Origin: Macrostomum hystrix | Taxonomy: Eukaryota; Animalia; Platyhelminthes | Direction of reading: 5' to 3' | Assembly: GCA_950097015.1 (NCBI GenBank) | Contig: CATNEN010000011.1 | Location: 5,332,001 to 5,396,000 of the forward strand | DNA: 64,000 nucleotides | Shown: in pieces, positions 1-64,000 of the stretch | Layout: each line of letters starts with the position of its first letter | Numbering within the stretch: the first letter of the stretch is position 1 | Program-made: the position numbers and the translations under genes | The notes under the pieces: generated by a model | What the model saw: the letters and a program-made list of their open reading frames with translations, nothing else | Database searches by the model: none | Told to the model about the DNA's origin: nothing

Positions 1-14
1 ACAAGTTCTGAATG

Positions 15-157
15 ATATCTAACAGGCTCCCCAGTTAATCTCCAGCTGGTTCTAAAACATATCTAACAGGCTCCCCAGTTAATCTCCAGCTGGTTCTAAA
101 ACATATCTAACAGGCTCCCAGTTAATCTCCAGCTGGTTCTAGATCATATCTAACAGG
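15..157. repeat. 44-bp tandem repeat, about 3 copies
   Basis: ATATCTAACAGGCTCCCCAGTTAATCTCCAGCTGGTTCTAAAAC recurs at 15, 59 and 103, with a partial fourth copy. Confidence 0.9.
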
Positions 158-832
158 TTTTCTATAAAACTTTATTTAATGTTTAACGACGTGTGCTTGA
201 TAATGTCTAACAGGTCCTTGGTAATGTCATTTACCAATGAAAAGGTTCATTGTAATGTCTAAAGCGTTCTTAAAGGGGCCAAAAGTCGACAGAATCCAAC
301 TTATAACTAGTAACTTGTCGTAAAAAATATTAGGATAGAAAATATTTTGTTTAAAATTTGTATATAAAAATTAATTAAGACAGTAAATACATTTAAAAGT
401 ACAAAATCCATAAGGAACAACACAGCATTAAGCGGCACTTAATGAATAGCAGGTGAAAATACCGTTTAAGTGTGATGTAAGCATCCTGTAAATTATACTG
501 CTGATAGTGTGATTTTCATACCAAGAGATGACTCAACTATGAGCTACTAGATGCATTTCGCATCGAAAGCAGACCGCTTGTGACGGTTTAAGATTTTGTT
601 ATATTTTAACTCGTGCGAGTCGTTGAAATTACCGCGTTAGTATTGAACACTCACCATAAAACAGTTGCTTTTGCTAGTTCAAACGATCTGTAGGTAGTTG
701 TCAAACTTTAATTATTTTGGAAGCGGCGCTTAAAAACAGGTTATGCATATCTGGACGTAGAAATTGCTAATAGTATGTACACCTGGCTAATAAATCAGTT
801 AGATCGAAAAAATAGTTGTGATTCAAACTCAC

Positions 833-1213
833 CTGGTCGTCATTAACGCAGGAATGATCTGCTCCCTTGTCTAGCAGGTAGAGCAGGCATTGCAGCGACC
901 TCTGGCCTGTCTGTGCGCTGATGCACAGGTGAACTGGGCGCCACCCGGTGCTGCTAGCCGAGTTCACATCGCAGCCGCAGTGCTCAATTAGGAACTTCAG
1001 ACAGTCCAGGCGGCCGTGGATGGCTGCCAGGTGAACGGCTGCCAGTCCGTTGCGATCGAAGGCGCCGGCGGTGGCTCCCGGCTCGCGGAGGCTCTGGCGA
1101 AGCCATTCGACATCGCCTATGGCGGCCGCCATGAACTGGTCCTCCGGGGAGGCCTTTCTGGCGGCTCCTGATGACGTCACTCGTCGGCGACGCATCGGCG
1201 GTCGAGTCGACAT
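833..1213 (-). CDS. ANKRD53: Ankyrin-repeat protein, ANKRD53-like; first coding exon (gene probably continues left of the window)
   Basis: Ankyrin repeats DRNGLAAVHLAAIHGRLDCLKFL and GWRPVHLCISAQ...LQCLLYLLDKGAD resemble ANKRD53. ATG at 1213. Donor CAG|GTGAGT ends the exon at 833; the ORF tail beyond it is intronic. Confidence 0.7.
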
Positions 1214-1520
1214 GATTTTTTTCAACTACCCTACTCAAACTATGCTCAAACTATGCTCCGAATTTCAATGTCAACGAGTGAAGAAAAGCAAAAAATATAT
1301 GTCGCCTATAGCATTTTTCTGTCCCGCTGTTGTTAAGGTGGGCAGGTGTGAGGCAATTTAGTTGGCCGATAGTACACTGGAAGAGAATGTACATTAATGA
1401 AAAAAAGTTGTATATGAGACCGCTGTACACTTTACTGAGTAGAATAAAATTTAGCGAGAAGGGTAGAAAGTACAGTTGAGATAGAGAAGGAGAGGAGCGC
1501 CCAGGTAAGGGTTGGCGTCC

Positions 1521-1535
1521 GTTGCCATTGACAAC
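1521..1535. promoter_or_regulatory. Imperfect RFX X-box in the bidirectional promoter
   Basis: GTTGCCATTGACAAC versus the consensus GTNRCC(N0-3)RGYAAC, one mismatch; lies between two divergently transcribed genes. Confidence 0.45.
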
Positions 1536-1661
1536 GCGTCTATAGGCGGCGGTAGAGTGGAATAAGCATGAAGGTAAGAGGCAGAAAAAAACAGAAACTC
1601 TAGTTGCACAAATCGTGCTCACACAAAATTTCACAGGAAACGCGACGACAGGCACTGACAC

Positions 1662-2105
1662 ATGCCACCGAAGAAGGCGAAAGGCAAGGAGCCAGCTGAG
1701 CCAGCAGCACCACCAACTGGCACCTTCTACTTCTCCAACGGCGACAAGTACGAGGGCGAGTACCTGATCAGCGAGGCTGGCGCCCTGCAGCGCCAGGGCA
1801 GGGGTCGGCACACATCCAGTGATGGACTGCTGTACGAGGGCGACTTCGACAAGGACGCCATGTCTGGCAGCGGTAGGCTGGCGTTCCCGTCCGGCGCCGC
1901 CTACGAGGGCCAGTTCCACGAGAACCAGATGCACGGCCGCGGCTGCTACCGCTTCCCCGACGGCAGCTCCTACGAAGGCGACTTCATCGAGAACCGGCTG
2001 GAGGGCCGGGGCAAGTTCACCGACACCAACGGCCAGGAGTGGGTCGGCAACTTTTCCTTCAGATCTGCAGCGGGGCTGCGGTTCAACCTCAGGATGGAAG
2101 CCTGA
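1662..2105 (+). CDS. MORN2: MORN repeat-containing protein 2
   Basis: Intronless 147 aa ORF with MORN repeats (YEGEY, YEGDF, YEGQF...MHGRGCYRFPDGSSYEGDF). The C-terminus GQEWVGNFSFRSAAGLRFNL matches the MORN2 tail. Confidence 0.9.
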   Translation: MPPKKAKGKEPAEPAAPPTGTFYFSNGDKYEGEYLISEAGALQRQGRGRHTSSDGLLYEGDFDKDAMSGSGRLAFPSGAAYEGQFHENQMHGRGCYRFPDGSSYEGDFIENRLEGRGKFTDTNGQEWVGNFSFRSAAGLRFNLRMEA

Positions 2106-2745
2106 CCTCGGAGTGAAGAAACGCTTTGTCTCATTGTTGATAATTTTCTGTGGACTTGACATTTCCTTTGACTAATTAGGTGATTGATGTGTGTCATTTA
2201 TCAATAATCCGATTCGATTGATGCATGCAGACGACACGTATTCAAATAAACAAGCAGTGACAGTTTCTTTAACAGTAGAATAAGATACTTAAGATTTGCT
2301 AGTTTAAAGTATTAATTCCAAGAAATCATCGTATACTTAAAAAATCGATATAAGTATTTTAAATTGAAAACTTATTATTCACCCGCTTTACTACTGACAG
2401 TGATGTCAAGTAGGCAGATGCGCATATTTTGCTATTTTAATCGTAGCATTTACGTGCAAATAAGCAAATGAAAATTTAAAGAATTTAATACTAATTAACG
2501 GTTGATAAATCCAGTTCTCTTAACCTTCAAAGTTGCAAGTTGCACATCAAGAACGAATTGTAAAAATGCTAAATAGTATTTTTGTTACCTTACTATGCTA
2601 ACTCTGCGCATGCATTTATTATTTTATTTATTTACAGCATAAAGATATATAAACAAATAGGTAGGCATTCAAACTTTCTTAAAATCTTCAGGTAGCTAAA
2701 CAAAAGAGCAAAGTCGCTGCTTCATTTGCGCTCACTGACGCCTCA

Positions 2746-4344
2746 CTATATATTCAGCACCAACAGTCGACTGTTGCCAGCGTCAGCTACCACCAGCTGC
2801 TCGCGCGAACCTCCCGTCACCACCGCCAGACCGCGTGGAAAATAGAGTCTTCCGTCACAGCTGCCGCTCTCGCCGGGCACCCCCAGAGTCCACAGCAGCG
2901 ACCCGTCGTCTGCAGCCACCGCTCGCACTGAGTGACCACCAGATTCACTGACAAACAGGCGGCCTCTCCTGTCCACGGCCACACCAAATGACATATTAAA
3001 CTCTTTGATCCCGCAGCGCTCAGTCGGGTGGGAGGCGACCACCTGCTGGGTGTCAATGCGCACTCTGTGCACCTGCTTGTACTTCCAGTCTATTACAAGA
3101 ATGCAGTTGTCTTGAACTGCCAGGTTAGCCAGTAGAGCATCAGGAAGCTCAGACAGCGTGATAACCGTCTCCATCTCGCCAGTCGCTTTACTGAATGCAA
3201 CAATTTTGTCGCCAACAGCCACAAACACGGAGGCTGCGTTGCCGCCGATTCCCAAGATTTCGTGAAAGCCCTCGATTTGTGGTTCGATTCGACGCACCTT
3301 TCGACCGCTCAGGTCCGTCACTGTCACTGCGTCTTTTTGAGCGATGAACAGCAGCTGACGGTCACAGAGAAGGCCACAGATGTCCATCTTCCAGTCGATG
3401 TCGCAGTGGCACCGCAGCTTCTTCGAGCTGTCCACAGACAGCGCCTGAAGGTGGTCTTTGCGATAGACTGATGCGAAGATGCAGGGCTGAGGCAGAGCCT
3501 CACCGCCGTCACTCGCTGACTCGGCGGCCACCACACGGCCTGAGCGGTCACCAACGAATCCGCTGGTGTCGCTGCACACCGCCAGGCACAGAACTAAGCC
3601 ATCCAGCTTCACCTCGTGACTGAACACGATCGGATCGAACAATGCCTGTCTCGCCATCGCCTTCACTGCGTCGTCGATCTCCTCGGGTGCCGCGCTGACC
3701 TCAGCGTCTCTCCAGCCTTCAGCAGTCCCGTTCACACGAGCCAACGCTCTGCCGAACTGCTCCGACACCTGCCCAAGTCGCTCCAGCTGCTGCTCCGCTC
3801 CCAAGCTCTCCTCCAGCGACTTCTGCAGCCGATCAAAGTCCGCCTTCAAGTCATCGAGCGACAACTCCATGGAAATCGTCAGCTCAGCAAGCTTCGACAT
3901 GTCGCCTGCAGCCTCCGCCATCGCCGTCTCCTGCCTGTAGCTTCTCACATCGTCCATGTCCCGCTGCCACACACGCGCTGTCTCAATCCGAGCTGTCATC
4001 GGACCTGTCAGTCGATCTTCACTCGAATCCAGGTATCTCCGCATTGTCTCATACAGCTGCTTCGCCCGTCGCAGCTGCTCCTCCATCTCGTGAATCCAAT
4101 CTCCTCCACCACCTGCTGCACTGCCACCTGCAGCTTCGGCTTGTGGGAAGGCACGCAGCTTCTCAGCGACCTTCTCCTTCAGCTTGAGGGCATCCGCCAC
4201 ATCAACACTCAGGTGTTCCGAGCACAGGTAGCGCTCGGAGAACGGACCCCGGCCGACTGCAGCTTTTTGGCAGACGACGCAGATTGGGGTGGCTTCAGGA
4301 GGTCCTTCGGAACTCGAGCTGTCGCTGGAGTCTCCACGCTGCAT
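2746..4344 (-). CDS. RING-less TRIM-NHL-like protein (B-box-like finger, coiled coil, NHL beta-propeller)
   Basis: CVVC...LCSEH finger, a long heptad-rich helical segment, and NHL blades FNMSFGVAVDRRGRLFVSESGGHSV and LYFPRGLAV...QLVVADAGNSRL. First ATG at 4344, just after a CTCTTTCCAG acceptor at 4360. Confidence 0.75.
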   Translation of the reverse strand: MQRGDSSDSSSSEGPPEATPICVVCQKAAVGRGPFSERYLCSEHLSVDVADALKLKEKVAEKLRAFPQAEAAGGSAAGGGGDWIHEMEEQLRRAKQLYETMRRYLDSSEDRLTGPMTARIETARVWQRDMDDVRSYRQETAMAEAAGDMSKLAELTISMELSLDDLKADFDRLQKSLEESLGAEQQLERLGQVSEQFGRALARVNGTAEGWRDAEVSAAPEEIDDAVKAMARQALFDPIVFSHEVKLDGLVLCLAVCSDTSGFVGDRSGRVVAAESASDGGEALPQPCIFASVYRKDHLQALSVDSSKKLRCHCDIDWKMDICGLLCDRQLLFIAQKDAVTVTDLSGRKVRRIEPQIEGFHEILGIGGNAASVFVAVGDKIVAFSKATGEMETVITLSELPDALLANLAVQDNCILVIDWKYKQVHRVRIDTQQVVASHPTERCGIKEFNMSFGVAVDRRGRLFVSESGGHSVRAVAADDGSLLWTLGVPGESGSCDGRLYFPRGLAVVTGGSREQLVVADAGNSRLLVLNI

Positions 4345-4526
4345 TTTCAGATTCAAGGTCTGGAAAGAGTCGGAAACAGGCCGTGTGAGTTTAAGACTGC
4401 TGCTGGAATCTGCCAGAACTCAAATATTATATCCGTGTCAAAAATTCTCAACTTCAACTCGCTACCTCAGAATGCTGTGAGGCAGAAAAGTTGCAGAACT
4501 GCCGTAACCAAAGCGATGCTGACGCT

Positions 4527-4735
4527 TGTAAGACTTGCGTACTTGTACTTCGCCCCGCATTGCGTCAGCTTGCTCCAGCCAATCAATACCTCTTACGTCT
4601 TGTGCGCGCACTCAGCACTTTCAACTCTCACCTGTCGTACCCCCACCCCAATTATCGATCCATTAAATATATATTGTCGCCCGCGGGGCAGCGCTCAGTT
4701 GAGCATATTTTCGACCACAAATCAAAGACTCTACA
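4527..4735 (+). repeat. 5-prime LTR (209 bp)
   Basis: Differs from 7364-7571 by one C indel and one A/T substitution by my reading. Confidence 0.95.
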
Positions 4736-4753
4736 GTGGCATCGCAAGCAGTC

Positions 4754-6375
4754 ATGTCTGTGCCCCTACACCTGCCCCCACCTGAGCCTTTCGATACACA
4801 GAAAGAGCCACACAATCTCGCGGCGCGGTGGGCAGAATGGGCCAGCCGGTTCAAGTGCTTTGTGACAGCTAGCGGCATTTCAAACACGCAACAGCAACGC
4901 GAAATTCTGCTAGACGTCGGCGGTAAACAGCTTTACGAAGCCTACGCAGAGCTGACCACACCAGGCGAGTCACTCGACGATCTCCTAAAGGCCTTCAAAG
5001 GGCACTTCAGCAGCAGGCACAACCCCGTGTTCGTGCGGTACGAGTTCCGGTTCTGCACCCAACAGCAGTCCATCAACGCTTGGGTGCAGCGGCTGTACAG
5101 GGCAGCGGAGGGCTGCGATTTCGAGACCCAGCGCGACCCCATCATCAGGGACCAGATCGTTGCCGGCTGCCAATCAGACCAGCTGCGCCGCAGGCTGCTG
5201 CAGACACCGAACATCGGCCTCCAGGACGCCCTGCAGCAGGCCAGAGCCTTCGAATCGGCGGACCTCCAGTCAGCGGCTATCGAAGCCCGCAAGTCCGACT
5301 CTGTGAATGCGGTTCGGCGAATCGAGAGGCCAGCGAGATTGGAGCAGCCCAGAAACAGCAAATGCATCCGCTGTGGCGAGCCGGGCCACAGAACTTGCGA
5401 GGCGGCCCGCGGAAAGACTTGCCGGAGCTGCAACAAAGTTGGGCACCTAGCGAAGGCCTGTCTGTCCAAACCGTCCGGCTCGAGGAGGGTGCACACCATC
5501 ACCGAGGAGCAGCAGCCCGAACAGCAGGGACCCGATGACAGTGACAGTAGCTGCGAGGTCTTCAGCCTCTCCCCTCTGAGAAAGAGGCTGCCGCTCGTGA
5601 AAGCCGACATCAACGGTCGTGCCACAGACCTGCTTATTGACAGCGGCGCGACCTGCAACCTCATGGACGTCAGGACCTTCAAGGCCATCGAGGGCAGCGC
5701 GGCCCAGCTTGTTGAGTCCCAAAAAAAAGTATTCCCGTTCGGCTCCAGCAAGCCGCTGACGACATTGGGCAAGGCCACCTTGCAAACGACCGTCTACGAC
5801 GTCAGCGCCCGCATTAGCTACATCATCGTGAAGGAAAGCGGCACCACGATCATCGGCCGCCAGACCAGCGAGGGACTCGGCATTCTGCGCATCGGGCAAA
5901 GCCAACCGACGGTCTGCCAGCTGACGGAAGCCAACAAGCTGCCGAAGTCTCTCAACACAGCCCTGGAGGCAGCAGCAGCCGAGGCGAACGACCGGACGCT
6001 ACCAGAACAGGAGCGCCTAGCCAACATCCTCCGGGCACACCGCCAACGTTTCGAGGGCATCGGCTGTGTCAAGGACGTCGAGGTCAGCATCCACCTACGC
6101 GAAGAAGCCGTGCCTGTCTGCCACCCACCCAGCCGAGTCCCGGTGCACCTGCGGGAGGCAGCGCAGCGCGAGCTGGACGAACAGCTTGCGGCCGGCATCA
6201 TCGAGCGAGTGAAGGGACCGTCCGACTGGGTGGCCCGCATGGTGGTAGTCCCGAAGTCGCAGCCGGGCCAAGTGCGCATCACCCAGGACCTGCGAGATGT
6301 CAACAAGTTCGTGGTGCCCGAGAAGCAGCCCATCCCGACATTCGAGGAGGTCACAGACGAAATGGCAGGCGCGCC
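4754..6375 (+). pseudogene. gag-protease-RT N-terminus, truncated
   Basis: Zinc knuckles CIRCGEPGHRTC and CRSCNKVGHLAKAC, protease LLIDSGATCN, RT start WVARMVVVPK...RITQDLRDVNK...PIPTFEEV. RT breaks off before the KLD/YxDD motifs. Confidence 0.9.
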
Positions 6376-7139
6376 AAATGGCGTTCCGCGACTACCTCGG
6401 CAGCAACGGCATCCAGCAGCGTCTCGTCACACCGTACCACCCGGCGGCGAACGGCGTCACGGAACGCGTCAACCGATCAATCAACAAGACCGTCAGGATC
6501 GCCAACATCGAGTCAACAGACTGGCGGGAGGCTCTGGAGGACTGGCTAGAAGCCTACCGCAACACCCCGCATTCGAGCACGGGGTCGACGCCAGCCGAGC
6601 TCATGTTCCAGCGGCAGGTCCAGGACGTCATCCCCAGCGTGCAACAGCGACGCCAGCAGCCGCGCAACCTGGCGTCCATCAGGGCCCGCGACAACGAGGC
6701 CAAGCAGCGGATGGCCCGGTACGCCGACGACCGCCGAAGGGCCGCAAGCCACGACATTAGATCTGGTGACTCGGTGCTACGCAGGCGGAGACCAGCGGCC
6801 AAGACAAAGACACCGTTCGAGCCGGAGCCCTGGACCATCGACGAGGTAAAGGGCGACTCCCTGGTGCTGAGCAGAGGGCGCCAGACCTGCATGCGTCACA
6901 TCACGGACCTCAAGCACCTGCCCACAATCGACCAGCCACCGACGCCACCGCCACCAGGCGGGTCAGCGCCACCAATGGAGCCACCAGCGGCAGCGGCGCC
7001 AGCAGCGCCACCAGAGGCGCCTACAGCGCTGCTACCGGCGCCACCCCTGGCGCAGCCACGGACGGCGGGAGGCCGTGCATCGCCGCCGAACGTCTCGAGG
7101 TGCCCACTGCCGCGCGCGTGTAAAATCAGTCGACTGTGA
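6376..7139 (+). pseudogene. Integrase C-terminal half, in a different frame after the deletion junction
   Basis: FRDYLGSNGIQQRLVTPYHPAANGVTERVNRSI...YRNTPHSSTGSTPAELMF is the Gypsy integrase core end. Confidence 0.9.
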
Positions 7140-7363
7140 CTCTTTTGCGGTACTCAAAAGAACGGTACTCAATATGCCGTTCTAATCACTACTTTCGCAT
7201 CATCGTGAACAATACTTGTCATTCATTTGCCATGCCAACAATTTAATACTCACTTTTATTCCTTGTTGGGGGGTGGGAGCGCCTGTTTTACCTTATTCAA
7301 GTTTCGTCTTTGTGGCCACCCTGCTCGTGTTAATCTCCTATTTTAATTTCATTTTGGGAAGGA

Positions 7364-7571
7364 TGTAAGACTTGCGTACTTGTACTTCGCCCCGCATTGC
7401 GTCAGCTTGCTCCAGCCAATCAATACCTCTTACGTCTTGTGCGCGCACTCAGCACTTTCAACTCTCACCTGTCGTACCCCACCCCAATTATCGATCCATT
7501 AAATATATATTGTCGCCCGCGGGGCAGCGCTCAGTTGAGCATATTTTCGACCACAAATCATAGACTCTACA
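7364..7571 (+). repeat. 3-prime LTR (208 bp)
   Basis: Near-identical to the 5-prime LTR, preceded by the PPT and followed by the TSD. Confidence 0.95.
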
Positions 7572-7674
7572 ACGCTCAGGTGCGAATGAGTTTCAATCAG
7601 ACAGCAATCGGAATCTGTGCTCAGGAGTTTGAGATGACTGTTATGTCAGCCCCGTGTCTGTTAAAATCACCTCT

Positions 7675-7688
7675 GTTGCCATAGCAAC
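7675..7688. promoter_or_regulatory. RFX X-box
   Basis: GTTGCCATAGCAAC matches the 14-bp palindromic X-box consensus. Confidence 0.6.
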
Positions 7689-8484
7689 AGTCAGAAGCCT
7701 GATCGAGTCTGGTATGGTATTGCAGAACACAATGAAATTCTTGAGCTGCTCTGCACCGCCAGATCAGTGTGTCGGCAAAGATCAGTGAATGTGAAATTAG
7801 TTTTTTGTTTATTCGCAGTTGCAGCGCGAATTGAAAATAATTTATGGGGTGCCCGTGCATTTCTTTGCTGCTGGGACAGAGAGGGCCGGCTCTGAGTAGC
7901 TGTGAGCACAGCTGAGCAACCAACTCTGCCCGCAACTGCTCACAATTGTAATGTACATTGGGTTGAGTGTGCTCAAATGAATTGGCGGTGCACTTGGCCA
8001 GGTGTACTGTGGTAGAGAAGTACTCACTAATTGAGTAGATTTGGACTGTGAGATGGCTGACTCGCTTGCGCAGCAGAATTCGTTGAGGACATTGTCCAAG
8101 AGTCAGCAATGCTGGTATGGCGGCGGCACGGCTCGGGCAGGGCCTACGCTCTCCGCCTTCAGCATTCAGAGTGGCGGGCGGATAGGAGATGGGAAAAAAT
8201 GCCTCCTGACCTAAAGCCTGTTAAAACTGTTAATCGGTCATGCTGGTCTGTCATGGGTCAGGCTGGTCAACCGTGGGTCAAGTGACTGGAACAATAGAAA
8301 GCAGCACAGGCAGTCTGTCAGTCTATTCAGTGTTCTCAGAGCCAGAAACCGCAGTGGGCTGGGCTGTAAAAGCATTTTTGGCATTCACCTCTCAGTTATG
8401 CCTGTCCCCTGTCATCCTGTCGCATTGGGTTGCAAAGCGGTCCAGTTGCTAAGGCTTCAGGACAGGCATCAGGGTGTAATGACA

Positions 8485-8895
8485 AGGCAGAAGGGTGTCA
8501 GGGCTGGCAGCAGTGTGTCAGGGCTGGCAGCAGGGTGTCAGGGCAGACAGCAGGGTGTCAGGGCAGACAGCAGGGTGTCAGGGCAGACAGCAGGGTGTCA
8601 GGGCAGACAGCAGGGTGTCAGGGCAGACAGCAGTGTGTCAGGGCTGGCAGCAGGGTGTCAGGGCTGGCAGCAGGGTGTCAGGTGAAGCAGCAGGCTATTA
8701 GGGCAGGTAGCAGTGTGTCAGGGCTGGCAGCAGTGTGTCAGGGCTGGCAGCAGGGTGTCAGGGCTGGCAGCAGGGTGTCAGGTGAAGCAGCAGGCTATTA
8801 GGGCAGGTAGCAGTGTGTCAGGGCTGGCAGCAGGGTGTCAGGGCAGGCACCAGGGTGTCAGGGCAAACAGCAGGGTGTCAGGTGAGGCAGCAAGG
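8485..8895. repeat. 20-bp minisatellite (GGGCAGACAGCAGGGTGTCA)
   Basis: About 20 tandem units; the overlapping ORFs have 20-aa periodicity. Confidence 0.95.
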
Positions 8896-9700
8896 TGTTT
8901 TTGTAGCAGGTCAAACTGTAAAAGGTTGCACAAAATTTTGTTTAAAAATGAGGCAAATATTTTATTCCGTTATTGTGTGGCTAATTCCCTACCCAACGAA
9001 AAAGCAGCTGCTGTGTGGATAGTTTCAGGTATCAAACAAACTAGTGCATTATTATCTATGACTGGGTCACAAGGCCACACCCACAAGCACTTACTGTTGA
9101 AGTTCTATAGCTACATTTCTTGTCTCTTATCTCAGTTCGATTCACATAGAAATATATTTCACATCAACTAACAGAATTACGCTTACCGAACGTAAAACCG
9201 GAAGACCTATTTTGATTTGTAATTAATAATCCGTATAGTTTCAATAAATGCTTATTTTAATTGAATTATGTTCTTTCATAGTCAAAGCTGTAAATTGAGT
9301 CCAGCTGATAAATATTTATATGTTTAACCCACCACAGATCAAATGTAACCACGAGAGAGAACCAATGTTTATCTACGTATAGAAAATACACATTTATAAA
9401 CTTTTTGTCCATTTATAGGCAATGCCTGGAATGCATGAATTGGTGACACAGACATTGCCTACACTTTGTAAACGCAAGCGAGTGAAATCTAACGATTTAA
9501 TGACAAAACACAAGAAACTGTTGCTGGTTGATTACGTCATGTTCTCATATATTTTACTGTACCTTTTATTTGAGCAATAAAAACTAAGCAACTTTAGACT
9601 AAAAAAACTACATTTAACCTTTTTGATAAAAAATAAGTACAGTCAGAGAAGGCACCACTAGTTTCTGAATTCAATTCCGGCATACTAAAGGGTAGTTAAG

Positions 9701-10100
9701 CGATGGGGTAGATGAGCGATGGGGTAGATGAGCGATGGTAGATGAGCGATGGTAGATGAGCGATGGTAGATGAGCGATGGTAGATGAGCGATGGTAGATG
9801 AGCGATGGTAGATGAGCGATGGTAGATGAGCGATGGTAGATGAGCGATGGTAGATGAGCGATGGTAGATGAGCGATGGTAGATGAGCGATTGGGGTAGAT
9901 GAGCGATGGTAGATGAGCGATTGGGGTGGGTGAGCGATGGTGGATGAGCGATGGTGGATGAGCGATTGGGGTAGATGAGCTATGTGGAGGATGAGCGATG
10001 GTAGTTGAGCAATGGGTAGATGAGCGATGGTAGATGAGCGATTGGGGTAGATGAGCTATGGGGTAGATGAACTATGGTAGATGAGCGATGGTGGATGAGC
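9701..10100. repeat. 14-bp minisatellite (GATGAGCGATGGTA) with 16-17 bp variants
   Basis: Direct inspection of tandem units. Confidence 0.95.
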
Positions 10101-10389
10101 ATAGAAACAAGTTATCTAACAATTAGTGCATATTTTGTATATTATAGCTTATCTAATCTGAATTTCTGCGCACAATGCAAAAGTTAGAAAATGCCAATCG
10201 TTCAGTGAGGAGACATGGACAAAGACTAGGAATACCGGAAGACAGAAGAATGGAAGTGTACTATAGGTCTGTAGCTACTGTTAATAGCTCTCCTGTAAAA
10301 GCACAAGTTGTGACACGGTCACGGCAGCTGTACAGCATAGACTAGCAGGTACACTAGATTTGGGAACACTGTACACCAGAATCCATACT

Positions 10390-11145
10390 TCAGTTTTTCA
10401 TCTCTATCGAGTCGGAATTGGCAGTCGGGTCAGCCGCAGCCTGGCTCTGCTGCAGCAGGGTGAGATTGGCTCTGGCAAACACTCGATACGGATGGTAGCT
10501 CAGGATCTGCGTGATCAGCGCGATCAAACCCGACAGTTGAGCGAGTAGGATGAACAAAGCTAGCAGCGACGCATTCAGCAGCTCTGTGGTGGCTGTGGAG
10601 TCGCACTGGCTGAAGTACAAGCCCAACAGGACGCAGCTGATGCACAAGCCAACGACGGCGAAGACCATCGCGATGATGCTGGCTGCGTATGCCAGCAGGA
10701 GGCTGACTCGACCTCGTCGAACCCACAGATTGGCCACGCCAGCTGCTAGCATGACGGCTCCCACCCATTCAGCTGAATGGGCTTCCCGCAGAGCGGCCGA
10801 CAACCTTCCAGCCTGACTAGCTTGATCCAATGGCCTCGGCGTCAGCGAGGACACGTAACCCAAGGTGTTCAGCGTGAGGGCCAGCGCACCGCAGGCTGCC
10901 ACAAACTTTGACAGGTAGCCGTGCACCCGCAGCTTCCAGCCTAGTCGAAGGATCAGCTCCGCGGAAGCTTCGCCAGCCGACGAAGAGGAAGTTAGCGTCG
11001 CCGAGAACTCCTGCTCGGTGATGGAGATGCAGGAGGCATTGGACAGAAGGCAGGACTCCTGCTGCTTCACCAGCGACACGTTCAGCTTGCTGTGCGTCTT
11101 AGGTAATGACGGAGATGCTGGCGGAATCTGCGGTGACTCGGCCAT
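10390..11145 (-). CDS. Intronless four-transmembrane protein (CD20/MS4A- or sarcospan-like topology)
   Basis: Low-complexity N-terminus then four hydrophobic segments (FVAACGALALTL; WVGAVMLAAGVANL; LLLAYAASIIAMVFAVVGLCISCVLLGLYF; SLLALFILLAQLSGLIALI). ATG at 11145 follows a CCTTTAG acceptor. Confidence 0.7.
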   Translation of the reverse strand: MAESPQIPPASPSLPKTHSKLNVSLVKQQESCLLSNASCISITEQEFSATLTSSSSAGEASAELILRLGWKLRVHGYLSKFVAACGALALTLNTLGYVSSLTPRPLDQASQAGRLSAALREAHSAEWVGAVMLAAGVANLWVRRGRVSLLLAYAASIIAMVFAVVGLCISCVLLGLYFSQCDSTATTELLNASLLALFILLAQLSGLIALITQILSYHPYRVFARANLTLLQQSQAAADPTANSDSIEMKN

Positions 11146-12578
11146 CTCGAACAAATACTAAAGGTGGCTTGTTTTTACCACGTTTCTGTCGGTCTTTAAT
11201 TGTGCAACGATAACCACAGGTCGATGACTTCTGTAATGCTGGCCCTGCTTCTTCCAACGCTGGAGGTATAATAAGAGGGCCATAAAAAGAAAAGAGAAAA
11301 AAATTTATATCGAATGGAATAGGCGCCTGCGTGATACGGCCTTACCCCGGGGCCGCCAGCCAATGGCGGAGACCCTCCACCATAAAGGCTAGTGCGGTGT
11401 GTAATAGGGGGTAGAAGGGTACAATTATGTGTTTAGCGGCCCTTACCTGTCCTTCCACACAAATTCTTATCTGTCTGCGTGTGCGAGGCAGGCCGAGCCA
11501 CCCCACCTCCGCGGGCTAAACAAGCAGTTAGTTAGCATGAGCTAAATGCGAGCTGGGCTGTCTGAGGCTGCGAACAATGCAAATTAGTTTAGATGTGTAT
11601 TGCACAATTGACACCAGCTAGCCCCAACCCTTCGTGGCGTTGGCTCGCCGAATACTTCAGAAAATAATACTAAATAAGTGGTGCCTGGAAGAGCGATAAA
11701 GTAAAACAATAATATGTCATTGTCTTTCAAATTCTGGTTTATAAAGAAAAAGATGGAGGACTCAAGATGACAAGATTAGACCAGTTGGAGTCTAGTTCTG
11801 ACCAGTTATTGTTTGTAGCTGCAAGCAAAGGTGCGAGTTATAGCTGCCTAAGATAAATTATTCCATAACCTAACAGTAATAGGTAAATAGCACGGTCTTT
11901 ATACTGTTAATTAAGAGTTCATTTTAACCTAAACTTAATTTATCTCTGTGTTCTCTAAGGTTCTCATACCCCTTTTAGGTTTTACTATAAACTATAGAAA
12001 GACAGTAACAGACAAAATGATGATTACGGTCGCTCGCTTTATCCAACTTATTTTAGTCTCTGTTCATTTATGGTTGTTTACGAAGGCCGGTTAAGGTCAG
12101 GTGTTCTTTGCTTGGTCTTGGGTGCACTCACTATTGATGTCCTTGTTGAAAACTCAGGCACGTATCAATAAATAGAGGCTTTGCAGTTATAACAAGGAAA
12201 TTATTCATTCAGTGCTTACAGGTGAAATGGTATTGAAATGAAATTCCTGCAGTAAGTTTGTTTCGCGGACTAAAATAAAACAGCTGACATTACTAAATGT
12301 TTTATACTGCCTTGTTTGTTTATTTAAGCATGTAGAGTAAGATTCAGTCGCTAGAAGATTATAACGCTTGATAATATACTTGATTTGGGACAGCAGGGCA
12401 TTCAATTTGGACATATGAATGTTGATAGGGGGAACGCATAGGGGTACATAGGACAAGCACAACGCGAGACTTCACCTATGTCTATGGCAGAACTTACTTC
12501 ATAATTCCCTTCTGTCTAGCGGTGAACGTTTTTCTCGATATAATGGTATAGTGATTGTGTCCAAATTGAATAGATAGC

Positions 12579-12760
12579 TGTCCCAAATAGAAAGCCCGCG
12601 TGTGCCTTTTCTACCATAGACAGACTGGGCTGAGTGGAATGAGTGGGTTCCTAACCCATGTCCCAAATAGAAAGCCAGCGTGTGCCTTTTCTACCATAGA
12701 CAGACTGGGCTGAGTGGAATGAGTGGGTTCCTAACCCATGTCCAAATTGAAAGCCCGCTG
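12579..12760. repeat. 80-bp direct duplication
   Basis: TGTCCCAAATAGAAAGCC...CCTAACCCA at 12579 and 12659, plus a partial third copy. Confidence 0.9.
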
Positions 12761-12859
12761 TACCAAATAGAACGCAAACAGCTATACTATTCAAGAATAA
12801 CTAGCATCTCGTACTAGGCCAGAAATGATATTTATCGCTAGGGTTCCTTATGTGTGACT

Positions 12860-13155
12860 CCTTATGGATATATTCTTATGGATATAATTTTATTGATATA
12901 TTCTTATGGATAGATTCTCATGGATGGTTTTCTCATGGATGGTTTCTCATGAATGGTTTCTCATGGATGGTTTCTCATAGAATGGTTCTAATGGATAGAT
13001 TCTTATGGATGGTTTCTCATGGATGGTTTCTCATGGATGGTTTCTCATGGATGGTTTCTTATGGATGGTTTCTCATGGATGGTTTCTCATGGATGGTTTC
13101 TCATGGATGGTTTCTCATGGATGGTTTCTCATGGATGGTTTCTTGTGGATGGATT
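12860..13155. repeat. 14-bp minisatellite (GGATGGTTTCTCAT)
   Basis: Tandem units; ORFs show 14-aa periodicity. Confidence 0.9.
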
Positions 13156-13464
13156 TTTTAAGGCAATGCTTCTAAGGCAAAGAGTGCAATTTGCACTTTT
13201 TGTGAAAGGCTTATCGAAGGACAGCGAACGCACCACCATGGCTGTCTGGGAAAGTGCACTGCTGTGCAAGTATCGTTTCTTACCTTTGCTTTTAGCTATT
13301 CCTTTCCTCCGCAATACCTACTGTGTCTACATCTCTTTCGCTTTCTTGCTCTGCCCTCTCTTTTGCGCTGCTGATTGTGCACTTAAATTTCGCCTACGTC
13401 TTCGAGCGCACGCGAGTGTTGCGAATTGACATTTTTACAGTCAACGTACTAATCAATCAATTAA

Positions 13465-13490
13465 TCTATCTATCTATCTATCTATCTATG

Positions 13491-13540
<50 letters not shown>

Positions 13541-13541
13541 G

Positions 13542-13633
<92 letters not shown>

Positions 13634-13648
13634 ATCTATCTATCTATC
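13465..13648. repeat. (TATC)n microsatellite
   Basis: Direct inspection. Confidence 0.98.
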
Positions 13649-14171
13649 ATCCTTCATGTAGTTGAATGACTGATCCATCTAATCTTAGCAGTAGGTATTA
13701 ATAATTTTCTTTGCTATCTTCCTTATATTTAGTTTTTAAAAAATTACAGCGACGACGCGGCGTGTAAACAAGTTAATGGACGACCAGGGGATGTGGTGAG
13801 AGAGAATGTGAAAGACAGAGAGGCAGAGAGCAAAGTGATGTGCTTTAATTTTGCCCAATAGTTTTGCCCAATAATTCAAAACAATAGTTTTGAATCAGTC
13901 ATGCCATGCAGCTTTTGTACGCCAACGTAAACAGTTATGAATGTGTTTCTGACCGCTTGACCTGCTAAAATATTTCAGGGCTTTGACCCGCTGGTCAAAA
14001 TTTTTCACTTTCAGTCAGCTTTTAAACTAGTTTGCTGTAGTGAGCTTTGAGAACTCGTTACAAAAATTGTTGAATTTTTCTCATTGCTTGTCACTTTGAG
14101 TGTGTGTTTACATATGTGTGAAGGTCACTGACTGTCCTCATGTTAATTTTTAGAGGCCTACGACTTAAAGG

Positions 14172-14412
14172 CTGGACTGGAGGAGGGTGAGATTGGACTG
14201 GAGGAAGGTGAGATTGGACTGGAGGAAGGTGAGATTGGACTGGAGGAAGGTGAGATTGGACTGGAGGTAGGTGAGATTGGAGTGGAGGAAGGTGAGATTG
14301 GAGTGGGGGAAGGTGAGATTGGAGTGGAGGAAGGTGAGATTGGACTGGAGGAAGATGAGATTGGACTGCAGTAAGGTGAGATTGGACTGGAGGAAGGTCA
14401 CATTGGACTGGA
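14172..14412. repeat. 21-bp minisatellite (GGAGGAAGGTGAGATTGGACT)
   Basis: About 11 tandem units. Confidence 0.95.
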
Positions 14413-14844
14413 ATAATGTATGTAGTGGATGAGGTAAAAATAAATATGGAATTATTATCCGCAACATGCTACTCATTAATTCATCAATAGTATTCGAGCT
14501 GGCAAAAGCTGATAAAACCTAGAATCTAGCGAGACACATCGATTCAGTTTGTTATTGCTCTACCGGAAAGAAATCAGTGCTGCTGGTGGTGTTGACGTTG
14601 GAGCAAATGTGATTTTTTCAGCTTCCTGTGTGAGACGCGGGCAAACAAAGTATCTGTTCGTGAAAAAATGGGTGGAAATGTGCCTCTTGCTCCTAAATTT
14701 GCCGGGAAAATGATTTGTATTAAAACCTATATTTTTTCATCGTCAACTTGTAAATTCTACCAAATATTGTCGATCGGACTGGGAATTATTTTAGGCTTTT
14801 ATGTCGTACAGATTTTAATACTTCTGGTCCAGAGTGGTTTTGTA

Positions 14845-16640
14845 CAGACTTTTGCACAGATTAGACTTTGTACAGATTAGACTTTGTACAGATTAGACTT
14901 GTACAGATTGGCTTTTTTTCAGATTGAATTTTGTACAGATTGTGTTTTGTACAGATTCAATTTTGTACAGATTGTGTTTTGTACAGATTGAATTTTGTAC
15001 AGATTGTGTTTTGTACAGATTGTGTTTTGTACAGATTGTGTTTTGTACAGATTGTGTTTTATACAGATTGAATTTTGTACAGATTGTGTTTTGTACAGAT
15101 TGAATTTTGTACAGATTGTGTTTTGTACAGATTGTGTTTTATACAGATTGTGTTTTATACAGATTGTGTTTTGTACAGATTGTGTTTTATACAGATTGAA
15201 TTTTGTACAGATTGTGTTTTGTACAGATTGAATTTTGTACAGATTGTGTTTTGTAAAGATTGTGTTTTGTACAGATTGTGTTTTGTACAGATTGAATTTT
15301 GTACAGATTGTGTTTTGTACAGATTGTGTTTTGTACAGATTGTGTTTTGTACAGATTGAATTTTGTACAGATTGTGTTTTGTACAGATTGTGTTTTGTAC
15401 AGATTCAATTTTGTACAGATTGTGTTTTGTACAGATTGAATTTTGTACAGATTGTGTTTTGTACAGATTGTGTTTTGTACAGATTGTGTTTTGTACAGAT
15501 TGTGTTTTGTACAGATTGAATTTTGTACAGATTGTGTTTTGTAAAGATTGTGTTTTGTACAGATTGTGTTTTGTACAGATTGAATTTTGTACAGATTGTG
15601 TTTTGTACAGATTGTGTTTTGTACAGATTGTGTTTTGTACAGATTGTGTTTTGTACAGATTGTGTTTTGTAGAGATTGTGTTTTGTACAGATTGTGTTTT
15701 GTACAGATTGTGTTTTGTACAGATTGTGTTTTGTACAGATTGTGTTTTGTACAGATTGTGTTTTGTACAGATTGTGTTTTGTACAGATTGTGTTTTGTAC
15801 AGATTGTGTTTTGTACAGATTGAATTTTGTACAGATTGTGTTTTGTACAGATTGTGTTTTGTACAGATTGTGTTTTGTACAGATTGTGTTTTGTACAGAT
15901 TGTGTTTTGTACAGATTGTGTTTTGTACAGATTGTGTTTTGTACAGATTGTGTTTTGTACAGATTGGATTTTGTACAGATTGTGTTTTGTACAGATTGTG
16001 TTTTGTACAGATTGTGTTTTGTACAGATTGTGTTTTATACAGATTGAATTTTGTACAGATTGTGTTTTGTACAGATTGAATTTTGTACAGATTGTGTTTT
16101 GTAAAGATTGAATTTTGTACAGATTGTGTTTTGTACAGATTGGATTTTGTACAGATTGTGTTTTGTAAAGATTGAATTTTGTACAGATTGTGTTTTGTAC
16201 AGATTGTGTTTTGTAAAGATTGTGTTTTGTACAGATTGTGTTTTGTACAGATTGTGTTTTGTAAAGATTGAATTTTGTACAGATTGTGTTTTGTACAGAT
16301 TGGATTTTGTACAGATTGTGTTTTGTACAGATTGGCTTTTTTCAGATTGAATTTTGTACAGATTGTGTTTTGTACAGATTGGATTTTGTACAGATTGTGT
16401 TTTGTACAGATTGGCTTTTTTCAGATTGAATTTTGTACAGATTGTGTTTTGTACTGATTGGCTTTTTTCAGATTGAATTTTGTACAGATTGTGTTTTGTA
16501 CAGATTGTGTTTTGTACAGATTGTGTTTTGTACAGATTGTGTTTTGTACTGATTGGCTTTTGTACAGATTGTGTTTTGTACAGATTGTGTTTTGTACAGA
16601 TTGTGTTTTGTACAGATTGGCTTTTGTACAGATTGAATTT
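14845..16640. repeat. 16-bp satellite array (GATTGTGTTTTGTACA and variants)
   Basis: About 110 units; the many overlapping ORFs with 16-aa period are artefacts. Confidence 0.98.
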
Positions 16641-17007
16641 GTTCCTTTTTGTATGTTGCGCAGATTGTACGAAATATCAATTTCTTTCTACAGTACAAGG
16701 GAGCACGCTGGTAAACCATTGGGTTATGGGAGGTTGGAAGTTCGGTTTAGAAAATTGAAATCTAAGGCTGCGCCACTGGTTTGACATGGGCCCAGCTAGG
16801 CTAGGTTTCTTCTTTCTCTACAGATTAGATTTTGCTGAGATTGGATTCTGTTCAGATTGGATATTTCACTGTACTTCTTGAAGTGATTGTACCTGTTTTT
16901 TCGTCAGAAAACGAATCTAATCGAATCGCATGCGATTTCCACTGATTAGATGCGACAGTGTAATAATACTTATAATAAAAACTATAATAATATTAAATAA
17001 GTAAGGC

Positions 17008-17249
17008 ACACGGAGACCGTACGCAGGCACACGCTCACACAGGTGTGTACATCTGCCCTGACTTTCTCATCATCAGGCAGTGTACACTCTCACTGTGCCT
17101 TGGAGGTTCGCCCATAAAGGGCGTAAATTGCGAGACAAGCCCCCAAGCCTTCTCTCCGCGGCTGCGCCCCGAATGAATGTGGCCTCGCCGCGGAATCGAG
17201 TTCAGGGACCTTGGTAGAATGCGTTTGACCGCTTTGCCACTCACTCGCC
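17008..17249 (-). mobile_element. tRNA-derived SINE, family A
   Basis: Minus strand carries A-box TGGCAAAGCGG and B-box-like GAACTCGATTCC. Body motifs GCAGCCGCGGAGAGAAGGCTTGGGG, CTCCAAGG and CTGCCTGA-N-GAGAAAGTCAGG are shared with other copies. Confidence 0.8.
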
Positions 17250-17841
17250 ATGCACCAGTATTATAGTTGTCAGCTGTTATCACAGAGCCTTCCCCACTCG
17301 GAGTCAAGGTCAGTCGGACACTTTTATCCTAATTTGCCATCCGCATTTCACCTAAAGGCACCGGCCAGCTGCAAGGTGGCGTCAAATCCGTGACTGCTCG
17401 AGTTCACTGAGGACACTCTCCTTTCCTTTCGTCTCTACCCGATTTCTCCCGGTAGTTGAAGGCGGTAATTTTCCGAGATATCCCTTATTTAAATCAGCTT
17501 CTCAAGTGGTACAGGAGGAAGGGCCAGTTACCCCCCCCCCTAGTCTGTTCCCTTCACCCCAGGTGAACCTGACCGATCTCTGACGAATGTAGCCTCTGAC
17601 AACCGTAGCCAATTGTAGATGGCTAGATAGAGACACAATAAATATAGGCCAGTGTGCAATACATGGTTTATCAGTTGCAGATTCATCATAGACTTCTGTA
17701 TATACTCAAGTCGTCCCATCTCATTGAGAAATTGTTATCTTCAAAGTTGATTCCTAGCTTGCATATTTTGTATTCACACTTATAAAACTACAATTTTTTT
17801 AGAGAAGGGCAAACAGGTAAGCAGCTACACTATAGCGAAAA

Positions 17842-18200
17842 ATGGTCCCTACGCTTGAGCAGCACCAGTACGTTGCTAACAGGATCTATCAGGTGTACCT
17901 GAGCATTCTGCTATTCGGAGGCCTAGCGGGCCACACCTTGTCTGTGTTAGTATTCGCCAGATTTCGCAGCATCGCCAGCGTCAACACCAGGCGGTTTTTT
18001 ATCTGCCTGTCGATAGCCGATGCTGCGGTCCTACTGACAGCCGTTCTGCGCTACTGGCTGCTGCTGCTGTTCAAGCTGGACATTCGCATTGGCAGCCAGG
18101 CTGCCTGCCTCATTCACACATTCGCCGTGTACCTGTTTGGCGACCTGGCTCTGTGGCTGCTAGTGCTACTGTCTGTGATTAGACTGCTGTCTATTCTCAG
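17842..18200 (+). CDS. Rhodopsin-like (class A) GPCR, exon 1 (TM1-3)
   Basis: GLAGHTLSVLVF (TM1), FFICLSIADAAVLL (LAxxD, TM2), LLVLLSVIRLLSI (degenerate DRY). Donor AG|GTGAGA at 18200, phase 2. Confidence 0.85.
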
Positions 18201-18439
18201 GTGAGAATGATTATCACCATTAACATTCTTGGGCACTGCAGCCCCTCAAGCCTTCTCTCCGCGGCAGCTATCCAAATTAAAATCTTTTAAAATCTTTGAG
18301 AAGATCAAAGCTATACAAATCGTAAAAAAATCTACTTTTATATTTATTTGTCGGCAATTAATTACCAGTTTTTAATCCTTAAAGAATTCATTCCTGGACT
18401 TTAAGAAGTCCACTGTAGCTTTAGGCCATAGACAATATC

Positions 18440-18665
18440 ACCTGTTCAATTAGTACGAATACCTGTTAATTGAACGGACACCTGTTCAATTAGAATGGAC
18501 ACCTGTTTAATCAGAATGGACACCTGTTTGATTAGAATGGACACCTGTTTGATTAGAATGGACACCTGTTTAATCAGAATGGACACCTGTTTGATTAGAA
18601 TGGACACCTGTTTGATTAGAATGGACACCTGTTCGATTAAAATGGACACCTGTTCTATCAAAACG
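18440..18665. repeat. 21-bp minisatellite (AATGGACACCTGTTTGATTAG) in GPCR intron 1
   Basis: About 10 units. Confidence 0.95.
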
Positions 18666-18802
18666 GGCACTTTAAGATACATTTGTCAACAACAATTAAA
18701 GGACGTTTTTCTTAAAGTATTCGTTTCTGGAACTGCACTGTAGGTTTAGGCCATAGACAAAACCCGAGAGTGGGCTAGAAAAACTGCTTGAAAATTCCAC
18801 AG

Positions 18803-19163
18803 ACCTACCTGGCGGAAGCCGCACACGTCGCCAAGTTTTGTGCCAGTCCTGGTGGCTCTGCTCACCGCAGCCTCATTGGCCAGAAACTGGCCTCTGCTGG
18901 TCTACCTGCGCCTCATACCGGCGACCTCGGCTTCGGCATCAAAGAACGACACCGACTCTCGACCGCAGGCATCCAGCCAGAAGCCGTCCTGTGACTTCGC
19001 CGATGCCGTCACCAACGGCGCCTTCACTGTGGCCGACTTTGTAGTTTACAGCGCGGTGCCCTGCTGCCTGCTGACTGCTTGCAACATCGGCCTGGCCGTC
19101 CTTCTGTACAGGGCTGCCGTCAGCAGGCGCGCTCAGTTTGGAACTGGAACCGCAGCCACCGCC
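18803..19163 (+). CDS. GPCR exon 2 (TM4-5)
   Basis: Acceptor CCACAG at 18802 joins exon 1 in frame (R-P-T-W). TM5 DFVVYSAVPCCLLTACNIGL. Donor GCC|GTGAGC, phase 0. Confidence 0.8.
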
Positions 19164-19204
19164 GTGAGCTGCTACAATTCTGCTCAGATTCTCAAGAGTC
19201 ATTT

Positions 19205-19690
19205 TCTCGTTCAGAGAGTCATTTTCTGATTGACTGATTGAGAGAGTCATTTTCTGATTGAGAGAGTCATTTTCTGATTCAGAGTCATTTTCTCATTCAG
19301 AGAGTCATTTTCTCATTCAGACAGTCATTTTCTGATTCAGAGTCATTTTCTCATTCAGAGAGTCATTTTCTCATTCAGAGAGTCATTTTCTGATTGAGAG
19401 AGTCATTTTCTGATTCAGAGAGTCATTTTCTGATTCAGAGAGTCATTTTCTGATTGAGAGAGTCATTTTCTGATTGAGAGAGTCATTTTCTGATTCAGAG
19501 AGTCATTTTCTGATTCAGAGAGTCATTTTCTGATTGAGAGAGTCATTTTCTCATTCAGAGAGTCATTTTCTCATTCAGAGAGTCATTTTCTCATTCAGAG
19601 AGTCATTTTCTCATTCAGAGAGTCATTTTCTCATTCAGAGAGTCATTTTTTTCATTCAGAGAGTCATTTTCTCATTCAGAGAGTCATTTA
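19205..19690. repeat. 20-bp minisatellite (TCAGAGAGTCATTTTCTCAT)
   Basis: Tandem units in GPCR intron 2. Confidence 0.95.
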
Positions 19691-20599
19691 TCCTATTCCT
19701 TCCGTCTTTTTAGCATTCCAAATTTCTAATTGTATTATTTGCTTTTTTATTTTCTGCATCATTTAAGAAGTCTATAGTCTGTATTCTTGTTGCCACCATT
19801 CTGCTGCTTTCGTACTAATAATTATGCAGCAGAGAAATTGCTAGCCTACGAGTATTCACATGCATACAATTTCAAGTATAGACGCGACAATGGGACAAGT
19901 ACACTAAAAACTATTGCTGCTGCTGTTGCTGCTGCCACTGTAGCTCTACCTGGGGCTAGGCATGGTAAACATTGTGACATAAAATACGAATAGCTGTTTA
20001 ACCTACTATTTGCCTACAGGCAAATAGACTTTTTGTGGCTCTGCTTTTGGGACCATTGTAATCGAATCTGTCTGAGGAATAATCCTAATAGTTTGTATTA
20101 GCAATGGAGCTTCTGCAGAGAAACAGATTTTAGTAAACTCAGACGGGTTATACCATTGGATTATATGCATATATTTCTAAGCTCTGACTAGAAAATTCTG
20201 AAATTTCCAGGTAGATGTCAGGCCTTACTCTCAGGGTATACATTTTAATTAACTGATTCAACAATTTTCATTTTTTCCCAGTCCGAATTCAACAGCTATT
20301 TCACCGCCAAAGAGATTTTAAATTCGCGATTCATAATTTCTTTTTTTTCTTCAAAAAGCCAGCTAGGCAAAAAAAAATTTTTGAAAATAAAACGGGCCAC
20401 TTAATAACTCCTTTGTTGGGCGCAACCACATGCTTGTGTCACAGGAATCGAGCCACTCCCCCTCGACCTTCACTTAGATGCCTGTTGCTGGCCTCACTTT
20501 CACATGAATTTGTCACTCAAATCTGTCTTGCATTCACTCGTGCTTCCCTACTATCATCTATTTTATTAGGTTTTCACCTATTTTCTTCTCTTTACGGCC

Positions 20600-21595
20600 T
20601 ATATTCTGTACTATATCCTCTCTCCTCTCTTCTCTCCTCTCTGCTATCTTCTCTCTCCTATCTCCTCTCTCCTATCCCCTATATCCTATCTCCTATCTCC
20701 TATCTCGTATATCCTCTCTCCTATCTCCTCTCTCCTATATCCTATCTCCTCTCTCCTATCTCCTATCTCCTCTCTCTGCTATCTCCTCTCTCCTCTCTCC
20801 CACTCTCTCTCTCCCTCTCTCCCTATCTCCTCTCTCCTATATCCTCTCCTCTCTCCTATCTCCTATCTCCTATCTCCTATCCCCTATATCCTATCTCCTA
20901 TCTCCTATATCCTCTCTCCTATCTCCTCTCTCCTATATCCTCTCTCCTATATCCTCTCTCCTCTCTCCTATCTCCTATCTCCTATCTCCTATATCCTCTC
21001 TCCTATCCCCTATATCCTATCTCCTATCTCCTATCTCCTATCTCCTCTCTCCTATATCCTCTCTCCTATATCCTCTCTCCTATATCCTCTCTCCTCTCTC
21101 CTATCTCCTATCTCCTATCTCCTATATCCTCTCTCCTATCCCCTATATCCTATCTCCTATCTCCTATCTCCTATATCCTCTCTCCTATCTCCTATCTCCA
21201 ATCTCCTATATCCTCTCTCCTATCCCCTATATCCTATCTCCTATCTCCTATCTCCTCTCTCCTATATCCTCTCCTCTCTCCTATCTCCTATCTCCTATCT
21301 CCTATCCCCTATATCCTATCTCCTATCTCCTATATCCTCTCTCCTATCTCCTCTCTCCTATATCCTCTCTCCTATATCCTCTCTCCTCTCTCCTATCTCC
21401 TATCTCCAATCTCCTATATCCTCTCTCCTATCCCCTATATCCTATCTCCTATCTCCTATCTCCTATATCCTCTCTCCTATCTCCTCTCTCCTATCTCCCT
21501 CTCTCTGCTATCTCCTCTCTCCTCTCTCCTATCTCCTATCTCCTATCTCCTCTCTCCTATATCCTCTCTCCTATCTCCTCTCTTCTCCACCTCTC
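20600..21595. repeat. Nearly G-free C/T/A simple repeat (7-bp ATCTCCT-type units)
   Basis: Direct inspection; the 396-aa L/S/P/Y ORF is an artefact. Confidence 0.95.
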
Positions 21596-21726
21596 TGCCT
21601 TAGTCTATTGTTCTCACAGACTTTCGCCCTGGTAAAACCACAATTTTACTGAACTTTTGACAAGCCTTTGCCACAAGCCTCTAAAAATAATTTTATAACC
21701 TAAAAAAGTTTTCGTCAATTTTTCAG

Positions 21727-22035
21727 TCAAACGAAGAATCGGAAGCTCAAAGCAGATCAGGCAGCCAGATGGTCCTGATCCTATCCGCTTTCTACCTGTG
21801 CTCAAATCTGCCAACCATCGGCTTCTCGGCGTTGAATTCGGTATTAAATGGCAATCTGGGCATTGACCCGGCAGTGGCAAATTTGTTAGAACAGTACCTG
21901 GTGATGTTCCACTTCAGCGCCAACGGCACCAGTTTCCTGTTCTATTGCTCGTTTAACGCCAACTTTCGCAAGTGCTTGCGCCGACTTGCCGCGTGCCGAT
22001 CTGCAACTGGATCTGTGCAGCCTCTGGTGCCGTAG
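21727..22035 (+). CDS. GPCR exon 3 (TM6-7 and C-tail)
   Basis: Acceptor TTTTCAG at 21726, phase 0. TM6 MVLILSAFYLCSNLP, TM7 SANGTSFLFYCSFNANFRKCL. The spliced product is 342 aa. Confidence 0.8.
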   Translation, partial: SNEESEAQSRSGSQMVLILSAFYLCSNLPTIGFSALNSVLNGNLGIDPAVANLLEQYLVMFHFSANGTSFLFYCSFNANFRKCLRRLAACRSATGSVQPLVP

Positions 22036-23150
22036 ACACCTGTTCCATTGTTGTGGACACCTGTTCCATTATATGGACACCTGTTCCATTGGTGTGGACA
22101 CCTGTTCCATTATATGGACACCTGTTCCATTGTTGTGGACACCTGTTCCATTTGTGTGGACACCTTTTCCATTATATGGACACCTGTTCCATTATATGGA
22201 TACCTGTTCTATTATATGGACACCTGTTCCATTATATGGACACCTTTTCCATTGTTGTGGACACCTGTTCCATTTGTGTGGACACCTGTTCCATTATATG
22301 GACACCTGTTCCATTATATGGACACCTGTTCCATTATATGGACACCTGTTCCATTATATGGACACCTTGTTCCATTTGTGTGGACACCTGTTCCATTGGT
22401 GTGAACACCTGTTCCATTGGTGTGGACACCTGATCCATTGTTCTGGGCACCTGTTCCATTGGTGTGAACACCTGTTCCATTATATGGACACCTTGTTCCA
22501 TTATATGGACACCTGTTCCGTCGTTGTTGACACCTGTTTTATTAGTGTGGACACCTGTGCCATTTGTGTGGACACCTGTGCCATTTGTGTGGATACCTGT
22601 TCCATTTGTGTGGACACCTGTTCCATTTTTGTGGATACCTGTTCCATTTGTGTGGACACCTGTTCCATTTGTGTGGACACCTGTTCCATTGGTGTGGACA
22701 CCTGATCCATTGTTTTGGGCACCTGTTCCATTGAGATGTGAACACCTGTTCCATTATATGGACACCTTGTTCCATTATATGGACACCTGTTCCGTCGTTG
22801 TGGACACCTGTTTTATTAGTGTGGACACCTGTTCCATTTGTGTGGACACCTGTGCCATTTATGTGGACACCTGTTCCATTTGTGTGGACACCTGTTCCAT
22901 TTTGTGGATACCTGTTCCATTTGTGTGGACACCTGTTCCATTTGTGTGGACACCTGTTCCATTTGTGTGGATACCTGTTCCATTTGTGTGGACACCTGTT
23001 CCATTTGTGTGGACACCTGTTCCATTTGTGTGGACACCTGTTCCATTTGTGTGGACACCTGTTCCATTTGTGTGGACACCAGTTCCATTGGATGGGCACC
23101 TGTTTGACGGGGATCCAGACACCTGTTTAACTGGGGACTAAGACACCTGT
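22036..23150. repeat. 20-21 bp minisatellite (GTGGACACCTGTTCCATTTGT)
   Basis: About 50 units, starting at the GPCR stop codon. Confidence 0.97.
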
Positions 23151-23902
23151 AAAATAGGGTTTAGACAAATTTCAGTGGGTACAGTTATTGATACCTGACA
23201 GATTCCGATAGAAATGAGTTTCATTCGTAGTTAGCATACACAGCTATTATTATAATTAGATTTTAGAGGTTGAATTAACATCAATATTATTTTTTTTCTT
23301 CGTCCTCATAAATTTGTCACACTTTTTTTGCACATTTGAACCCTCGAAAAAAATATTTGTGTTTTTCTATTTTGTTTTCTGACCTGATTTGCTTGAAGAG
23401 CTGTTAAGTTATATCAGCGATTTGTAATAAAAAATAGCTGTTAAATTTGTTGTAATCCGCAGTAAAAATATGTTATTTTATATCCATTTGTATATCTGTT
23501 GAGTTCCTTATATAGAAAGTTTCACTGTGACCTTCATTTGTCATCTTTCACCACGCACAAGAGTATGCTTGCAAACATTGATCGCCAGTGTATTCAGGTT
23601 GAGAAGTTTTTCTGTTTTCTAAGAAATAGGTTGTGTGGCTTTACACGTTTTTTTCTGTTTGCCTCCAAATTGCTTTAAATGGCAGAGAATTTTCTTAAAG
23701 TTGTAGCACTTTTTTTCTTATTTGTACCAAAGCGACAAGATTTGTGAAAAGTTTCACATTTTGAAAATTGAAACATTTGAATTGGTGTTTTCTAGTTGTT
23801 GTATCTAAATACTTCACTTTGTGTCTTTTGATACAGGTGACAAATAAATAGCCGAAAGTCGTGCCCTCAAACGACCTTGGGGTTTTATCACGATATTAAA
23901 TC

Positions 23903-23962
<60 letters not shown>

Positions 23963-23979
23963 CGATAGATAGATAGATC

Positions 23980-24010
<31 letters not shown>

Positions 24011-24011
24011 C

Positions 24012-24094
<83 letters not shown>

Positions 24095-24095
24095 C

Positions 24096-24166
<71 letters not shown>

Positions 24167-24198
24167 CGATCGATAGATAGATAGATAGATAGATAGAT
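23903..24198. repeat. (GATA)n microsatellite
   Basis: Direct inspection. Confidence 0.98.
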
Positions 24199-24472
24199 AT
24201 AGAAAGCGAGAAAGAGCGAGCGAAGCGAGCTCTTTCGAGCTTGCTTGCCGCAGCCAATCACGCTGAATGCACGCACACAAGATCACCGGAAACGATTAAG
24301 GCAGCTGGAAAGCCAATGGGCGCGGTAAGCGCTTTTATCCAGAGGAACTACCATCTGGAACCAGCCTATGCCGTACAAAAACCAGACTACTCAAGCACTA
24401 GTGCAAATGAATGCTTGCCACTACCGAGAAGCCTAATTTTCGTAACCGCTCCGGTGCAGGTCCTGGCACCGG

Positions 24473-24608
<136 letters not shown>

Positions 24609-24854
24609 AGGAAACTGTGGCATACAATGACTGTTGCAGCAGCTAGAAGAAGCAACTTATGATACTACTCCTAATAGTAGTAATGCACACTTTTTTAACT
24701 AGTTGAATTTGTTACAATAATAATTGCTCCTGCCTGTTGTGCAGCCGACAGCACAGCCGCAGCTATTGCGCAGCGCATCTGAAGACTGCTTACGACCGTT
24801 CAGTCCATGGACTGGGGGGGGCGCCACAAGCAACCTCAAAGACTTATGCTAATT

Positions 24855-25004
24855 CTAGTACCAATTTAACAGGTGGGTGAGTTGGAAGCACTTCAGAGAT
24901 AATTGTCTTGCTGAAGGACACAAAATTCCACTGGAGTCGGGGATTGAACCCCCGACCTTCAAGTCGTATGTCCGACTTGGGTTGTAACCATTAGGCTACA
25001 ACCC
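24855..25004 (-). mobile_element. tRNA-derived SINE, family B
   Basis: Minus strand: A-box TAGCCTAATGG, hairpin AAGTCG-GACATA-CGACTT, T-arm GTCGGGGGTTCAATCCCCGAC, then TGTGTCCTTCAGCAAGACA, which resembles the CCTTGRGCAAG motif of CORE/V/Meta-type SINE central domains. Confidence 0.7.
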
Positions 25005-25635
25005 GTTATTATACACCGCTTCAGTGACTCATCGAAGGAAAACGAAAATCATTTCACTATTTGCATACTTAGCTGAAAAGAAGTAAATAATGACACCATG
25101 GCACAGTTCTAGTCCGGAGCTGAATTCCATCGCGACTTTTCATAACTCTGACGGATATAAGATATCACCGTCGGTGACTCGCTGTCCCCTGCACCGATGC
25201 CCCAATTCTCAGTCTCAGTCCGGATAGAATATTAGGCCCACTGCAGCTGATAGCAACAGGAGGGCCGACCAGTGGCTACATTTTCAATTGGGGGGTGCTA
25301 CATGCTTGCCGCTGGTTCCCACAGCACCAAATGAAATCTCTCTAATTGTTGATTTTTGACACTACTTGATGAAAGCAGTAGCAGTTCTAGCAGCAAGCAA
25401 TGTTCCCTTTGGCTAGCCTCCTTATGCATATAAATTTCTCACTTGCACCAGACTGAAGGGACAGCAACGGCCTTAGGTGGTGGCAGCGACTACTGGCGAA
25501 AATTTCAGAAACGGCTCGATACAAATTAAGCTACTGCAATGCAAGGACAGCTTCTGTTGGCGTCTGTAACGTCGGAAAATAATATTATAATTCTGCCTGC
25601 TAGGATAGATTTCTTAGGTCTTCTTATAACAACAT

Positions 25636-26630
25636 TTAGACACCTGTTTGGCGGGGATTTGGACACCTGTTTGTCGGGGATTTAGACACCTGTTTGACGG
25701 GGATTTGGACACCTGTTTGTCGGGGATTTGGACATCTGTTTGTCGGGGATTTGGACACCTGTTTGTCGGGGATTTGGACACCTGTTTGTCGGGGATTTAG
25801 ACACCTGTTTGTCGGGGATTTGAACACCTGTTTGACGGGGATTTGGACACCTGTTTGACGGGGATTTGGACACCTGTTTGTCGGGGATTTGGACACCTGT
25901 TTGTCGGGGATTTGGACACCTGTTTGTCGGGGATTTGGACACCTGTTTGTCGGGGATTTGGACACCTGTTTGTCGGGGATTTGGACACCTGTTTGTCGGG
26001 GATTTAGACACCTGTTTGTCGGGGATTTGGACACCTGTTTGACGGGGATTTGGACACCTGTTTGACGGGGATTTGGACACCTGTTTGACGGGGATTTGGA
26101 CACCTGTTTGTCGGGGATTTGGACACCTGTTTGTCGGGGATTTGGACACCTGTTTGTCGGGGATTTGGACACCTGTTTGTCGGGGATTTAGACACCTGTT
26201 TGTCGGGGATTTGAACACCTGTTTGACGGGGATTTGGACACCTGTTTGACGGGGATTTGGACACCTGTTTGTCGGGGATTTGGACACCTGTTTGTCGGGG
26301 ATTTGGACACCTGTTTGTCGGGGATTTGGACACCTGTTTGTCGGGGATTTAGACACCTGTTTGTCGGGGATTTGGACACCTGTTTGTCGGGGATTTGGAC
26401 ACCTGTTTGACTGGGATTTAGACACCTGTTTGTCGGGGATTTAGGCACCTGTTTGTCGGGGATTTGAACACCTTATAATAACGGGGTTTTGGACACCTGT
26501 TTGACGGGGATTTGGACACCTGTTTGTCGGGGATTTGGACACCTGTTTGTCGGGGATTTGGACACCTGTTTGTGGGGGATTTGGACACCTGTTTGTCGGG
26601 GATTTGGACACCTGTACAATTGGATTTAGA
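25636..26630. repeat. 23-bp minisatellite (GGACACCTGTTTGTCGGGGATTT)
   Basis: About 42 units. Confidence 0.97.
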
Positions 26631-28263
26631 CAAAAATCTAAAATAAATATAAAATCTTGTTATAAAAAACAGCAGTGTCGGGAGGTCTCGTCTCGCCAGT
26701 TAAAACCCGCGCAAGATGGTGGACAGTCGTTGCAGCTGTGCCCTCACATACAGGGCCTCGTTCAAGATGCTCTCGTCAGGATGGTCTCGACCACGGTAAT
26801 TCTTTGAAAGTTCTGACCAGCGAGCTTGGTAATCAGCCCGTCTTAAGTCTCACACTATATGTGGTCTCATACAGTCTGGACTTTGACAATCTGACAGGCC
26901 GTTCGGTCGTCACAGCGGTTTCTAAGATACCTGAAGGATACGATGAGGGAAGCAGATCACGTGATCGAAGTCTTCCATCATGCACCAATCACTCATGGCC
27001 AGACGCGACAAACTATTATAGATATCTAATTTAGTTCCCACACTTATCACAAGTGTAAGCAATGGCAATGCAGTATGCTTGTGGCCAGCGTGTGATGCAA
27101 GCCCTCTTAAATGCGCAGTGTAAAGTTGCAGATCAGCAAGTGTGAAACAGAAGTCTAGAGTTACACGCGGCTTGGGCAAGTGTTAAATATTATACAGCTT
27201 CGGTAGAAGCAACTAAAACAACACTGATATTTAGGCATCTTTCATTTCAGCCCTTGTCGGCAAATGGCAATTTTATAGCCGAGATTCAGGGCTTCAAAAT
27301 TTATAAGAAAAACAACAACTTATAGAAGATAGCGTGAGAAGGCTGTGCAGTTATTGTATGCGGATCAGACACTGACACGCATGCTGCTACTTAGTGCTTA
27401 GCGCTTGGTTTTCTGCGGTTGAAAATTGATAGCTTTCCATCGGTTACATACGTTACAATGCCGTATAATAGATTATCTGCTAGCACATTGGCATGTTGAA
27501 ACTAAGCAGACCAGACAAATAATTTAACTCTCTCTCTATTTTACTGTGAAGTTGTGTCCAACAACTGGGAAAAGTGTTATTAATACCAGCATACTGTTCA
27601 TGGTTTGTATAATATTTAAAAAATATTGTTTGACTGCTTCGTGGGAGTGGTTTGTTGCTGGCGGTGTGTTTCTCAATCGGTAGACAGTTTCGCCTACTTT
27701 CGAATGACCCACGCAAAGCGCTGGCAAAGCTGAAGGCTTACTTCGAAGTTAAATAGTGATTCCAAGTGAGTTATATATATTTTGAAAACAGTTAAGCGTT
27801 TAGAGTTCGTTTCAGTGAAACACATAAAGAAGAGATAGACAGATTTAGTATAAATGTAGGCACAAATGGAAAATGAAAACTAAATTTATAATATAATCCG
27901 CTAATATATACTCAAGCAAATAACATTGTACTGACACATTGCACTGATTTTTTGTTTTGCTGCTCAAGTAGGGCTTTAAGCTTTCAATCCGAATTGATTT
28001 TTACTTTCATTTTATTGAAAACACGCTAAACAAAGTTGAGCGGAAAAGTACAAAGCGTAAACTTTCTAAGAAAATGTATCTCAATTAAACATTCTCCTCT
28101 GTTGGGCGCAACAGCACAGCGTTGCGGTTAAAAATGATATAAATAAAGGTTATATCATTATATAGAATATACGAGTATATAGCGAATGGTTGGAATTTTA
28201 AGGCATTTTTTGTTTTATTAACATCAATGGGTTAAAAAGTTTTATGGAGGGGGGTTGGTGAAG

Positions 28264-28530
28264 GGAGTGGGGTTGGTGAATTGGTCGAGGTGTGAAGTTA
28301 TTCGTGGCTTTAATGTCGACAGAATGGTAAGGAATTTTATGGAGTGGGGTTGGTGAAGTGGTCGAGGTGTAAAGTTATTCGTGGCTTAAGTGTCGACAGA
28401 ATGGTAAGGAGTTTGATGGAGTGGGGTTGGTGAAGTGGTCGAGGTGTGAAGTTATTCGAGGCTTTAGTGTCGAAAGAAGGGTAAGGAATTTTGAGGTTGG
28501 TGAAGTGGTCGAGGTGTAAAGTCAGTCGTA
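28264..28530. repeat. 77-bp imperfect tandem repeat, about 3.5 copies
   Basis: GGAGTGGGGTTGGTGAA starts at 28264, 28341 and 28418. Confidence 0.9.
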
Positions 28531-29131
28531 GCGTTAAAGTCGATTGAGGGTAAATAAATTGTATTGGGAGGTGTAGGCATTGTTCTATTTCCTGTTATGG
28601 CATTAATCTCGTTATCGTACTTTAAATATAGATTATTGAGAAAAAAACCACTAAAAATCCCTTTTTTTGACTCCCACGTGAGTTTTGTAGAGATGGAAAA
28701 TCGACTATCCAATATCCACTGATGCAAGGACAACAAATATTAAACGAGTATATAAGGTACCCGATACCGGTAGTCTAAAAATCAATATCCGATGTATTTT
28801 GCGTCAAAAATGATAAACAGCGCAAATATTTCCAAAGTAAGGCTAAAAAGGTGAAGAAGCCGATTAGTCATAAAATAATAAATAAATTTTAACTTGTACA
28901 AAGCAAACACAACACTAACTTGAGTAGGCAAATGGTTACTCAGGCACGTGGATAGTTACTTGGGTAATTGACACTGAAGATATGCATTTATTTTCCATAC
29001 CTTAGCTGGAATTCCATTCCATTCCATTCCATAGCTGGTTTAGCTCACAATCAGATGCTTTCGAAGCATAATCAGACACTGACTGTCGCTGCAGTGGGAG
29101 TCCAGGAGTTCACTGGCTGATTTGGCTGAGT

Positions 29132-29154
29132 CTAGTTTTCAATCTTGGCTTCAT

Positions 29155-29185
<31 letters not shown>

Positions 29186-30357
29186 GTTTGGTTTGCAGCA
29201 CTTTCGCATGTGCTTCTCTAGCGTGCTGGCAACACTGAAGGGCGTGTTGCATTGACGACACACATGCGCCGCCGCCGCCGCCGCTTTGCCGCCGTGGGTC
29301 TTCATGTGCCGCGTCAGCTTGCTGCTCTGGGCGCAGGCGTATGAGCACAGCCGACAACTGTACGGCTTCTCACCTGTGTGGCTGCGGCGGTGCACAGTCA
29401 GGTTAGAGCAGTTCTTGAATACCTTGCCGCAGTATTCACAGGTGTCACTCCTGCGCGACTTGGACAGCGGCTGGGAGGTGGTGCCGGCTTCAACCCCGGA
29501 GGCTGCGCTGTTGCTGACGCTGCTACCGCTGCTGCTGCCACTGTTAGCGCTCTTGCGGGTCTTGGCATCGATATTTTCGATGTCTGCAGTTGGTATTTCC
29601 ATTTTCGACGGGCTGCTGGATGCGGCAGAAGCTGGTGGCAGCGAAACCAAGGGTGGCGGCGGCGGCAGCTGCAGCGGCGGCTGCAGCGGCGGCGGCAGTG
29701 GCGGCAACTGCGGCAGTGACCCTGGCAGACTACGACGCCACAGCTGCGATGGCAGGGGCAACGGCAAAGGCAACTGCGCCGGCAGAGGCTGCGCAGCCGA
29801 TAAAGAGGCTGCGAGCCGCGGGCGTTTAGCCGATGCCGATACGGCTGCCGCAGCGGCCGCGGCCATGGCAGCCGCAACCGCCGGGTGCCAGCAAGATCCG
29901 TAGCTTGTCGGCGGTAGCGGCGGCGGCGGCGGTGGAAAATGCGGCTGAGTTGGCGTGAAGCGCGCTTGCGACAGCTGCTGCTGTTGCTGCTGCAGAGAGA
30001 ACAGCGATCTCGGATAGAAAGCTGAGGATGGAAAGAAGCTAGCTGTCGGGTGAGGATGTGGCGGCGTTGAAGGCGGCGGTAGCAGCAGAGTGGCGGCTAG
30101 CAGAGCCGCTGATGTATGGCGCCTCTTCTCCGACTGTGGCTGCGGCTGCGGCTGCGGCTGCGTCTGCGGCTGTGGATGAGGTTGAGGTGGTGCAGACGGT
30201 TCGCCTGCTTCCTCGCCAGCCTCGAGAAATATTTCTAGCCGATGCTGCGTCTGAGCATGCTGTATCAGCTGCCAAGCGGAGCGGTGGCTGGACAGGCACT
30301 TTCGGCAGACGAAACTGCTGGGTTCGGCTGCATCTGTGGCGGCGTCTTCTGGTGCTG
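29132..30357 (-). CDS. BCL11: BCL11-family zinc-finger transcription factor, terminal exon
   Basis: The frame is open from 30357 to the stop at 29132. It has [28 protein letters not shown] (BCL11 ZF1) and [31 protein letters not shown]...[16 protein letters not shown]...[14 protein letters not shown] (ZF4-6, nearly identical to BCL11A/B). Phase-1 acceptor AATCAG at 30358. Confidence 0.93.
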
Positions 30358-30469
30358 CTGATTCGAGGACAGAAAATTTCGAGCAATAAATAGATTAAAA
30401 TTATTTTTTCTATAGAAAGGCAAAATTTTTATTTAGACACTTCTAGCAATCAATCGTCGCATCGCTCAC

Positions 30470-30580
30470 CGTCAGAGTGCGTGTCAGTCCAGGCGTCTCT
30501 GCTTCTCTGTCCTTGCAGCTGCACCGAGTCCGAATTCGAACCAGCTAAAGAGTCTGCGGTTGTGGATGTCGCCGAGGAGC
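30470..30580 (-). CDS. BCL11: BCL11 internal exon (111 nt, phase 1-1)
   Basis: Acceptor TCTTTCCTACAG and donor G|GTGAGC. Encodes SSATSTTADSLAGSNSDSVQLQGQRSRDAWTDTHSD in frame with the terminal exon. Confidence 0.7.
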
Positions 30581-30642
30581 CTGTAGGAAAGACGCGAGAT
30601 AATTAAATAATGAACTATGTTCTTTATTTTGACGCATTTTTA

Positions 30643-30920
30643 TGGGCGAGTGGCAGAGCGGTCTCATGTGCTTGCCTCTCTCACCCATGTCCCCGAGTTC
30701 GATTCCACGCGGCGAGACAACACTTATTTCGGGCGCAGCCGCAGAGAAGGCTTGGGGCTTGTCGTGCAAAATATGCCATTGAGTGCCAACCTCCAAGGCA
30801 CATGAGTGACAGTGATCAGTGCCTGACGACGAGAAATTCAGTACAAATTGTTTATGTGCGCCTGAGTACGGTATCTGAGTGTCCTCAGGAGTCAGCGGAA
30901 TGAACAGAATTGTCTCCTCG
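30643..30920 (+). mobile_element. tRNA-derived SINE, family A
   Basis: A-box TGGCAGAGCGG at 30651, B-box GAGTTCGATTCC at 30695, and the family body motifs. Confidence 0.8.
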
Positions 30921-30974
30921 CTGTCACCAAATGATGTACCAGTGTCATTCTTATCAACGACGCATTAATTATTG

Positions 30975-31190
30975 ACTGTTCAATTCGCTGACACCTGAGT
31001 ACACACGCACACGGATAACTGTACGTAGGCTTACACTCACACAGGAGCGCAGGATCTGACCTGACTTTCTAACCGTCAGGCAGTGCATTGAAGGTTGGCC
31101 CTCATTACCCGACAACCCCCAAGCCTTCTCTCCGCGGCTGCGCCCCAAAGGAATGTGGATTCGCCATGCGGAATCGAGCTCAGGGGTTTT
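30975..31190 (-). mobile_element. SINE family A, 5-prime truncated
   Basis: Minus strand has GAGCTCGATTCC and the body motifs GCAGCCGCGGAGAGAAGGCTTGGGGG and CTGCCTGACGGTTAGAAAGTCAGG. Confidence 0.75.
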
Positions 31191-32774
31191 GTTTGGAAGC
31201 AACCAAACTAGTTAGTTAGTTAGTAAACTATAACTAGTGAATGTGTGCATATGTTTTTTCGAAACAATCTCAAGTCCAATCTGGCGACACTGTGAAAGGG
31301 AATCTCATTTCTCGTTGTCAGTTTAGCTGATTTCGTAAAAAATCCGGGCTGGGACAACAAAGCGATGAAGTGGATAAAAGGGCTCTAAGAGGCGCTCTCG
31401 TCCGGAGACAAGGCAGCGCGAATCAATCAATCAGTGATTGCTATTTTACCCACTGCCTGCCGCTGCTGCAGCTGCTTTTTTAAGCAGAAAGAGCTAAAAA
31501 ATCTCATACATGAGTGGCCATGAAAAAACAAACAGGGAATAAAAGCAACAGGAGATACGGGGCGCAGAATGGGATGGGATGGAAGCTTCTGGACCAGCTC
31601 GAAAATGAAATATGAAATATGAAAATGGCCTAGCGCAATGCCCGCCCGCCTTCAACCAAGCCACCTGAGCTCCGATAGAAGCGCAACAAACAGATGAGAG
31701 ATGGGGAAGAGGGTGGAGGGACCCAGATCCCATTCAGTTTGCTTCTCATGCTCCCCTCTTCCCGAAAACCCTCATCCTCAGCGCGCCATTGTCTGTCGCA
31801 TCGCTGGGCCATTGTTATCAGCCTCCTCTGGTCCGTGGCTGCAGTCCTCTTGGCTGGCCTCGAGGGACCGTTGGGGGGGGTCGGCGGGCCGCTGCCCAGA
31901 ATGCGGGCAGAATTCTCTGATCAGAAGTGAAGTGGAGGAGTTGCAGACTCAAGGCAGGAGAGATAAGTGGATGAAGAGAAAGGCAATGCTGGTGATAACT
32001 GCTGAGATTTGATTAGAGAATACACGAGAGCGGCTTGCAGACTTGCGCGTTAGTTGAAACCTCAAAGGGACGAAAAGAACGAGGAACTGCGAAGCTTTGC
32101 TTGTGCCATACTTAGTTTCTATATTACTTGCTTACAATATCTATACTAGATTGTTATCGATTGACGAAAAAAGAGAGAATTTATTACAAACAGGAAAGCA
32201 ATGAAAATTGTCCGATGAAAATTATGCCGCCAGATTTTCATGAGCAAACCGAGGAGGCTGAACTCAACCGGTTCGCGGCATTGTTCCAGATAAAGGGACA
32301 GAAGGGATAGTTGAAAATGGTTATTCAATAGGCAGTGAGCGGAGCATGACATTGTTGAGTGAGATCATCGGCAGGCATTTAAAGTTAGCGATGCGATTAG
32401 AAAAAAAAGCAATAAAATATTTTAAATTCAAGAGTCGCCTGAGATGTTAACCGATCGCTGTTCGATTCTCTCCTCTCTCTTTATTTTCTCAGCCATTGTG
32501 TTCACGTTTCGGTCATTTCCTTCTGAAATCTAAAAATCCTATTTTAACAGGCTCTCCCCACATCGCACCGACTCCAACAATTTCTGTGAGCCGTCTCATC
32601 ACTGAATAATTCTCACACGTTGCTTCTGCTGTTAGTTGGATAATGCACGTGCGATGAGGCCTGACGGGGCGGAATTACTCACACAAAGCATGCTGGATTG
32701 GTATAGGCTTCGGCTATAGAAATCCTGGTGGAAAAATTAGCTGCATTTTGTCTCTTAGGACGTTGGGATGGGGA

Positions 32775-33665
32775 AAGCAAGAAGTGGATATTGCAAAGTG
32801 AGAAGTTGATATTGGAAAGTGAGAAGTGGATATTGGAAAGTGAGAAGTTGATATTGGAAAGTGAGAAGTGGATATTGGAAAGTGTGAAGTTGATATTGGA
32901 AAGTGAGAAGTGGATATTGCAAAGTGAGAAGTGGATATTGGAAAGTGAGAAGTTGATATTGGAAAGTGAGAAGTGGATATTGGAAAGTGTGAAGTTGATA
33001 TTGGAAAGTGAGAAGTGGATATTGCAAAGTGTGAAGTTGATATTGGAAAGTGAGAAGTGGATATTGCAAAGTGAGAAGTGGATATTGGAAAGTGAGAAGT
33101 TGATATTGGAAAGTGAGAAGTGGATATTGGAAAGTGTGAAGTTGATATTGGAAAGTGAGAAGTGGATATTGGAAAGTGTGAAGTTGATATTGGAAAGTGA
33201 GAAGTGGATATTGCAAAGTGTGAAGTTGATATTGGAAAGTGAGAAGTGGATATTGCAAAGTGAGAAGTGGATATTGGAAAGTGAGAAGTTGATATTGGAA
33301 AGTGAGAAGTGGATATTGCAAAGTGAGAAGTTGATATTGGAAAGTGAGAAGTGGATATTGCAAAGTGAGAAGCTGATATTGGAAAGTGAGAAGTTGATAT
33401 TGCAAAGTGAGAAGTGGATATTGGAAAGTGTGAAGTTGATATTGGAAAGTGAGAAGTGGATATTGGAAAGTGAGAAGTGGATATTGGAAAGTGAGAAGTG
33501 GATATTGGAAAGTGAGAAGTTGATATTGCAAAGTGAGAAGTTGATATTGGAAAGTGAGAAGTTGATATTGCAAAGTGAGAAGTTGATATTGGAAAGTGAG
33601 AAGTGGATATTGGAAAGTGAGAAGTGGATATTGCAAAGTGTGAAGTTGATATTGGAAAGTGAGAA
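32775..33665. repeat. 21-bp minisatellite (GATATTGGAAAGTGAGAAGTG)
   Basis: About 42 units; ORFs with 7-aa period in several frames are artefacts. Confidence 0.97.
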
Positions 33666-34184
33666 ATAATAGAAATATGAGTAATGGATATTGGAAGCGA
33701 GAAGTCAGAACAGGAAGTGGTCATGAGGTCACGGGCCAAGTTTAACTGACTTCGGACAAAGAAGCACAAAGTATTCTTTATTCATTGTATAGATATTGTT
33801 TGTAGATTATCATTCAGAACTATAATTTGAAGAGGTCCGACAGAAATTGTTTCCGCTCGAAAGAAAAGAATGTAAGAATTGATTGGCAGGTTGACGGAGG
33901 CACAAAGACTTGCTGTGGATAAGATATAGGTGTCATCTTTGTTCAACGGACAGCGTTGGTCATTGAGTCTGTGATGCCTTAAACAGTCAGGTTAGTCAGT
34001 AACACTAAATATTGTTTAGTTAGCACCGTACGGTGTGAATTAGGGCTATCACAGTGGTCCATCTCATCGCTAGCAAAAGATCCCAAGGACCTCTGCCACT
34101 CAAGTGTAAAGTAATTTCTACGATCGACAAAGGCATGGAATTCTGCGATTCTGCGATTTTGAATTATTGTGGGCGATAAGCTGA

Positions 34185-34815
34185 ATAGGCCTGAGGAAGG
34201 GGATGAATAGAGCCTGAGGAAGGGGCTGAATGGAGCCTGAGGAAGGGGATGAATGGAGCCTGAGGAAGGGGCTGAATGGAGCCTGAGGAAGGGGATGAAT
34301 GGAGCCTGAGGAAGGGGCTGGATGGAGCCTGAGGAAAGGGCTGAATGGAGCCTGAGGAAGGGGCTGGATGGAGCCTGAGGAAAGGGCTGAATGGAGCCTG
34401 AGGAAGGGGCTGGATAGAGGCTGAGGTAGGGGCTGGATGGAGGCTGAGGTAGGGGCTGAATGAAGCCTGAGGAAGGGGCTGGATGGAGGCTGAGGAAGGG
34501 GCTGGATGGAGGCTGAGGTAGGGGCTGAATGAAGCCTGAGGTAGGGGCTGAATGAAGCCTGAGGTAGGGGCTGGATGGAGCCTGAGGAAAGGGCTGAATG
34601 GAGCCTGAGGTAGGGGCTGAATGGAGCCTGAGGTAGGGGCTGAATGGAGCCTGAGGTAGGGGCTGAATAGAGCCTGAGGTAGGGGCTGAATGGAGCCTGA
34701 GGTAGGGGCTGAATGGAGCCTGAGGTAGGGGCTGAATGGAGCCTGAGGTAGGGGCTGAATGGAGCCTGAGGTAGGGGCTGAATGGAGCCTGAGGTAGGGG
34801 CTGAATGAAGCCTGA
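34185..34815. repeat. 23-bp G-rich minisatellite (GAGCCTGAGGTAGGGGCTGAATG)
   Basis: About 27 units. Confidence 0.95.
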
Positions 34816-35245
34816 ACAAGAGGATGAATGTGGCCTTACGATACTGTACTTAAAGCAAGTTTAAATTCCTAACCAAAATAGAAGCAGACAATGGACTTGC
34901 CGGCAAACAAATAAAATTTCAACTGTTCTCCCCGAACACATATCCAACAAGTTGCGCCCGCAAGTCTTTGTGAAAAGTCTTTGTCATTATCCGCCAAAAT
35001 CTGTGGGGGCGGATTCCGCCAGGATTTATGACATTTATATGGCTAGCAATGCACCCCGATGAACCGGAGAAAATGAACAAACTTTTCAAGCTGCAATGAG
35101 CCCGCAAAACTGCAGTGGTCTCGTGATCGCTTTTTAAAAGTTCCGACTATAGGGGGGATAGGGTGGAACAGCCACCGCATCCTGACGACGCACTTTTGGT
35201 TCTTGTGCACTTGTAATAGAATCAAAACTCGGAACAAAAACCCAC

Positions 35246-35470
35246 GGGCTGAGGGTCAGAGCGGTTAACGCGTTTGCCTCTCACGCCAAGGTTCCGGAGG
35301 AGGCCAAGCCGAGGAGAGAACGCCTTGCCATGCCGATATGAGGGCCAAACTCCAAGGTGAGTGTACACTGCCTGTCGATTAGAAAGTCAGGGCAGATGTA
35401 CACATCTGTGTGCGCGTGTGCTCAGGAGTCAGCGAAATGGGCAGAATTGCCTACTCGCTGGCAGCGTGTC
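35246..35470 (+). mobile_element. SINE family A, diverged head
   Basis: GGTCAGAGCGG A-box-like motif, CTCCAAGG, GTGTACACTGCCTG...AGAAAGTCAGGGCAGATGTACAC and CTCAGGAGTCAGCGAAATGGGCAGAATT. Confidence 0.7.
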
Positions 35471-35504
35471 TTGTTTGACCAAATCATATTCCAGTGCAGT
35501 GGTC

Positions 35505-36465
35505 CTACCCAAATCCATGAGATCGCCAACCCAAATCCATGATATCGCCAAATCAAATCCATGATATCGCCAACCCAAATCCATGATAGCGCCTACCCAA
35601 ATCCATGATATCGCCAACCCAAATCCATGATAGCGCCTACCCAAATCCAGGACATAGCGCCTACCCAAATCCATGATAGCGCCTACCCAAATCCTTGATA
35701 TCGCCAACCCAAATCCATGATAGCGCCTACCCAAATCCATGATATCGCCAACCCAAATCCATGAGATCGCCAACCCAAATCCATGAGATCGCCAACCCAA
35801 ATCCAGGACATAGCGCCAACCCAAATCCATGATAGCGCCTACCCAAATCCATGATATCGCCAACCCAAATCCATGATAGCGCCTACCCAAATCCATGATA
35901 TCGCCAACCCAAATCCATGATAGCGCCTACCCAAATCCATGATATCGCCAACCCAAATCCATGAGATCGCCAACCCAAATCCATGAGATCGCCAACCCAA
36001 ATCCAGGACATAGCGCCAACCCAAATCCATGATAGCGCCTACCCAAATCCATGATATCGCCAACCCAAATCCATGAGATCGCCAACCCAAATCCATGAGA
36101 TCGCCAACCCAAATCCATGAGATCGCCAACCCAAATCCATGAGATCGCCAACCCAAATCCATGAGATCGCCAACCCAAATCCATGAGATCGCCAACCCAA
36201 ATCCATGAGATCGCCAACCCAAATCCATGAGATCGCCAACCCAAATCCATGAGATCGCCAACCCAAATCCATGAGATCGCCAACCCAAATCCATGATATC
36301 GCCAACCCAAATCCATGAGATCGCCAACCCAAATCCATGAGATCGCCAACCCAAATCCATGAGATCGCCAACCCAAATCCATGAGATCGCCAACCCAAAT
36401 CCATGAGATCGCCAACCCAAATCCATGAGATCGCCAACCCAAATCCAGGACATAGCGCCTACCCA
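35505..36465. repeat. 22-bp minisatellite (ATCCATGAGATCGCCAACCCAA)
   Basis: About 43 units inside the putative BCL11 intron. Confidence 0.97.
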
Positions 36466-36479
36466 CAAGTGAGACTCAC

Positions 36480-36600
36480 CAAGCCGTCGATGATCGCCGC
36501 CGAGTTGCGTAGGCTTTTCCTGCTTTCGCCGATTCGAAGCCTGGTCCGTCGGACCCAAGCTGGAGGCATTGCTGCCGACTGCAGTTTCTCGCATCGACAT
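36480..36600 (-). CDS. BCL11: Probable BCL11 first coding exon
   Basis: MSMRETAVGSNASSLGPTDQASNRRKQEKPTQL contains RRKQxKP, the NuRD-binding motif of BCL11/FOG/SALL. Donor G|GTGAGT is phase 1, compatible with the downstream exons. Acceptor TTTTGCAG at 36610. Confidence 0.7.
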
Positions 36601-39181
36601 CTTATATTTCTGCAAAATTTCTAGACGACAGAAACAAATATTCTTTTTTCGCATGGCAGCCCCCGGCTGATAAGCTGATTAAAAAACCTGATGACGGATG
36701 GCATGAGCGGCGCGTGGAGTGGGGTGGGCCGGCGGGTCCCTGCAGCTAACATCTGTGGCCGAATCGCTGCTGGACAAGTGGCATACCGTTAGGCCAGCCA
36801 ATAGCGGCGCGACTGGCGATCGTAAGTGGAGGTGGGGATGCGGCGGCGCATTGAGGCCTGCATCACTAACAAGAATAATCGGGCAGAGCAAAAACAAGCG
36901 TCTCTCTCTACTCATAGTAATTACAATAGTAGTCAAACAAGTTATCAACAGCAATCTTATAATTCCATTTTGGTAATCCTATTTTGGTTCTTGACTCAGT
37001 TATACATATAGCTAGCAAGCCGCAATTCAAAGTCAATCGTGCATACTCGAGCAGCTTCTTCTTGTGTTCAATCGTCTTTTGATAATAAAGTTTTAGATCT
37101 AGTTATACGAGTATAGTCTACGTATATTGCGTTTATAACCTTTTGATTTGCTGTGCCACGGACCTTTCAAATCACGGCGCTTTCAAATAAAATATTTTCG
37201 TCTTTTCGACCCCGCCACAACTGGGCAGAATATTGTGGATGCGTTAATAAAGCAAAATAGATACGAGCGAATTAAAAAAATTAACCCATTTTTGCCACAT
37301 CGTCGGCATTGTAACACAGCAAACAGAAAATGCTGCAAGTGGAATAAAAGGGGTAAATTAAATTAATTTATAATATGCACTGACATATTCATCACTTCTT
37401 TCGTTGTACAGAATGGTATCAAATACTTTATGTGCGGCCCATTAATTTTCTCGATGTTTTAAATGTAACTCCAAACTTTATATATAATATGTTACGTACT
37501 TCTACTTCCTGGCTGTACTAAGAATCGACTTAACTCAAGCGCTATCAAACCAAGGACGACTAGGACTAGAAGTTAAAAATGGCCTAGTGGTCCTTGCATG
37601 AAACAAGTACCTCAGTAGCATTTTGTTATACTACAGTGGTCTTTGCTATTAAACAGCCTAATTTGAATCGGTATGCAACGCTGCTACGACAGCGGATCAC
37701 ATTGGTTTAGGTTTTCGGATTTCAGAACTAATCACTAGCGTCGAAAGGAGCTAGTTTAACAAAGTATGTAAGTGGAATGCGAAAGAAATCCGATTCATAT
37801 TCCAGAAATAAAAATACATAATAATAATAATGCATAAATTAGATATTTGACACATTTTTATAGATTATTCCATAGTTATCTTATCAATTTTCGCTTTTCG
37901 GCGTCTTTTGACAAGATCCATTTCAAATTTAGGTACCTTGTTCGGAAAAGTTTGTCAATGACTAATATAGGCCTAAATGTTTCTAATTTTTCATTACTTT
38001 TTACAGCGCAGTCTTTCTGTTTAACAAAAAACTGGCGACGTGATATAGTTTATATTACGAAATTCCCTTTCAATTTTGTATACTTTAATTTATCAATATA
38101 AAAAAAATAAAATTAAGCTATTTTAGGTTACGATACAAGGTACTAAACATTTATTTTAAGTCTTGCTTAAAATTTGTTGCAACAATAGCTATCAATTACC
38201 AAGTCTGCGTGTATGCTGTCTTTTCACAACTGCTGATGCAGGTGTTCACAATCTCTGCCTAGCTTAGCAATGTGCCTTTATGTAAAAATTTTACTTAAAT
38301 TTTTACAAATTCTACAAAGGTAAAAATTTGTAGAATATTTATAGAACAAGCTAAGATGGCTAACTTTCTAATCAGGGCAATTATAAAATTAGCTGGGCTA
38401 GTTATAGGCCTAGTACTTTTCATCAATGGAAGAGTGGTTGTGTTTGGAACATGTTTGACAACATGTGCATCCTTTTCATAGGGTTTTTTCGTTTTTAGTA
38501 CCTAGCTACTTCTACAGCTCATCTACCAATTAGCTATGATTATATATTTATATTTTATTTCATAAAAAACTTGCATTTCCTGCCTTTGTATTTTGCATCT
38601 TTTATCGTTTTTATTGCACTGATGAAGCCAAGATTTTTTGTCCAGTGGTCATAGGCACTTGCCCAATCCATTATGCCACACCTATTGGCCAAGTGCAGCA
38701 GCCCAGAAATTCCCAAATAGGTCATGCATGCTTACCTCGACCCCCAAATTAGCAATGCCACTGCTTTATAAAAGCTTTTGGTTTTACTTGTCAATTTCCC
38801 TTATAAGACTATAAAATGTTTCAATATTTTATTTGAAGATTTCTTCTTAAAGACTTAGCTTGCTTGGTAAAAGTAATTTTTTATAAGAAATAGTTTAAGG
38901 AGTGCCATTTTTGCATGAGAAAAAGCATATAGCTCTAACTATATGCTAACATATTGGCTTTTCCATGGTTTTTTAATTTAATTTATTAATTAGACATCTG
39001 ACATTTGACAGACTTTGACATTAATCTATAATTTAATTTTAAGGTTTGGCTTAAAAATGAACATATGTTTGGCTATTTATTATTACAAAAGTAATTAGCC
39101 AAAAAATGTGTTGTTCTCTCATTTCAGCCAATTGTTAAGTCAAATTTATTCTAAACTAAACTAGACACTCCGAGCTCAACC

Positions 39182-42100
39182 ATGGCCCAGGCGAGGCCAT
39201 TGCCACCTATTCCCAACTCAGCAGAGCTGTCAAGTCGTGTCATGGGTGGCGTTGCACTGCGCAATGCCCGCTCTGATCTGCTGGAGGCGATCCGCGAGAG
39301 TCGCCAACTTGACTTCGCAGACCTGCTAGAGCTAGACTTGTCTGCAAAGTACAAACTTGTTGACGCTCGCTCAGCTTTGGCGCGAGATAAAAAATCAGCG
39401 GAAGATGTCAAGCGAAATTGTTTGTACCTGCGCAACAAGCTCAAACACCTGCTGCATCCGTTAAAGGACAGGCCGCCAGACTGGAATGAGATGCAGACAA
39501 ATTTCTGCCAGTACCTACCAGGCGTTGAGCAACTACTCCAACGAATCGGCTTTGTGCAGCAGGGCAGCTTGTACGTCATTACACAGCAGACGCTGTCTCA
39601 GGAGGCATTGGCCGACACTCTGGTGGATTTATACTTGCTGGCTGAAGAGCTGACGCAGGTTATCAGGGGCACTCATCCACTGGGTGCCAAGCTTCTCCCC
39701 GCTGGCGGCCAAAAACCCAATGGACCCACCGCTGGTATTCATGAAAAGATGAACATAATGCAGCAGAAGCTCAACCAGATGTGTGACTTATGCGGCGAGA
39801 CGTCGGCCACGATTGTCTGCTTGGAGAGCCACTGCTCGAAGAAGCGCCTTTGCGAAAATTGCGATTCTCGCTGGCACAACCATCCGGACAGGCGGGTGCA
39901 TAAGCGACGCAACATTGCCGCAGCTGCTGGCGTCAATGCTGTTAAGCTAATTCCTCCGAATGCGATTGCTGCTGTTCAGCTGAACTCCGGCGTCATAAAA
40001 GTTGTGTCGAACAGCCAGGCAGTGAGCTACAAATCGCAGCTTGGACTGATGGGCAATCATGGCCCGGCTCGGCTGCAGCCGCCCACTTCGGCGAATGAAG
40101 CACAGGCTGTGAAATATCCGGAACCTGACGTTATTTTGCCAAGAAACTTTGCTCTCCCGAAGCCTCCGCCCAAACCAGACCAGCAGCAGAAGCATCAGTA
40201 TCAGCAGCAAAAAGATCAAAGTCAACAACAGCTAAATCTGCAGAGACAGCACCAAGAACAGCAGCAGCACCAAGAGCAACAAAAGCTACAGCGGCAGCAG
40301 CAGCAACAGCAGCAGCAGCAGCAGCTAGAACAACAAAAGCTACAGCTGCAGCGGCTGCAGCAAAAGCAGCAGCAAGAGCATAGTGAGGCAGACGAGCGTG
40401 TGATGAGGCTCAATGAATTTATGAAATCTTTGAAACCAATCGACGGAGATCGTGCTGTCTCCGTACCTGCCGGTGATATTTTTAGGCCACCGAGTCCCGA
40501 GGAGACATTCTATGACTGCCCAGAGCTACCAGAACCACAGCCAAAGGCACAACCGACGCCAAAACCTCGCCAGACAAAACCGGTAAAGCTGAGCCCGGTT
40601 CCAGCTACTCCAGTTGACGTGCATCGTGTGCGTCCTCAGTCGCCGCCTTCGCCTCCTAGGCCTGTGACGATCGAGTTGCCAGAAGATAACTGCTGGAATT
40701 GTCCTTTTTGCACAGCTCTTAATTCAATCGATGAAACTAAATTACTGAAGAGTAATCGCGTCGTTTGCGTGGTTTGCGGTCAAAGCAACGATAACAAAGA
40801 AATCATTGACAAGGTGAAGATGGCTAAGCAGCGGCAAGAAGAGAAGCCTTCATCGAACTTCGAGCAGCCTAAACAGGCCGCTGAACCAGTGCAAGTACCT
40901 TCAGGTGCGGAGCAGGTTTTATCTAATGATCAGGAGTGGTCGTGCTCTGCGTGCACTTTGCTGAACCCGAATTCTCGGAACAAATGCTCGGCGTGCGAAA
41001 GCGATCGCCCAATTTTCAATTATGCAAAAAGAGGCCCAGCTAAAGCAAGGCCGGCAATAGCCCGTCTGCAAAGCCCCAAGGCTCAAGCTGCTGCAAATCT
41101 GCAGTTGATTCAGTTGCTGAAAGACATTGAGACTGCTGGAACAGATGGTCGCCTGGCCCAGCTCTATCTGGTGACAACTGCTGATGAAGAAACCCCGTCT
41201 GAAGTTGGATTCCATGGTTGGGAAAAAAAGAATTGGCCAGATCTGATCGAGCAGATTGGCCGCGACGTTGCTAGAGCTTTGCAGGAGATGCACGCAGGCG
41301 TGGCTAACGTCGCGACGCGTCCTTCTTTTGACGACCTCGCAGCGTCTGTGCTGGAAAATCCGTGTGACCTTGAGAACGCTATTCAGGTTTGCGCTCAGCG
41401 GCATGTCCAGAAAGTGGCTTGGATTGCCAGGCACTGTCCGGAGTTGCTGCAGTCAGTTGAAGTAGACATTGATCTGCAAAATGATCTTTCAAAAGTATTC
41501 CAGGCTGCCAACGAACAGGCGTTTAAATACTTTGCGGAACACTTGTTTTCTAAGAACGCTGCTAAGGCCCCTGCGGCACCAATATTTCGAAAAATGAACT
41601 CAAGTGAAGCTGCGCACTACTGTCTTATGGCAGAGTTCGATTTAAGGAAATTTAACGATGCTGAAACGCTGTTTCACTTAATGCGTGAGACGGAATTTGA
41701 GAAATACGACATTGAAGATCTTGCTGAGGCTGCTAAGAACTGCGGTGAAAGCTGCGACTATATTGACTTGGCGAGAAAATACTTAAATAATCAGTGCAGC
41801 GCATGTCTTAGTGAATATCCAAAGCATAAGCTGCTTCCAATGGCCTCATGCCAGTGCGAGCTCTGCCTTGAGTGTTTTTACAATTTCGTCACAGAAAATG
41901 CTCGCAACAATAAACATGTGACCGATCTTCATTGCAGAATGTGTGAAACACCAAATGCAAACCAAGTGGAAGAGTTGGAGAGCCATTTTAGCATTCTCTT
42001 GCTTCAAATTAAGAGCTTCCAGCACCCGGAGCTCCGATTCGATGAAGCCGATGTTGATCTTGTTGAGAAGAAAATCACAGAGTGGAATCTCATTCGAGAC

Positions 42101-42883
42101 CCAAATTTTCGCTGGTGTAGCCAATGTGGCAATGGTCTGGTGCTGGGTGAGATCATGCTGGTCTTGAAGTTCCAGTGTCCTGATCCTGATTGTCTGGCCT
42201 ACACATGCAAGGACTGTGGGAAGCCTTGGGAAGACCAGCACGATGGCCTTGACTGTGAACAGTTTGAACAATGGCAAAGGGAAAATGATCCAGATTATCA
42301 GGAAAAGGGAATCGGATTCTTCCTGCAGGCCAACGGCATCCAATGTCCAAACTGTCGCTTCCAGTATGCTCTTGCCAAGGGTGGCTGTCTGCATTTCACC
42401 TGCAGGCAGTGCCGCTTCCAGTTTTGTGCCGGTTGCAACGGCCAATTTGAAATTGTTCAGGGCAGAGGCCTGAAGTGCAAACATCCAAGAGACTGTCTGT
42501 TCTACCTGAGAGACTTTGGCGTGGCTCGACTGCAGCAGCTGCTCATTGCTCACAAAGTAGAGTTCGAGACTGATATCCAGCCAGCAGTTGAGCATTGCGA
42601 AGTGATGGAGCAGAAGGAGATGGAAGGCAAGGGCTTATCTGATGAGCCGTGCGGAATCCAGGTGAATACTGGACAGGCGAACCTGTGCGAGAAGCACTAC
42701 ATTGAGTACCTTGTATCACTGGTGAACAAGCACAAGCTGGACCCTGTAAGCGTGATGGAGGAAGGTGAGCTGAGAGGAGTCTGCGTTCGGCACGACATCG
42801 ACTGTTCCGGTGTGGGCGAAAACAATTTGGTTGGACTGCAAGCTCTGATTCTTGGAAAAGTGCCGCTTAATGTGGGCAATTGA
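39182..42883 (+). CDS. RNF31: HOIP/RNF31 orthologue, full length (PUB, B-box, Q-rich, 2 NZF, UBA, RING1-IBR-RING2, LDD); array copy 1
   Basis: PUB-like N-terminus ending LAEELTQVIRGTHP; B-box CDLC...LCENCDSRWHNHPDRRVH; NZF WSCSACTLLNPNSRNKCSAC; IBR FRWCSQC; RING2 LAKGGCLHFTCRQC; LDD HPRDCLFYLRD...KHYIEYLVSLVNKHKLDP. Confidence 0.95.
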   Translation: MAQARPLPPIPNSAELSSRVMGGVALRNARSDLLEAIRESRQLDFADLLELDLSAKYKLVDARSALARDKKSAEDVKRNCLYLRNKLKHLLHPLKDRPPDWNEMQTNFCQYLPGVEQLLQRIGFVQQGSLYVITQQTLSQEALADTLVDLYLLAEELTQVIRGTHPLGAKLLPAGGQKPNGPTAGIHEKMNIMQQKLNQMCDLCGETSATIVCLESHCSKKRLCENCDSRWHNHPDRRVHKRRNIAAAAGVNAVKLIPPNAIAAVQLNSGVIKVVSNSQAVSYKSQLGLMGNHGPARLQPPTSANEAQAVKYPEPDVILPRNFALPKPPPKPDQQQKHQYQQQKDQSQQQLNLQRQHQEQQQHQEQQKLQRQQQQQQQQQQLEQQKLQLQRLQQKQQQEHSEADERVMRLNEFMKSLKPIDGDRAVSVPAGDIFRPPSPEETFYDCPELPEPQPKAQPTPKPRQTKPVKLSPVPATPVDVHRVRPQSPPSPPRPVTIELPEDNCWNCPFCTALNSIDETKLLKSNRVVCVVCGQSNDNKEIIDKVKMAKQRQEEKPSSNFEQPKQAAEPVQVPSGAEQVLSNDQEWSCSACTLLNPNSRNKCSACESDRPIFNYAKRGPAKARPAIARLQSPKAQAAANLQLIQLLKDIETAGTDGRLAQLYLVTTADEETPSEVGFHGWEKKNWPDLIEQIGRDVARALQEMHAGVANVATRPSFDDLAASVLENPCDLENAIQVCAQRHVQKVAWIARHCPELLQSVEVDIDLQNDLSKVFQAANEQAFKYFAEHLFSKNAAKAPAAPIFRKMNSSEAAHYCLMAEFDLRKFNDAETLFHLMRETEFEKYDIEDLAEAAKNCGESCDYIDLARKYLNNQCSACLSEYPKHKLLPMASCQCELCLECFYNFVTENARNNKHVTDLHCRMCETPNANQVEELESHFSILLLQIKSFQHPELRFDEADVDLVEKKITEWNLIRDPNFRWCSQCGNGLVLGEIMLVLKFQCPDPDCLAYTCKDCGKPWEDQHDGLDCEQFEQWQRENDPDYQEKGIGFFLQANGIQCPNCRFQYALAKGGCLHFTCRQCRFQFCAGCNGQFEIVQGRGLKCKHPRDCLFYLRDFGVARLQQLLIAHKVEFETDIQPAVEHCEVMEQKEMEGKGLSDEPCGIQVNTGQANLCEKHYIEYLVSLVNKHKLDPVSVMEEGELRGVCVRHDIDCSGVGENNLVGLQALILGKVPLNVGN

Positions 42884-43209
42884 AGTCTTCAGTGTTTTCA
42901 GATTGTTAAATATTTCCACGAAATCGAAACCGGAATTACAATTCTATTTCATCGACTCGTCATACTCGTCATACTCGTCACACAAAGACATTTTTGTCAA
43001 GCCTTTCGCTTCGTTTTTTTTATCTGACTTGACTTACTCCAGACACGTTCTGTCGTTATTGTCCTTTTTTATACAGCGCCGATTTGTTTCTGCTTCATGG
43101 TTCCCTTTTTGCTGGCTATCTGCCGCGCACTCTAAATTCCTGCCTGGACTTTTAATCATCGCTCATATGGCCTAGTTGTGGATAGGTAATAATTGTGTCA
43201 GCTTGTAGC

Positions 43210-43720
43210 TGATACGAAGCTTGTAGCTTTCACGAAGCACAGTCGATACCCTTAGCTTCATTGGCAGAAGTTTCTAATGATCCAGTTGTACTAATACCAG
43301 CTGATAATTTCAGTTAAAAAGTTCAAAATCGACTGTAACATTTTCGTATTGAGTCCAGGTAAAGAAGAATGATTATCATTATTCAAGAATTTATTGAATT
43401 TACACAAGATTTATCGACTATTAATTGTCTTTATAGCAGCATCATAAACATGTCCGCATAAAAGTTGAGGTTCAGTTTTATTGTTTAGTTAAGTCCACAA
43501 TGTTTTCCGATAAACTAAAGGCTTTCGATAATCACAATTTTTTTATCAAGATACAATTTATCTAATATTATAAACGAATTGAAAAACTGCCTATCTCTTT
43601 ACCATTCCAAACGTTGTACTTTTCCCATATATTGTCTGGTGTTTCTGTCGATGTCTTTGAAATATTTTCTTTAATTTTAGTAGCCAAATTCTCTTATTGT
43701 GTCGATGGTTCCACTTTGCT
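43210..43720 (-). mobile_element. Possible decayed Penelope-like element fragment
   Basis: The minus strand translates with stops to KIVIIESL*FIGKHCGLN*, resembling the GIY-YIG tail LxIxESLYIxxxxPxLN. Weak evidence. Confidence 0.35.
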
Positions 43721-44129
43721 ATGATTATTTCTTATCCAAATTCTTACAAAAATGTATTTATTTTTATAAAAAATTACTCTAGAGAAGCATACCTTTCTGC
43801 CGCCTGTGTCTAGTTCTACATGAAGTCAATAAATGCGAAAGCAAATACAGATGACGCAAGTACTTTTCATTCTGATTAACTTCACCATCTTAAATAAGCG
43901 CTAGAAATCTCATTTACTCGTCATTTAGGTACCCCGTAGCCTTAATCTTTATTTCTCAATCGGACTTCGTAATCCTGAAGCAGAGATCTCACAATTAAAC
44001 AATTGTTGCTATGGCACAAATGTTCTAGATCCAAAAAGGAGAGATCCCAAAACGTAAATAATGTATACCAAAATATTCAGACAGCGATCTCACAATACTG
44101 AAAGCAGATCCCGCATTCATGAAAGCAGA

Positions 44130-44675
44130 GATCCCACAGTCCTGAATCAGACATCCCACAGTCCTGAATCAGACATCCCATAATCCTGAATCAAAGATCC
44201 CACAGTCCTGAATCAGACATCCCATAATCCTGAATCAAAGATCCCACAGTCCTGAATCAGACATCCCATAATCCTGAATCAAAGATCCCACAGTCCTGAA
44301 TCAAACATCCCACAGTCCTGAATCAGACATCCCATAATCCTGAATCAAAGATCCCACAGTCCTGAATCAGACATCCCACAGTCCTGAATCAGACATCCCA
44401 TAATCCTGAATCAAAGATCCCACAGTCCTGAATCAGACATCCCACAGTCCTGAATCAAAGATCCCACAATCCTGAATCAGACATCCCACAGTCCTGAATC
44501 AGACATCCCATAATCCTGAATCAAAGATCCCACAGTCCTGAATCAGACATTCCATAATCATGAATCAAAGATCCCACAGTCCTGAATCAGACATCCCACA
44601 GTCCTGAATCAGACATCCCACAGTCCTGAATCAGACATCTCACAGTCCTGAATCAGACATCCCACAGTCCTGAAA
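44130..44675. repeat. 22-bp minisatellite (ATCCCACAGTCCTGAATCAGAC)
   Basis: About 24 units. Confidence 0.95.
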
Positions 44676-44769
44676 TCTCGTAATTTTAAGTCTAATATAT
44701 AGTGTTCCGGATATATTGATGCCGTTGCCCTAAAATAATAGTCTAGATTCTTATTAACTTGCCTTTCAG

Positions 44770-46674
44770 GCTGCAGATGCTAGCAAACGCGGCGCTTTGT
44801 CGCCTCGCCGCCCGAAGCTGGGTGTCGCTGATCAGCGCGCCAGCTGGCGTTGTCGCCACTGCACCTTCGAAAACCGTCTGGCTGAGACGAAACGAGCTCC
44901 CGTATCGGGCCGCCTCATTTGCGGCGTCTGCGGCAAGTCGTCCGGGCGCAACGGCTCTAACCTGGCTGCTGCGACTACTGCAGCTGAAACAGTCAGTCCT
45001 GTTGAAGATGGCGACTGTCCGCTCTGCCTGGAGTCGCATCGGCTGCTGCTGGCAATTCCTCTGTGCGGCTGCCGAGTCTGCTGCGACTGTCTGCGCCGAT
45101 TCGTTAGTGTAGGCCTGCGCAGCCACAGCTCCGTGACGCGCCTGGCCTGTCCGTTGTGCGACCGGCCGGATCCGGACACCCTTGCCGACGCCGAATGCGA
45201 GTACTTTCCGCAGCTGCGGAGCCTCCTTGCGCCTCGGCTGGAGCCGGAGATGCTGCGTCTGCTAGACGAGAGGCTGCGCGACTGGCGACTGGAGCTGAGC
45301 CAGAACTTCATGTGGTGCAGCGGTTGCGCCTTCGGCTTCGAAGTTGACGTCGACATTCGGGTGTCCAAAGTGCGCTGCCCGCACTGCGGCAAGGAGACGT
45401 GCAGGAAGTGCGGCCAGGCCTGGCACGAGAAGCACCGTGGCGTGAGCTGCCAGCAGTTCGGGTCGTGGCTGCAGCGGACTGACTTGGCACAGCGCGGTCT
45501 GACGCAGTTCCTTGAGAGCCGAGGCAGCAAGTGCCCGAAGTGCGGCTTCCAGTTCGAGCTGTCTCGTGGCGGCTGTCTTCACCTGAAGTGCTTGGAGTGC
45601 AGCGCGGAGTTCTGCAGCGACTGCGGCGGCCTGTTTGTTCGCACTGAGAGCAAGGGCCTGCACTGCCAGCACGGCTCGGAGTGCATCGAGAAGTTCAGAG
45701 ACTGGCCGATCAAGCGGCTGCGGCAGGCGGCGTCAGAGCGGGGCGTTCAGCTGACGATGTCGGGCGCAGCTGGGAGCTCCGGCGGTCGGTGCCGCCTCCA
45801 GGAGCAGAAGGAGACGAGCAGCGGTCTTTCGGACGTGGAGTGCGGCAGGCCGGCGGTCGAGGCCGGGCTGTGCGAGGCGCACTTTAAGGAGGCCCTCGTC
45901 AGCGCCATGCGGCGGCCTGACCGGCGGCTGTCGCTGCCGACCTTGGCTGAGGCGTCTGCGGCCAAGCAGCCCTGTGAGGCTGCCCTGTCACCAGACTTGA
46001 TCCAGATGATGGCTCGCCTGCCGCCGCCGCTTCAACCAACTTCTGCGCCGCAGCAACGCCCATCAGCTGCTCAGCGGGAGTCGTGGGTGTGCAGCCTATG
46101 CCGGTCTGTGAACTCTCCGGGACCCCAAGGTTCTCGCGCCAGCTGCCAGCTGTGCGACTCGCCCGCCTTCTCTGATGGGCCGTCACTTACGGCCCCGATG
46201 CCGCCGCCGCCGCCGCCTCCCATGGCGCCTTCTTCACTGCGTTATCTGTCCTCACCTGTTATTAGCTGCTTGGCAAGATCGCCTTCGGCTAACGGACTAT
46301 CTCGTCCGCCGCTGCCGACGCCTCAGTCTCTGAATCAAATTCAGCGCCAGCAGCAGCAGTTTCAAGGCCCACAAATACAACCGCTACAGTTTTGGTCATC
46401 TTCGCAAACAATGATGCCAATGCAGCCGTTTCAGCCAATGCAGCCGTTTCAGCCAGTGCAGCCATTTCAGCCAGTGCAGCCGTTTCAGCCAATGCAGCCG
46501 TTTCAGCCAATGCAGCCGTTTCAGCCAGTGCAGCCGTTTCAGTCAGTGGAGCCGTTTCAGCCAATGCCTCCTTTGATGTCTTTTGAAGCAATGCAGTCAT
46601 CACAACCAATGCAGCCGGTGCATTTAATGTGTTCGAGTCAGTCTTCGAAGCAGAGCCTAGCCAAGCCAAACTAA
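44770..46674 (+). CDS. HOIP-like copy 2: NZF-RING1-IBR-RING2-LDD-NZF plus Pro/Gln tail; no in-frame ATG at its start
   Basis: WRCRHCTFEN...CGVC, CPLC RING1, FMWCSGC IBR, LSRGGCLHLKC, CIEKFRDW, QEQKET...CEAHFKEAL, WVCSLC NZF. The frame is open from the phase-0 acceptor TTTCAG at 44769. Confidence 0.88.
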   Translation, partial: AADASKRGALSPRRPKLGVADQRASWRCRHCTFENRLAETKRAPVSGRLICGVCGKSSGRNGSNLAAATTAAETVSPVEDGDCPLCLESHRLLLAIPLCGCRVCCDCLRRFVSVGLRSHSSVTRLACPLCDRPDPDTLADAECEYFPQLRSLLAPRLEPEMLRLLDERLRDWRLELSQNFMWCSGCAFGFEVDVDIRVSKVRCPHCGKETCRKCGQAWHEKHRGVSCQQFGSWLQRTDLAQRGLTQFLESRGSKCPKCGFQFELSRGGCLHLKCLECSAEFCSDCGGLFVRTESKGLHCQHGSECIEKFRDWPIKRLRQAASERGVQLTMSGAAGSSGGRCRLQEQKETSSGLSDVECGRPAVEAGLCEAHFKEALVSAMRRPDRRLSLPTLAEASAAKQPCEAALSPDLIQMMARLPPPLQPTSAPQQRPSAAQRESWVCSLCRSVNSPGPQGSRASCQLCDSPAFSDGPSLTAPMPPPPPPPMAPSSLRYLSSPVISCLARSPSANGLSRPPLPTPQSLNQIQRQQQQFQGPQIQPLQFWSSSQTMMPMQPFQPMQPFQPVQPFQPVQPFQPMQPFQPMQPFQPVQPFQSVEPFQPMPPLMSFEAMQSSQPMQPVHLMCSSQSSKQSLAKPN

Positions 46675-46994
46675 CCAGCTGGCATTAGCAATGAAAACCA
46701 AGTTCTTAATAACCTTTGACAATATACACTCGCGTTCTTGCTCCGTGACAATGCTCGTATAAGATATTTTTTATTGAATTTGACTCAAAATAGCAAACTT
46801 GACTAGATATATTCATTGCAATTTAAAATCTCTCAGTGTGCAAAAGTATTTTTTCCTCTTGCTTGACTGATTTGTTTATCATCATAATGTTTTCATTTTA
46901 TATGATTCTTTATTTCATTTATTTTTTCTACTACTCGCATATAAATTTAGGTTGTGCTGGAAATGTGCATTTTAAGACTTATGACTCTTAATTG

Positions 46995-49900
46995 CGGATC
47001 CAAGGAGTTCAATTGGGGATAAATCAATTGAGGATCCAAGGAGTTCAATTGGGGATAAATCAATTGAGGATCCAAGGAGTTCAATTGGGGATAAATCAAT
47101 TGAGGATCCAAGGAGTTCAATTGGGGATAAATCAATTGGGGATCCAAGGAGTTCAATTGGGGATAAATCAATTGAGGATCCTAGGAGTTCAATTGGGGAT
47201 AAATCAATTGGGGATCCAAGGAGTTCAATTGGGGATAAATCAATTGAGGATCCAAGGAGTTCAATTGGGGATAAATCAATCGGGGATCCAAGGAGTTCAA
47301 TTGGGGATAAATCAATCGGGGATCCAAGGAGTTCAATTGGGGATAAATCAATCGGGGATCCAAGGAGTTCAATTGGGGATAAATCAATCGGGGATCCAAG
47401 GAGTTCAATTGGGGATAAATCAATCGGGGATCCAAGGAGTTCAATTGGGGATAATTCAATCGGGGATCCAAGGAGTTCAATTGGGGATAAATCAATTGAG
47501 GATCCAAGGAATTCAATTGGGGGTTCAAAGTAGTTCAATTGGGGATCCAAGGAGTTCAATTAGGGATCCAAGGAATTCAAATGTGGATAATTAACTTGAG
47601 GATCCTAGGTGTTCAATTGGGGGTCCAAGGAGTTCATTTAGGGATAATTTAATTGGGGATTCTAGGAGTTCAATTGGGATAATTCACTTAAGGATCCTAG
47701 GAGTTCAATTGGGGATAATTCAATTGGGGATCCAAGGAGTTCAATTGGGGATAAATCAATCGGGGATCCAAGGAGTTCAATTGGGGATAAATCAATCGGG
47801 GATCCAAGGAGTTCAATTGGGGATAAATCAATCGGGGATCCAATGAGTTCAATTGGGGATAATTCAATTGGGGATCCAAGGAATTCAATTGGGGATAATT
47901 CAATTGGGGATCCAAGGAGTTCAATTGGGGATAATTCAATTGGGGATCCAAGGAGTTCAATTGGGGATAATTCAATTGGGGATCCAAGGAGTTCAATTGG
48001 GGATAAATCAATTGAGGATCCAAGGAGTTCAATTGGGGATCCAAGGAGTTCAATTGGGGATCCAAGGAATTCAATTGGGGATAATTCAATTGAGGATCCA
48101 AGGAATTCAATTGGGGATTCAAAGTAGTTCAATTGGGGATAATTCAATTGGGGATCCAAGGAGTTCAATTGGGGATAATTCAATTGAGGATCCAAGGAGT
48201 TCAATTGGGGATAATTCAATTGAGGATCCAAGGAGTTCAATTGGGGATAAATCAATTGAGGATCCAAGGTATTCAATTGGGGATCCAAGGAGTTCGATTG
48301 AGGATCCAAGGAGTTCAATTGGGGATAAATCAATTGAGGATCCAAGGTATTCAATTGGGGATCCAAGGAGTTCGATTGAGGATCCAAGGAGTTCAATTGG
48401 GGATCCAAGGAATTCAATTGGGGATAATTCAATTGAGGATCCAAGGAATTCAATTGGGGATTCAAAGTAGTTCAATTGGGGATAATTCAATTGGGGATCC
48501 AAGGAGTTCAATTGGGGATAATTCAATTGAGGATCCAAGGAGTTCAATTGGGGATAATTCAATTGAGGATCCAAGGAATTCAATTGGGGGTTCAAAGTAG
48601 TTCAATTGGGGATCCAAGGAGTTCAATTGGGGATAATTCAATTGGGGATCCAAGGAGTTCAATTGGGGATAATTCAATTGAGGATCCAAGGAATTCAATT
48701 GGGGGTTCAAGGAGTTCGATTGAGGATCCAAGGAATTCAATTGGGGATAAATCAATTGAGGATCCAAGGAGTTCAATTGGGGATCCAAGGAATTCAATTG
48801 GGGATCCAAGGAATTCAATTGGGGATCCAAGGAATTCAATTGCGGGTTCAAAGTAGTTCAATTGGGGATCCAAGGAATTCAATTGGGGATAAATCAATTG
48901 GGGATCCAAGGAATTCAATTGGGGATCCAAGGAATTCAATTGCGGGTTCAAAGTAGTTCAATTGGGGATCCAAGGAATTCAATTGGGGATAAATCAATTG
49001 AGGATCCAAGGAATTCAATTGGGGATCCAAGGAATTCAATTGTGGATCCAAGGAGTTAAATTGGGATCCAAGGAATTCAAATGTGGATAAATCAATTGAG
49101 GATCCAAGGAATTCAATTGGGGATCCAAGGAATTCAATTGGGGATAATTCAATTAGGGGTCCAAGGAGTTCATTTAGGGATAATTCAATTGGGGATTATA
49201 GAAGTTCAATTGGGATAATTCAATTGAGGATCCTAGGAGTTCAATTGGGGATAATTCAATTGGGGATCCAAGGAGTTCAATTGGGGATAATTCAATTGGG
49301 GGTCCAAGGAGTTCATTTAGGGATAATTCAATTGGGGATTATAGAAGTTCAATTGGGATAATTCAATTGAGGATCCTAGGAGTTCAACTGGGGATAGTTC
49401 AATTGGGTATCCTAGGAGTTCAATTAGGGATAATTCAATTGGGGATTCTAGAAGTTCAATTGGGATAATTCAATTGGGGATCCAAGGAGTTCAATTGGGG
49501 ATAATTCAATTGGGGATCCAAGGAGTTCAATTGGGGATAATTCAATTGGGGATCCAAGGAGTTCAATTGGGGATAATTCAATTGGGGATCCAAGGAGTTC
49601 AATTGGGGATAATTCAATTAGGGGTCCAAGGAGTTCATTTAGGGATAATTCAATTGGGGATTATAGAAGTTCAATTGGGATAATTCAATTGAGGATCCTA
49701 GGAGTTCAACTGGGGATAGTTCAATTGGGTATCCTAGGAGTTCAATTAGGGATAATTCAATTGGGGATTCTAGAAGTTCAATTGGGATAATTCACTTGAG
49801 GATCCTAGGAGTTCAACTGGGGATAGTTCAATTGGGGATCCAAGGAGTTCAATTGGGGATCCAAGGAGTTCAATTGGGGATAATTCAATTGGGGATCCAA

Positions 49901-50230
49901 GGAGTTCAATTGGGGATCCAAGGTATTCAATTGGGGATAATTCACTTGAGGATCCTAGGAGTTCAATTGGGGATAATTCAATTGGGGATCCAAGGAGTTC
50001 AATTGGGGATAATTCAATTGGGGATCCAAGGAGTTCAATTGGGGATAATTCAATTGGGGATCCAAGGAGTTCAATTGGGGATCCAATGAGTTCAATTGGG
50101 GATAATTCAATTGGGGATCCAAGGAGTTCAATTGGGGATAATTCAATTGGGGATCCAAGGAGTTCAATTGGGGATAATTCAATTGGGGATCCAAGGAGTT
50201 CAATTGGGGATCCAAGGAGTTCAATTGAGG
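46995..50230. repeat. 36-bp composite satellite (TTCAATTGGGGATAA + TTCAATTGGGGATCCAAGGAG), about 3.2 kb
   Basis: 15-bp and 21-bp subunits in varying order; ORFs with 12-aa period are artefacts. Confidence 0.98.
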
Positions 50231-50652
50231 GTCAAAAAATTGCAGTAATTTTCTGTAATAACCTCAGTGATTCACGCACTTAATTTTTTATCGTATTATT
50301 TGCTCTTCCAAAGACCATCTCAGCTAGTAGGGCAGTTGACTCCGGGGCGACCAGTTAGACATTTATCTACTCAAGTTTATTACTCGTAGCAATGAAATTG
50401 TAATTTTCACATTTTATCATCCTTTGAATCTATGCATGGTAGTACTCGTAAATTATAAACTCACCATTGTCAAGGTATTTATTTGAGTCCCAAATATTTC
50501 TGAAAGCTAATGTTCTCAATAAATTTTTTGGTTCACAAAATATGAGCGTGCTTGAATTTTTCCTGCTATTTACAAACAGCTTTACTATTAGTAGTATCTT
50601 TAAAATGTTAACAATAAACGTTTTACAATTTTCAGAGTCTTGGAGGCAAGAA

Positions 50653-52554
50653 ATGTCCAACGGAATGTTCAATGGGACACTTGAATGGCAATGCCAGTTC
50701 TGCACTTTTATCAATTCGAGTGCGAATGCCTTGCACCTGGCTTCCAATAGTCGCATTGCGTGCGAAATGTGCGGAAAGACGTCCTTGGGCACGGAGGTGA
50801 AGTGGCAGCAGCCATTCCAAGCGGTAGGCCAGCTTCAACCACCGGATCTGGAGCCGACTGAGTCCAGTCAGCTAGAAGCTCGCAGATTCAAGCTAATTGC
50901 CGATCGAGAACGGCACCACATGCTTGAGCTGGCCGGTTTGCAAACATCTCCAGCGGTTCAAGGAGCAGCTGCAGCTGCAGCTTCAAGGAGCATACTTGGC
51001 GGGGACAAACCGTTTGCCCGATTTTCTTTGACTCGACAGAGCGACAGAGGCTATGCGACAGAGCGACAGAGATACCGAGAAAATAGCGTAGACTTGACCA
51101 GTTTTGCTTGCCCTGCTGAAGCCGTGCGGTACGATGGTTCGCCAGTAGATGTCACGATAGCCCCGACGGCGAAGGGAGTCTGGCGAAGAAATGTGAAAGT
51201 GCATTCACGACGAAAATCCAATCAACAATCTGCCGCTGCTACAGTGGCTTCCGCCACTGCGGAGTGTCCGGTGTGTCTTGAGAAGAAGCCGCCTCTGAAG
51301 GTGCCATTGTGCGGCTGTTCTGTGTGCAGCGAGTGCTTGTGCCAGCACATCGAGGTGCGGCTTCACAATGACAGCTCGGTGTCCGGACTGACCTGTCCAG
51401 TGTGCGTCAAGCTGGATGATCAGGCTCTGACGGACATCTTTTGCGAGTACTTTCCGCAGCTGCGGAGTTTACTGGTCGGTCGATTAAAGCCGCCTATAAT
51501 GGAGCAGCTGGACGAGCGGCTTCGCGACTGGCGGCTGAAGCTGACAAACAACTTCTGCTGGTGCAGCGGCTGCTCGAACGGGTTCGAGGTGTCGGAACAC
51601 TACGACAGGCAGGTGCGCTGCCCGCACTGCGGCAAGGAGACGTGCAGGAAGTGCGGCCAGGCCTGGCACGAGAAGCACCGTGGCGTGAGCTGCCAGCAGT
51701 TCGGGTCGTGGCTGCAGCGGACTGACTTGGCACAGCGCGGTCTGACGCAGTTCCTTGAGAGCCGAGGCAGCAAGTGCCCGAAGTGCGGCTTCCAGTTCGA
51801 GCTGTCTCGTGGCGGCTGTCTTCACCTGAAGTGCTTGGAGTGCAGCGCGGAGTTCTGCAGCGACTGCGGCGGCCTGTTTGTTCGCACCGAGAGCAAGGGC
51901 CTGCACTGCCAGCATGGCTCAGAGTGCATCGAGAAGTTCAGAGACTGGCCGATCAAGCAGCTGCGGCAGGCGGCGTCAGAGCGGGGCGTTCAGCTGACGA
52001 TGTCCGGCGCAGCTGGGAGCTCCGGCGGTCGGTGCCGCCTCCAGGAGCAGAAGGAGACGAGCAGCGGTCTGGCGGACGCGGAGTGCGGCAGGCCGGCGGT
52101 CGAGGCCGGGCTGTGCGAGGCGCACCTCAAGGAGGCCCTCGTCAGCGCCATGCGGCGACTTCAAGAAAGCAAATCGAAGTCGACCACTTTGCAACCGCCT
52201 CCACCTCCGCATCCAGATCCAAGATCCATTCTGAGACGGCCCAAGCAGCTGGACCTTTCAGCGCTCAGTAATAAACTGTCTGAGTCGCCTAGTCGCGAAC
52301 TATTTCGAAGCCGATACGCCCGGGAGGTGTCTGGTGCAGCGTCTGGAGCTAGCGACGAGCTGACTTGCCCGCACTGCACCTCCGTGACTCCGTCAGCTCC
52401 TCGCGTGTCTGGCGGTAGCCGCCTGCTGTGCAATGTCTGCGGCAAGACCACGCCCAACCAGTGCCGCAGTGGCGGCGCCAACATTGACGCTGACCTGGCT
52501 GCCTTAAACAGCTACCTTGTGGGTGAGGACGAGGGCATCCAGATCTTTAATTAA
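50653..52554 (+). CDS. HOIP-like copy 3: NZF-RING1-IBR-RING2-LDD-NZF-like finger
   Basis: ATG at 50653 after the acceptor TTTTCAG at 50635. Contains WQCQFCTFIN...CEMCGK, CPVC RING1, FCWCSGC, LSRGGCLHLKC and a C-terminal CPHC...CNVCGKT finger. Confidence 0.9.
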   Translation: MSNGMFNGTLEWQCQFCTFINSSANALHLASNSRIACEMCGKTSLGTEVKWQQPFQAVGQLQPPDLEPTESSQLEARRFKLIADRERHHMLELAGLQTSPAVQGAAAAAASRSILGGDKPFARFSLTRQSDRGYATERQRYRENSVDLTSFACPAEAVRYDGSPVDVTIAPTAKGVWRRNVKVHSRRKSNQQSAAATVASATAECPVCLEKKPPLKVPLCGCSVCSECLCQHIEVRLHNDSSVSGLTCPVCVKLDDQALTDIFCEYFPQLRSLLVGRLKPPIMEQLDERLRDWRLKLTNNFCWCSGCSNGFEVSEHYDRQVRCPHCGKETCRKCGQAWHEKHRGVSCQQFGSWLQRTDLAQRGLTQFLESRGSKCPKCGFQFELSRGGCLHLKCLECSAEFCSDCGGLFVRTESKGLHCQHGSECIEKFRDWPIKQLRQAASERGVQLTMSGAAGSSGGRCRLQEQKETSSGLADAECGRPAVEAGLCEAHLKEALVSAMRRLQESKSKSTTLQPPPPPHPDPRSILRRPKQLDLSALSNKLSESPSRELFRSRYAREVSGAASGASDELTCPHCTSVTPSAPRVSGGSRLLCNVCGKTTPNQCRSGGANIDADLAALNSYLVGEDEGIQIFN

Positions 52555-52719
52555 TTTCTGCGCGCTTTTTCTTATTTAAAATCTGTAAATTTTCTCTGTA
52601 CGACTGATTTGGAAATTTCCTGACTCGTTGAGTAAATTTTCCACTAAGCATTCAAACTCCTCATCCTCTTTCATCTTCATTTGTTGAAAATATTTTCTGT
52701 CTCTTTTTTTGTAACTTCA

Positions 52720-52776
52720 GCGTACATTAGCTGCGTACATTAGCTGCGTACATTAGCTGCGTACATTAGCTGCGTA
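52720..52776. repeat. 13-bp tandem repeat (CGTACATTAGCTG), about 4.5 copies
   Basis: Direct inspection. Confidence 0.9.
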
Positions 52777-53394
52777 AATTAATTCAGAACAATTTATTGT
52801 TCTTGTTTGGCCCCAAGAAAAGTATATTCGGTCCTTACAATTGATCTGTTTGAACTAATCATTTCTTATTATATGTTTTCTGAATCATGCACATATGAAT
52901 GTAGTTATATTTTGTTCCACTGTGTCCCGTCTTGTATTTTGTGTGGCAATTTTTCGCTTTTATTTCAGTAACTAGTTTTACTATTACTATTACTATTACT
53001 TTACTACCAGTTTTACTACTGGTTGCTATAATAATTCCCTGATTAGGACATCTTATTAAGTATCCATTGAGCTGGCTGTGCTTTATCGCTCGTATTTTGT
53101 CCAGAATAAATCGCCATTAGATTATATCGCATTATCCAGAATTGGTTCAACGATCATAGCCATTGTTGATACGAGTGCAATCCCGTATGTTTTGTCTTTA
53201 ACATTAAGCTACATTCCCGTGAGCTATTTAAAAATAAAGAATTTGTTCAATTTGTTAAACAGAAGTGGAGAGTATTTAATTTATCGAATGTATTTTCGTC
53301 CTTTTATGTTTCACCCAGGGCCTTATAAAAAATAAGAATAATTGCAGGAGGGCTGTGGGCAATGGCACATCGTTTGGTGGCACTAGACCCGCAG

Positions 53395-53497
53395 CCCGAG
53401 GAGGAAATTCTGCCCATTTCGCAGACTCCTGAGCACACGCGCACACAAATACCGATTTCTCATCGTCAGGCAGGGTACACACTCATTGTGCCTTGGA
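53395..53497 (-). mobile_element. SINE family A, 3-prime half
   Basis: Minus strand TCCAAGGCACAATGAGTGTGTACCCTGCCTGACGATGAGAAA...GCTCAGGAGTCTGCGAAATGGGCAGAATTT. Confidence 0.7.
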
Positions 53498-53602
53498 TTA
53501 CAAATTAGAAAACAAAAATTCTAGACTCTAAAAATTAGTATTTATATTTTAGTCATAATATTACACTATCTACGCACTTCAGATTCTCCAGAGCCATAAG
53601 GC

Positions 53603-55667
53603 ATGGCTGGTGTATCCGTGTTCGGGTCAGCTGATCTCGACCAATGGCTTTGCAGTCGGTGCACAGCGTTGAAGCCGACGCCACCGTCCGTCATGAATAA
53701 TTCTGGCCCAGTTTTAGTCATCTGCGATCAATGCAATTTCATCACTGAGCTGTTGTTTCCTGCTGCTGCTGATACTCCGCCGCAGCTACCGGCGCCAATA
53801 AAACAGGAGGTGGCCGAACTGATGCAGCGTCTGTCTATTCAAGACTGGGTCGCCGAACGTTTTTAGTCCTGAAAATTATCGAAAGTTCTGCGGCTTCCCA
53901 GTAGCTGACCTTGTGTTGGCTATTGAATCGTGCGGTGGACTCGCCTACGATGACGATGTACTCATGCGTCGGCTGAATGGGCATTGCAGCCACTGCCGAG
54001 AAAGGGTGCCGCGCGACCGACTGGTTGCTATGGTAACGTGCGAGTGCGAGCTGTGCTCAACATGCTTTATTCAGTTTCTTGCATCGGAGGACAAGGACAC
54101 CGGCGGCCGCATGCGCAAATGTCCGACCTGCCGCGTAGCCTGGGCGACAGAATCTGAAATTCTTCGCCAGCTATTGCTGGCCGCTGCCCCAATGATTGGT
54201 GCTGAGGCTGCTTATCAGGCTCTTGCGGAGGTTGATAAAGACAAGCCTGTTGATCAAAAGTTCAGGCGACTGCGTCTCGATTTTAACAGCCGAGGAAACA
54301 ATTCAATCAATCTCTCCCAGAATCAGCAGCGTCCGCTGCATCCGTTGCTAAGTGTATTGAGTGGCAATACAGACAGCGAAATTCAAGATCTAGTTTTTCA
54401 TCAGTGTAATGCCGAAGAAAGTGCTCTGTACGGCGAGTACAACCTTAAGACTATGACTCAGGCAACCAATTTTCGCAGCCTCCGCGCTCAGGCCGAGTTT
54501 CGCGACTGCAACCCGCTGGACCTGGCTGAGGCGGTTCGCAGCTGTGGCGATCAGCCAGACTTTGTGGACTTTGTTAGCGCCCACCTGAACAACCAGTGCC
54601 CAATCTGCTTCGATAACTTTCCCAGACACAAGATGCTCCAGATGGCCTCCTGCCAGTGCAAGCTCTGCTTCCTCTGCTTCCGCAATTTTGTCACCACCAG
54701 TCTGGACAACAATGACCACGTGTCGCATCTGCAGTGTCCGATCTGCAACACACCGGACTGTAAGGATGTCGGACAGTTGGAGACTCACTTCCAGTTGCTG
54801 ATGCTCCAAGTGACCACCTTGAATGATGCCGAGATCCGCTTCGATGCAGAGAAGGTCAGCGTCCTCGATCAGAGGCTTCGGGACTGGAACTTGACCCGGG
54901 ATCCGAGCTTTCGCTGGTGCAGCCACTGTCCAAACGGAGTCCAGCTGCCTGCTCAGCTTCGAGGTCGCAAGTTCAGGTGCGACCAGTGCTTGAAGCACAC
55001 GTGCAAAGACTTCAGGAAGCAATGGCAAGAGCAGCACGAGGGCATCGGGTGCGAGCAGTTCCAGCAGTGGCTGGTTGCGAATGACGCCGACTTTCAGGAG
55101 AGAGGCGTGGCTGCATTTCTGCAGAGCAGCGGCATCGAGTGTCCGAAGTGCAAGTTCAAGTACGCGCTGGCCAAGGGTGGCTGCATGCACTTTACCTGCA
55201 GGCAGTGCCGGGCTGAGTTCTGCTCAGGCTGTGGCGGCTTCTTCATCCGAGTGAACGGACGCGGGCTGATGTGCGAGCATCCGAGAGACTGTCTGTACTA
55301 CCTCAGAGACTTTGACGTCCGGAGCTTGCAGAAACTGCTGAGCGACCACGGCGTTCGGCACGAGACGTTGGCTGAGCAGGCCGCTGACGGTGGCGTCTGC
55401 GGAGTGATGGAGCAGAAGGAGACTGTGAGTGGCAGTCTGGTGGATGAAGCCTGTGGCACAGCAGTTAAGGGGCAATCTAGCTTGTGCACAAAGCACTACA
55501 CAGAGTACCTGGTGTCTCTGATCAACAGACACCGCCTGGACCCAGTAGAAGTGATGGACGCTGTCCTGCTGAGGGGTCTGTGTGCCAAATACGGAATTCA
55601 GTTCGATACGGAAGCGTCTGAGAATGAGGAGTTCATGCGGACGCTAGTCATGGAGAAAGAACCCTAA
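53603..55667 (+). CDS. HOIP-like copy 4: NZF-RING1-linker-RING1-IBR-RING2-LDD, split by a 1-nt frameshift at 53860-53866 (may be a pseudogene)
   Basis: The 87-aa ORF ends CGT TTT TAG and the +1 frame continues SPENYRKFCGFPVADLVLAIESCGG into the 584-aa ORF. RING2 LAKGGCMHFTC and LDD HPRDCLYYLRD are intact. Confidence 0.8.
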
Positions 55668-56542
55668 AAGCGATAAAAGTTACAGACTGGCATGCTGAGT
55701 GTAAAGGTCTTGTTGGTTCTTCACAATATTAAAGAATGCTTTTTGAACTTCCAGTGCTATTTTTACAAGCCACCATAAGTAAACTAGATTAATTTCTACT
55801 CAAGTCATTTCTTCTCTTTTAGAGTTGCGATTTTACAACTTAAAAATGAATAACCCTGAGTACAAATTTTCGTGTAAAATTCGTTTTCTTGCCCTTTTAA
55901 GTCTTTAATTTATGATTTTGAAGATTTTAGTCACAATCATACTATTGTTATGCTTTTCCAACTGTACTTGTAAAGGTCACTGGAAAGTATTCAAGCGTTA
56001 GTGTTGTTTTTGCAACACTAATTATAGAATGCCAGGCTATTCTATAGCCACATGCCAATGCAGATTTGTCATTTTTTGGACTTTCTATATATTTTTATTC
56101 AAGCTGTCTTTTTATTTTATGCTTCTCAGTGTATAATTATGTACTAGCAGCTATTCTATGATATTTTGTGTTGGATTTTGTAAAAAGACCCTCCAGTATT
56201 TGTGATTATATTATTTTTTTTACAGTTTTTTGTAGAGATATATTTTCAAGGAAAAATTATATTGTACTTGAAATTTGTCTTTCTTTTTTCTTTGTTTGTA
56301 GTGAACGAATTTTTAAAGATAGTTCCCTACTCATAATTGAGTCCCATTTAAGTTTATGTTTAATTCCTTGCTGCTTTAGCGGTGTAATACGTAAACTAAC
56401 CAGCGCATTGTAAGGCAACTCTCAGGCGAAGCTTGTTAGAAATAAGTCTAGTTACCTCTTACCTAGGTGACTTCTGATTATCTAAACAATGGCCAACACA
56501 TCTTGCTGGTTGCAGAGCCTCAACTGATCAGCTTCGCAGTTG

Positions 56543-58744
56543 ATGGCCGCTTTTGAGCCGAATCGCCAACAGGAGAGAGAGCCACAGAAGAGGCTGCCGA
56601 GATGCAGCATCTGCCACAGACGAGGCGCCTGCCTGGAGGCTGGCTGCAGCTTCGGTCTGATGTGCGAGTGCTGTCATTCCGACTGGCACAGTATCTGCCA
56701 GCACCGAGTGGAGCGGCTGCCGCTTCCTCAGGCAATGCCTCGCTACGACCAGTGGCTGACTGAGAGGCTGACGGAGGTGAAACAGTTGAGCGACTTCAGG
56801 CAGTTCTCAGACTCTGATCTCATTGACTCCATTCAGTCATGCTGTGGACAGGCGTTTGATGCAATGGTACTTCTGAGTCACCTGAGGAGCCGGTGTGGCA
56901 AGTGCTCCAGTCCGATGCCTAAGCACAAACTGGTTGGCATGGCAACGTGTGAGTGCGAGCTTTGCTCTGCGTGCTACCGCGGCTTTCTGTCTGGTCTGCC
57001 GGACCAACTTAGATGTCCAGCCTGTGGAGTGGCATTCTCTGCTGACCCAGTCGCTGCGAACCTGACGCAGATTCTTGTCCGCGAAATGGAGTGCGAAATA
57101 GGCAAAGATGATACCTTAAGGTTGCTGAAAATGCTTGAGGACTGGGGAGAAGGAGCAGGAGAGCAGGATAGAATGCTAAGAGAGCAACAGGAGACTCAAC
57201 AGAGAGAGCAACAGGAGACTCTACAGAGAGAGCAACAGGAGACTCAACAGAGAGAGAAGCCCTTTTCATATGAAGAGCAGCAACGATTTCTAAACAAACT
57301 GCAGCATTTTAAAAAGAAAGACATTGCAGGTGGTGAAATTCAGCAGGTGAGACAGCAGACAGAGCAACAGGAGAGACAGCACAGAGAGCAACAGGAGAGA
57401 CTGCAGAGAGAGCAACAGGAGAGACTACAGAGAGAGCAACAGGAGAGACTGCAGAGAGAGCAGCAGGAGAGACTACAGAGAGAGCAACAGGAGACTCTAC
57501 AGAGAGAGCAACAGGAGACTCAACAGAGAGAGCAACAGGAGAGACTGCAGAAAGAGCAACATGAGAGACTTCAGAAGAAGCAACAGGAGAGACTGCAGAA
57601 AGAGCAACTGGAGAGACTGCAGAAAGAGCAACAGGAGAGACTGCAGAAAGAGCAACAGGAGAGACTGCAGAAAGAGCAACTGGAGAGACTGCAGAAAGAG
57701 CAACAGGAGAGACTGCAGAAAGAGCATCAGGAGAGACTGCAGAAAGAGCAACAGGAAAGACTGCAGAAAGAGCAACTGGAGAGACTGCAGAAAGAGCATC
57801 AGGAGAGACTGCAGAAAGAGCAACAGGAAAGACTGCAGAAAGAGCAACTGGAGAGACTGCAGAAAGACCAACAGGAGAGACTGCAGAAAGAGCATCAGGA
57901 GAGACTGCAGAAAGAGCAACAGGAGAGACTACAGAGAGAGCAACAGGAGAGACTGCAGAAAGAGCAACAGGAGAGACTGCAGAAAGAGAAACAGGAGAGA
58001 CTGCAGAGAGAGCAACAGGAGAGACTGCAGAAAGAGCAACAGGAGAGACTGCAGACTGCGCAGACTCACCAGTGTGCCGCTAGTTATAGTAAACCTGGCC
58101 CAATTAAAACTCTCGGAAAGCTGCAAAGTCAGATGATGGAGTTGCTGCAATCTGAGCTGAGGTGTCCCAGGTGCAGTCGCTGCTTCGAGAGAGTCTCCAA
58201 ATCTGGTATTTCTACATTTCGCTGCTCCTGCAAGCATGAATTTTGTCCGTTTTGTTTGTCACCCTTCATCGGCTCTCACGATGGCTGCAGAATTCGTGGA
58301 TTTCATGTGCACCACCAGAGACAGTGCTTCTTCTCACTGAAGCAAGTGAAGCAGTCCACATTGATCGGCTTGCTTAGTTCTAAGAAAGTAGCCATCAATT
58401 CTGACTGCTCGTCAACAAAGAAGCAATGTCAGATTCTTGATCTCAAGCAGGAGAAAAATCAGTTGGTCGTGTTGCCATGTAACGAGAAAGTAACGCACAA
58501 TCAGCCAGGTGTATGCGACAGACACTACTGTGAGTACCTGATTCAGCTCATCAATGCGCACAGACTTGACCTGGTAGATGTTGCCAAAGAGAATGAGCTG
58601 CTGGAGATGTTCGAGAGATTCAGTTTGAGTGTTCCAGTTCCAGTAGTTTCAATGTCAAGTCCTACAGCTGCAAATAAGCAGCAAAAGTTGGCTATCTATC
58701 GAGAGCAGTTTAAGAAATTGGTGCCTCCATTCAGACCATGGTAA
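56543..58744 (+). CDS. HOIP-like copy 5: B-box-like, RING1, 8-aa repeat replacing IBR, RING2 lacking the catalytic Cys, LDD
   Basis: RING1 CGKC...MATCECELCSAC...CPAC; 28 EQQERLQ(K/R) repeats; CPRCSRCFERVSKSGISTFRCSC; LDD CDRHYCEYLIQLINAHRLD. Confidence 0.88.
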   Translation: MAAFEPNRQQEREPQKRLPRCSICHRRGACLEAGCSFGLMCECCHSDWHSICQHRVERLPLPQAMPRYDQWLTERLTEVKQLSDFRQFSDSDLIDSIQSCCGQAFDAMVLLSHLRSRCGKCSSPMPKHKLVGMATCECELCSACYRGFLSGLPDQLRCPACGVAFSADPVAANLTQILVREMECEIGKDDTLRLLKMLEDWGEGAGEQDRMLREQQETQQREQQETLQREQQETQQREKPFSYEEQQRFLNKLQHFKKKDIAGGEIQQVRQQTEQQERQHREQQERLQREQQERLQREQQERLQREQQERLQREQQETLQREQQETQQREQQERLQKEQHERLQKKQQERLQKEQLERLQKEQQERLQKEQQERLQKEQLERLQKEQQERLQKEHQERLQKEQQERLQKEQLERLQKEHQERLQKEQQERLQKEQLERLQKDQQERLQKEHQERLQKEQQERLQREQQERLQKEQQERLQKEKQERLQREQQERLQKEQQERLQTAQTHQCAASYSKPGPIKTLGKLQSQMMELLQSELRCPRCSRCFERVSKSGISTFRCSCKHEFCPFCLSPFIGSHDGCRIRGFHVHHQRQCFFSLKQVKQSTLIGLLSSKKVAINSDCSSTKKQCQILDLKQEKNQLVVLPCNEKVTHNQPGVCDRHYCEYLIQLINAHRLDLVDVAKENELLEMFERFSLSVPVPVVSMSSPTAANKQQKLAIYREQFKKLVPPFRPW

Positions 58745-59049
58745 GCATGAAAGAGACCACATTCTAGACTTCGGCCCTGCGTATTGGTTTTAATTATTTT
58801 ACCTGTCTTTTTTCAAACCAATTATATTCACTTTGCTTTCCGCGTACTTAACATTCATGTTCAACATGCATTCGTGTTTGTATCCTAACGCGATTGTTGT
58901 AGGTATGAACCTTTGTGAGAGCAAGCCCCTACTTCAGTTACTTTAATTCGTTCTTTTTTGTAATATTTGTTGTTGTTACCTTCATGTGTTCAAGTCAGCG
59001 TCTTAACTGGTGTAAAAGCTCATATTGATGTTGCTGGACGAATACTGTG

Positions 59050-59730
59050 AGCGTCTTATTTCACGATAAGAAGAGAAGAGATGGTTCAATGGTGTAGAAC
59101 TGTGCTAAAGGCTCACAAGACTCACAGAACTCCCGGGGCTTACATATCGAATTATTATAATCGAATTAAAAACTCTGCTATCCGGGACCATTTGCTAGGT
59201 TGCGATAGTTGTTGTAATAAGGAGCCACTTGAACTGTTCAAAGTTGTTGACACGTGTAGGCAAGATTACAAACTGACCATTCTTGAAGCCATGTACATCA
59301 AGGCCCTCAAGCCAAACCTTAATGTCCAATTAGCGGGGAACGGTTCAAGCCAACAGCTCCAAGTGTTCTGACGTATGAGGCACGCTCTCTCTGTGCTGTG
59401 TGTGCGTTCCTCTCCAACCTCTTGATCATGGTTCGCCTTGTGACCTGCCCATCGGACTTTAACTCACAATGTACAACAACCTACTTTTAAATACCTGCGT
59501 TTTCGTTTTTCAATAAATCGACCCTGTCCATCGGACTTTAACTCACAATGTACAACAACCTACTTTTAAACACCTGCGTTTTCGTTTTTCAATAAATCGA
59601 CCCTGTCCATCGGACTTTAACTCTCAATGTACAACAACCTACTTTTAAACACCTGCGTTTTCGTTTTTTAATAAATCGACCCTGACGATGTGCGCTTAGG
59701 ACGTAAAGCTTCGGAATTTTAAACATATGT
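59050..59730 (+). mobile_element. Penelope-like element 3-prime fragment (GIY-YIG tail plus pLTR-like tandem repeats)
   Basis: SAIRDHLLGCDSC...FKVVD...KLTILEAMYIKALKPNLNVQL is typical of PLE endonuclease C-termini. Confidence 0.8.
59449..59686. repeat. 79-bp tandem repeat, 3 copies
   Basis: CCATCGGACTTTAAC starts at 59449, 59528 and 59607. Confidence 0.95.
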
Positions 59731-60459
59731 TGGCAATTTCATTTCTGTTCCTGTTGCTTATTAACGGAGTTACCTTACCAAATAATAAATTCGTAACAGG
59801 GTCGATGTTTCATATTTTTTATTTTAAGTCAAGCTGTGTTGTCCTTTTGAAAACTTTTCAGATTTTCTTGTCCTGACAACATTTATGATGAAAATTTAGA
59901 ATAATTGTCATAGTTCTTTGCTTAGAACTTAGCGGAAACACAGGAAGTTGTAGAAAACCGCAGAGCATAAGATCTTAGAAGCACCTCTTCCTCGCTCCTA
60001 CTTATCCCCGTTCCTAAAGATACAGATTTTTTTAATTGAGAAAATTTTTCTTGTTGAAACAATATCTTTAAATAGCGACTGACGTCAGTGACGTATCTGA
60101 ACAGACACTTCTACGTTGTCCCAGAGTGATAATTAAGGTACGAACTGCAGTAAAAATAGTTATTGCACTTTTAGTGTGATATAAAACGAGGCTAGTCACG
60201 GCAGAAAATCGCGTGCGTGGCGTGGCAGTGAATGTACATTCAATGTACACACGCAGCCTGGGTGCTGGTAGGGCTGAGAGGAAACTGACTTAACGGCTTC
60301 TAAGGCGGGCAAGGCAATTTCTCAGAGTGTCTTCACTCACAATGAAAACTTGTGAATCTCAATAAATACCTCTGCTGAATGTATTTATTAGAAGCAGACT
60401 TTAGTGAAAGTGAGCGGTTTCAAACTCGAACGCAACCAACCTCTAATCTCTGTTGCAGC

Positions 60460-62088
60460 ATGAGCGGCACTGTCGAAGCTGGCTCTCATGTCACCTGGCA
60501 ATGTGGCCAATGCACCTGCGACAATGACTTCTTGGGCTTCTCCCAGCCTGTCAGCGGTGGCACCATTCACTGCGAGGTGTGCGAAACTGGTAACAGTTTA
60601 AGGAACATAGCGAATCAGGTGAACGCCAGAACTGGTCAGTGCTTGTGCATCAGGTGCACACTACTCAATGACAGAGGCAGACATTACTGTTCTGCCTGCG
60701 GCTCATGGCTTGTATTTGTGTCAGAGCCAGAGCAGCTATTCCTATCAGATTTTTCCAGTACGAGCTCTGTGAGTTCCGCTTCTGAGCTGTTCGAAGTCCA
60801 CCATCACGAGACGGATAATGAGTCTGAGCTAGTTGCCCTGATGACTGAGTTCCACTTAATTAAGCTTGAACATGCGTCGAATTTTCGCAGCCTCCGTGCT
60901 CAGGCCGGGTTTCGCGACTGCAACCCGCTGGACCTGGCTGAGGCGGTTCGCAGCTGTGGCGATCAGCCAGACTTTGTGGACTTTGTTAGCGCCCACCTGA
61001 ACAACCAGTGCCCAATCTGCTTCGATAACTTTCCCAGACACAAGATGCTCCAGATGGCCTCCTGCCAGTGCAAGCTCTGCTTCCTCTGCTTCCGCAACTT
61101 TGTCACCACCAGTCTGGACAACAATGACCACGTGTCGCATCTGCAGTGTCCGATCTGCAACACACCGGACTGTGAGGATGTCGGACAGTTGGAGACTCAC
61201 TTCCAGTTGCTGATGCTCCAAGTGACCACCTTGAATGATGCCGAGATCCGCTTCGATGCAGAGAAGGTCAGCGTCCTCGATCAGAGGCTTCGGGACTGGA
61301 ACTTGACGCGGGATCCGAGCTTTCGCTGGTGCAGCCACTGTCCAAACGGAGTCCGGCTGCCTACTCAGCTTCGAGGTCGCAAGTTCAGGTGCGACCAGTG
61401 CTTGAAGCACACGTGCAAAGACTGCAGGAAGCAATGGCAAGAGCAGCACGAGGGCATCGGGTGCGAGCAGTTCCAGCAGCGGCTGGTTGCGAATGACGCC
61501 GACTTTCAGGAGAGAGGCGTGGCTGCATTTCTACAGAGCAGCGGCATCGAGTGTCCGAAGTGCAAGTTCAAGTACGTGCTGGCGAAGGGTGGCTGCATGC
61601 ACTTTACCTGCAGGCAGTGCCGGGCTGAGTTCTGCTCAGGCTGTGGCGGCTTCTTCATCCGAGTGAACGGACGCGGGCTGATGTGCGAGCATCCGAGAGA
61701 CTGTCTGTACTACCTCAGAGACTTTGACGTTCGGAGCTTGCAGAAACTGCTGAGCGACCACGGCGTTCGGCACGAGACTTTGGCTGAGCAGTCCGCTGAC
61801 GGTGGCGTCTGCGGAGTGATGGAGCAGAAGGAGACTGTGAGTGGCAGTCTGGTGGATGAAGCCTGCGGCAGAGCAGTTGAGGGGCAATCTAGTTTGTGCA
61901 CAAAGCACTACACAGAGTACCTGGTGTCTCTGATCAACAGACACCGCCTGGACCCAGTAGAAGTGATGGACGCTGCCCTGCTGAGGGAGGTTTGCAGGCG
62001 TCACGGCATTAGCGTTGATGGCAAGATTTCAAATGATTGTGCCGCTCTTCGGGGCTTGATTTCCCAACGAGTTCCATTGCGCCGTTGA
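60460..62088 (+). CDS. HOIP-like copy 6: 2 NZF-RING1-IBR-RING2-LDD
   Basis: ATG at 60460 after the acceptor CTGTTGCAG. Contains WQCGQC...CEVC, CIRCTLLN...CSAC, LAKGGCMHFTC, HPRDCLYYLRD, and ends VPLRR*. Confidence 0.92.
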   Translation: MSGTVEAGSHVTWQCGQCTCDNDFLGFSQPVSGGTIHCEVCETGNSLRNIANQVNARTGQCLCIRCTLLNDRGRHYCSACGSWLVFVSEPEQLFLSDFSSTSSVSSASELFEVHHHETDNESELVALMTEFHLIKLEHASNFRSLRAQAGFRDCNPLDLAEAVRSCGDQPDFVDFVSAHLNNQCPICFDNFPRHKMLQMASCQCKLCFLCFRNFVTTSLDNNDHVSHLQCPICNTPDCEDVGQLETHFQLLMLQVTTLNDAEIRFDAEKVSVLDQRLRDWNLTRDPSFRWCSHCPNGVRLPTQLRGRKFRCDQCLKHTCKDCRKQWQEQHEGIGCEQFQQRLVANDADFQERGVAAFLQSSGIECPKCKFKYVLAKGGCMHFTCRQCRAEFCSGCGGFFIRVNGRGLMCEHPRDCLYYLRDFDVRSLQKLLSDHGVRHETLAEQSADGGVCGVMEQKETVSGSLVDEACGRAVEGQSSLCTKHYTEYLVSLINRHRLDPVEVMDAALLREVCRRHGISVDGKISNDCAALRGLISQRVPLRR

Positions 62089-62582
62089 GTGTCCGAAATG
62101 TTTACTATTCTCCAACGATGAGGGTTTCCAGCTTTTTTGTCAACAAAACTCTCAAACAGAAATGTGTAAGGCGCTTTTTTTAGTTAATATCAATCTTAAT
62201 TAATAGCTCGTATTTTGTTGGTGCTCAGATCTTTTGTCTTGCAATCTGGTCATTTATTCTAGCGTAAAAAGTTTTATGTACTAGCAATACTTTTTTCATG
62301 AAAAATAATTTTTTAAGATGTGATACTCATGGCTAGTGTATTGACAGTACAATGTTTATTTACAAATAAATTCAAAGTTGTTCTTTGATCATGTTCTGAA
62401 ATATTATTTGTTACATAATTTCTTTTGTTCTGATTATTTATTTCCTGATATGTTTAAACTAGTAAATTACGGACTTATTAGGACTAATAGATTGCGGAAG
62501 TGAATGACATTGTCGACTAGGCAAGCCAGGTCTCATTCACTTCTATTTGAACTCTTGCAGATCTGAAGTCCTGAATTTGAGC

Positions 62583-64000
62583 ATGGCCTCAGCGCAGGTG
62601 TATTGCAGCTTCTGCGGTGACAACCCGGCCGCTGTCTATTGCGCCACTCCTGGCTGCAGCAGGAATGTGCTGTGCAATGGCTGCGACAAAATCTGGCACG
62701 GTCATCCTAATCGGAAGGGGCATATTACAGAGCCTTATAATCATCAGCAGCAACAGGCAAAGGCTGACACTCCTCTTCCACCGCCGCGATCGCCAAATCG
62801 TCCCTACCCACCGCCGCAGCGACCACCTCCCCCGCGGCCGTCATCGGCCGGCTGGCAGTGCCAGCACTGCACCTTCTTGAATGAGCCGCCTCCGACTGGT
62901 TCGGCTAAGAAAATTTGCGGCATGTGCGGCAAAACTCATGGACTGCCCCCTGCGATTGGTACAGGGAACCATCCTGATTCAAACTCCGAATGTGTAAGCT
63001 CTGAGATTGATCAAAGACCGCCAGCTCATGAGCAAACTGTTGGTACAACTGGAAGACCTGAAGACTCTGCTACAAATGTAGATGAGCTTAAAAAACAGTA
63101 TCTGCAGCATCAACAGAGACAGGGGGAAGAGAAGCCCTTTTCATATGAAGAGCAGCAACGATTTCTAAACGAACTGCAGCATTTGAAAAAGAAAGACATT
63201 GCAGGTGGTGAAATTCAGCAGGTGAGACAGCAGACAGAGCAACAGGAGAGACAGCACAGAGAGCAACAGGAGAGACTGCAGAGAGAGCAACAGGAGAGAC
63301 TGCAGAGAGAGCAACAGGAGAGACTGCAGAGAGAGCAACAGGAAAGACTACAGAGAAAGCAACAGGAGAGACTGCAGAGAGAGCAACAGGAGAGACAGCA
63401 GAGAGAGCAACAGGTGAGACAGCAGAGAGAGCAACAGGAGAGACAGCAGAGAGAGCAACAGGAGAGACTGCAGAGAGAGCAACAGGAGAGACTGCAGAGA
63501 GAGCAACAGGAGAGACTGCAGAAAGAGAAACAGGAGAGACTGCAGAGAGAGCAACAGGAGAGACAGCAGAGAGAGCAACAGGAGAGACTGCAGAAAGAGA
63601 AACAGGAGAGACTGCAGAGAGAGCAGCAGGAGAGACTGCAGAAAGGGCAACAGGAGAGACTGCAGAAAGGGCAACAGGAGAGACTGCAGAAAGAGCAGCA
63701 GGAGAGACTGCAGAGAGAGCAGCAGGAGAGACTGCAGAAAGAGCAGCAGGAGAGACAGCATTCGCAAATTCACTCTCCTTCAGACAATAGATCCGGCAAG
63801 TACGCTATTCGACAATCTGGTGGATCACATCAGAGCATCTGTGGCAGCTCCAGCAGCTGGGTTTGTGTTCACTGCACGCTTGAGAATCCAGTACCAGTTG
63901 AGCAGGGCTCTACACGAGCAGTTTGCAGCGCCTGCAACCGTTCCTCTGAACTTAATAGTGCCACATCCAATGGTGCCATGGCAGCCCGCAGTGAGACAAT
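62583..64000 (+). CDS. HOIP-like copy 7, N-terminal part (B-box, NZF, EQQERLQR repeat, NZF); open to the window end
   Basis: Translated by hand because it is absent from the ORF track (no stop in the window): MASAQVYCSFCGDNPAAVYCATPGCSRNVLCNGCDKIWHGHPNRKGH, WQCQHCTFLN...CGMCGKT, KPFSYEEQQRFL... repeat block, WVCVHCTLEN...CSACNRS. Confidence 0.85.
   Translation, partial: MASAQVYCSFCGDNPAAVYCATPGCSRNVLCNGCDKIWHGHPNRKGHITEPYNHQQQQAKADTPLPPPRSPNRPYPPPQRPPPPRPSSAGWQCQHCTFLNEPPPTGSAKKICGMCGKTHGLPPAIGTGNHPDSNSECVSSEIDQRPPAHEQTVGTTGRPEDSATNVDELKKQYLQHQQRQGEEKPFSYEEQQRFLNELQHLKKKDIAGGEIQQVRQQTEQQERQHREQQERLQREQQERLQREQQERLQREQQERLQRKQQERLQREQQERQQREQQVRQQREQQERQQREQQERLQREQQERLQREQQERLQKEKQERLQREQQERQQREQQERLQKEKQERLQREQQERLQKGQQERLQKGQQERLQKEQQERLQREQQERLQKEQQERQHSQIHSPSDNRSGKYAIRQSGGSHQSICGSSSSWVCVHCTLENPVPVEQGSTRAVCSACNRSSELNSATSNGAMAARSET

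Follow-up and report, generated by a model that had tools for sequence, protein, structure and literature searches.

A transcribed tandem cluster of at least seven HOIP-derived genes in the flatworm Macrostomum hystrix

The analysed window, a 64 000-nucleotide stretch of the Macrostomum hystrix genome, contains a tandem cluster of at least seven HOIP-derived genes that is real and transcribed. HOIP (RNF31) is, to our knowledge, the only enzyme known to build Met1-linked (linear) ubiquitin chains, a specificity that rests on the LDD and has been studied almost wholly in the human protein. The genes are probably a long-standing set of HOIP (RNF31/LUBEL) paralogues, confined to the Macrostomum lineage, that has been kept and is expressed. 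A literature search found no paper on arrays of HOIP/RNF31 genes, nor any on flatworm HOIP, in line with an earlier reading made from the sequence alone (the sequence-only reading), which knew of no account of such an array. The apparent shortened enzymes and catalytically dead copies of the cluster were likewise found described in no paper.

The seven co-oriented HOIP/RNF31-like open reading frames (ORFs; c1–c7) lie on the forward strand between positions 39182 and 64000: c1 at 39182–42883 (1233 aa), c2 at 44758–46674, c3 at 50452–52554, c4 (main ORF) at 53823–55667, c5 at 56528–58744, c6 at 60379–62088 and c7 from 62508 to at least 63998, running off the end of the window. No HOIP-like matches were found in positions 1–39000. 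The HOIP-specific LDD (Pfam PF18091) follows RING/IBR modules in six of the seven ORFs (c1–c6; E values from 2e-24 to 3e-9, all exceeding the curated cut-off of 23 bits) and is accompanied by IBR/IBR_1 matches except in c5, from which the IBR is absent. These matches, together with that of the RBR-LDD region of c1 to human RNF31 structures (E = 6e-79), bear out the initial description of seven co-oriented HOIP-derived ORFs in tandem, six of them with an LDD. The mix of modules assigned at that stage stands in part: the architectures do differ, but for a PUB domain in c1 no test reached significance, the support for its UBA region is weak and c5 has neither an IBR nor the catalytic Cys/His. RING1–IBR–RING2 is complete in c1, c2, c3 and c6, and also in c4 apart from one IBR cysteine that is replaced by phenylalanine. 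The NZF motif W-x-C-x2-C...N...C-x2-C occurs twice each in c1, c2 and c7, once in c3, and once plus a variant in c6. Protein identity between most copies is below 40%.

Human residue numbers were taken from the 5edv alignment. The catalytic Cys885 and His887 (GGC-x-H) are present in c1, c2, c3, c4 and c6 and lost in c5 (SGIST). Arg935 and Asp936 (YLRDW), which in the human HOIP structure bind the acceptor ubiquitin, appear as YLRDF in c1, c4 and c6, as KFRDW in c2 and c3 and as K-Q in c5. The motif HPRDC was considered for the acceptor-site Arg/Asp and dropped, as counting from Cys885 in the 5edv alignment puts both residues in YLRDW; subfamily C (c2 and c3) therefore retains both.

Contig NIVC01000691.1 of M. 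lignano carries a syntenic array with about ten ORFs of this kind. The tree contains four subfamilies with 97–100% support, each with members from both species: A (c1), B (c6 and c4), C (c2 and c3) and D (c5 and probably c7). A single Macrostomum clade is compatible with the data when 72 other animal HOIP/LUBEL representatives are included (p-AU 0.90), and the apparent outsider to this clade, P0187, is an M. lignano protein itself. Subfamily D has no counterpart outside M. lignano among 1.84 billion cluster representatives. By these sequence comparisons the expansion is specific to the Macrostomum lineage, as had been proposed. A tblastx comparison of the flank (window positions 1–39181) with the M. 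lignano region gave microsatellite matches only, so that it is by its genes that the locus is judged orthologous. The GenBank annotation of M. lignano omits several genes of the array, which may have gone unnoticed because the annotation misses genes, at least one of them without an ATG of its own.

The subfamily A copy, c1 (39182–42883), is the full-length canonical HOIP orthologue. It consists of a PUB-like N-terminal region (unconfirmed), a B-box-like zinc finger, a Q-rich stretch, two NZFs, a UBA-like region, RING1, IBR, RING2 and LDD, with GGC-L-H and YLRD retained, and fish RNF31 is colinear with it from the NZF through the LDD. Pfam recognizes the LDD (2e-24), IBR_1, IBR and a RanBP zinc finger (the RanBP2-type NZF, PF00641; E = 6e-6, slightly under the cut-off). 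The M. lignano orthologue, P0001, is 55–64% identical, and 100% of sampled words from the 3' part (41700–42880) are present in RNA runs X1–X4. The Pfam search gave no match to a PUB domain, which is a docking site for OTULIN, SPATA2 and p97. In hhalign the N-terminus is colinear with fish PUB regions, weakly (E = 0.012, probability 4%), and the AF2 model of this region (pLDDT 50) finds the HOIP PUB as its top Foldseek matches at only E = 0.4 and TM 0.2; no counterpart was seen in c2–c7. A UBA pair, which in HOIP binds HOIL-1L and SHARPIN, is weakly suggested in c1 by sequence: PF16678 gave no match in c1 itself and is matched by P0001 (E = 5e-5), and c1 is colinear with the fish UBA region. 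In c2–c6 there is neither a PF16678 match nor room for a UBA pair.

In subfamily B, c6 (60379–62088) is made up of two NZFs, a UBA-tail, RING1, IBR, RING2 and LDD (Pfam 3e-23), with the second NZF being the motif variant that matches NZF2 of c1. No catalytic or acceptor-site residue has been lost, and c6 has kept the conserved C-terminal VPL tail. Its M. lignano orthologue, P0121 (66–68% identical), shares a contig with the orthologue of c1. In the RNA, a contig carrying variants specific to c6 extends into c6-specific 3' sequence at a depth of ∼30. The other member, c4 (53582–55667 from its spliced-leader acceptor), is chimeric and probably decaying. An 87-residue NZF ORF (53603–53866) does not share a reading frame with the main ORF. 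The main ORF has its first ATG at 53964 and joins a D-type RING1 to a c6-type UBA-tail/RBR/LDD core, with a C-terminal tail that is novel. Its N-terminal part shows 37% identity to the RING1 that lies internally in M. lignano D genes, and positions 54468–55575 are 98.2% identical to c6; the altered IBR cysteine lies in KDFRKQW (KDCRKQW in c6). A small intron uniting the two frames was rejected because both overlap on the same nucleotides at ∼53860 and the RNA contig, an exact and gap-free match to 53582–54526 that carries the spliced leader at a depth of ∼10, is colinear with the genome.

The two subfamily C copies share 88.4% DNA identity over 793 bp and are separated by a 3.2 kb satellite (46990–50227) with 21, 36 and 108 bp units, identified by Tandem Repeats Finder (TRF) and self-BLAST. 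c2 (44770–46674 from a predicted spliced-leader acceptor) contains an NZF, RING1, IBR, RING2, a shortened LDD, a second NZF and a Pro/Gln-rich repeat tail; the NZF motifs are at ORF residues 30 and 443 and Pfam matches IBR, IBR_1 and LDD (3e-9, over profile positions 2–71). c3 (50635–52554; acceptor at 50635, ATG at 50653) contains an NZF, a linker, RING1, IBR, RING2, a shortened LDD and a C-terminal NZF-like zinc ribbon. In both, the LDD match spans only about positions 2–72 of the 92 in the profile. Upstream of RING1, c2 is without an in-frame ATG, and an acceptor (tttcag|GCT) lies in frame at 44769|44770; in its M. lignano orthologue an ATG is missing as well, and the acceptor in frame there reads CAG|GCC. 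From this arrangement, the start codon of c2 is probably donated by the spliced leader at 44769|44770. At their 5' end, at 50635, the RNA contigs of c3 bear the Macrostomum spliced leader, and they are unspliced as far as 52722. A joint in one RNA run (51467>51613) was dismissed as a splice and attributed to an assembler chimera of c2 and c3 mRNAs, since its ends are TT..AG, one side has 26 letters, the depth is 4.8 and a loose contig end of c2-specific sequence at 51442 adjoins it.

Subfamily D comprises c5 (56543–58744) and probably c7 (62583–64000, incomplete at the window edge). c5 is a pseudo-ligase with a B-box-like finger, UBA-tail, RING1, EQQERLQK repeats, RING2 and LDD (Pfam 2e-13), in which ∼30 copies of the repeat (24 bp unit, 57344–58055; TRF) stand where the IBR would be; no counterpart of this replacement was found among the HOIP structures matched. 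GGC.H has become SGIST and YLRD has become SLKQ (Arg935/Asp936 to Lys/Gln), and in the alignment three M. lignano D genes show the same catalytic and acceptor losses. The AF2 model of c5 has a pLDDT of 84, and every one of its 18 best PDB matches is a HOIP RING2-LDD, for the most part with TM 0.6–0.75. Zinc ligands and LDD helices are invariant across the subfamily. As far as the window end, c7 contains a B-box (ANCHR-like in Pfam, 1e-3), a Pro-rich stretch, an NZF, ∼23 EQQERLQR copies (63219–63760; TRF) that are 89–93% identical to the c5 repeat, and a further NZF. Its N-terminus shares 38% identity with the D2 ORF of M. lignano (43138–46146), a likeness by which c7 is probably D-type. Much as first inferred, c1 is the one canonical full-length copy, several others are short and lack the N-terminal regulatory modules, and c5 at least is catalytically dead.

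RNA contigs from four runs cover c3, c4 and c6 with copy-specific variants, and a stretch of c2 as well. Spliced-leader acceptors are seen in them at 50635 (c3) and 53582 (c4), and RNA and genome are colinear over c3 and the 5' part of c4; in these tested portions there are no cis-introns, which agrees with the sequence-only reading of essentially intronless genes. The identity of the leader was checked against PMC8629364 and the supplement of PMC10468722; in the RNA contigs it ends in ...GCAT followed by the exon, and the terminal G of the published ...GCATG is not seen. An operon-like arrangement, in which the co-oriented genes derive from one or a few polycistronic precursors resolved by spliced-leader trans-splicing, would be compatible with the paralogue-cluster explanation and is a tentative possibility. 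The acceptors on c3 and c4, the near-unbroken RNA contig cover from the end of c3 to 53272, and the short gaps, some after repeat removal (c6–c7 ∼0.5 kb, c4–c5 ∼0.9 kb and c3–c4 ∼1.0 kb), are in its favour, given that operons in M. lignano are defined by a repeat-adjusted gap of <1 kb and contain 15% of genes (PMC8629364). However, no contig bridges two genes, contig depth is unequal (∼10 for c4 and ∼26–30 for c3 and c6) and other gaps are 1.6–1.9 kb.

Between-species dN/dS is ∼0.06–0.22 in all four subfamilies (0.19–0.25 for c5 against M. lignano) and 0.23–0.49 between recent paralogues, values that are biased downwards because only alignment windows of ≥40% identity were scored and between-species dS is saturated (∼1.5). 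Since the subfamilies are older than the divergence from M. lignano and orthologue dN/dS is low, the genes are conserved and not, as the sequence-only reading had it, rapidly diversifying; what turns over fast is copy number and module composition, through chimeras, probable gene conversion and the decay of c4. The same values bear on the view, in outline that of the sequence-only reading, that the cluster is an immune locus in an arms race, diversifying rapidly under pathogen pressure, with dead copies as decoys that draw off effectors aimed at HOIP. Pathogens are known to target HOIP in mammals, copy number and architecture have turned over between the two species, dN/dS is relaxed in the young duplicates and catalytically dead copies are retained, all of which would fit; the age of the subfamilies and the purifying selection on orthologues speak against it, as does the lack of any immune-gene link to the cluster found within the window, and we regard this view as unlikely.

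The preferred explanation of an old paralogue cluster would have it evolve by tandem duplication, exon-free module shuffling and gene conversion, with the four subfamilies already present before the split from M. lignano. From the observed architectures, residue states and expression we infer the following activities, regulation and roles. Subfamily A would be the canonical full-length enzyme. Subfamily B, as a short NZF-RBR-LDD form without the UBA pair and N-terminal modules, is predicted to make Met1-linked chains free of UBA autoinhibition and partner control. UBA autoinhibition is known only for human HOIP. Relative to vertebrates, the LDD loop of the Macrostomum A/B copies (c1, c4 and c6, with the orthologues in M. 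lignano) is shorter and lacks two cysteines, so that Met1 specificity is an assumption even for c1. Subfamily C, with Cys885, His887, Arg935 and Asp936 kept, a remodelled and shortened LDD and TF-type NZFs on either side of the catalytic core, may make a different product. Subfamily D, in which the RING1 and RING2-LDD fold is kept and the catalytic and acceptor residues are lost, is predicted to act without catalysis, as a scaffold or regulator. Having no cis-introns where tested, the genes are matured by spliced-leader trans-splicing, as seen for c3 and c4, with the leader AUG probably serving as the start codon of c2 and its orthologue. A stronger version, rather improbable as a whole, makes these a system of paralogues in which B would be partner-free enzymes, C would build a different product, for instance chains of another linkage, chains with branches or a product on an acceptor other than ubiquitin, and D would replace the regulatory or scaffold role of HOIL-1L/SHARPIN.

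It is very unlikely that c1 is the one functional HOIP in a gene graveyard of transcribed but functionless copies drifting to pseudogenes. The frameshift, missing IBR zinc ligand and missing conserved C-terminal tail of c4, the lack of an ATG in c2 and the lost catalytic residues of c5 could be read in this way, but ORFs of 570–1230 codons have stayed open in both species despite the saturated dS, dN/dS is well below 1 in all subfamilies including D, the zinc ligands and LDD helices of D have not varied, the missing ATG of c2 is common to its orthologue and comes with an in-frame trans-splice acceptor, and copies 2, 3, 4 and 6 are contained in RNA contigs. An assembly artefact, with haplotypes or repeats mislaid in tandem, might be suspected from the 98% identity of c4 and c6 over 1.1 kb, the 88% identity of c2 and c3 over 0.8 kb and the satellite-rich intergenic regions, but is extremely improbable given the low identity and unlike architectures of most copies, the 17–18 fixed differences and copy-specific flanks that separate the c4 and c6 RNA contigs, and the same array in the independent assembly of M. 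lignano. The copies are distinct in RNA and, among those covered by it (c1–c4 and c6), transcribed, and they do not evolve neutrally, contrary to the collapsed, silent and neutral copies that the sequence-only reading had named as grounds for giving up its proposal.

Compared with vertebrate HOIP, the catalytic subunit of LUBAC, c1 is colinear in the B-box-like finger, NZFs, UBA region, RING1-IBR-RING2 and LDD, its RBR-LDD is 46–48% identical and Cys885, His887, Arg935 and Asp936 are shared. Vertebrates have a single gene (two in many teleosts), in contrast to the tandem genes of Macrostomum, in which cis-introns are absent where tested, PUB is undetected by profile and the two-cysteine LDD loop of A/B is shortened. 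Drosophila LUBEL is, like the Macrostomum copies, an invertebrate HOIP orthologue, and forms linear chains in vitro (PMC5090701). Arthropod 'lubel-like' RBR-LDD proteins of 390–700 residues (ticks, wasp, beetles and spider) resemble B in lacking N-terminal modules; unlike the Macrostomum genes, some of them are annotated isoforms of a single gene (e.g. in the wasp), and our look-ups of them showed no tandem array, lost catalytic residues or repeat-replaced IBR. A precedent for a lineage-specific burst in a low-copy RBR E3 family is the expansion of ARI1 (Ariadne) in Caenorhabditis (PMC6288150), although ARI1 belongs to another RBR subfamily without an LDD. As a class, E3-derived pseudo-enzymes resemble D, which likewise keeps the fold and zinc ligands without the catalytic Cys/His and is under purifying selection; no published description of a HOIP-derived pseudo-ligase was found.

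The cluster offers natural variants kept by selection in two species: B free of partner modules, C with a variant LDD beside intact catalytic residues and D dead with its fold retained and its IBR exchanged for a charged repeat. These would allow one to probe which LDD features dictate linkage, the ancestry of UBA autoinhibition and the function of a pseudo-HOIP. M. lignano is amenable to RNAi and transgenesis and holds the orthologous array, so that these questions would be directly addressable there.

The 3′ part of the window contains seven long ORFs on the + strand (39182–64000; numbered c1–c7 from 5′ to 3′). The HOIP-specific LDD domain (Pfam PF18091) was detected in six of the seven ORFs with E values from 2e-24 to 3e-9, with IBR/IBR_1 matches ahead of it, and the RING1-IBR-RING2 (RBR)-LDD region of c1 matches crystal-structure chains of human RNF31 with an E value of 6e-79, which bears out the proposal of the sequence-only reading that these are seven co-oriented HOIP-derived ORFs, six of them with an LDD. 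The last ORF, c7 (62508–63998, + strand), runs past the end of the window and contains a B-box-like match and two NZF motifs. A tblastn search of the window with all copies found no HOIP-like sequence upstream of 39000; thus, c1 is the first HOIP-like gene inside the window. In database searches, c1 and c6 come closest to Macrostomum lignano proteins (61–68% identity), with fish RNF31 next (∼46%). A literature search turned up no publication that describes arrays of HOIP genes or deals with flatworm HOIP, in line with the earlier remark that no description of such an array was known. A precedent is ARI1 (PMC6288150), which is likewise an expanded RBR family in Caenorhabditis but a different one from HOIP.

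Elsewhere in the window, an NHL-repeat ORF (2749–4419) and a C2H2 zinc-finger ORF (29135–30394) are located on the minus strand, and many long ORFs in 1–39000 are merely translated tandem repeats (∼14900–16700, 20250–23140, 25640–26440 and 32680–36680). Within the cluster, most of the c2–c3 gap is a 3.2 kb satellite (46990–50227) with 21/36/108 bp units and ∼174 short units, a 22 bp × 25 array lies upstream of c2 (44126–44674) and a 79 bp × 3 array lies between c5 and c6 (59444–59684). These satellite arrays enlarge the intergenic distances of the cluster and may promote unequal exchange within it.

Phylogenetic analysis of the RBR-LDD region (IQ-TREE) places the copies in four groups, each containing both species: the full-length canonical group A (c1; support 100/98), the short NZF-RBR-LDD group B (c4 and c6; 97/98), group C with a shortened LDD and a further NZF (c2 and c3; 100/100) and group D, which has lost the catalytic Cys/His (c5 and probably c7; 100/100) and has a stem length of 2.75. 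When 72 other animal representatives are included, a single group (SH-aLRT 85) unites A, B and C with another two M. lignano proteins; the sole apparent outsider, P0187, is also from M. lignano. A constraint placing all Macrostomum sequences including D in a single clade was not rejected (p-AU 0.90), and the constrained tree scores above the free quick search. A profile of the D-type RING2-LDD, searched against 1.84 billion representatives, matched 181 clusters in all at an E value of 0.001; one of these, from M. lignano, scored 428 bits, and the next match (104 bits) and its followers are ordinary RNF31/LUBEL proteins of fish, an annelid and arthropods.

The M. lignano orthologues of c1 (P0001) and c6 (P0121) share one contig, NIVC01000691.1. 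The surrounding region, merged from four overlapping fetched stretches (56 kb with 179 bases missing), carries on one strand A1, C1, a 1328-residue fusion ORF with C-type and A-type RBR-LDD, D1, C3, B, a B-box fragment, D2 and two further B-box/NZF or D-like ORFs. The GenBank gene calls lack several of the ORFs in this array. Two C-type ORFs (L002:15969–18242 and L001:5750–7783, numbered within the fetched stretches) are uncalled as genes, with only a 75-residue product called inside the first, which was likely missed owing to the lack of an in-frame ATG before residue 194. Also missing is the fusion ORF (L002:19885–23543, continued in L003), an uninterrupted frame consisting of an NZF and a C-type RBR-LDD, an Ala/Glu/Arg repeat and an A-type NZF-UBA-RBR-LDD, i.e. 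two complete HOIP-like units in series. Two readings fit this ORF: a naturally occurring double ligase, or two genes joined by read-through.

Transcription was assessed using four RNA runs of 2020, with contigs placed on 50300–56299. These runs contain 70% of the sampled words of this stretch, a share close to the ∼65% of its length that c3 and c4 occupy, and 100% of those of the 3′ part of c1. RNA contigs on the window start with TGCGAAGACTCAATTTATTGCAT, which is the 3′ part of the 35 nt M. lignano spliced leader (PMC8629364) and also of the M. cliftonense and M. hystrix leaders (PMC10468722 supplement). The leader-bearing contigs begin at canonical trans-splice acceptors (slashes mark the junction), ...ttttcag/A at 50635 for c3 and ...cttcag/A at 53582 for c4, and are colinear with the genome over 50635–52722 in c3 and, with an exact match, over 53582–54526 in the c4-specific 5′ part. 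A deeper contig over 54497–55575 shows 17–18 differences from c4 and extends into sequence for the c6-specific C-terminus EVCRRHGISV, and is therefore c6 mRNA, while a loose contig end at 51442 encodes the c2-specific PDPDTLADAE. Thus, c2, c3, c4 and c6 are represented in RNA by contigs and c1 by its word share, so that these paralogues are not the untranscribed copies that the sequence-only reading had allowed for. The array is not an assembly artefact. No cis-intron was seen where RNA contigs were placed (50300–56299); a single joint of low depth, with TT..AG at its ends, is most readily explained as an assembler chimera of c2 and c3. RNA contigs also cover the c3–c4 intergenic region (52747–53500) at a depth of ∼15–48 and have loose ends at positions 53337 and 53341. 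They could represent an extended 3′ UTR of c3, a precursor produced by read-through, or a small transcript or repeat in its own right.

The start codon of c3 is at 50653, 18 nt past its acceptor. The c2 ORF has no in-frame ATG ahead of RING1 and has an in-frame acceptor, ...tttcag/GCT, at 44770; in its M. lignano orthologue the first in-frame Met is residue 194 and an in-frame acceptor, CAG/GCC, is present. Flatworm leaders end in AUG, which sometimes serves initiation according to the PMC10468722 supplement. Since both genes combine a missing ATG with an in-frame acceptor and the leaders end in AUG, we predict that the start codon of this pair is donated by the leader, with a c2 junction ...GCATG/GCTGCAGAT expected at 44770. 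The leader part of the contigs at 50635 and 53582 stops at ...TTGCAT, followed by the first A of the exon, whereas published leaders end in ...TTGCATG; the absence of the final G could reflect trimming by the tool or a real junction variant.

Between-species maximum-likelihood dN/dS values, scored only in windows of at least 40% identity and with saturated dS (∼1.5 against M. lignano), are 0.15–0.17 for A, 0.09–0.12 for B, 0.06–0.19 for C and 0.19–0.22 for D. The recent paralogues have values of 0.34–0.49 (c4/c6, with a dS of 0.08–0.10) and 0.23–0.45 (c2/c3). That ORFs of 570–1230 codons have stayed uninterrupted in the two species speaks against neutrality. Such ORFs, with the between-species range of 0.06–0.22, weigh against the neutral drift of the paralogues that had been envisaged as an alternative. 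Segments of c4 (54468–55575) and c6 (60880–61987) share 98.2% DNA identity, with unrelated flanks. The N-terminal part of c4 consists of a D-type NZF and RING1, with the NZF in an 87-residue ORF whose frame differs from that of the main ORF, where RNA matches the genome; the c4 IBR has a Cys-to-Phe change, and the conserved ...VPL... end is missing from the c4 tail. The c4 gene is a chimera and appears to be in decay. By their flanks, c2 corresponds to M. lignano C1 and c3 to C3, and the RING2-LDD cores of c2 and c3, unlike the flanks, group by species, as expected from gene conversion of the c2/c3 core. A 24 bp coding repeat (EQQERLQK/R) is common to c5 (∼30 copies, 57344–58055) and c7 (∼23 copies, 63219–63760). 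It places Glu at i and Arg/Lys at i+4, an arrangement typical of stable single α-helices, and may form a rigid spacer between RING1 and RING2 of c5.

Catalytic and acceptor-site residues were assigned by counting from Cys885 in the alignment with 5edv (human HOIP numbering), with His887 two residues on and Arg935/Asp936 within YLRDW. All four are kept in A and B, and also in C (GGCLHL and KFRDW), where HPRDC is changed to HGSEC and detectable similarity ends after the helix ...EALVSAMRR. The LDD loop that carries two cysteines in vertebrate and beetle HOIP is 8–10 residues shorter and without both cysteines in the Macrostomum A and B copies (42299–42880, 61510–62085 and 55000–55580 in the window), and the A, B and C copies have a new cysteine two residues ahead of the conserved His (C-x-H-x3-C). 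The LDD zinc site may have been rebuilt. In D copies of both species, Cys is replaced by I/Y/V, His by T/V and Arg-Asp by K-Q, with all zinc ligands and the C-terminal LDD helices invariant. An AF2 model of the C-terminal 206 residues of c5 (pLDDT 84, pTM 0.77) matches HOIP RING2-LDD structures only, with the top 18 all HOIP and most TM scores in the range 0.6–0.75.

In human HOIP, the RBR-LDD is active on its own, and autoinhibition by the UBA region lasts until HOIL-1L or SHARPIN is bound. By extension from the human enzyme, the B copies are expected to be Met1 ligases with constitutive competence that rely on their NZFs for recruitment. The C copies, because TF-type NZFs flank an intact active site and the LDD is changed, may bind existing chains and extend or branch them. 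The D copies should be unable to form a thioester and would act through binding.

Follow-up and report, generated by a model that had tools for sequence, protein, structure and literature searches.

HOIP-type ligases and related pseudoenzymes

To our knowledge, no enzyme other than HOIP makes Met1-linked ubiquitin chains. In the human protein (HOIP/RNF31), C885, H887 and the R935/D936 pair are needed for thioester formation, di-ubiquitin formation and acceptor presentation (PMC5135002, PMC5090701), with R935/D936 serving as the acceptor-ubiquitin pair (PMC5090701). TRIM RING E3 pseudoligases keep their domain, lack activity and are presumed to be non-catalytic (bioRxiv 10.1101/2024.10.15.614675 / PMC11992055). 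Single alpha-helix (SAH) domains of myosins, INCENP and drebrin (E-R/K domains) pair Glu with Arg or Lys at i/i+4, have no hydrophobic seam and act as spacers between folded domains (PMC5347031, PMC4183817, PMC5812594). A literature search found no paper describing an RBR pseudo-ligase, and a search for Macrostomum together with HOIP found no publication.

The window analysed here comprises 64,000 nucleotides of Macrostomum hystrix DNA (contig CATNEN010000011.1, positions 5,332,001 to 5,396,000) and carries a HOIP-like tandem array. Copy 5 of this array shares with human HOIP and Drosophila LUBEL a B-box-type zinc finger, an eight-ligand RING1, the RING2-LDD fold, the ZF2 ligands and, as predicted, the C-terminal LDD helices. 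It differs from both in having Ile for Cys885, Thr for His887 and K/Q for R935/D936; it is without IBR, PUB, NZF and UBA, and a 232-residue repeat lies between RING1 and RING2. The TRIM pseudoligases are a functional parallel in retaining a domain that presumably works without catalysis, but they are RING-type proteins with no covalent intermediate, whereas copy 5 is an RBR that lost its thioester Cys. Judged by sequence and predicted fold, copy 5 answers to the description of a fold-homologous pseudoenzyme with missing catalytic residues.

The copy 5 locus

Copy 5 is an intronless ORF on the + strand (56543-58744; Pfam PF18091, 1.9e-13), as are all features of copy 5 described below. It begins with ATG at 56543, ends with TAA at 58742 and is preceded by an in-frame TGA at 56525. 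The frame is open throughout (733 codons plus stop), which bears out the intact 2.2-kb ORF of the original prediction. Five other copies lie within the window, and active paralogues are encoded beside copy 5. An exact look-up of copies 1, 5 and 6 and of a neighbouring gene gave no match in the sequence collection, and word-based protein searches returned only proteins of Macrostomum lignano and zero fragments from other species.

A RING2-LDD region without catalytic residues

The C-terminal part encodes a RING2-like domain without a nucleophile (aa 541-571, 58163-58255), a ZF1-like ligand set H-x2-C...H-x-H-H...C (aa 578-595, 58274-58327), an LDD in which K600/Q601 replace the R-D pair and the ZF2 ligands are kept (aa 596-693, 58328-58621), and a tail (58622-58741) with a Y-R-E...V-P-P motif. 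This motif is kept in a group of related proteins with the same substitutions, here called the dead clade. Alignment confirmed both changes first noticed in the sequence. KSGISTFRC (aa 553-561, nt 58199-58225) stands where five other window copies read KGGC(L/M)HFTC, and CFFSLKQ replaces the CL(F/Y)YLRD of the other window copies. A phmmer match to human RNF31 (5e-22) maps I556 to C885, T558 to H887 and K600/Q601 to R935/D936.

The LDD is retained, as proposed, according to both the Pfam match and the predicted fold. The AF2 model of the C-terminal part (pLDDT 84.9, pTM 0.81) resembles the RING2-LDD of HOIP (4ljp_A) in Foldseek, with an E-value of 9e-15 and a TM-score of 0.76. No IBR scored above threshold in Pfam, and neither the alignment nor tblastn showed the region. 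Structural zinc ligands are present in RING2, ZF2 and the LDD, in line with the claim that they are kept, except that one pair, in RING2, is spaced C-x-C and not C-x2-C. The ZF1-like ligands, thought to be unique to copy 5, distinguish it from the other window copies, but H-x2-C...H-x-H-H is found throughout the dead clade; at the ZF1 site C...C prevails in most of the family.

With substitutions at the nucleophile Cys, at the His and in the R-D pair, no IBR and a HOIP-like predicted fold, copy 5 reads as a putative pseudo-ligase, as first proposed. Since there is neither nucleophile nor IBR, and about 300 helical residues lie between RING1 and RING2, we infer that the RBR relay cannot run. 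The evidence supports copy 5 as a HOIP-type paralogue that would be unable to carry out the thioester relay.

Copy 5 could instead still be a ligase, acting through an extra Cys in RING2 (C547) or through RING1 as a RING-type E3, but we consider this very improbable. C547 is invariant across the dead clade and does not occur in 75 other family members, the RING1 ligand positions are all kept, and pseudoenzymes with migrated catalytic residues have been described (PMC10211241). However, both the general-base His and the acceptor-positioning R-D pair are gone, no IBR is present and the two RINGs stand about 300 spacer residues apart; C547 itself adjoins a zinc knuckle and may compensate for the altered spacing of the C-x-C ligands. 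The last RING1 ligand is followed by Gly, at a point where a basic linchpin residue is usual in active RING E3s.

An old clade of Macrostomum proteins

The loss of catalytic residues had been taken as a feature of copy 5. It is instead an old, clade-wide trait, common to M. lignano proteins and to the next gene in the window. The dead clade comprises M. lignano P0001-P0003 and P0153, the next gene and copy 5, and was found only in Macrostomum by the searches made. The four M. lignano proteins carry the signatures KSG(V/Y)..F.C and NLK(Q/H) and are 55-58% identical to copy 5 in the dead RING2-LDD. In the tree the clade is monophyletic with 100/100 support, on a stem of 2.71 substitutions per site with short inner branches. 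This comparison shows that the catalytic residues were lost before the split from M. lignano.

The substitutions are rare. C-x-H occupies the catalytic site in 146 domain hits, among about 150 representatives from 1.84 billion proteins. The acceptor pair R-D is found in all of 147 aligned hits except four dead-clade rows (three from M. lignano, and copy 5), and both residues are present in 100% of 75 other family members. With the clade profile, only the P0002 cluster scored below 1e-30.

The clade has its own invariant residues (C547, S554, K600/Q601 and D633/L634), and the former catalytic positions vary within it (I/V/Y and T/V). Between-species dN/dS against M. lignano is 0.20-0.27 for the C-terminal part, 0.32 for the N-terminal module described below and 0.16-0.17 for the canonical copy 6, although these NG86 ratios are rough because synonymous sites are saturated (dS 1.5-1.8). 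Among the M. lignano paralogues the ratio is 0.59-0.82, a point on the other side. The combination of invariant residues and purifying selection, with five members in two species as counted for retention, argues for a retained non-catalytic domain and not for simple decay. That a clade lacking all of these residues has held on to the fold under purifying selection points to a use of RING2-LDD other than catalysis, be it binding, regulation or competition.

In-frame deletion and probable gene conversion

The M. lignano protein P0002 (BOX15_Mlig011956g1) is encoded by a single 1114-codon ORF, and both ends of copy 5 match it. Proteins of this type run in the order B-box, RING1, Q/E/R repeat, NZF, UBA-like region, RING1', IBR, dead RING2 and LDD, the last of which Pfam did not report in the full P0002 ORF. 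In P0001-P0003, unlike in copy 5, the stretch from the repeat to RING2 still holds an NZF, a UBA-like region, another RING1 and an IBR. Their repeat units also differ from those of copy 5 (REQQQ and longer units), and the proteins are unnamed hypotheticals. P0153 is a 243-residue model that holds the dead RING2-LDD only.

Homology mapping to the next gene and to a near-identical RING2-LDD copy places an in-frame deletion junction at 58066-58075. The post-repeat homology to the next gene stops near 58069, five unmatched bases follow (58070-58074), and homology to the RING2-LDD copy runs from 58075. The deletion took out NZF2 and the UBA-like region together with the IBR and the RING1 native to the RBR, roughly 290 codons as judged from the M. 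lignano counterpart. These alignments show copy 5 to be a derivative of the P0002-type architecture through in-frame deletion of NZF through IBR. The idea that the repeat replaced the IBR needs revision, since the repeat is an older family feature that lies upstream in relatives and was brought beside RING2 by the deletion. No M. lignano protein with the shortened architecture was found. Two other readings of the junction were discarded. The Cys of THQC is not a remnant of the IBR, as its codon arises at the deletion junction, and 58075 is not a splice acceptor, as the preceding two bases misfit (no AG at 58073-58074) and the 30 loose letters joined to it in the contigs do not occur in the window.

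A unique lead-in starting EKPFSYEE (57254-57361) is common to copy 5 and the next gene and has a sharp left homology boundary in DNA identity. Over 57255-57420 copy 5 differs from the next gene (63128 onward) at two positions, an identity of about 98.8%. The co-linear match of 57253-57885 to 63128-63760 is 92.7% identical, and the repeat and C-terminal part of copy 5 are about 98.5% identical to the next gene or a similar copy. The tracts show apparent gene conversion with the next gene, which would keep the repeat and C-terminal part of copy 5 near-identical to it. The homology tracts stop within genes and do not extend into intergenic DNA, so segmental duplication of a unit of copy 6 plus copy 7 was rejected; gene conversion fits better.

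Presence in sequencing runs

Four runs with transcriptome-sized contig sets cover 58075-59061 at 99% or more. Judged by the size of the contig sets, these are probable RNA runs. The stretch compared began at 58060, downstream of the array and 15 bases before the homology restarts at 58075. Two near-identical copies are mixed within the contigs, which therefore do not single out copy 5. Reference-type letters of copy 5 do occur at variant sites in these contigs. Expression of copy 5 is no more than probable.

The contigs also bear on a further reading, in which the short form results from an assembly mis-join or is an uncommon structural allele; we give it only a slim chance. Contigs of all four runs that reach 58075 continue upstream into other sequence, and none spans 58060-58074. 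Yet a comparison that begins 15 bases before the junction could hardly place a junction contig, and such a hole proves nothing. The other upstream sequence, absent from the window, fits the C-terminal part of the next gene. A real deletion fits better than repeat collapse because the junction sits outside the array, in unique sequence some 12 bases beyond it, has five unmatched bases and keeps the frame.

An additional B-box-RING1 module

The N-terminus of copy 5 forms a module, here module A, that no other copy in the window carries. It opens with a B-box-like zinc finger (aa 21-54, 56603-56704), a likeness to copy 1 that was judged by eye without tool alignment. A helical region follows (aa 68-117, 56744-56893) that lines up with the part of the paralogues preceding RING1 and for which AF2 predicts helices at 67-80, 90-101 and 104-115 with low confidence. 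RING1 (aa 118-161, 56894-57025) aligns to that of human RNF31 (E 3.8e-4) and keeps all eight Cys ligands (C118, C121, C136, C138, C141, C144, C158 and C161).

Downstream, a putative remnant of the RING1-IBR linker helix ends in LEDW (aa 162-204, 57026-57154). The paralogues read (L/I)(R/T)(D/E)W at the matching point, a correspondence seen by eye in a stretch that sits within a gap of the paralogue alignment. AF2 predicts helices at 170-186 and 188-237 here. Three EQQET(Q/L)QR units (aa 214-237, 57182-57253) end the module's own part.

Module A is 61.5% identical to residues 34-215 of the P0002 ORF, in which the B-box-RING1 likewise precedes a Q/E/R-rich repeat. The claim that RING1 is kept is therefore correct as to its eight ligand positions but not as to its origin. 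By homology, the RING1 still present comes from an additional N-terminal B-box-RING1 module, also found in P0002, and not from the original RBR.

A candidate single alpha-helix spacer

Tandem Repeats Finder reports a 24-nt unit in 29.7 copies at 57344-58055, with 92% matches and 0% indels, and a second, smaller array of 3.2 copies at 57179-57256. In the codon register the main array amounts to 29 in-frame units of 8 aa with consensus EQQERLQK (aa 274-505, 57362-58057), one more than the 28 first counted. A higher-order 72-nt pattern is present.

The spacer contains 107 opposite-charge i/i+4 pairs, where shuffled sequences have 27.8 +/- 4.1. Of 31 hydrophobic residues, no more than 12 occupy a/d positions of a heptad, and the periodicity shows no power at 3.5-3.67. 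The dense charge pairing and the absent heptad signal agree with the suggestion of a single alpha-helix rather than a heptad pattern. In the full-length AF2 model the region forms long helices at 266-404 and 415-503, a prediction that suits a coiled coil as well as a single helix. That model is poor overall (pLDDT 60.9) and weak for the N-terminal module, and its arrangement of the two heads is uninformative.

Copy 5 resembles the SAH domains of myosins, INCENP and drebrin in its i/i+4 pairing and lack of a hydrophobic seam. It differs in composition, with about half of its residues charged (E+D+K+R about 49%), a third Gln (34%), and Leu (13%) every eight residues, and like-charge i/i+3 pairs occur in each unit. 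In its charge pattern the repeat matches a single alpha-helix, and on sequence grounds it is a candidate for one.

Constraint or decay

The C-terminal part of copy 5 differs from the nearest copy by seven non-synonymous and two synonymous changes, a site ratio of 3.8. At least three residues (S605, Q654 and C663) depart from those conserved in the rest of the clade. The dN/dS comparison proposed earlier gives a divided answer, as the clade yields 0.20-0.27 between species and the variants of copy 5 against its nearest copy look neutral.

These variants fit a copy 5 that is a functionless young derivative, a useful dead-clade gene crippled by the deletion from NZF2 to IBR. Its frame would owe its survival only to the recency of the event and to the fact that changes in the number of 24-nt units preserve it. 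The 72-nt pattern, which shows recent unequal exchange, and the failure to find the shortened architecture among M. lignano proteins point the same way. Nevertheless, nine differences are too few to separate neutrality from constraint. The deletion is exactly in frame, 733 codons lack a stop, the zinc ligands are all kept, module A is carried in the window by copy 5 alone with a dN/dS of 0.32, and reference letters occur in the probable RNA contigs. We regard loss of function as unlikely, though it deserves serious weight.

Possible role

Our preferred explanation, which we hold to be probable, is that copy 5 is a non-catalytic derivative of the retained clade, likely a two-headed adaptor or regulator. 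One head would be the E2-binding-type RING1 and the other a remodelled ubiquitin- or ligand-binding RING2-LDD. The spacer, if a single alpha-helix, would hold them about 35 nm apart. Copy 5 may, we speculate, modulate its active neighbours in the array.

More tentatively, Macrostomum may keep lineage-specific HOIP-derived RBR pseudo-ligases beside active linear-ubiquitin ligases, a broader proposal that we find possible but somewhat doubtful. RING2-LDD would then have become a reader or regulator through the changes R-D to K-Q and EQ to DL and a new invariant Cys, mounted on Q/E/R helical rulers reshuffled by deletion and gene conversion. If true, RBR-derived pseudoenzymes would here be described as a class for the first time, with copy 5 as the minimal two-headed form. 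The value of copy 5 itself is lower, as it may be a recent and possibly neutral derivative. RNAi knock-down and transgenesis are in use in M. lignano, a laboratory model. The locus offers a natural set of domain-deletion variants and shows tandem paralogues trading modules by apparent conversion and in-frame deletion.

HOIP-like genes in a tandem array

Seven HOIP/RNF31-like genes, each a single ORF, lie in tandem on the + strand of the window: copy 1 (39182-42883), copy 2 (44797-46674), copy 3 (50467-52554), copy 4 (53913-55667), copy 5 (56543-58744), copy 6 (60379-62088) and copy 7, which begins at about 62583 and continues past the window end. Copy 1 (1233 aa) has Pfam matches to a RanBP-type zinc finger, IBR, RING2 and LDD and, by reading of its sequence, B-box- and UBA-like parts. 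The ORF of copy 5 is intact as claimed: it has 733 codons and a TAA stop (58742), and an in-frame TGA lies 5' of it (56525).

In the window alignment, RING2 of copy 5 reads KSGISTFRC where the other copies have KGGC(L/M)HFTC, and CFFSLKQ stands in place of CL(F/Y)YLRD. Alignment to human RNF31 with phmmer places I556 at C885, T558 at H887 and K600/Q601 at R935/D936. C885 is the thioester cysteine of HOIP and H887 is required for di-ubiquitin formation (PMC5135002), while R935/D936 present the acceptor ubiquitin (PMC5090701). The motif alignment and residue mapping thus confirm the original prediction that the catalytic Cys and His are lost. RING1 and the structural zinc ligands are likewise kept: RING1 shows all eight ligand positions in alignment to human HOIP RING1, and among the structural ligands one pair is spaced C-x-C, not C-x2-C. 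Pfam detects the LDD of HOIP (PF18091, 1.9e-13) and no IBR above threshold. The AlphaFold2 model of aa 512-733 is of high confidence (pLDDT 84.9, pTM 0.81; 79 family sequences in the alignment) and matches HOIP RING2-LDD structures (4ljp_A, E 9e-15, TM 0.76). Copy 5 belongs to the HOIP family by descent and fold but lacks four defining features of a HOIP ligase, namely the IBR, the Cys, the His and the R-D pair.

Age and conservation of the catalytic loss

The proteins closest to copy 5 are four from Macrostomum lignano (P0001-P0003 and P0153; 55-58% identity in the C-terminal part). All four have KSG(V/Y)..F.C, NLK(Q/H), the C-x-C spacing and an H-x2-C...H-x-H-H set. The catalytic loss is therefore an old trait of a whole clade, called here the dead clade. 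ZF1-like ligands, thought to be unique to copy 5, do distinguish it from the active window copies, but the H-x2-C...H-x-H-H set is common to the entire dead clade. Active copies 1-4 and 6 lack the two Cys of the family C...C insert (ZF1) between RING2 and the LDD, whereas the dead clade retains an H-x2-C version, so either the dead clade split off before the Cys were lost or ZF1 was remodelled in the active copies.

A maximum-likelihood tree recovers the dead clade as monophyletic (100/100); its stem measures 2.71 changes per site, and the branches after it are short. A HMMER search of 1.84 billion representatives with a dead-clade profile returned 183 family members at E <=0.001, the cluster of P0002 being the only one to score <1e-30. 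Among the matches listed, C-x-H occurs in 146 domain matches, and the acceptor pair R-D in all 147 aligned matches except four dead-clade rows. Outside the dead clade, just two full-length proteins among these matches depart from the catalytic pair: P0098 (His to Met) and P0100 (Cys to Ser), a HOIP-like RBR-LDD protein of the spider Caerostris darwini (GIX67345.1). In P0100 Ser replaces the catalytic Cys and Leu the His, and the acceptor motif L-R-D is intact; it may be a HOIP paralogue that became non-canonical or dead independently.

Residues C547, S554, P569/F570, K600/Q601 and D633/L634 are invariant in the dead clade and missing from 75 other members, and the former catalytic positions vary within it (I/V/Y and T/V). 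NG86 dN/dS ratios against M. lignano, which are rough because synonymous sites are saturated, are 0.20-0.27 for the C-terminal part of copy 5, 0.32 for its N-terminal module and 0.16-0.17 for canonical copy 6 against its counterpart (68% identity). This is the pattern of catalysis lost, rapid change and a domain then kept for another use. Pseudo-ligases have been described among TRIM RING E3s (10.1101/2024.10.15.614675); for the terms tried, our literature searches found neither a description of an RBR pseudo-ligase nor a paper on HOIP in Macrostomum. The dead clade is the notable part, to which copy 5 contributes a mapped deletion and a module history.

An in-frame deletion beside the repeat

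The M. lignano gene for P0002 (NIVC01000691.1, 9962-13306) is one uninterrupted ORF of 1114 codons; the deposited model (976 aa, partial) treats some of the repeat array as intronic and leaves it out. The gene encodes, in order, a B-box, helices, RING1, a linker, ~370 residues of Q/E/R repeats, an NZF, a UBA-like region, a second RING1, IBR, dead RING2 and LDD. Copy 5 matches both ends (residues 34-215 at 61.5% and 888-1111 at 54% identity) and is missing the stretch from NZF to IBR. Positions 57253-57885 of copy 5 are co-linear with 63128-63760 of copy 7 (92.7% identity); the unique lead-in before the array is ~98.8% identical, with a sharp left boundary, and homology past the array extends to about 58069. 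From 58075 on, public-run contigs show a near-identical copy with different upstream sequence. Because the window does not contain that upstream sequence, the near-identical copy probably represents the C-terminal part of copy 7. The five bases between (58070-58074) match neither flank, and the frame is preserved.

The homology to P0002 and copy 7, together with this junction, shows that, contrary to the original proposal, the repeat was not a substitute for the IBR. Instead, an in-frame deletion took out NZF2, the UBA-like region, the RING1 of the RBR itself and the IBR, bringing a pre-existing repeat beside RING2. The surviving RING1 is, by the same comparison, part of the added N-terminal B-box-RING1 module that P0002 also has.

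Tandem Repeats Finder reports a main array of 29.7 copies of a 24-nt unit (57344-58055, 92% matches, no indels) and an upstream array of 3.2 copies (57179-57256); three EQQET(Q/L)QR units precede the main array. The predicted in-frame EQQERLQK repeat is there, with 29 units in codon register (aa 274-505) rather than 28. A higher-order three-unit pattern points to recent unequal exchange. The repeat is 34% Q, 24% E, 25% R+K and 13% L, with Leu each 8 residues and 107 opposite charges at i/i+4 (27.8 +/- 4.1 in shuffles). No heptad register fits it, periods 3.5-3.67 carry no power, and AlphaFold2 predicts helices at 266-404 and 415-503. This supports the suggestion of a single alpha-helix rather than a heptad coiled coil. 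The array would span ~35 nm if it forms one helix. Its charge fraction is low compared with classical SAH (PMC5347031, PMC5812594), and like charges occur at i/i+3. Relatives carry Q/E/R repeats of other unit lengths in the same place, and the N-terminal half of copy 1 includes a Q-rich stretch. Composition and position are conserved, and the unit sequence is not.

Expression and recent change

Four runs from one study contain 68-72% of sampled words. Their whole contig sets of only 42-47 Mb, with a local depth of 35-47, suggest transcriptomes rather than genomes. Run contigs cover 58075-59061 at >=99% identity and mix, as mosaics, reference sequence with that of the near-identical copy. No contig spans the junction, but the stretch compared started just 15 bases 5' of it. 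Expression of copy 5 itself is therefore only probable. A mis-join or rare structural allele would also leave the junction uncovered; with the frame kept across it, we regard this as improbable.

Copy 5 differs from the near-identical copy by 7 non-synonymous and 2 synonymous changes (site ratio 3.8), at three sites departing from a residue conserved in the rest of the dead clade. These recent changes are few and neutral-looking, as expected of a recently crippled copy in neutral drift. Such drift is a lesser possibility.

3' of the stop, at 58913-58999, each of the four runs has one contig form that lacks an 85-nt stretch and one that includes it; the stretch ends TG..AG, which is no intron signature, and represents an insertion/deletion difference between alleles or copies. 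Over 59032-59162 run contigs reach only ~96% identity, diverging beyond it, and further contigs join at 59229, which suggests a multi-copy element downstream of copy 5. A 96-codon ORF with no Pfam match (59081-59371) and a tandem repeat of a 79-nt unit (59444-59684, 3.1 copies, 97% matches) lie nearby.

Predicted role

Nucleophile, general base, acceptor pair and IBR are all absent from copy 5, and RING1 and RING2 lie ~300 helical residues apart; both folded heads are conserved. We infer that the RBR relay cannot run. Retained activity through C547 or RING1 is highly unlikely with so much of the relay gone. An E2-binding-type RING1 would instead be tethered to a remodelled RING2-LDD and may act on the active ligases encoded alongside. 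We thus favour, with some reserve, a two-headed adaptor or regulator, possibly acting on these adjacent ligases.

Probable gene conversion and other features

A tract of 1108 nt (60880-61987 in copy 6; 98.2% DNA identity) is common to copies 4 and 6 and ends within both genes, so gene conversion among tandem copies is the likely cause of their near-identity; it would also explain the likeness of paralogues within each species. Copy 4 (53645-55667) is a chimera: its 5' end retains weak traces of an NZF-like part and a RING1 from a gene of dead-clade type (38% identity to P0001), and a full RBR-LDD near-identical to copy 6 follows. Its listed ORF begins with GTG at 53913. Copy 7 (62583-64000) is P0001-like, with a B-box, an NZF, the lead-in as in copy 5, ~27 EQQERLQ(K/R) units and a second NZF; its C-terminal part falls beyond the window.

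The window also encodes a retroelement-like ORF with a CCHC knuckle and protease-like part (4736-6760, + strand) and a 536-codon ORF (2746-4356, - strand). Long simple-repeat arrays at 20413-21603 and 32714-33769 have open frames on several strands and are probably satellites, not genes.
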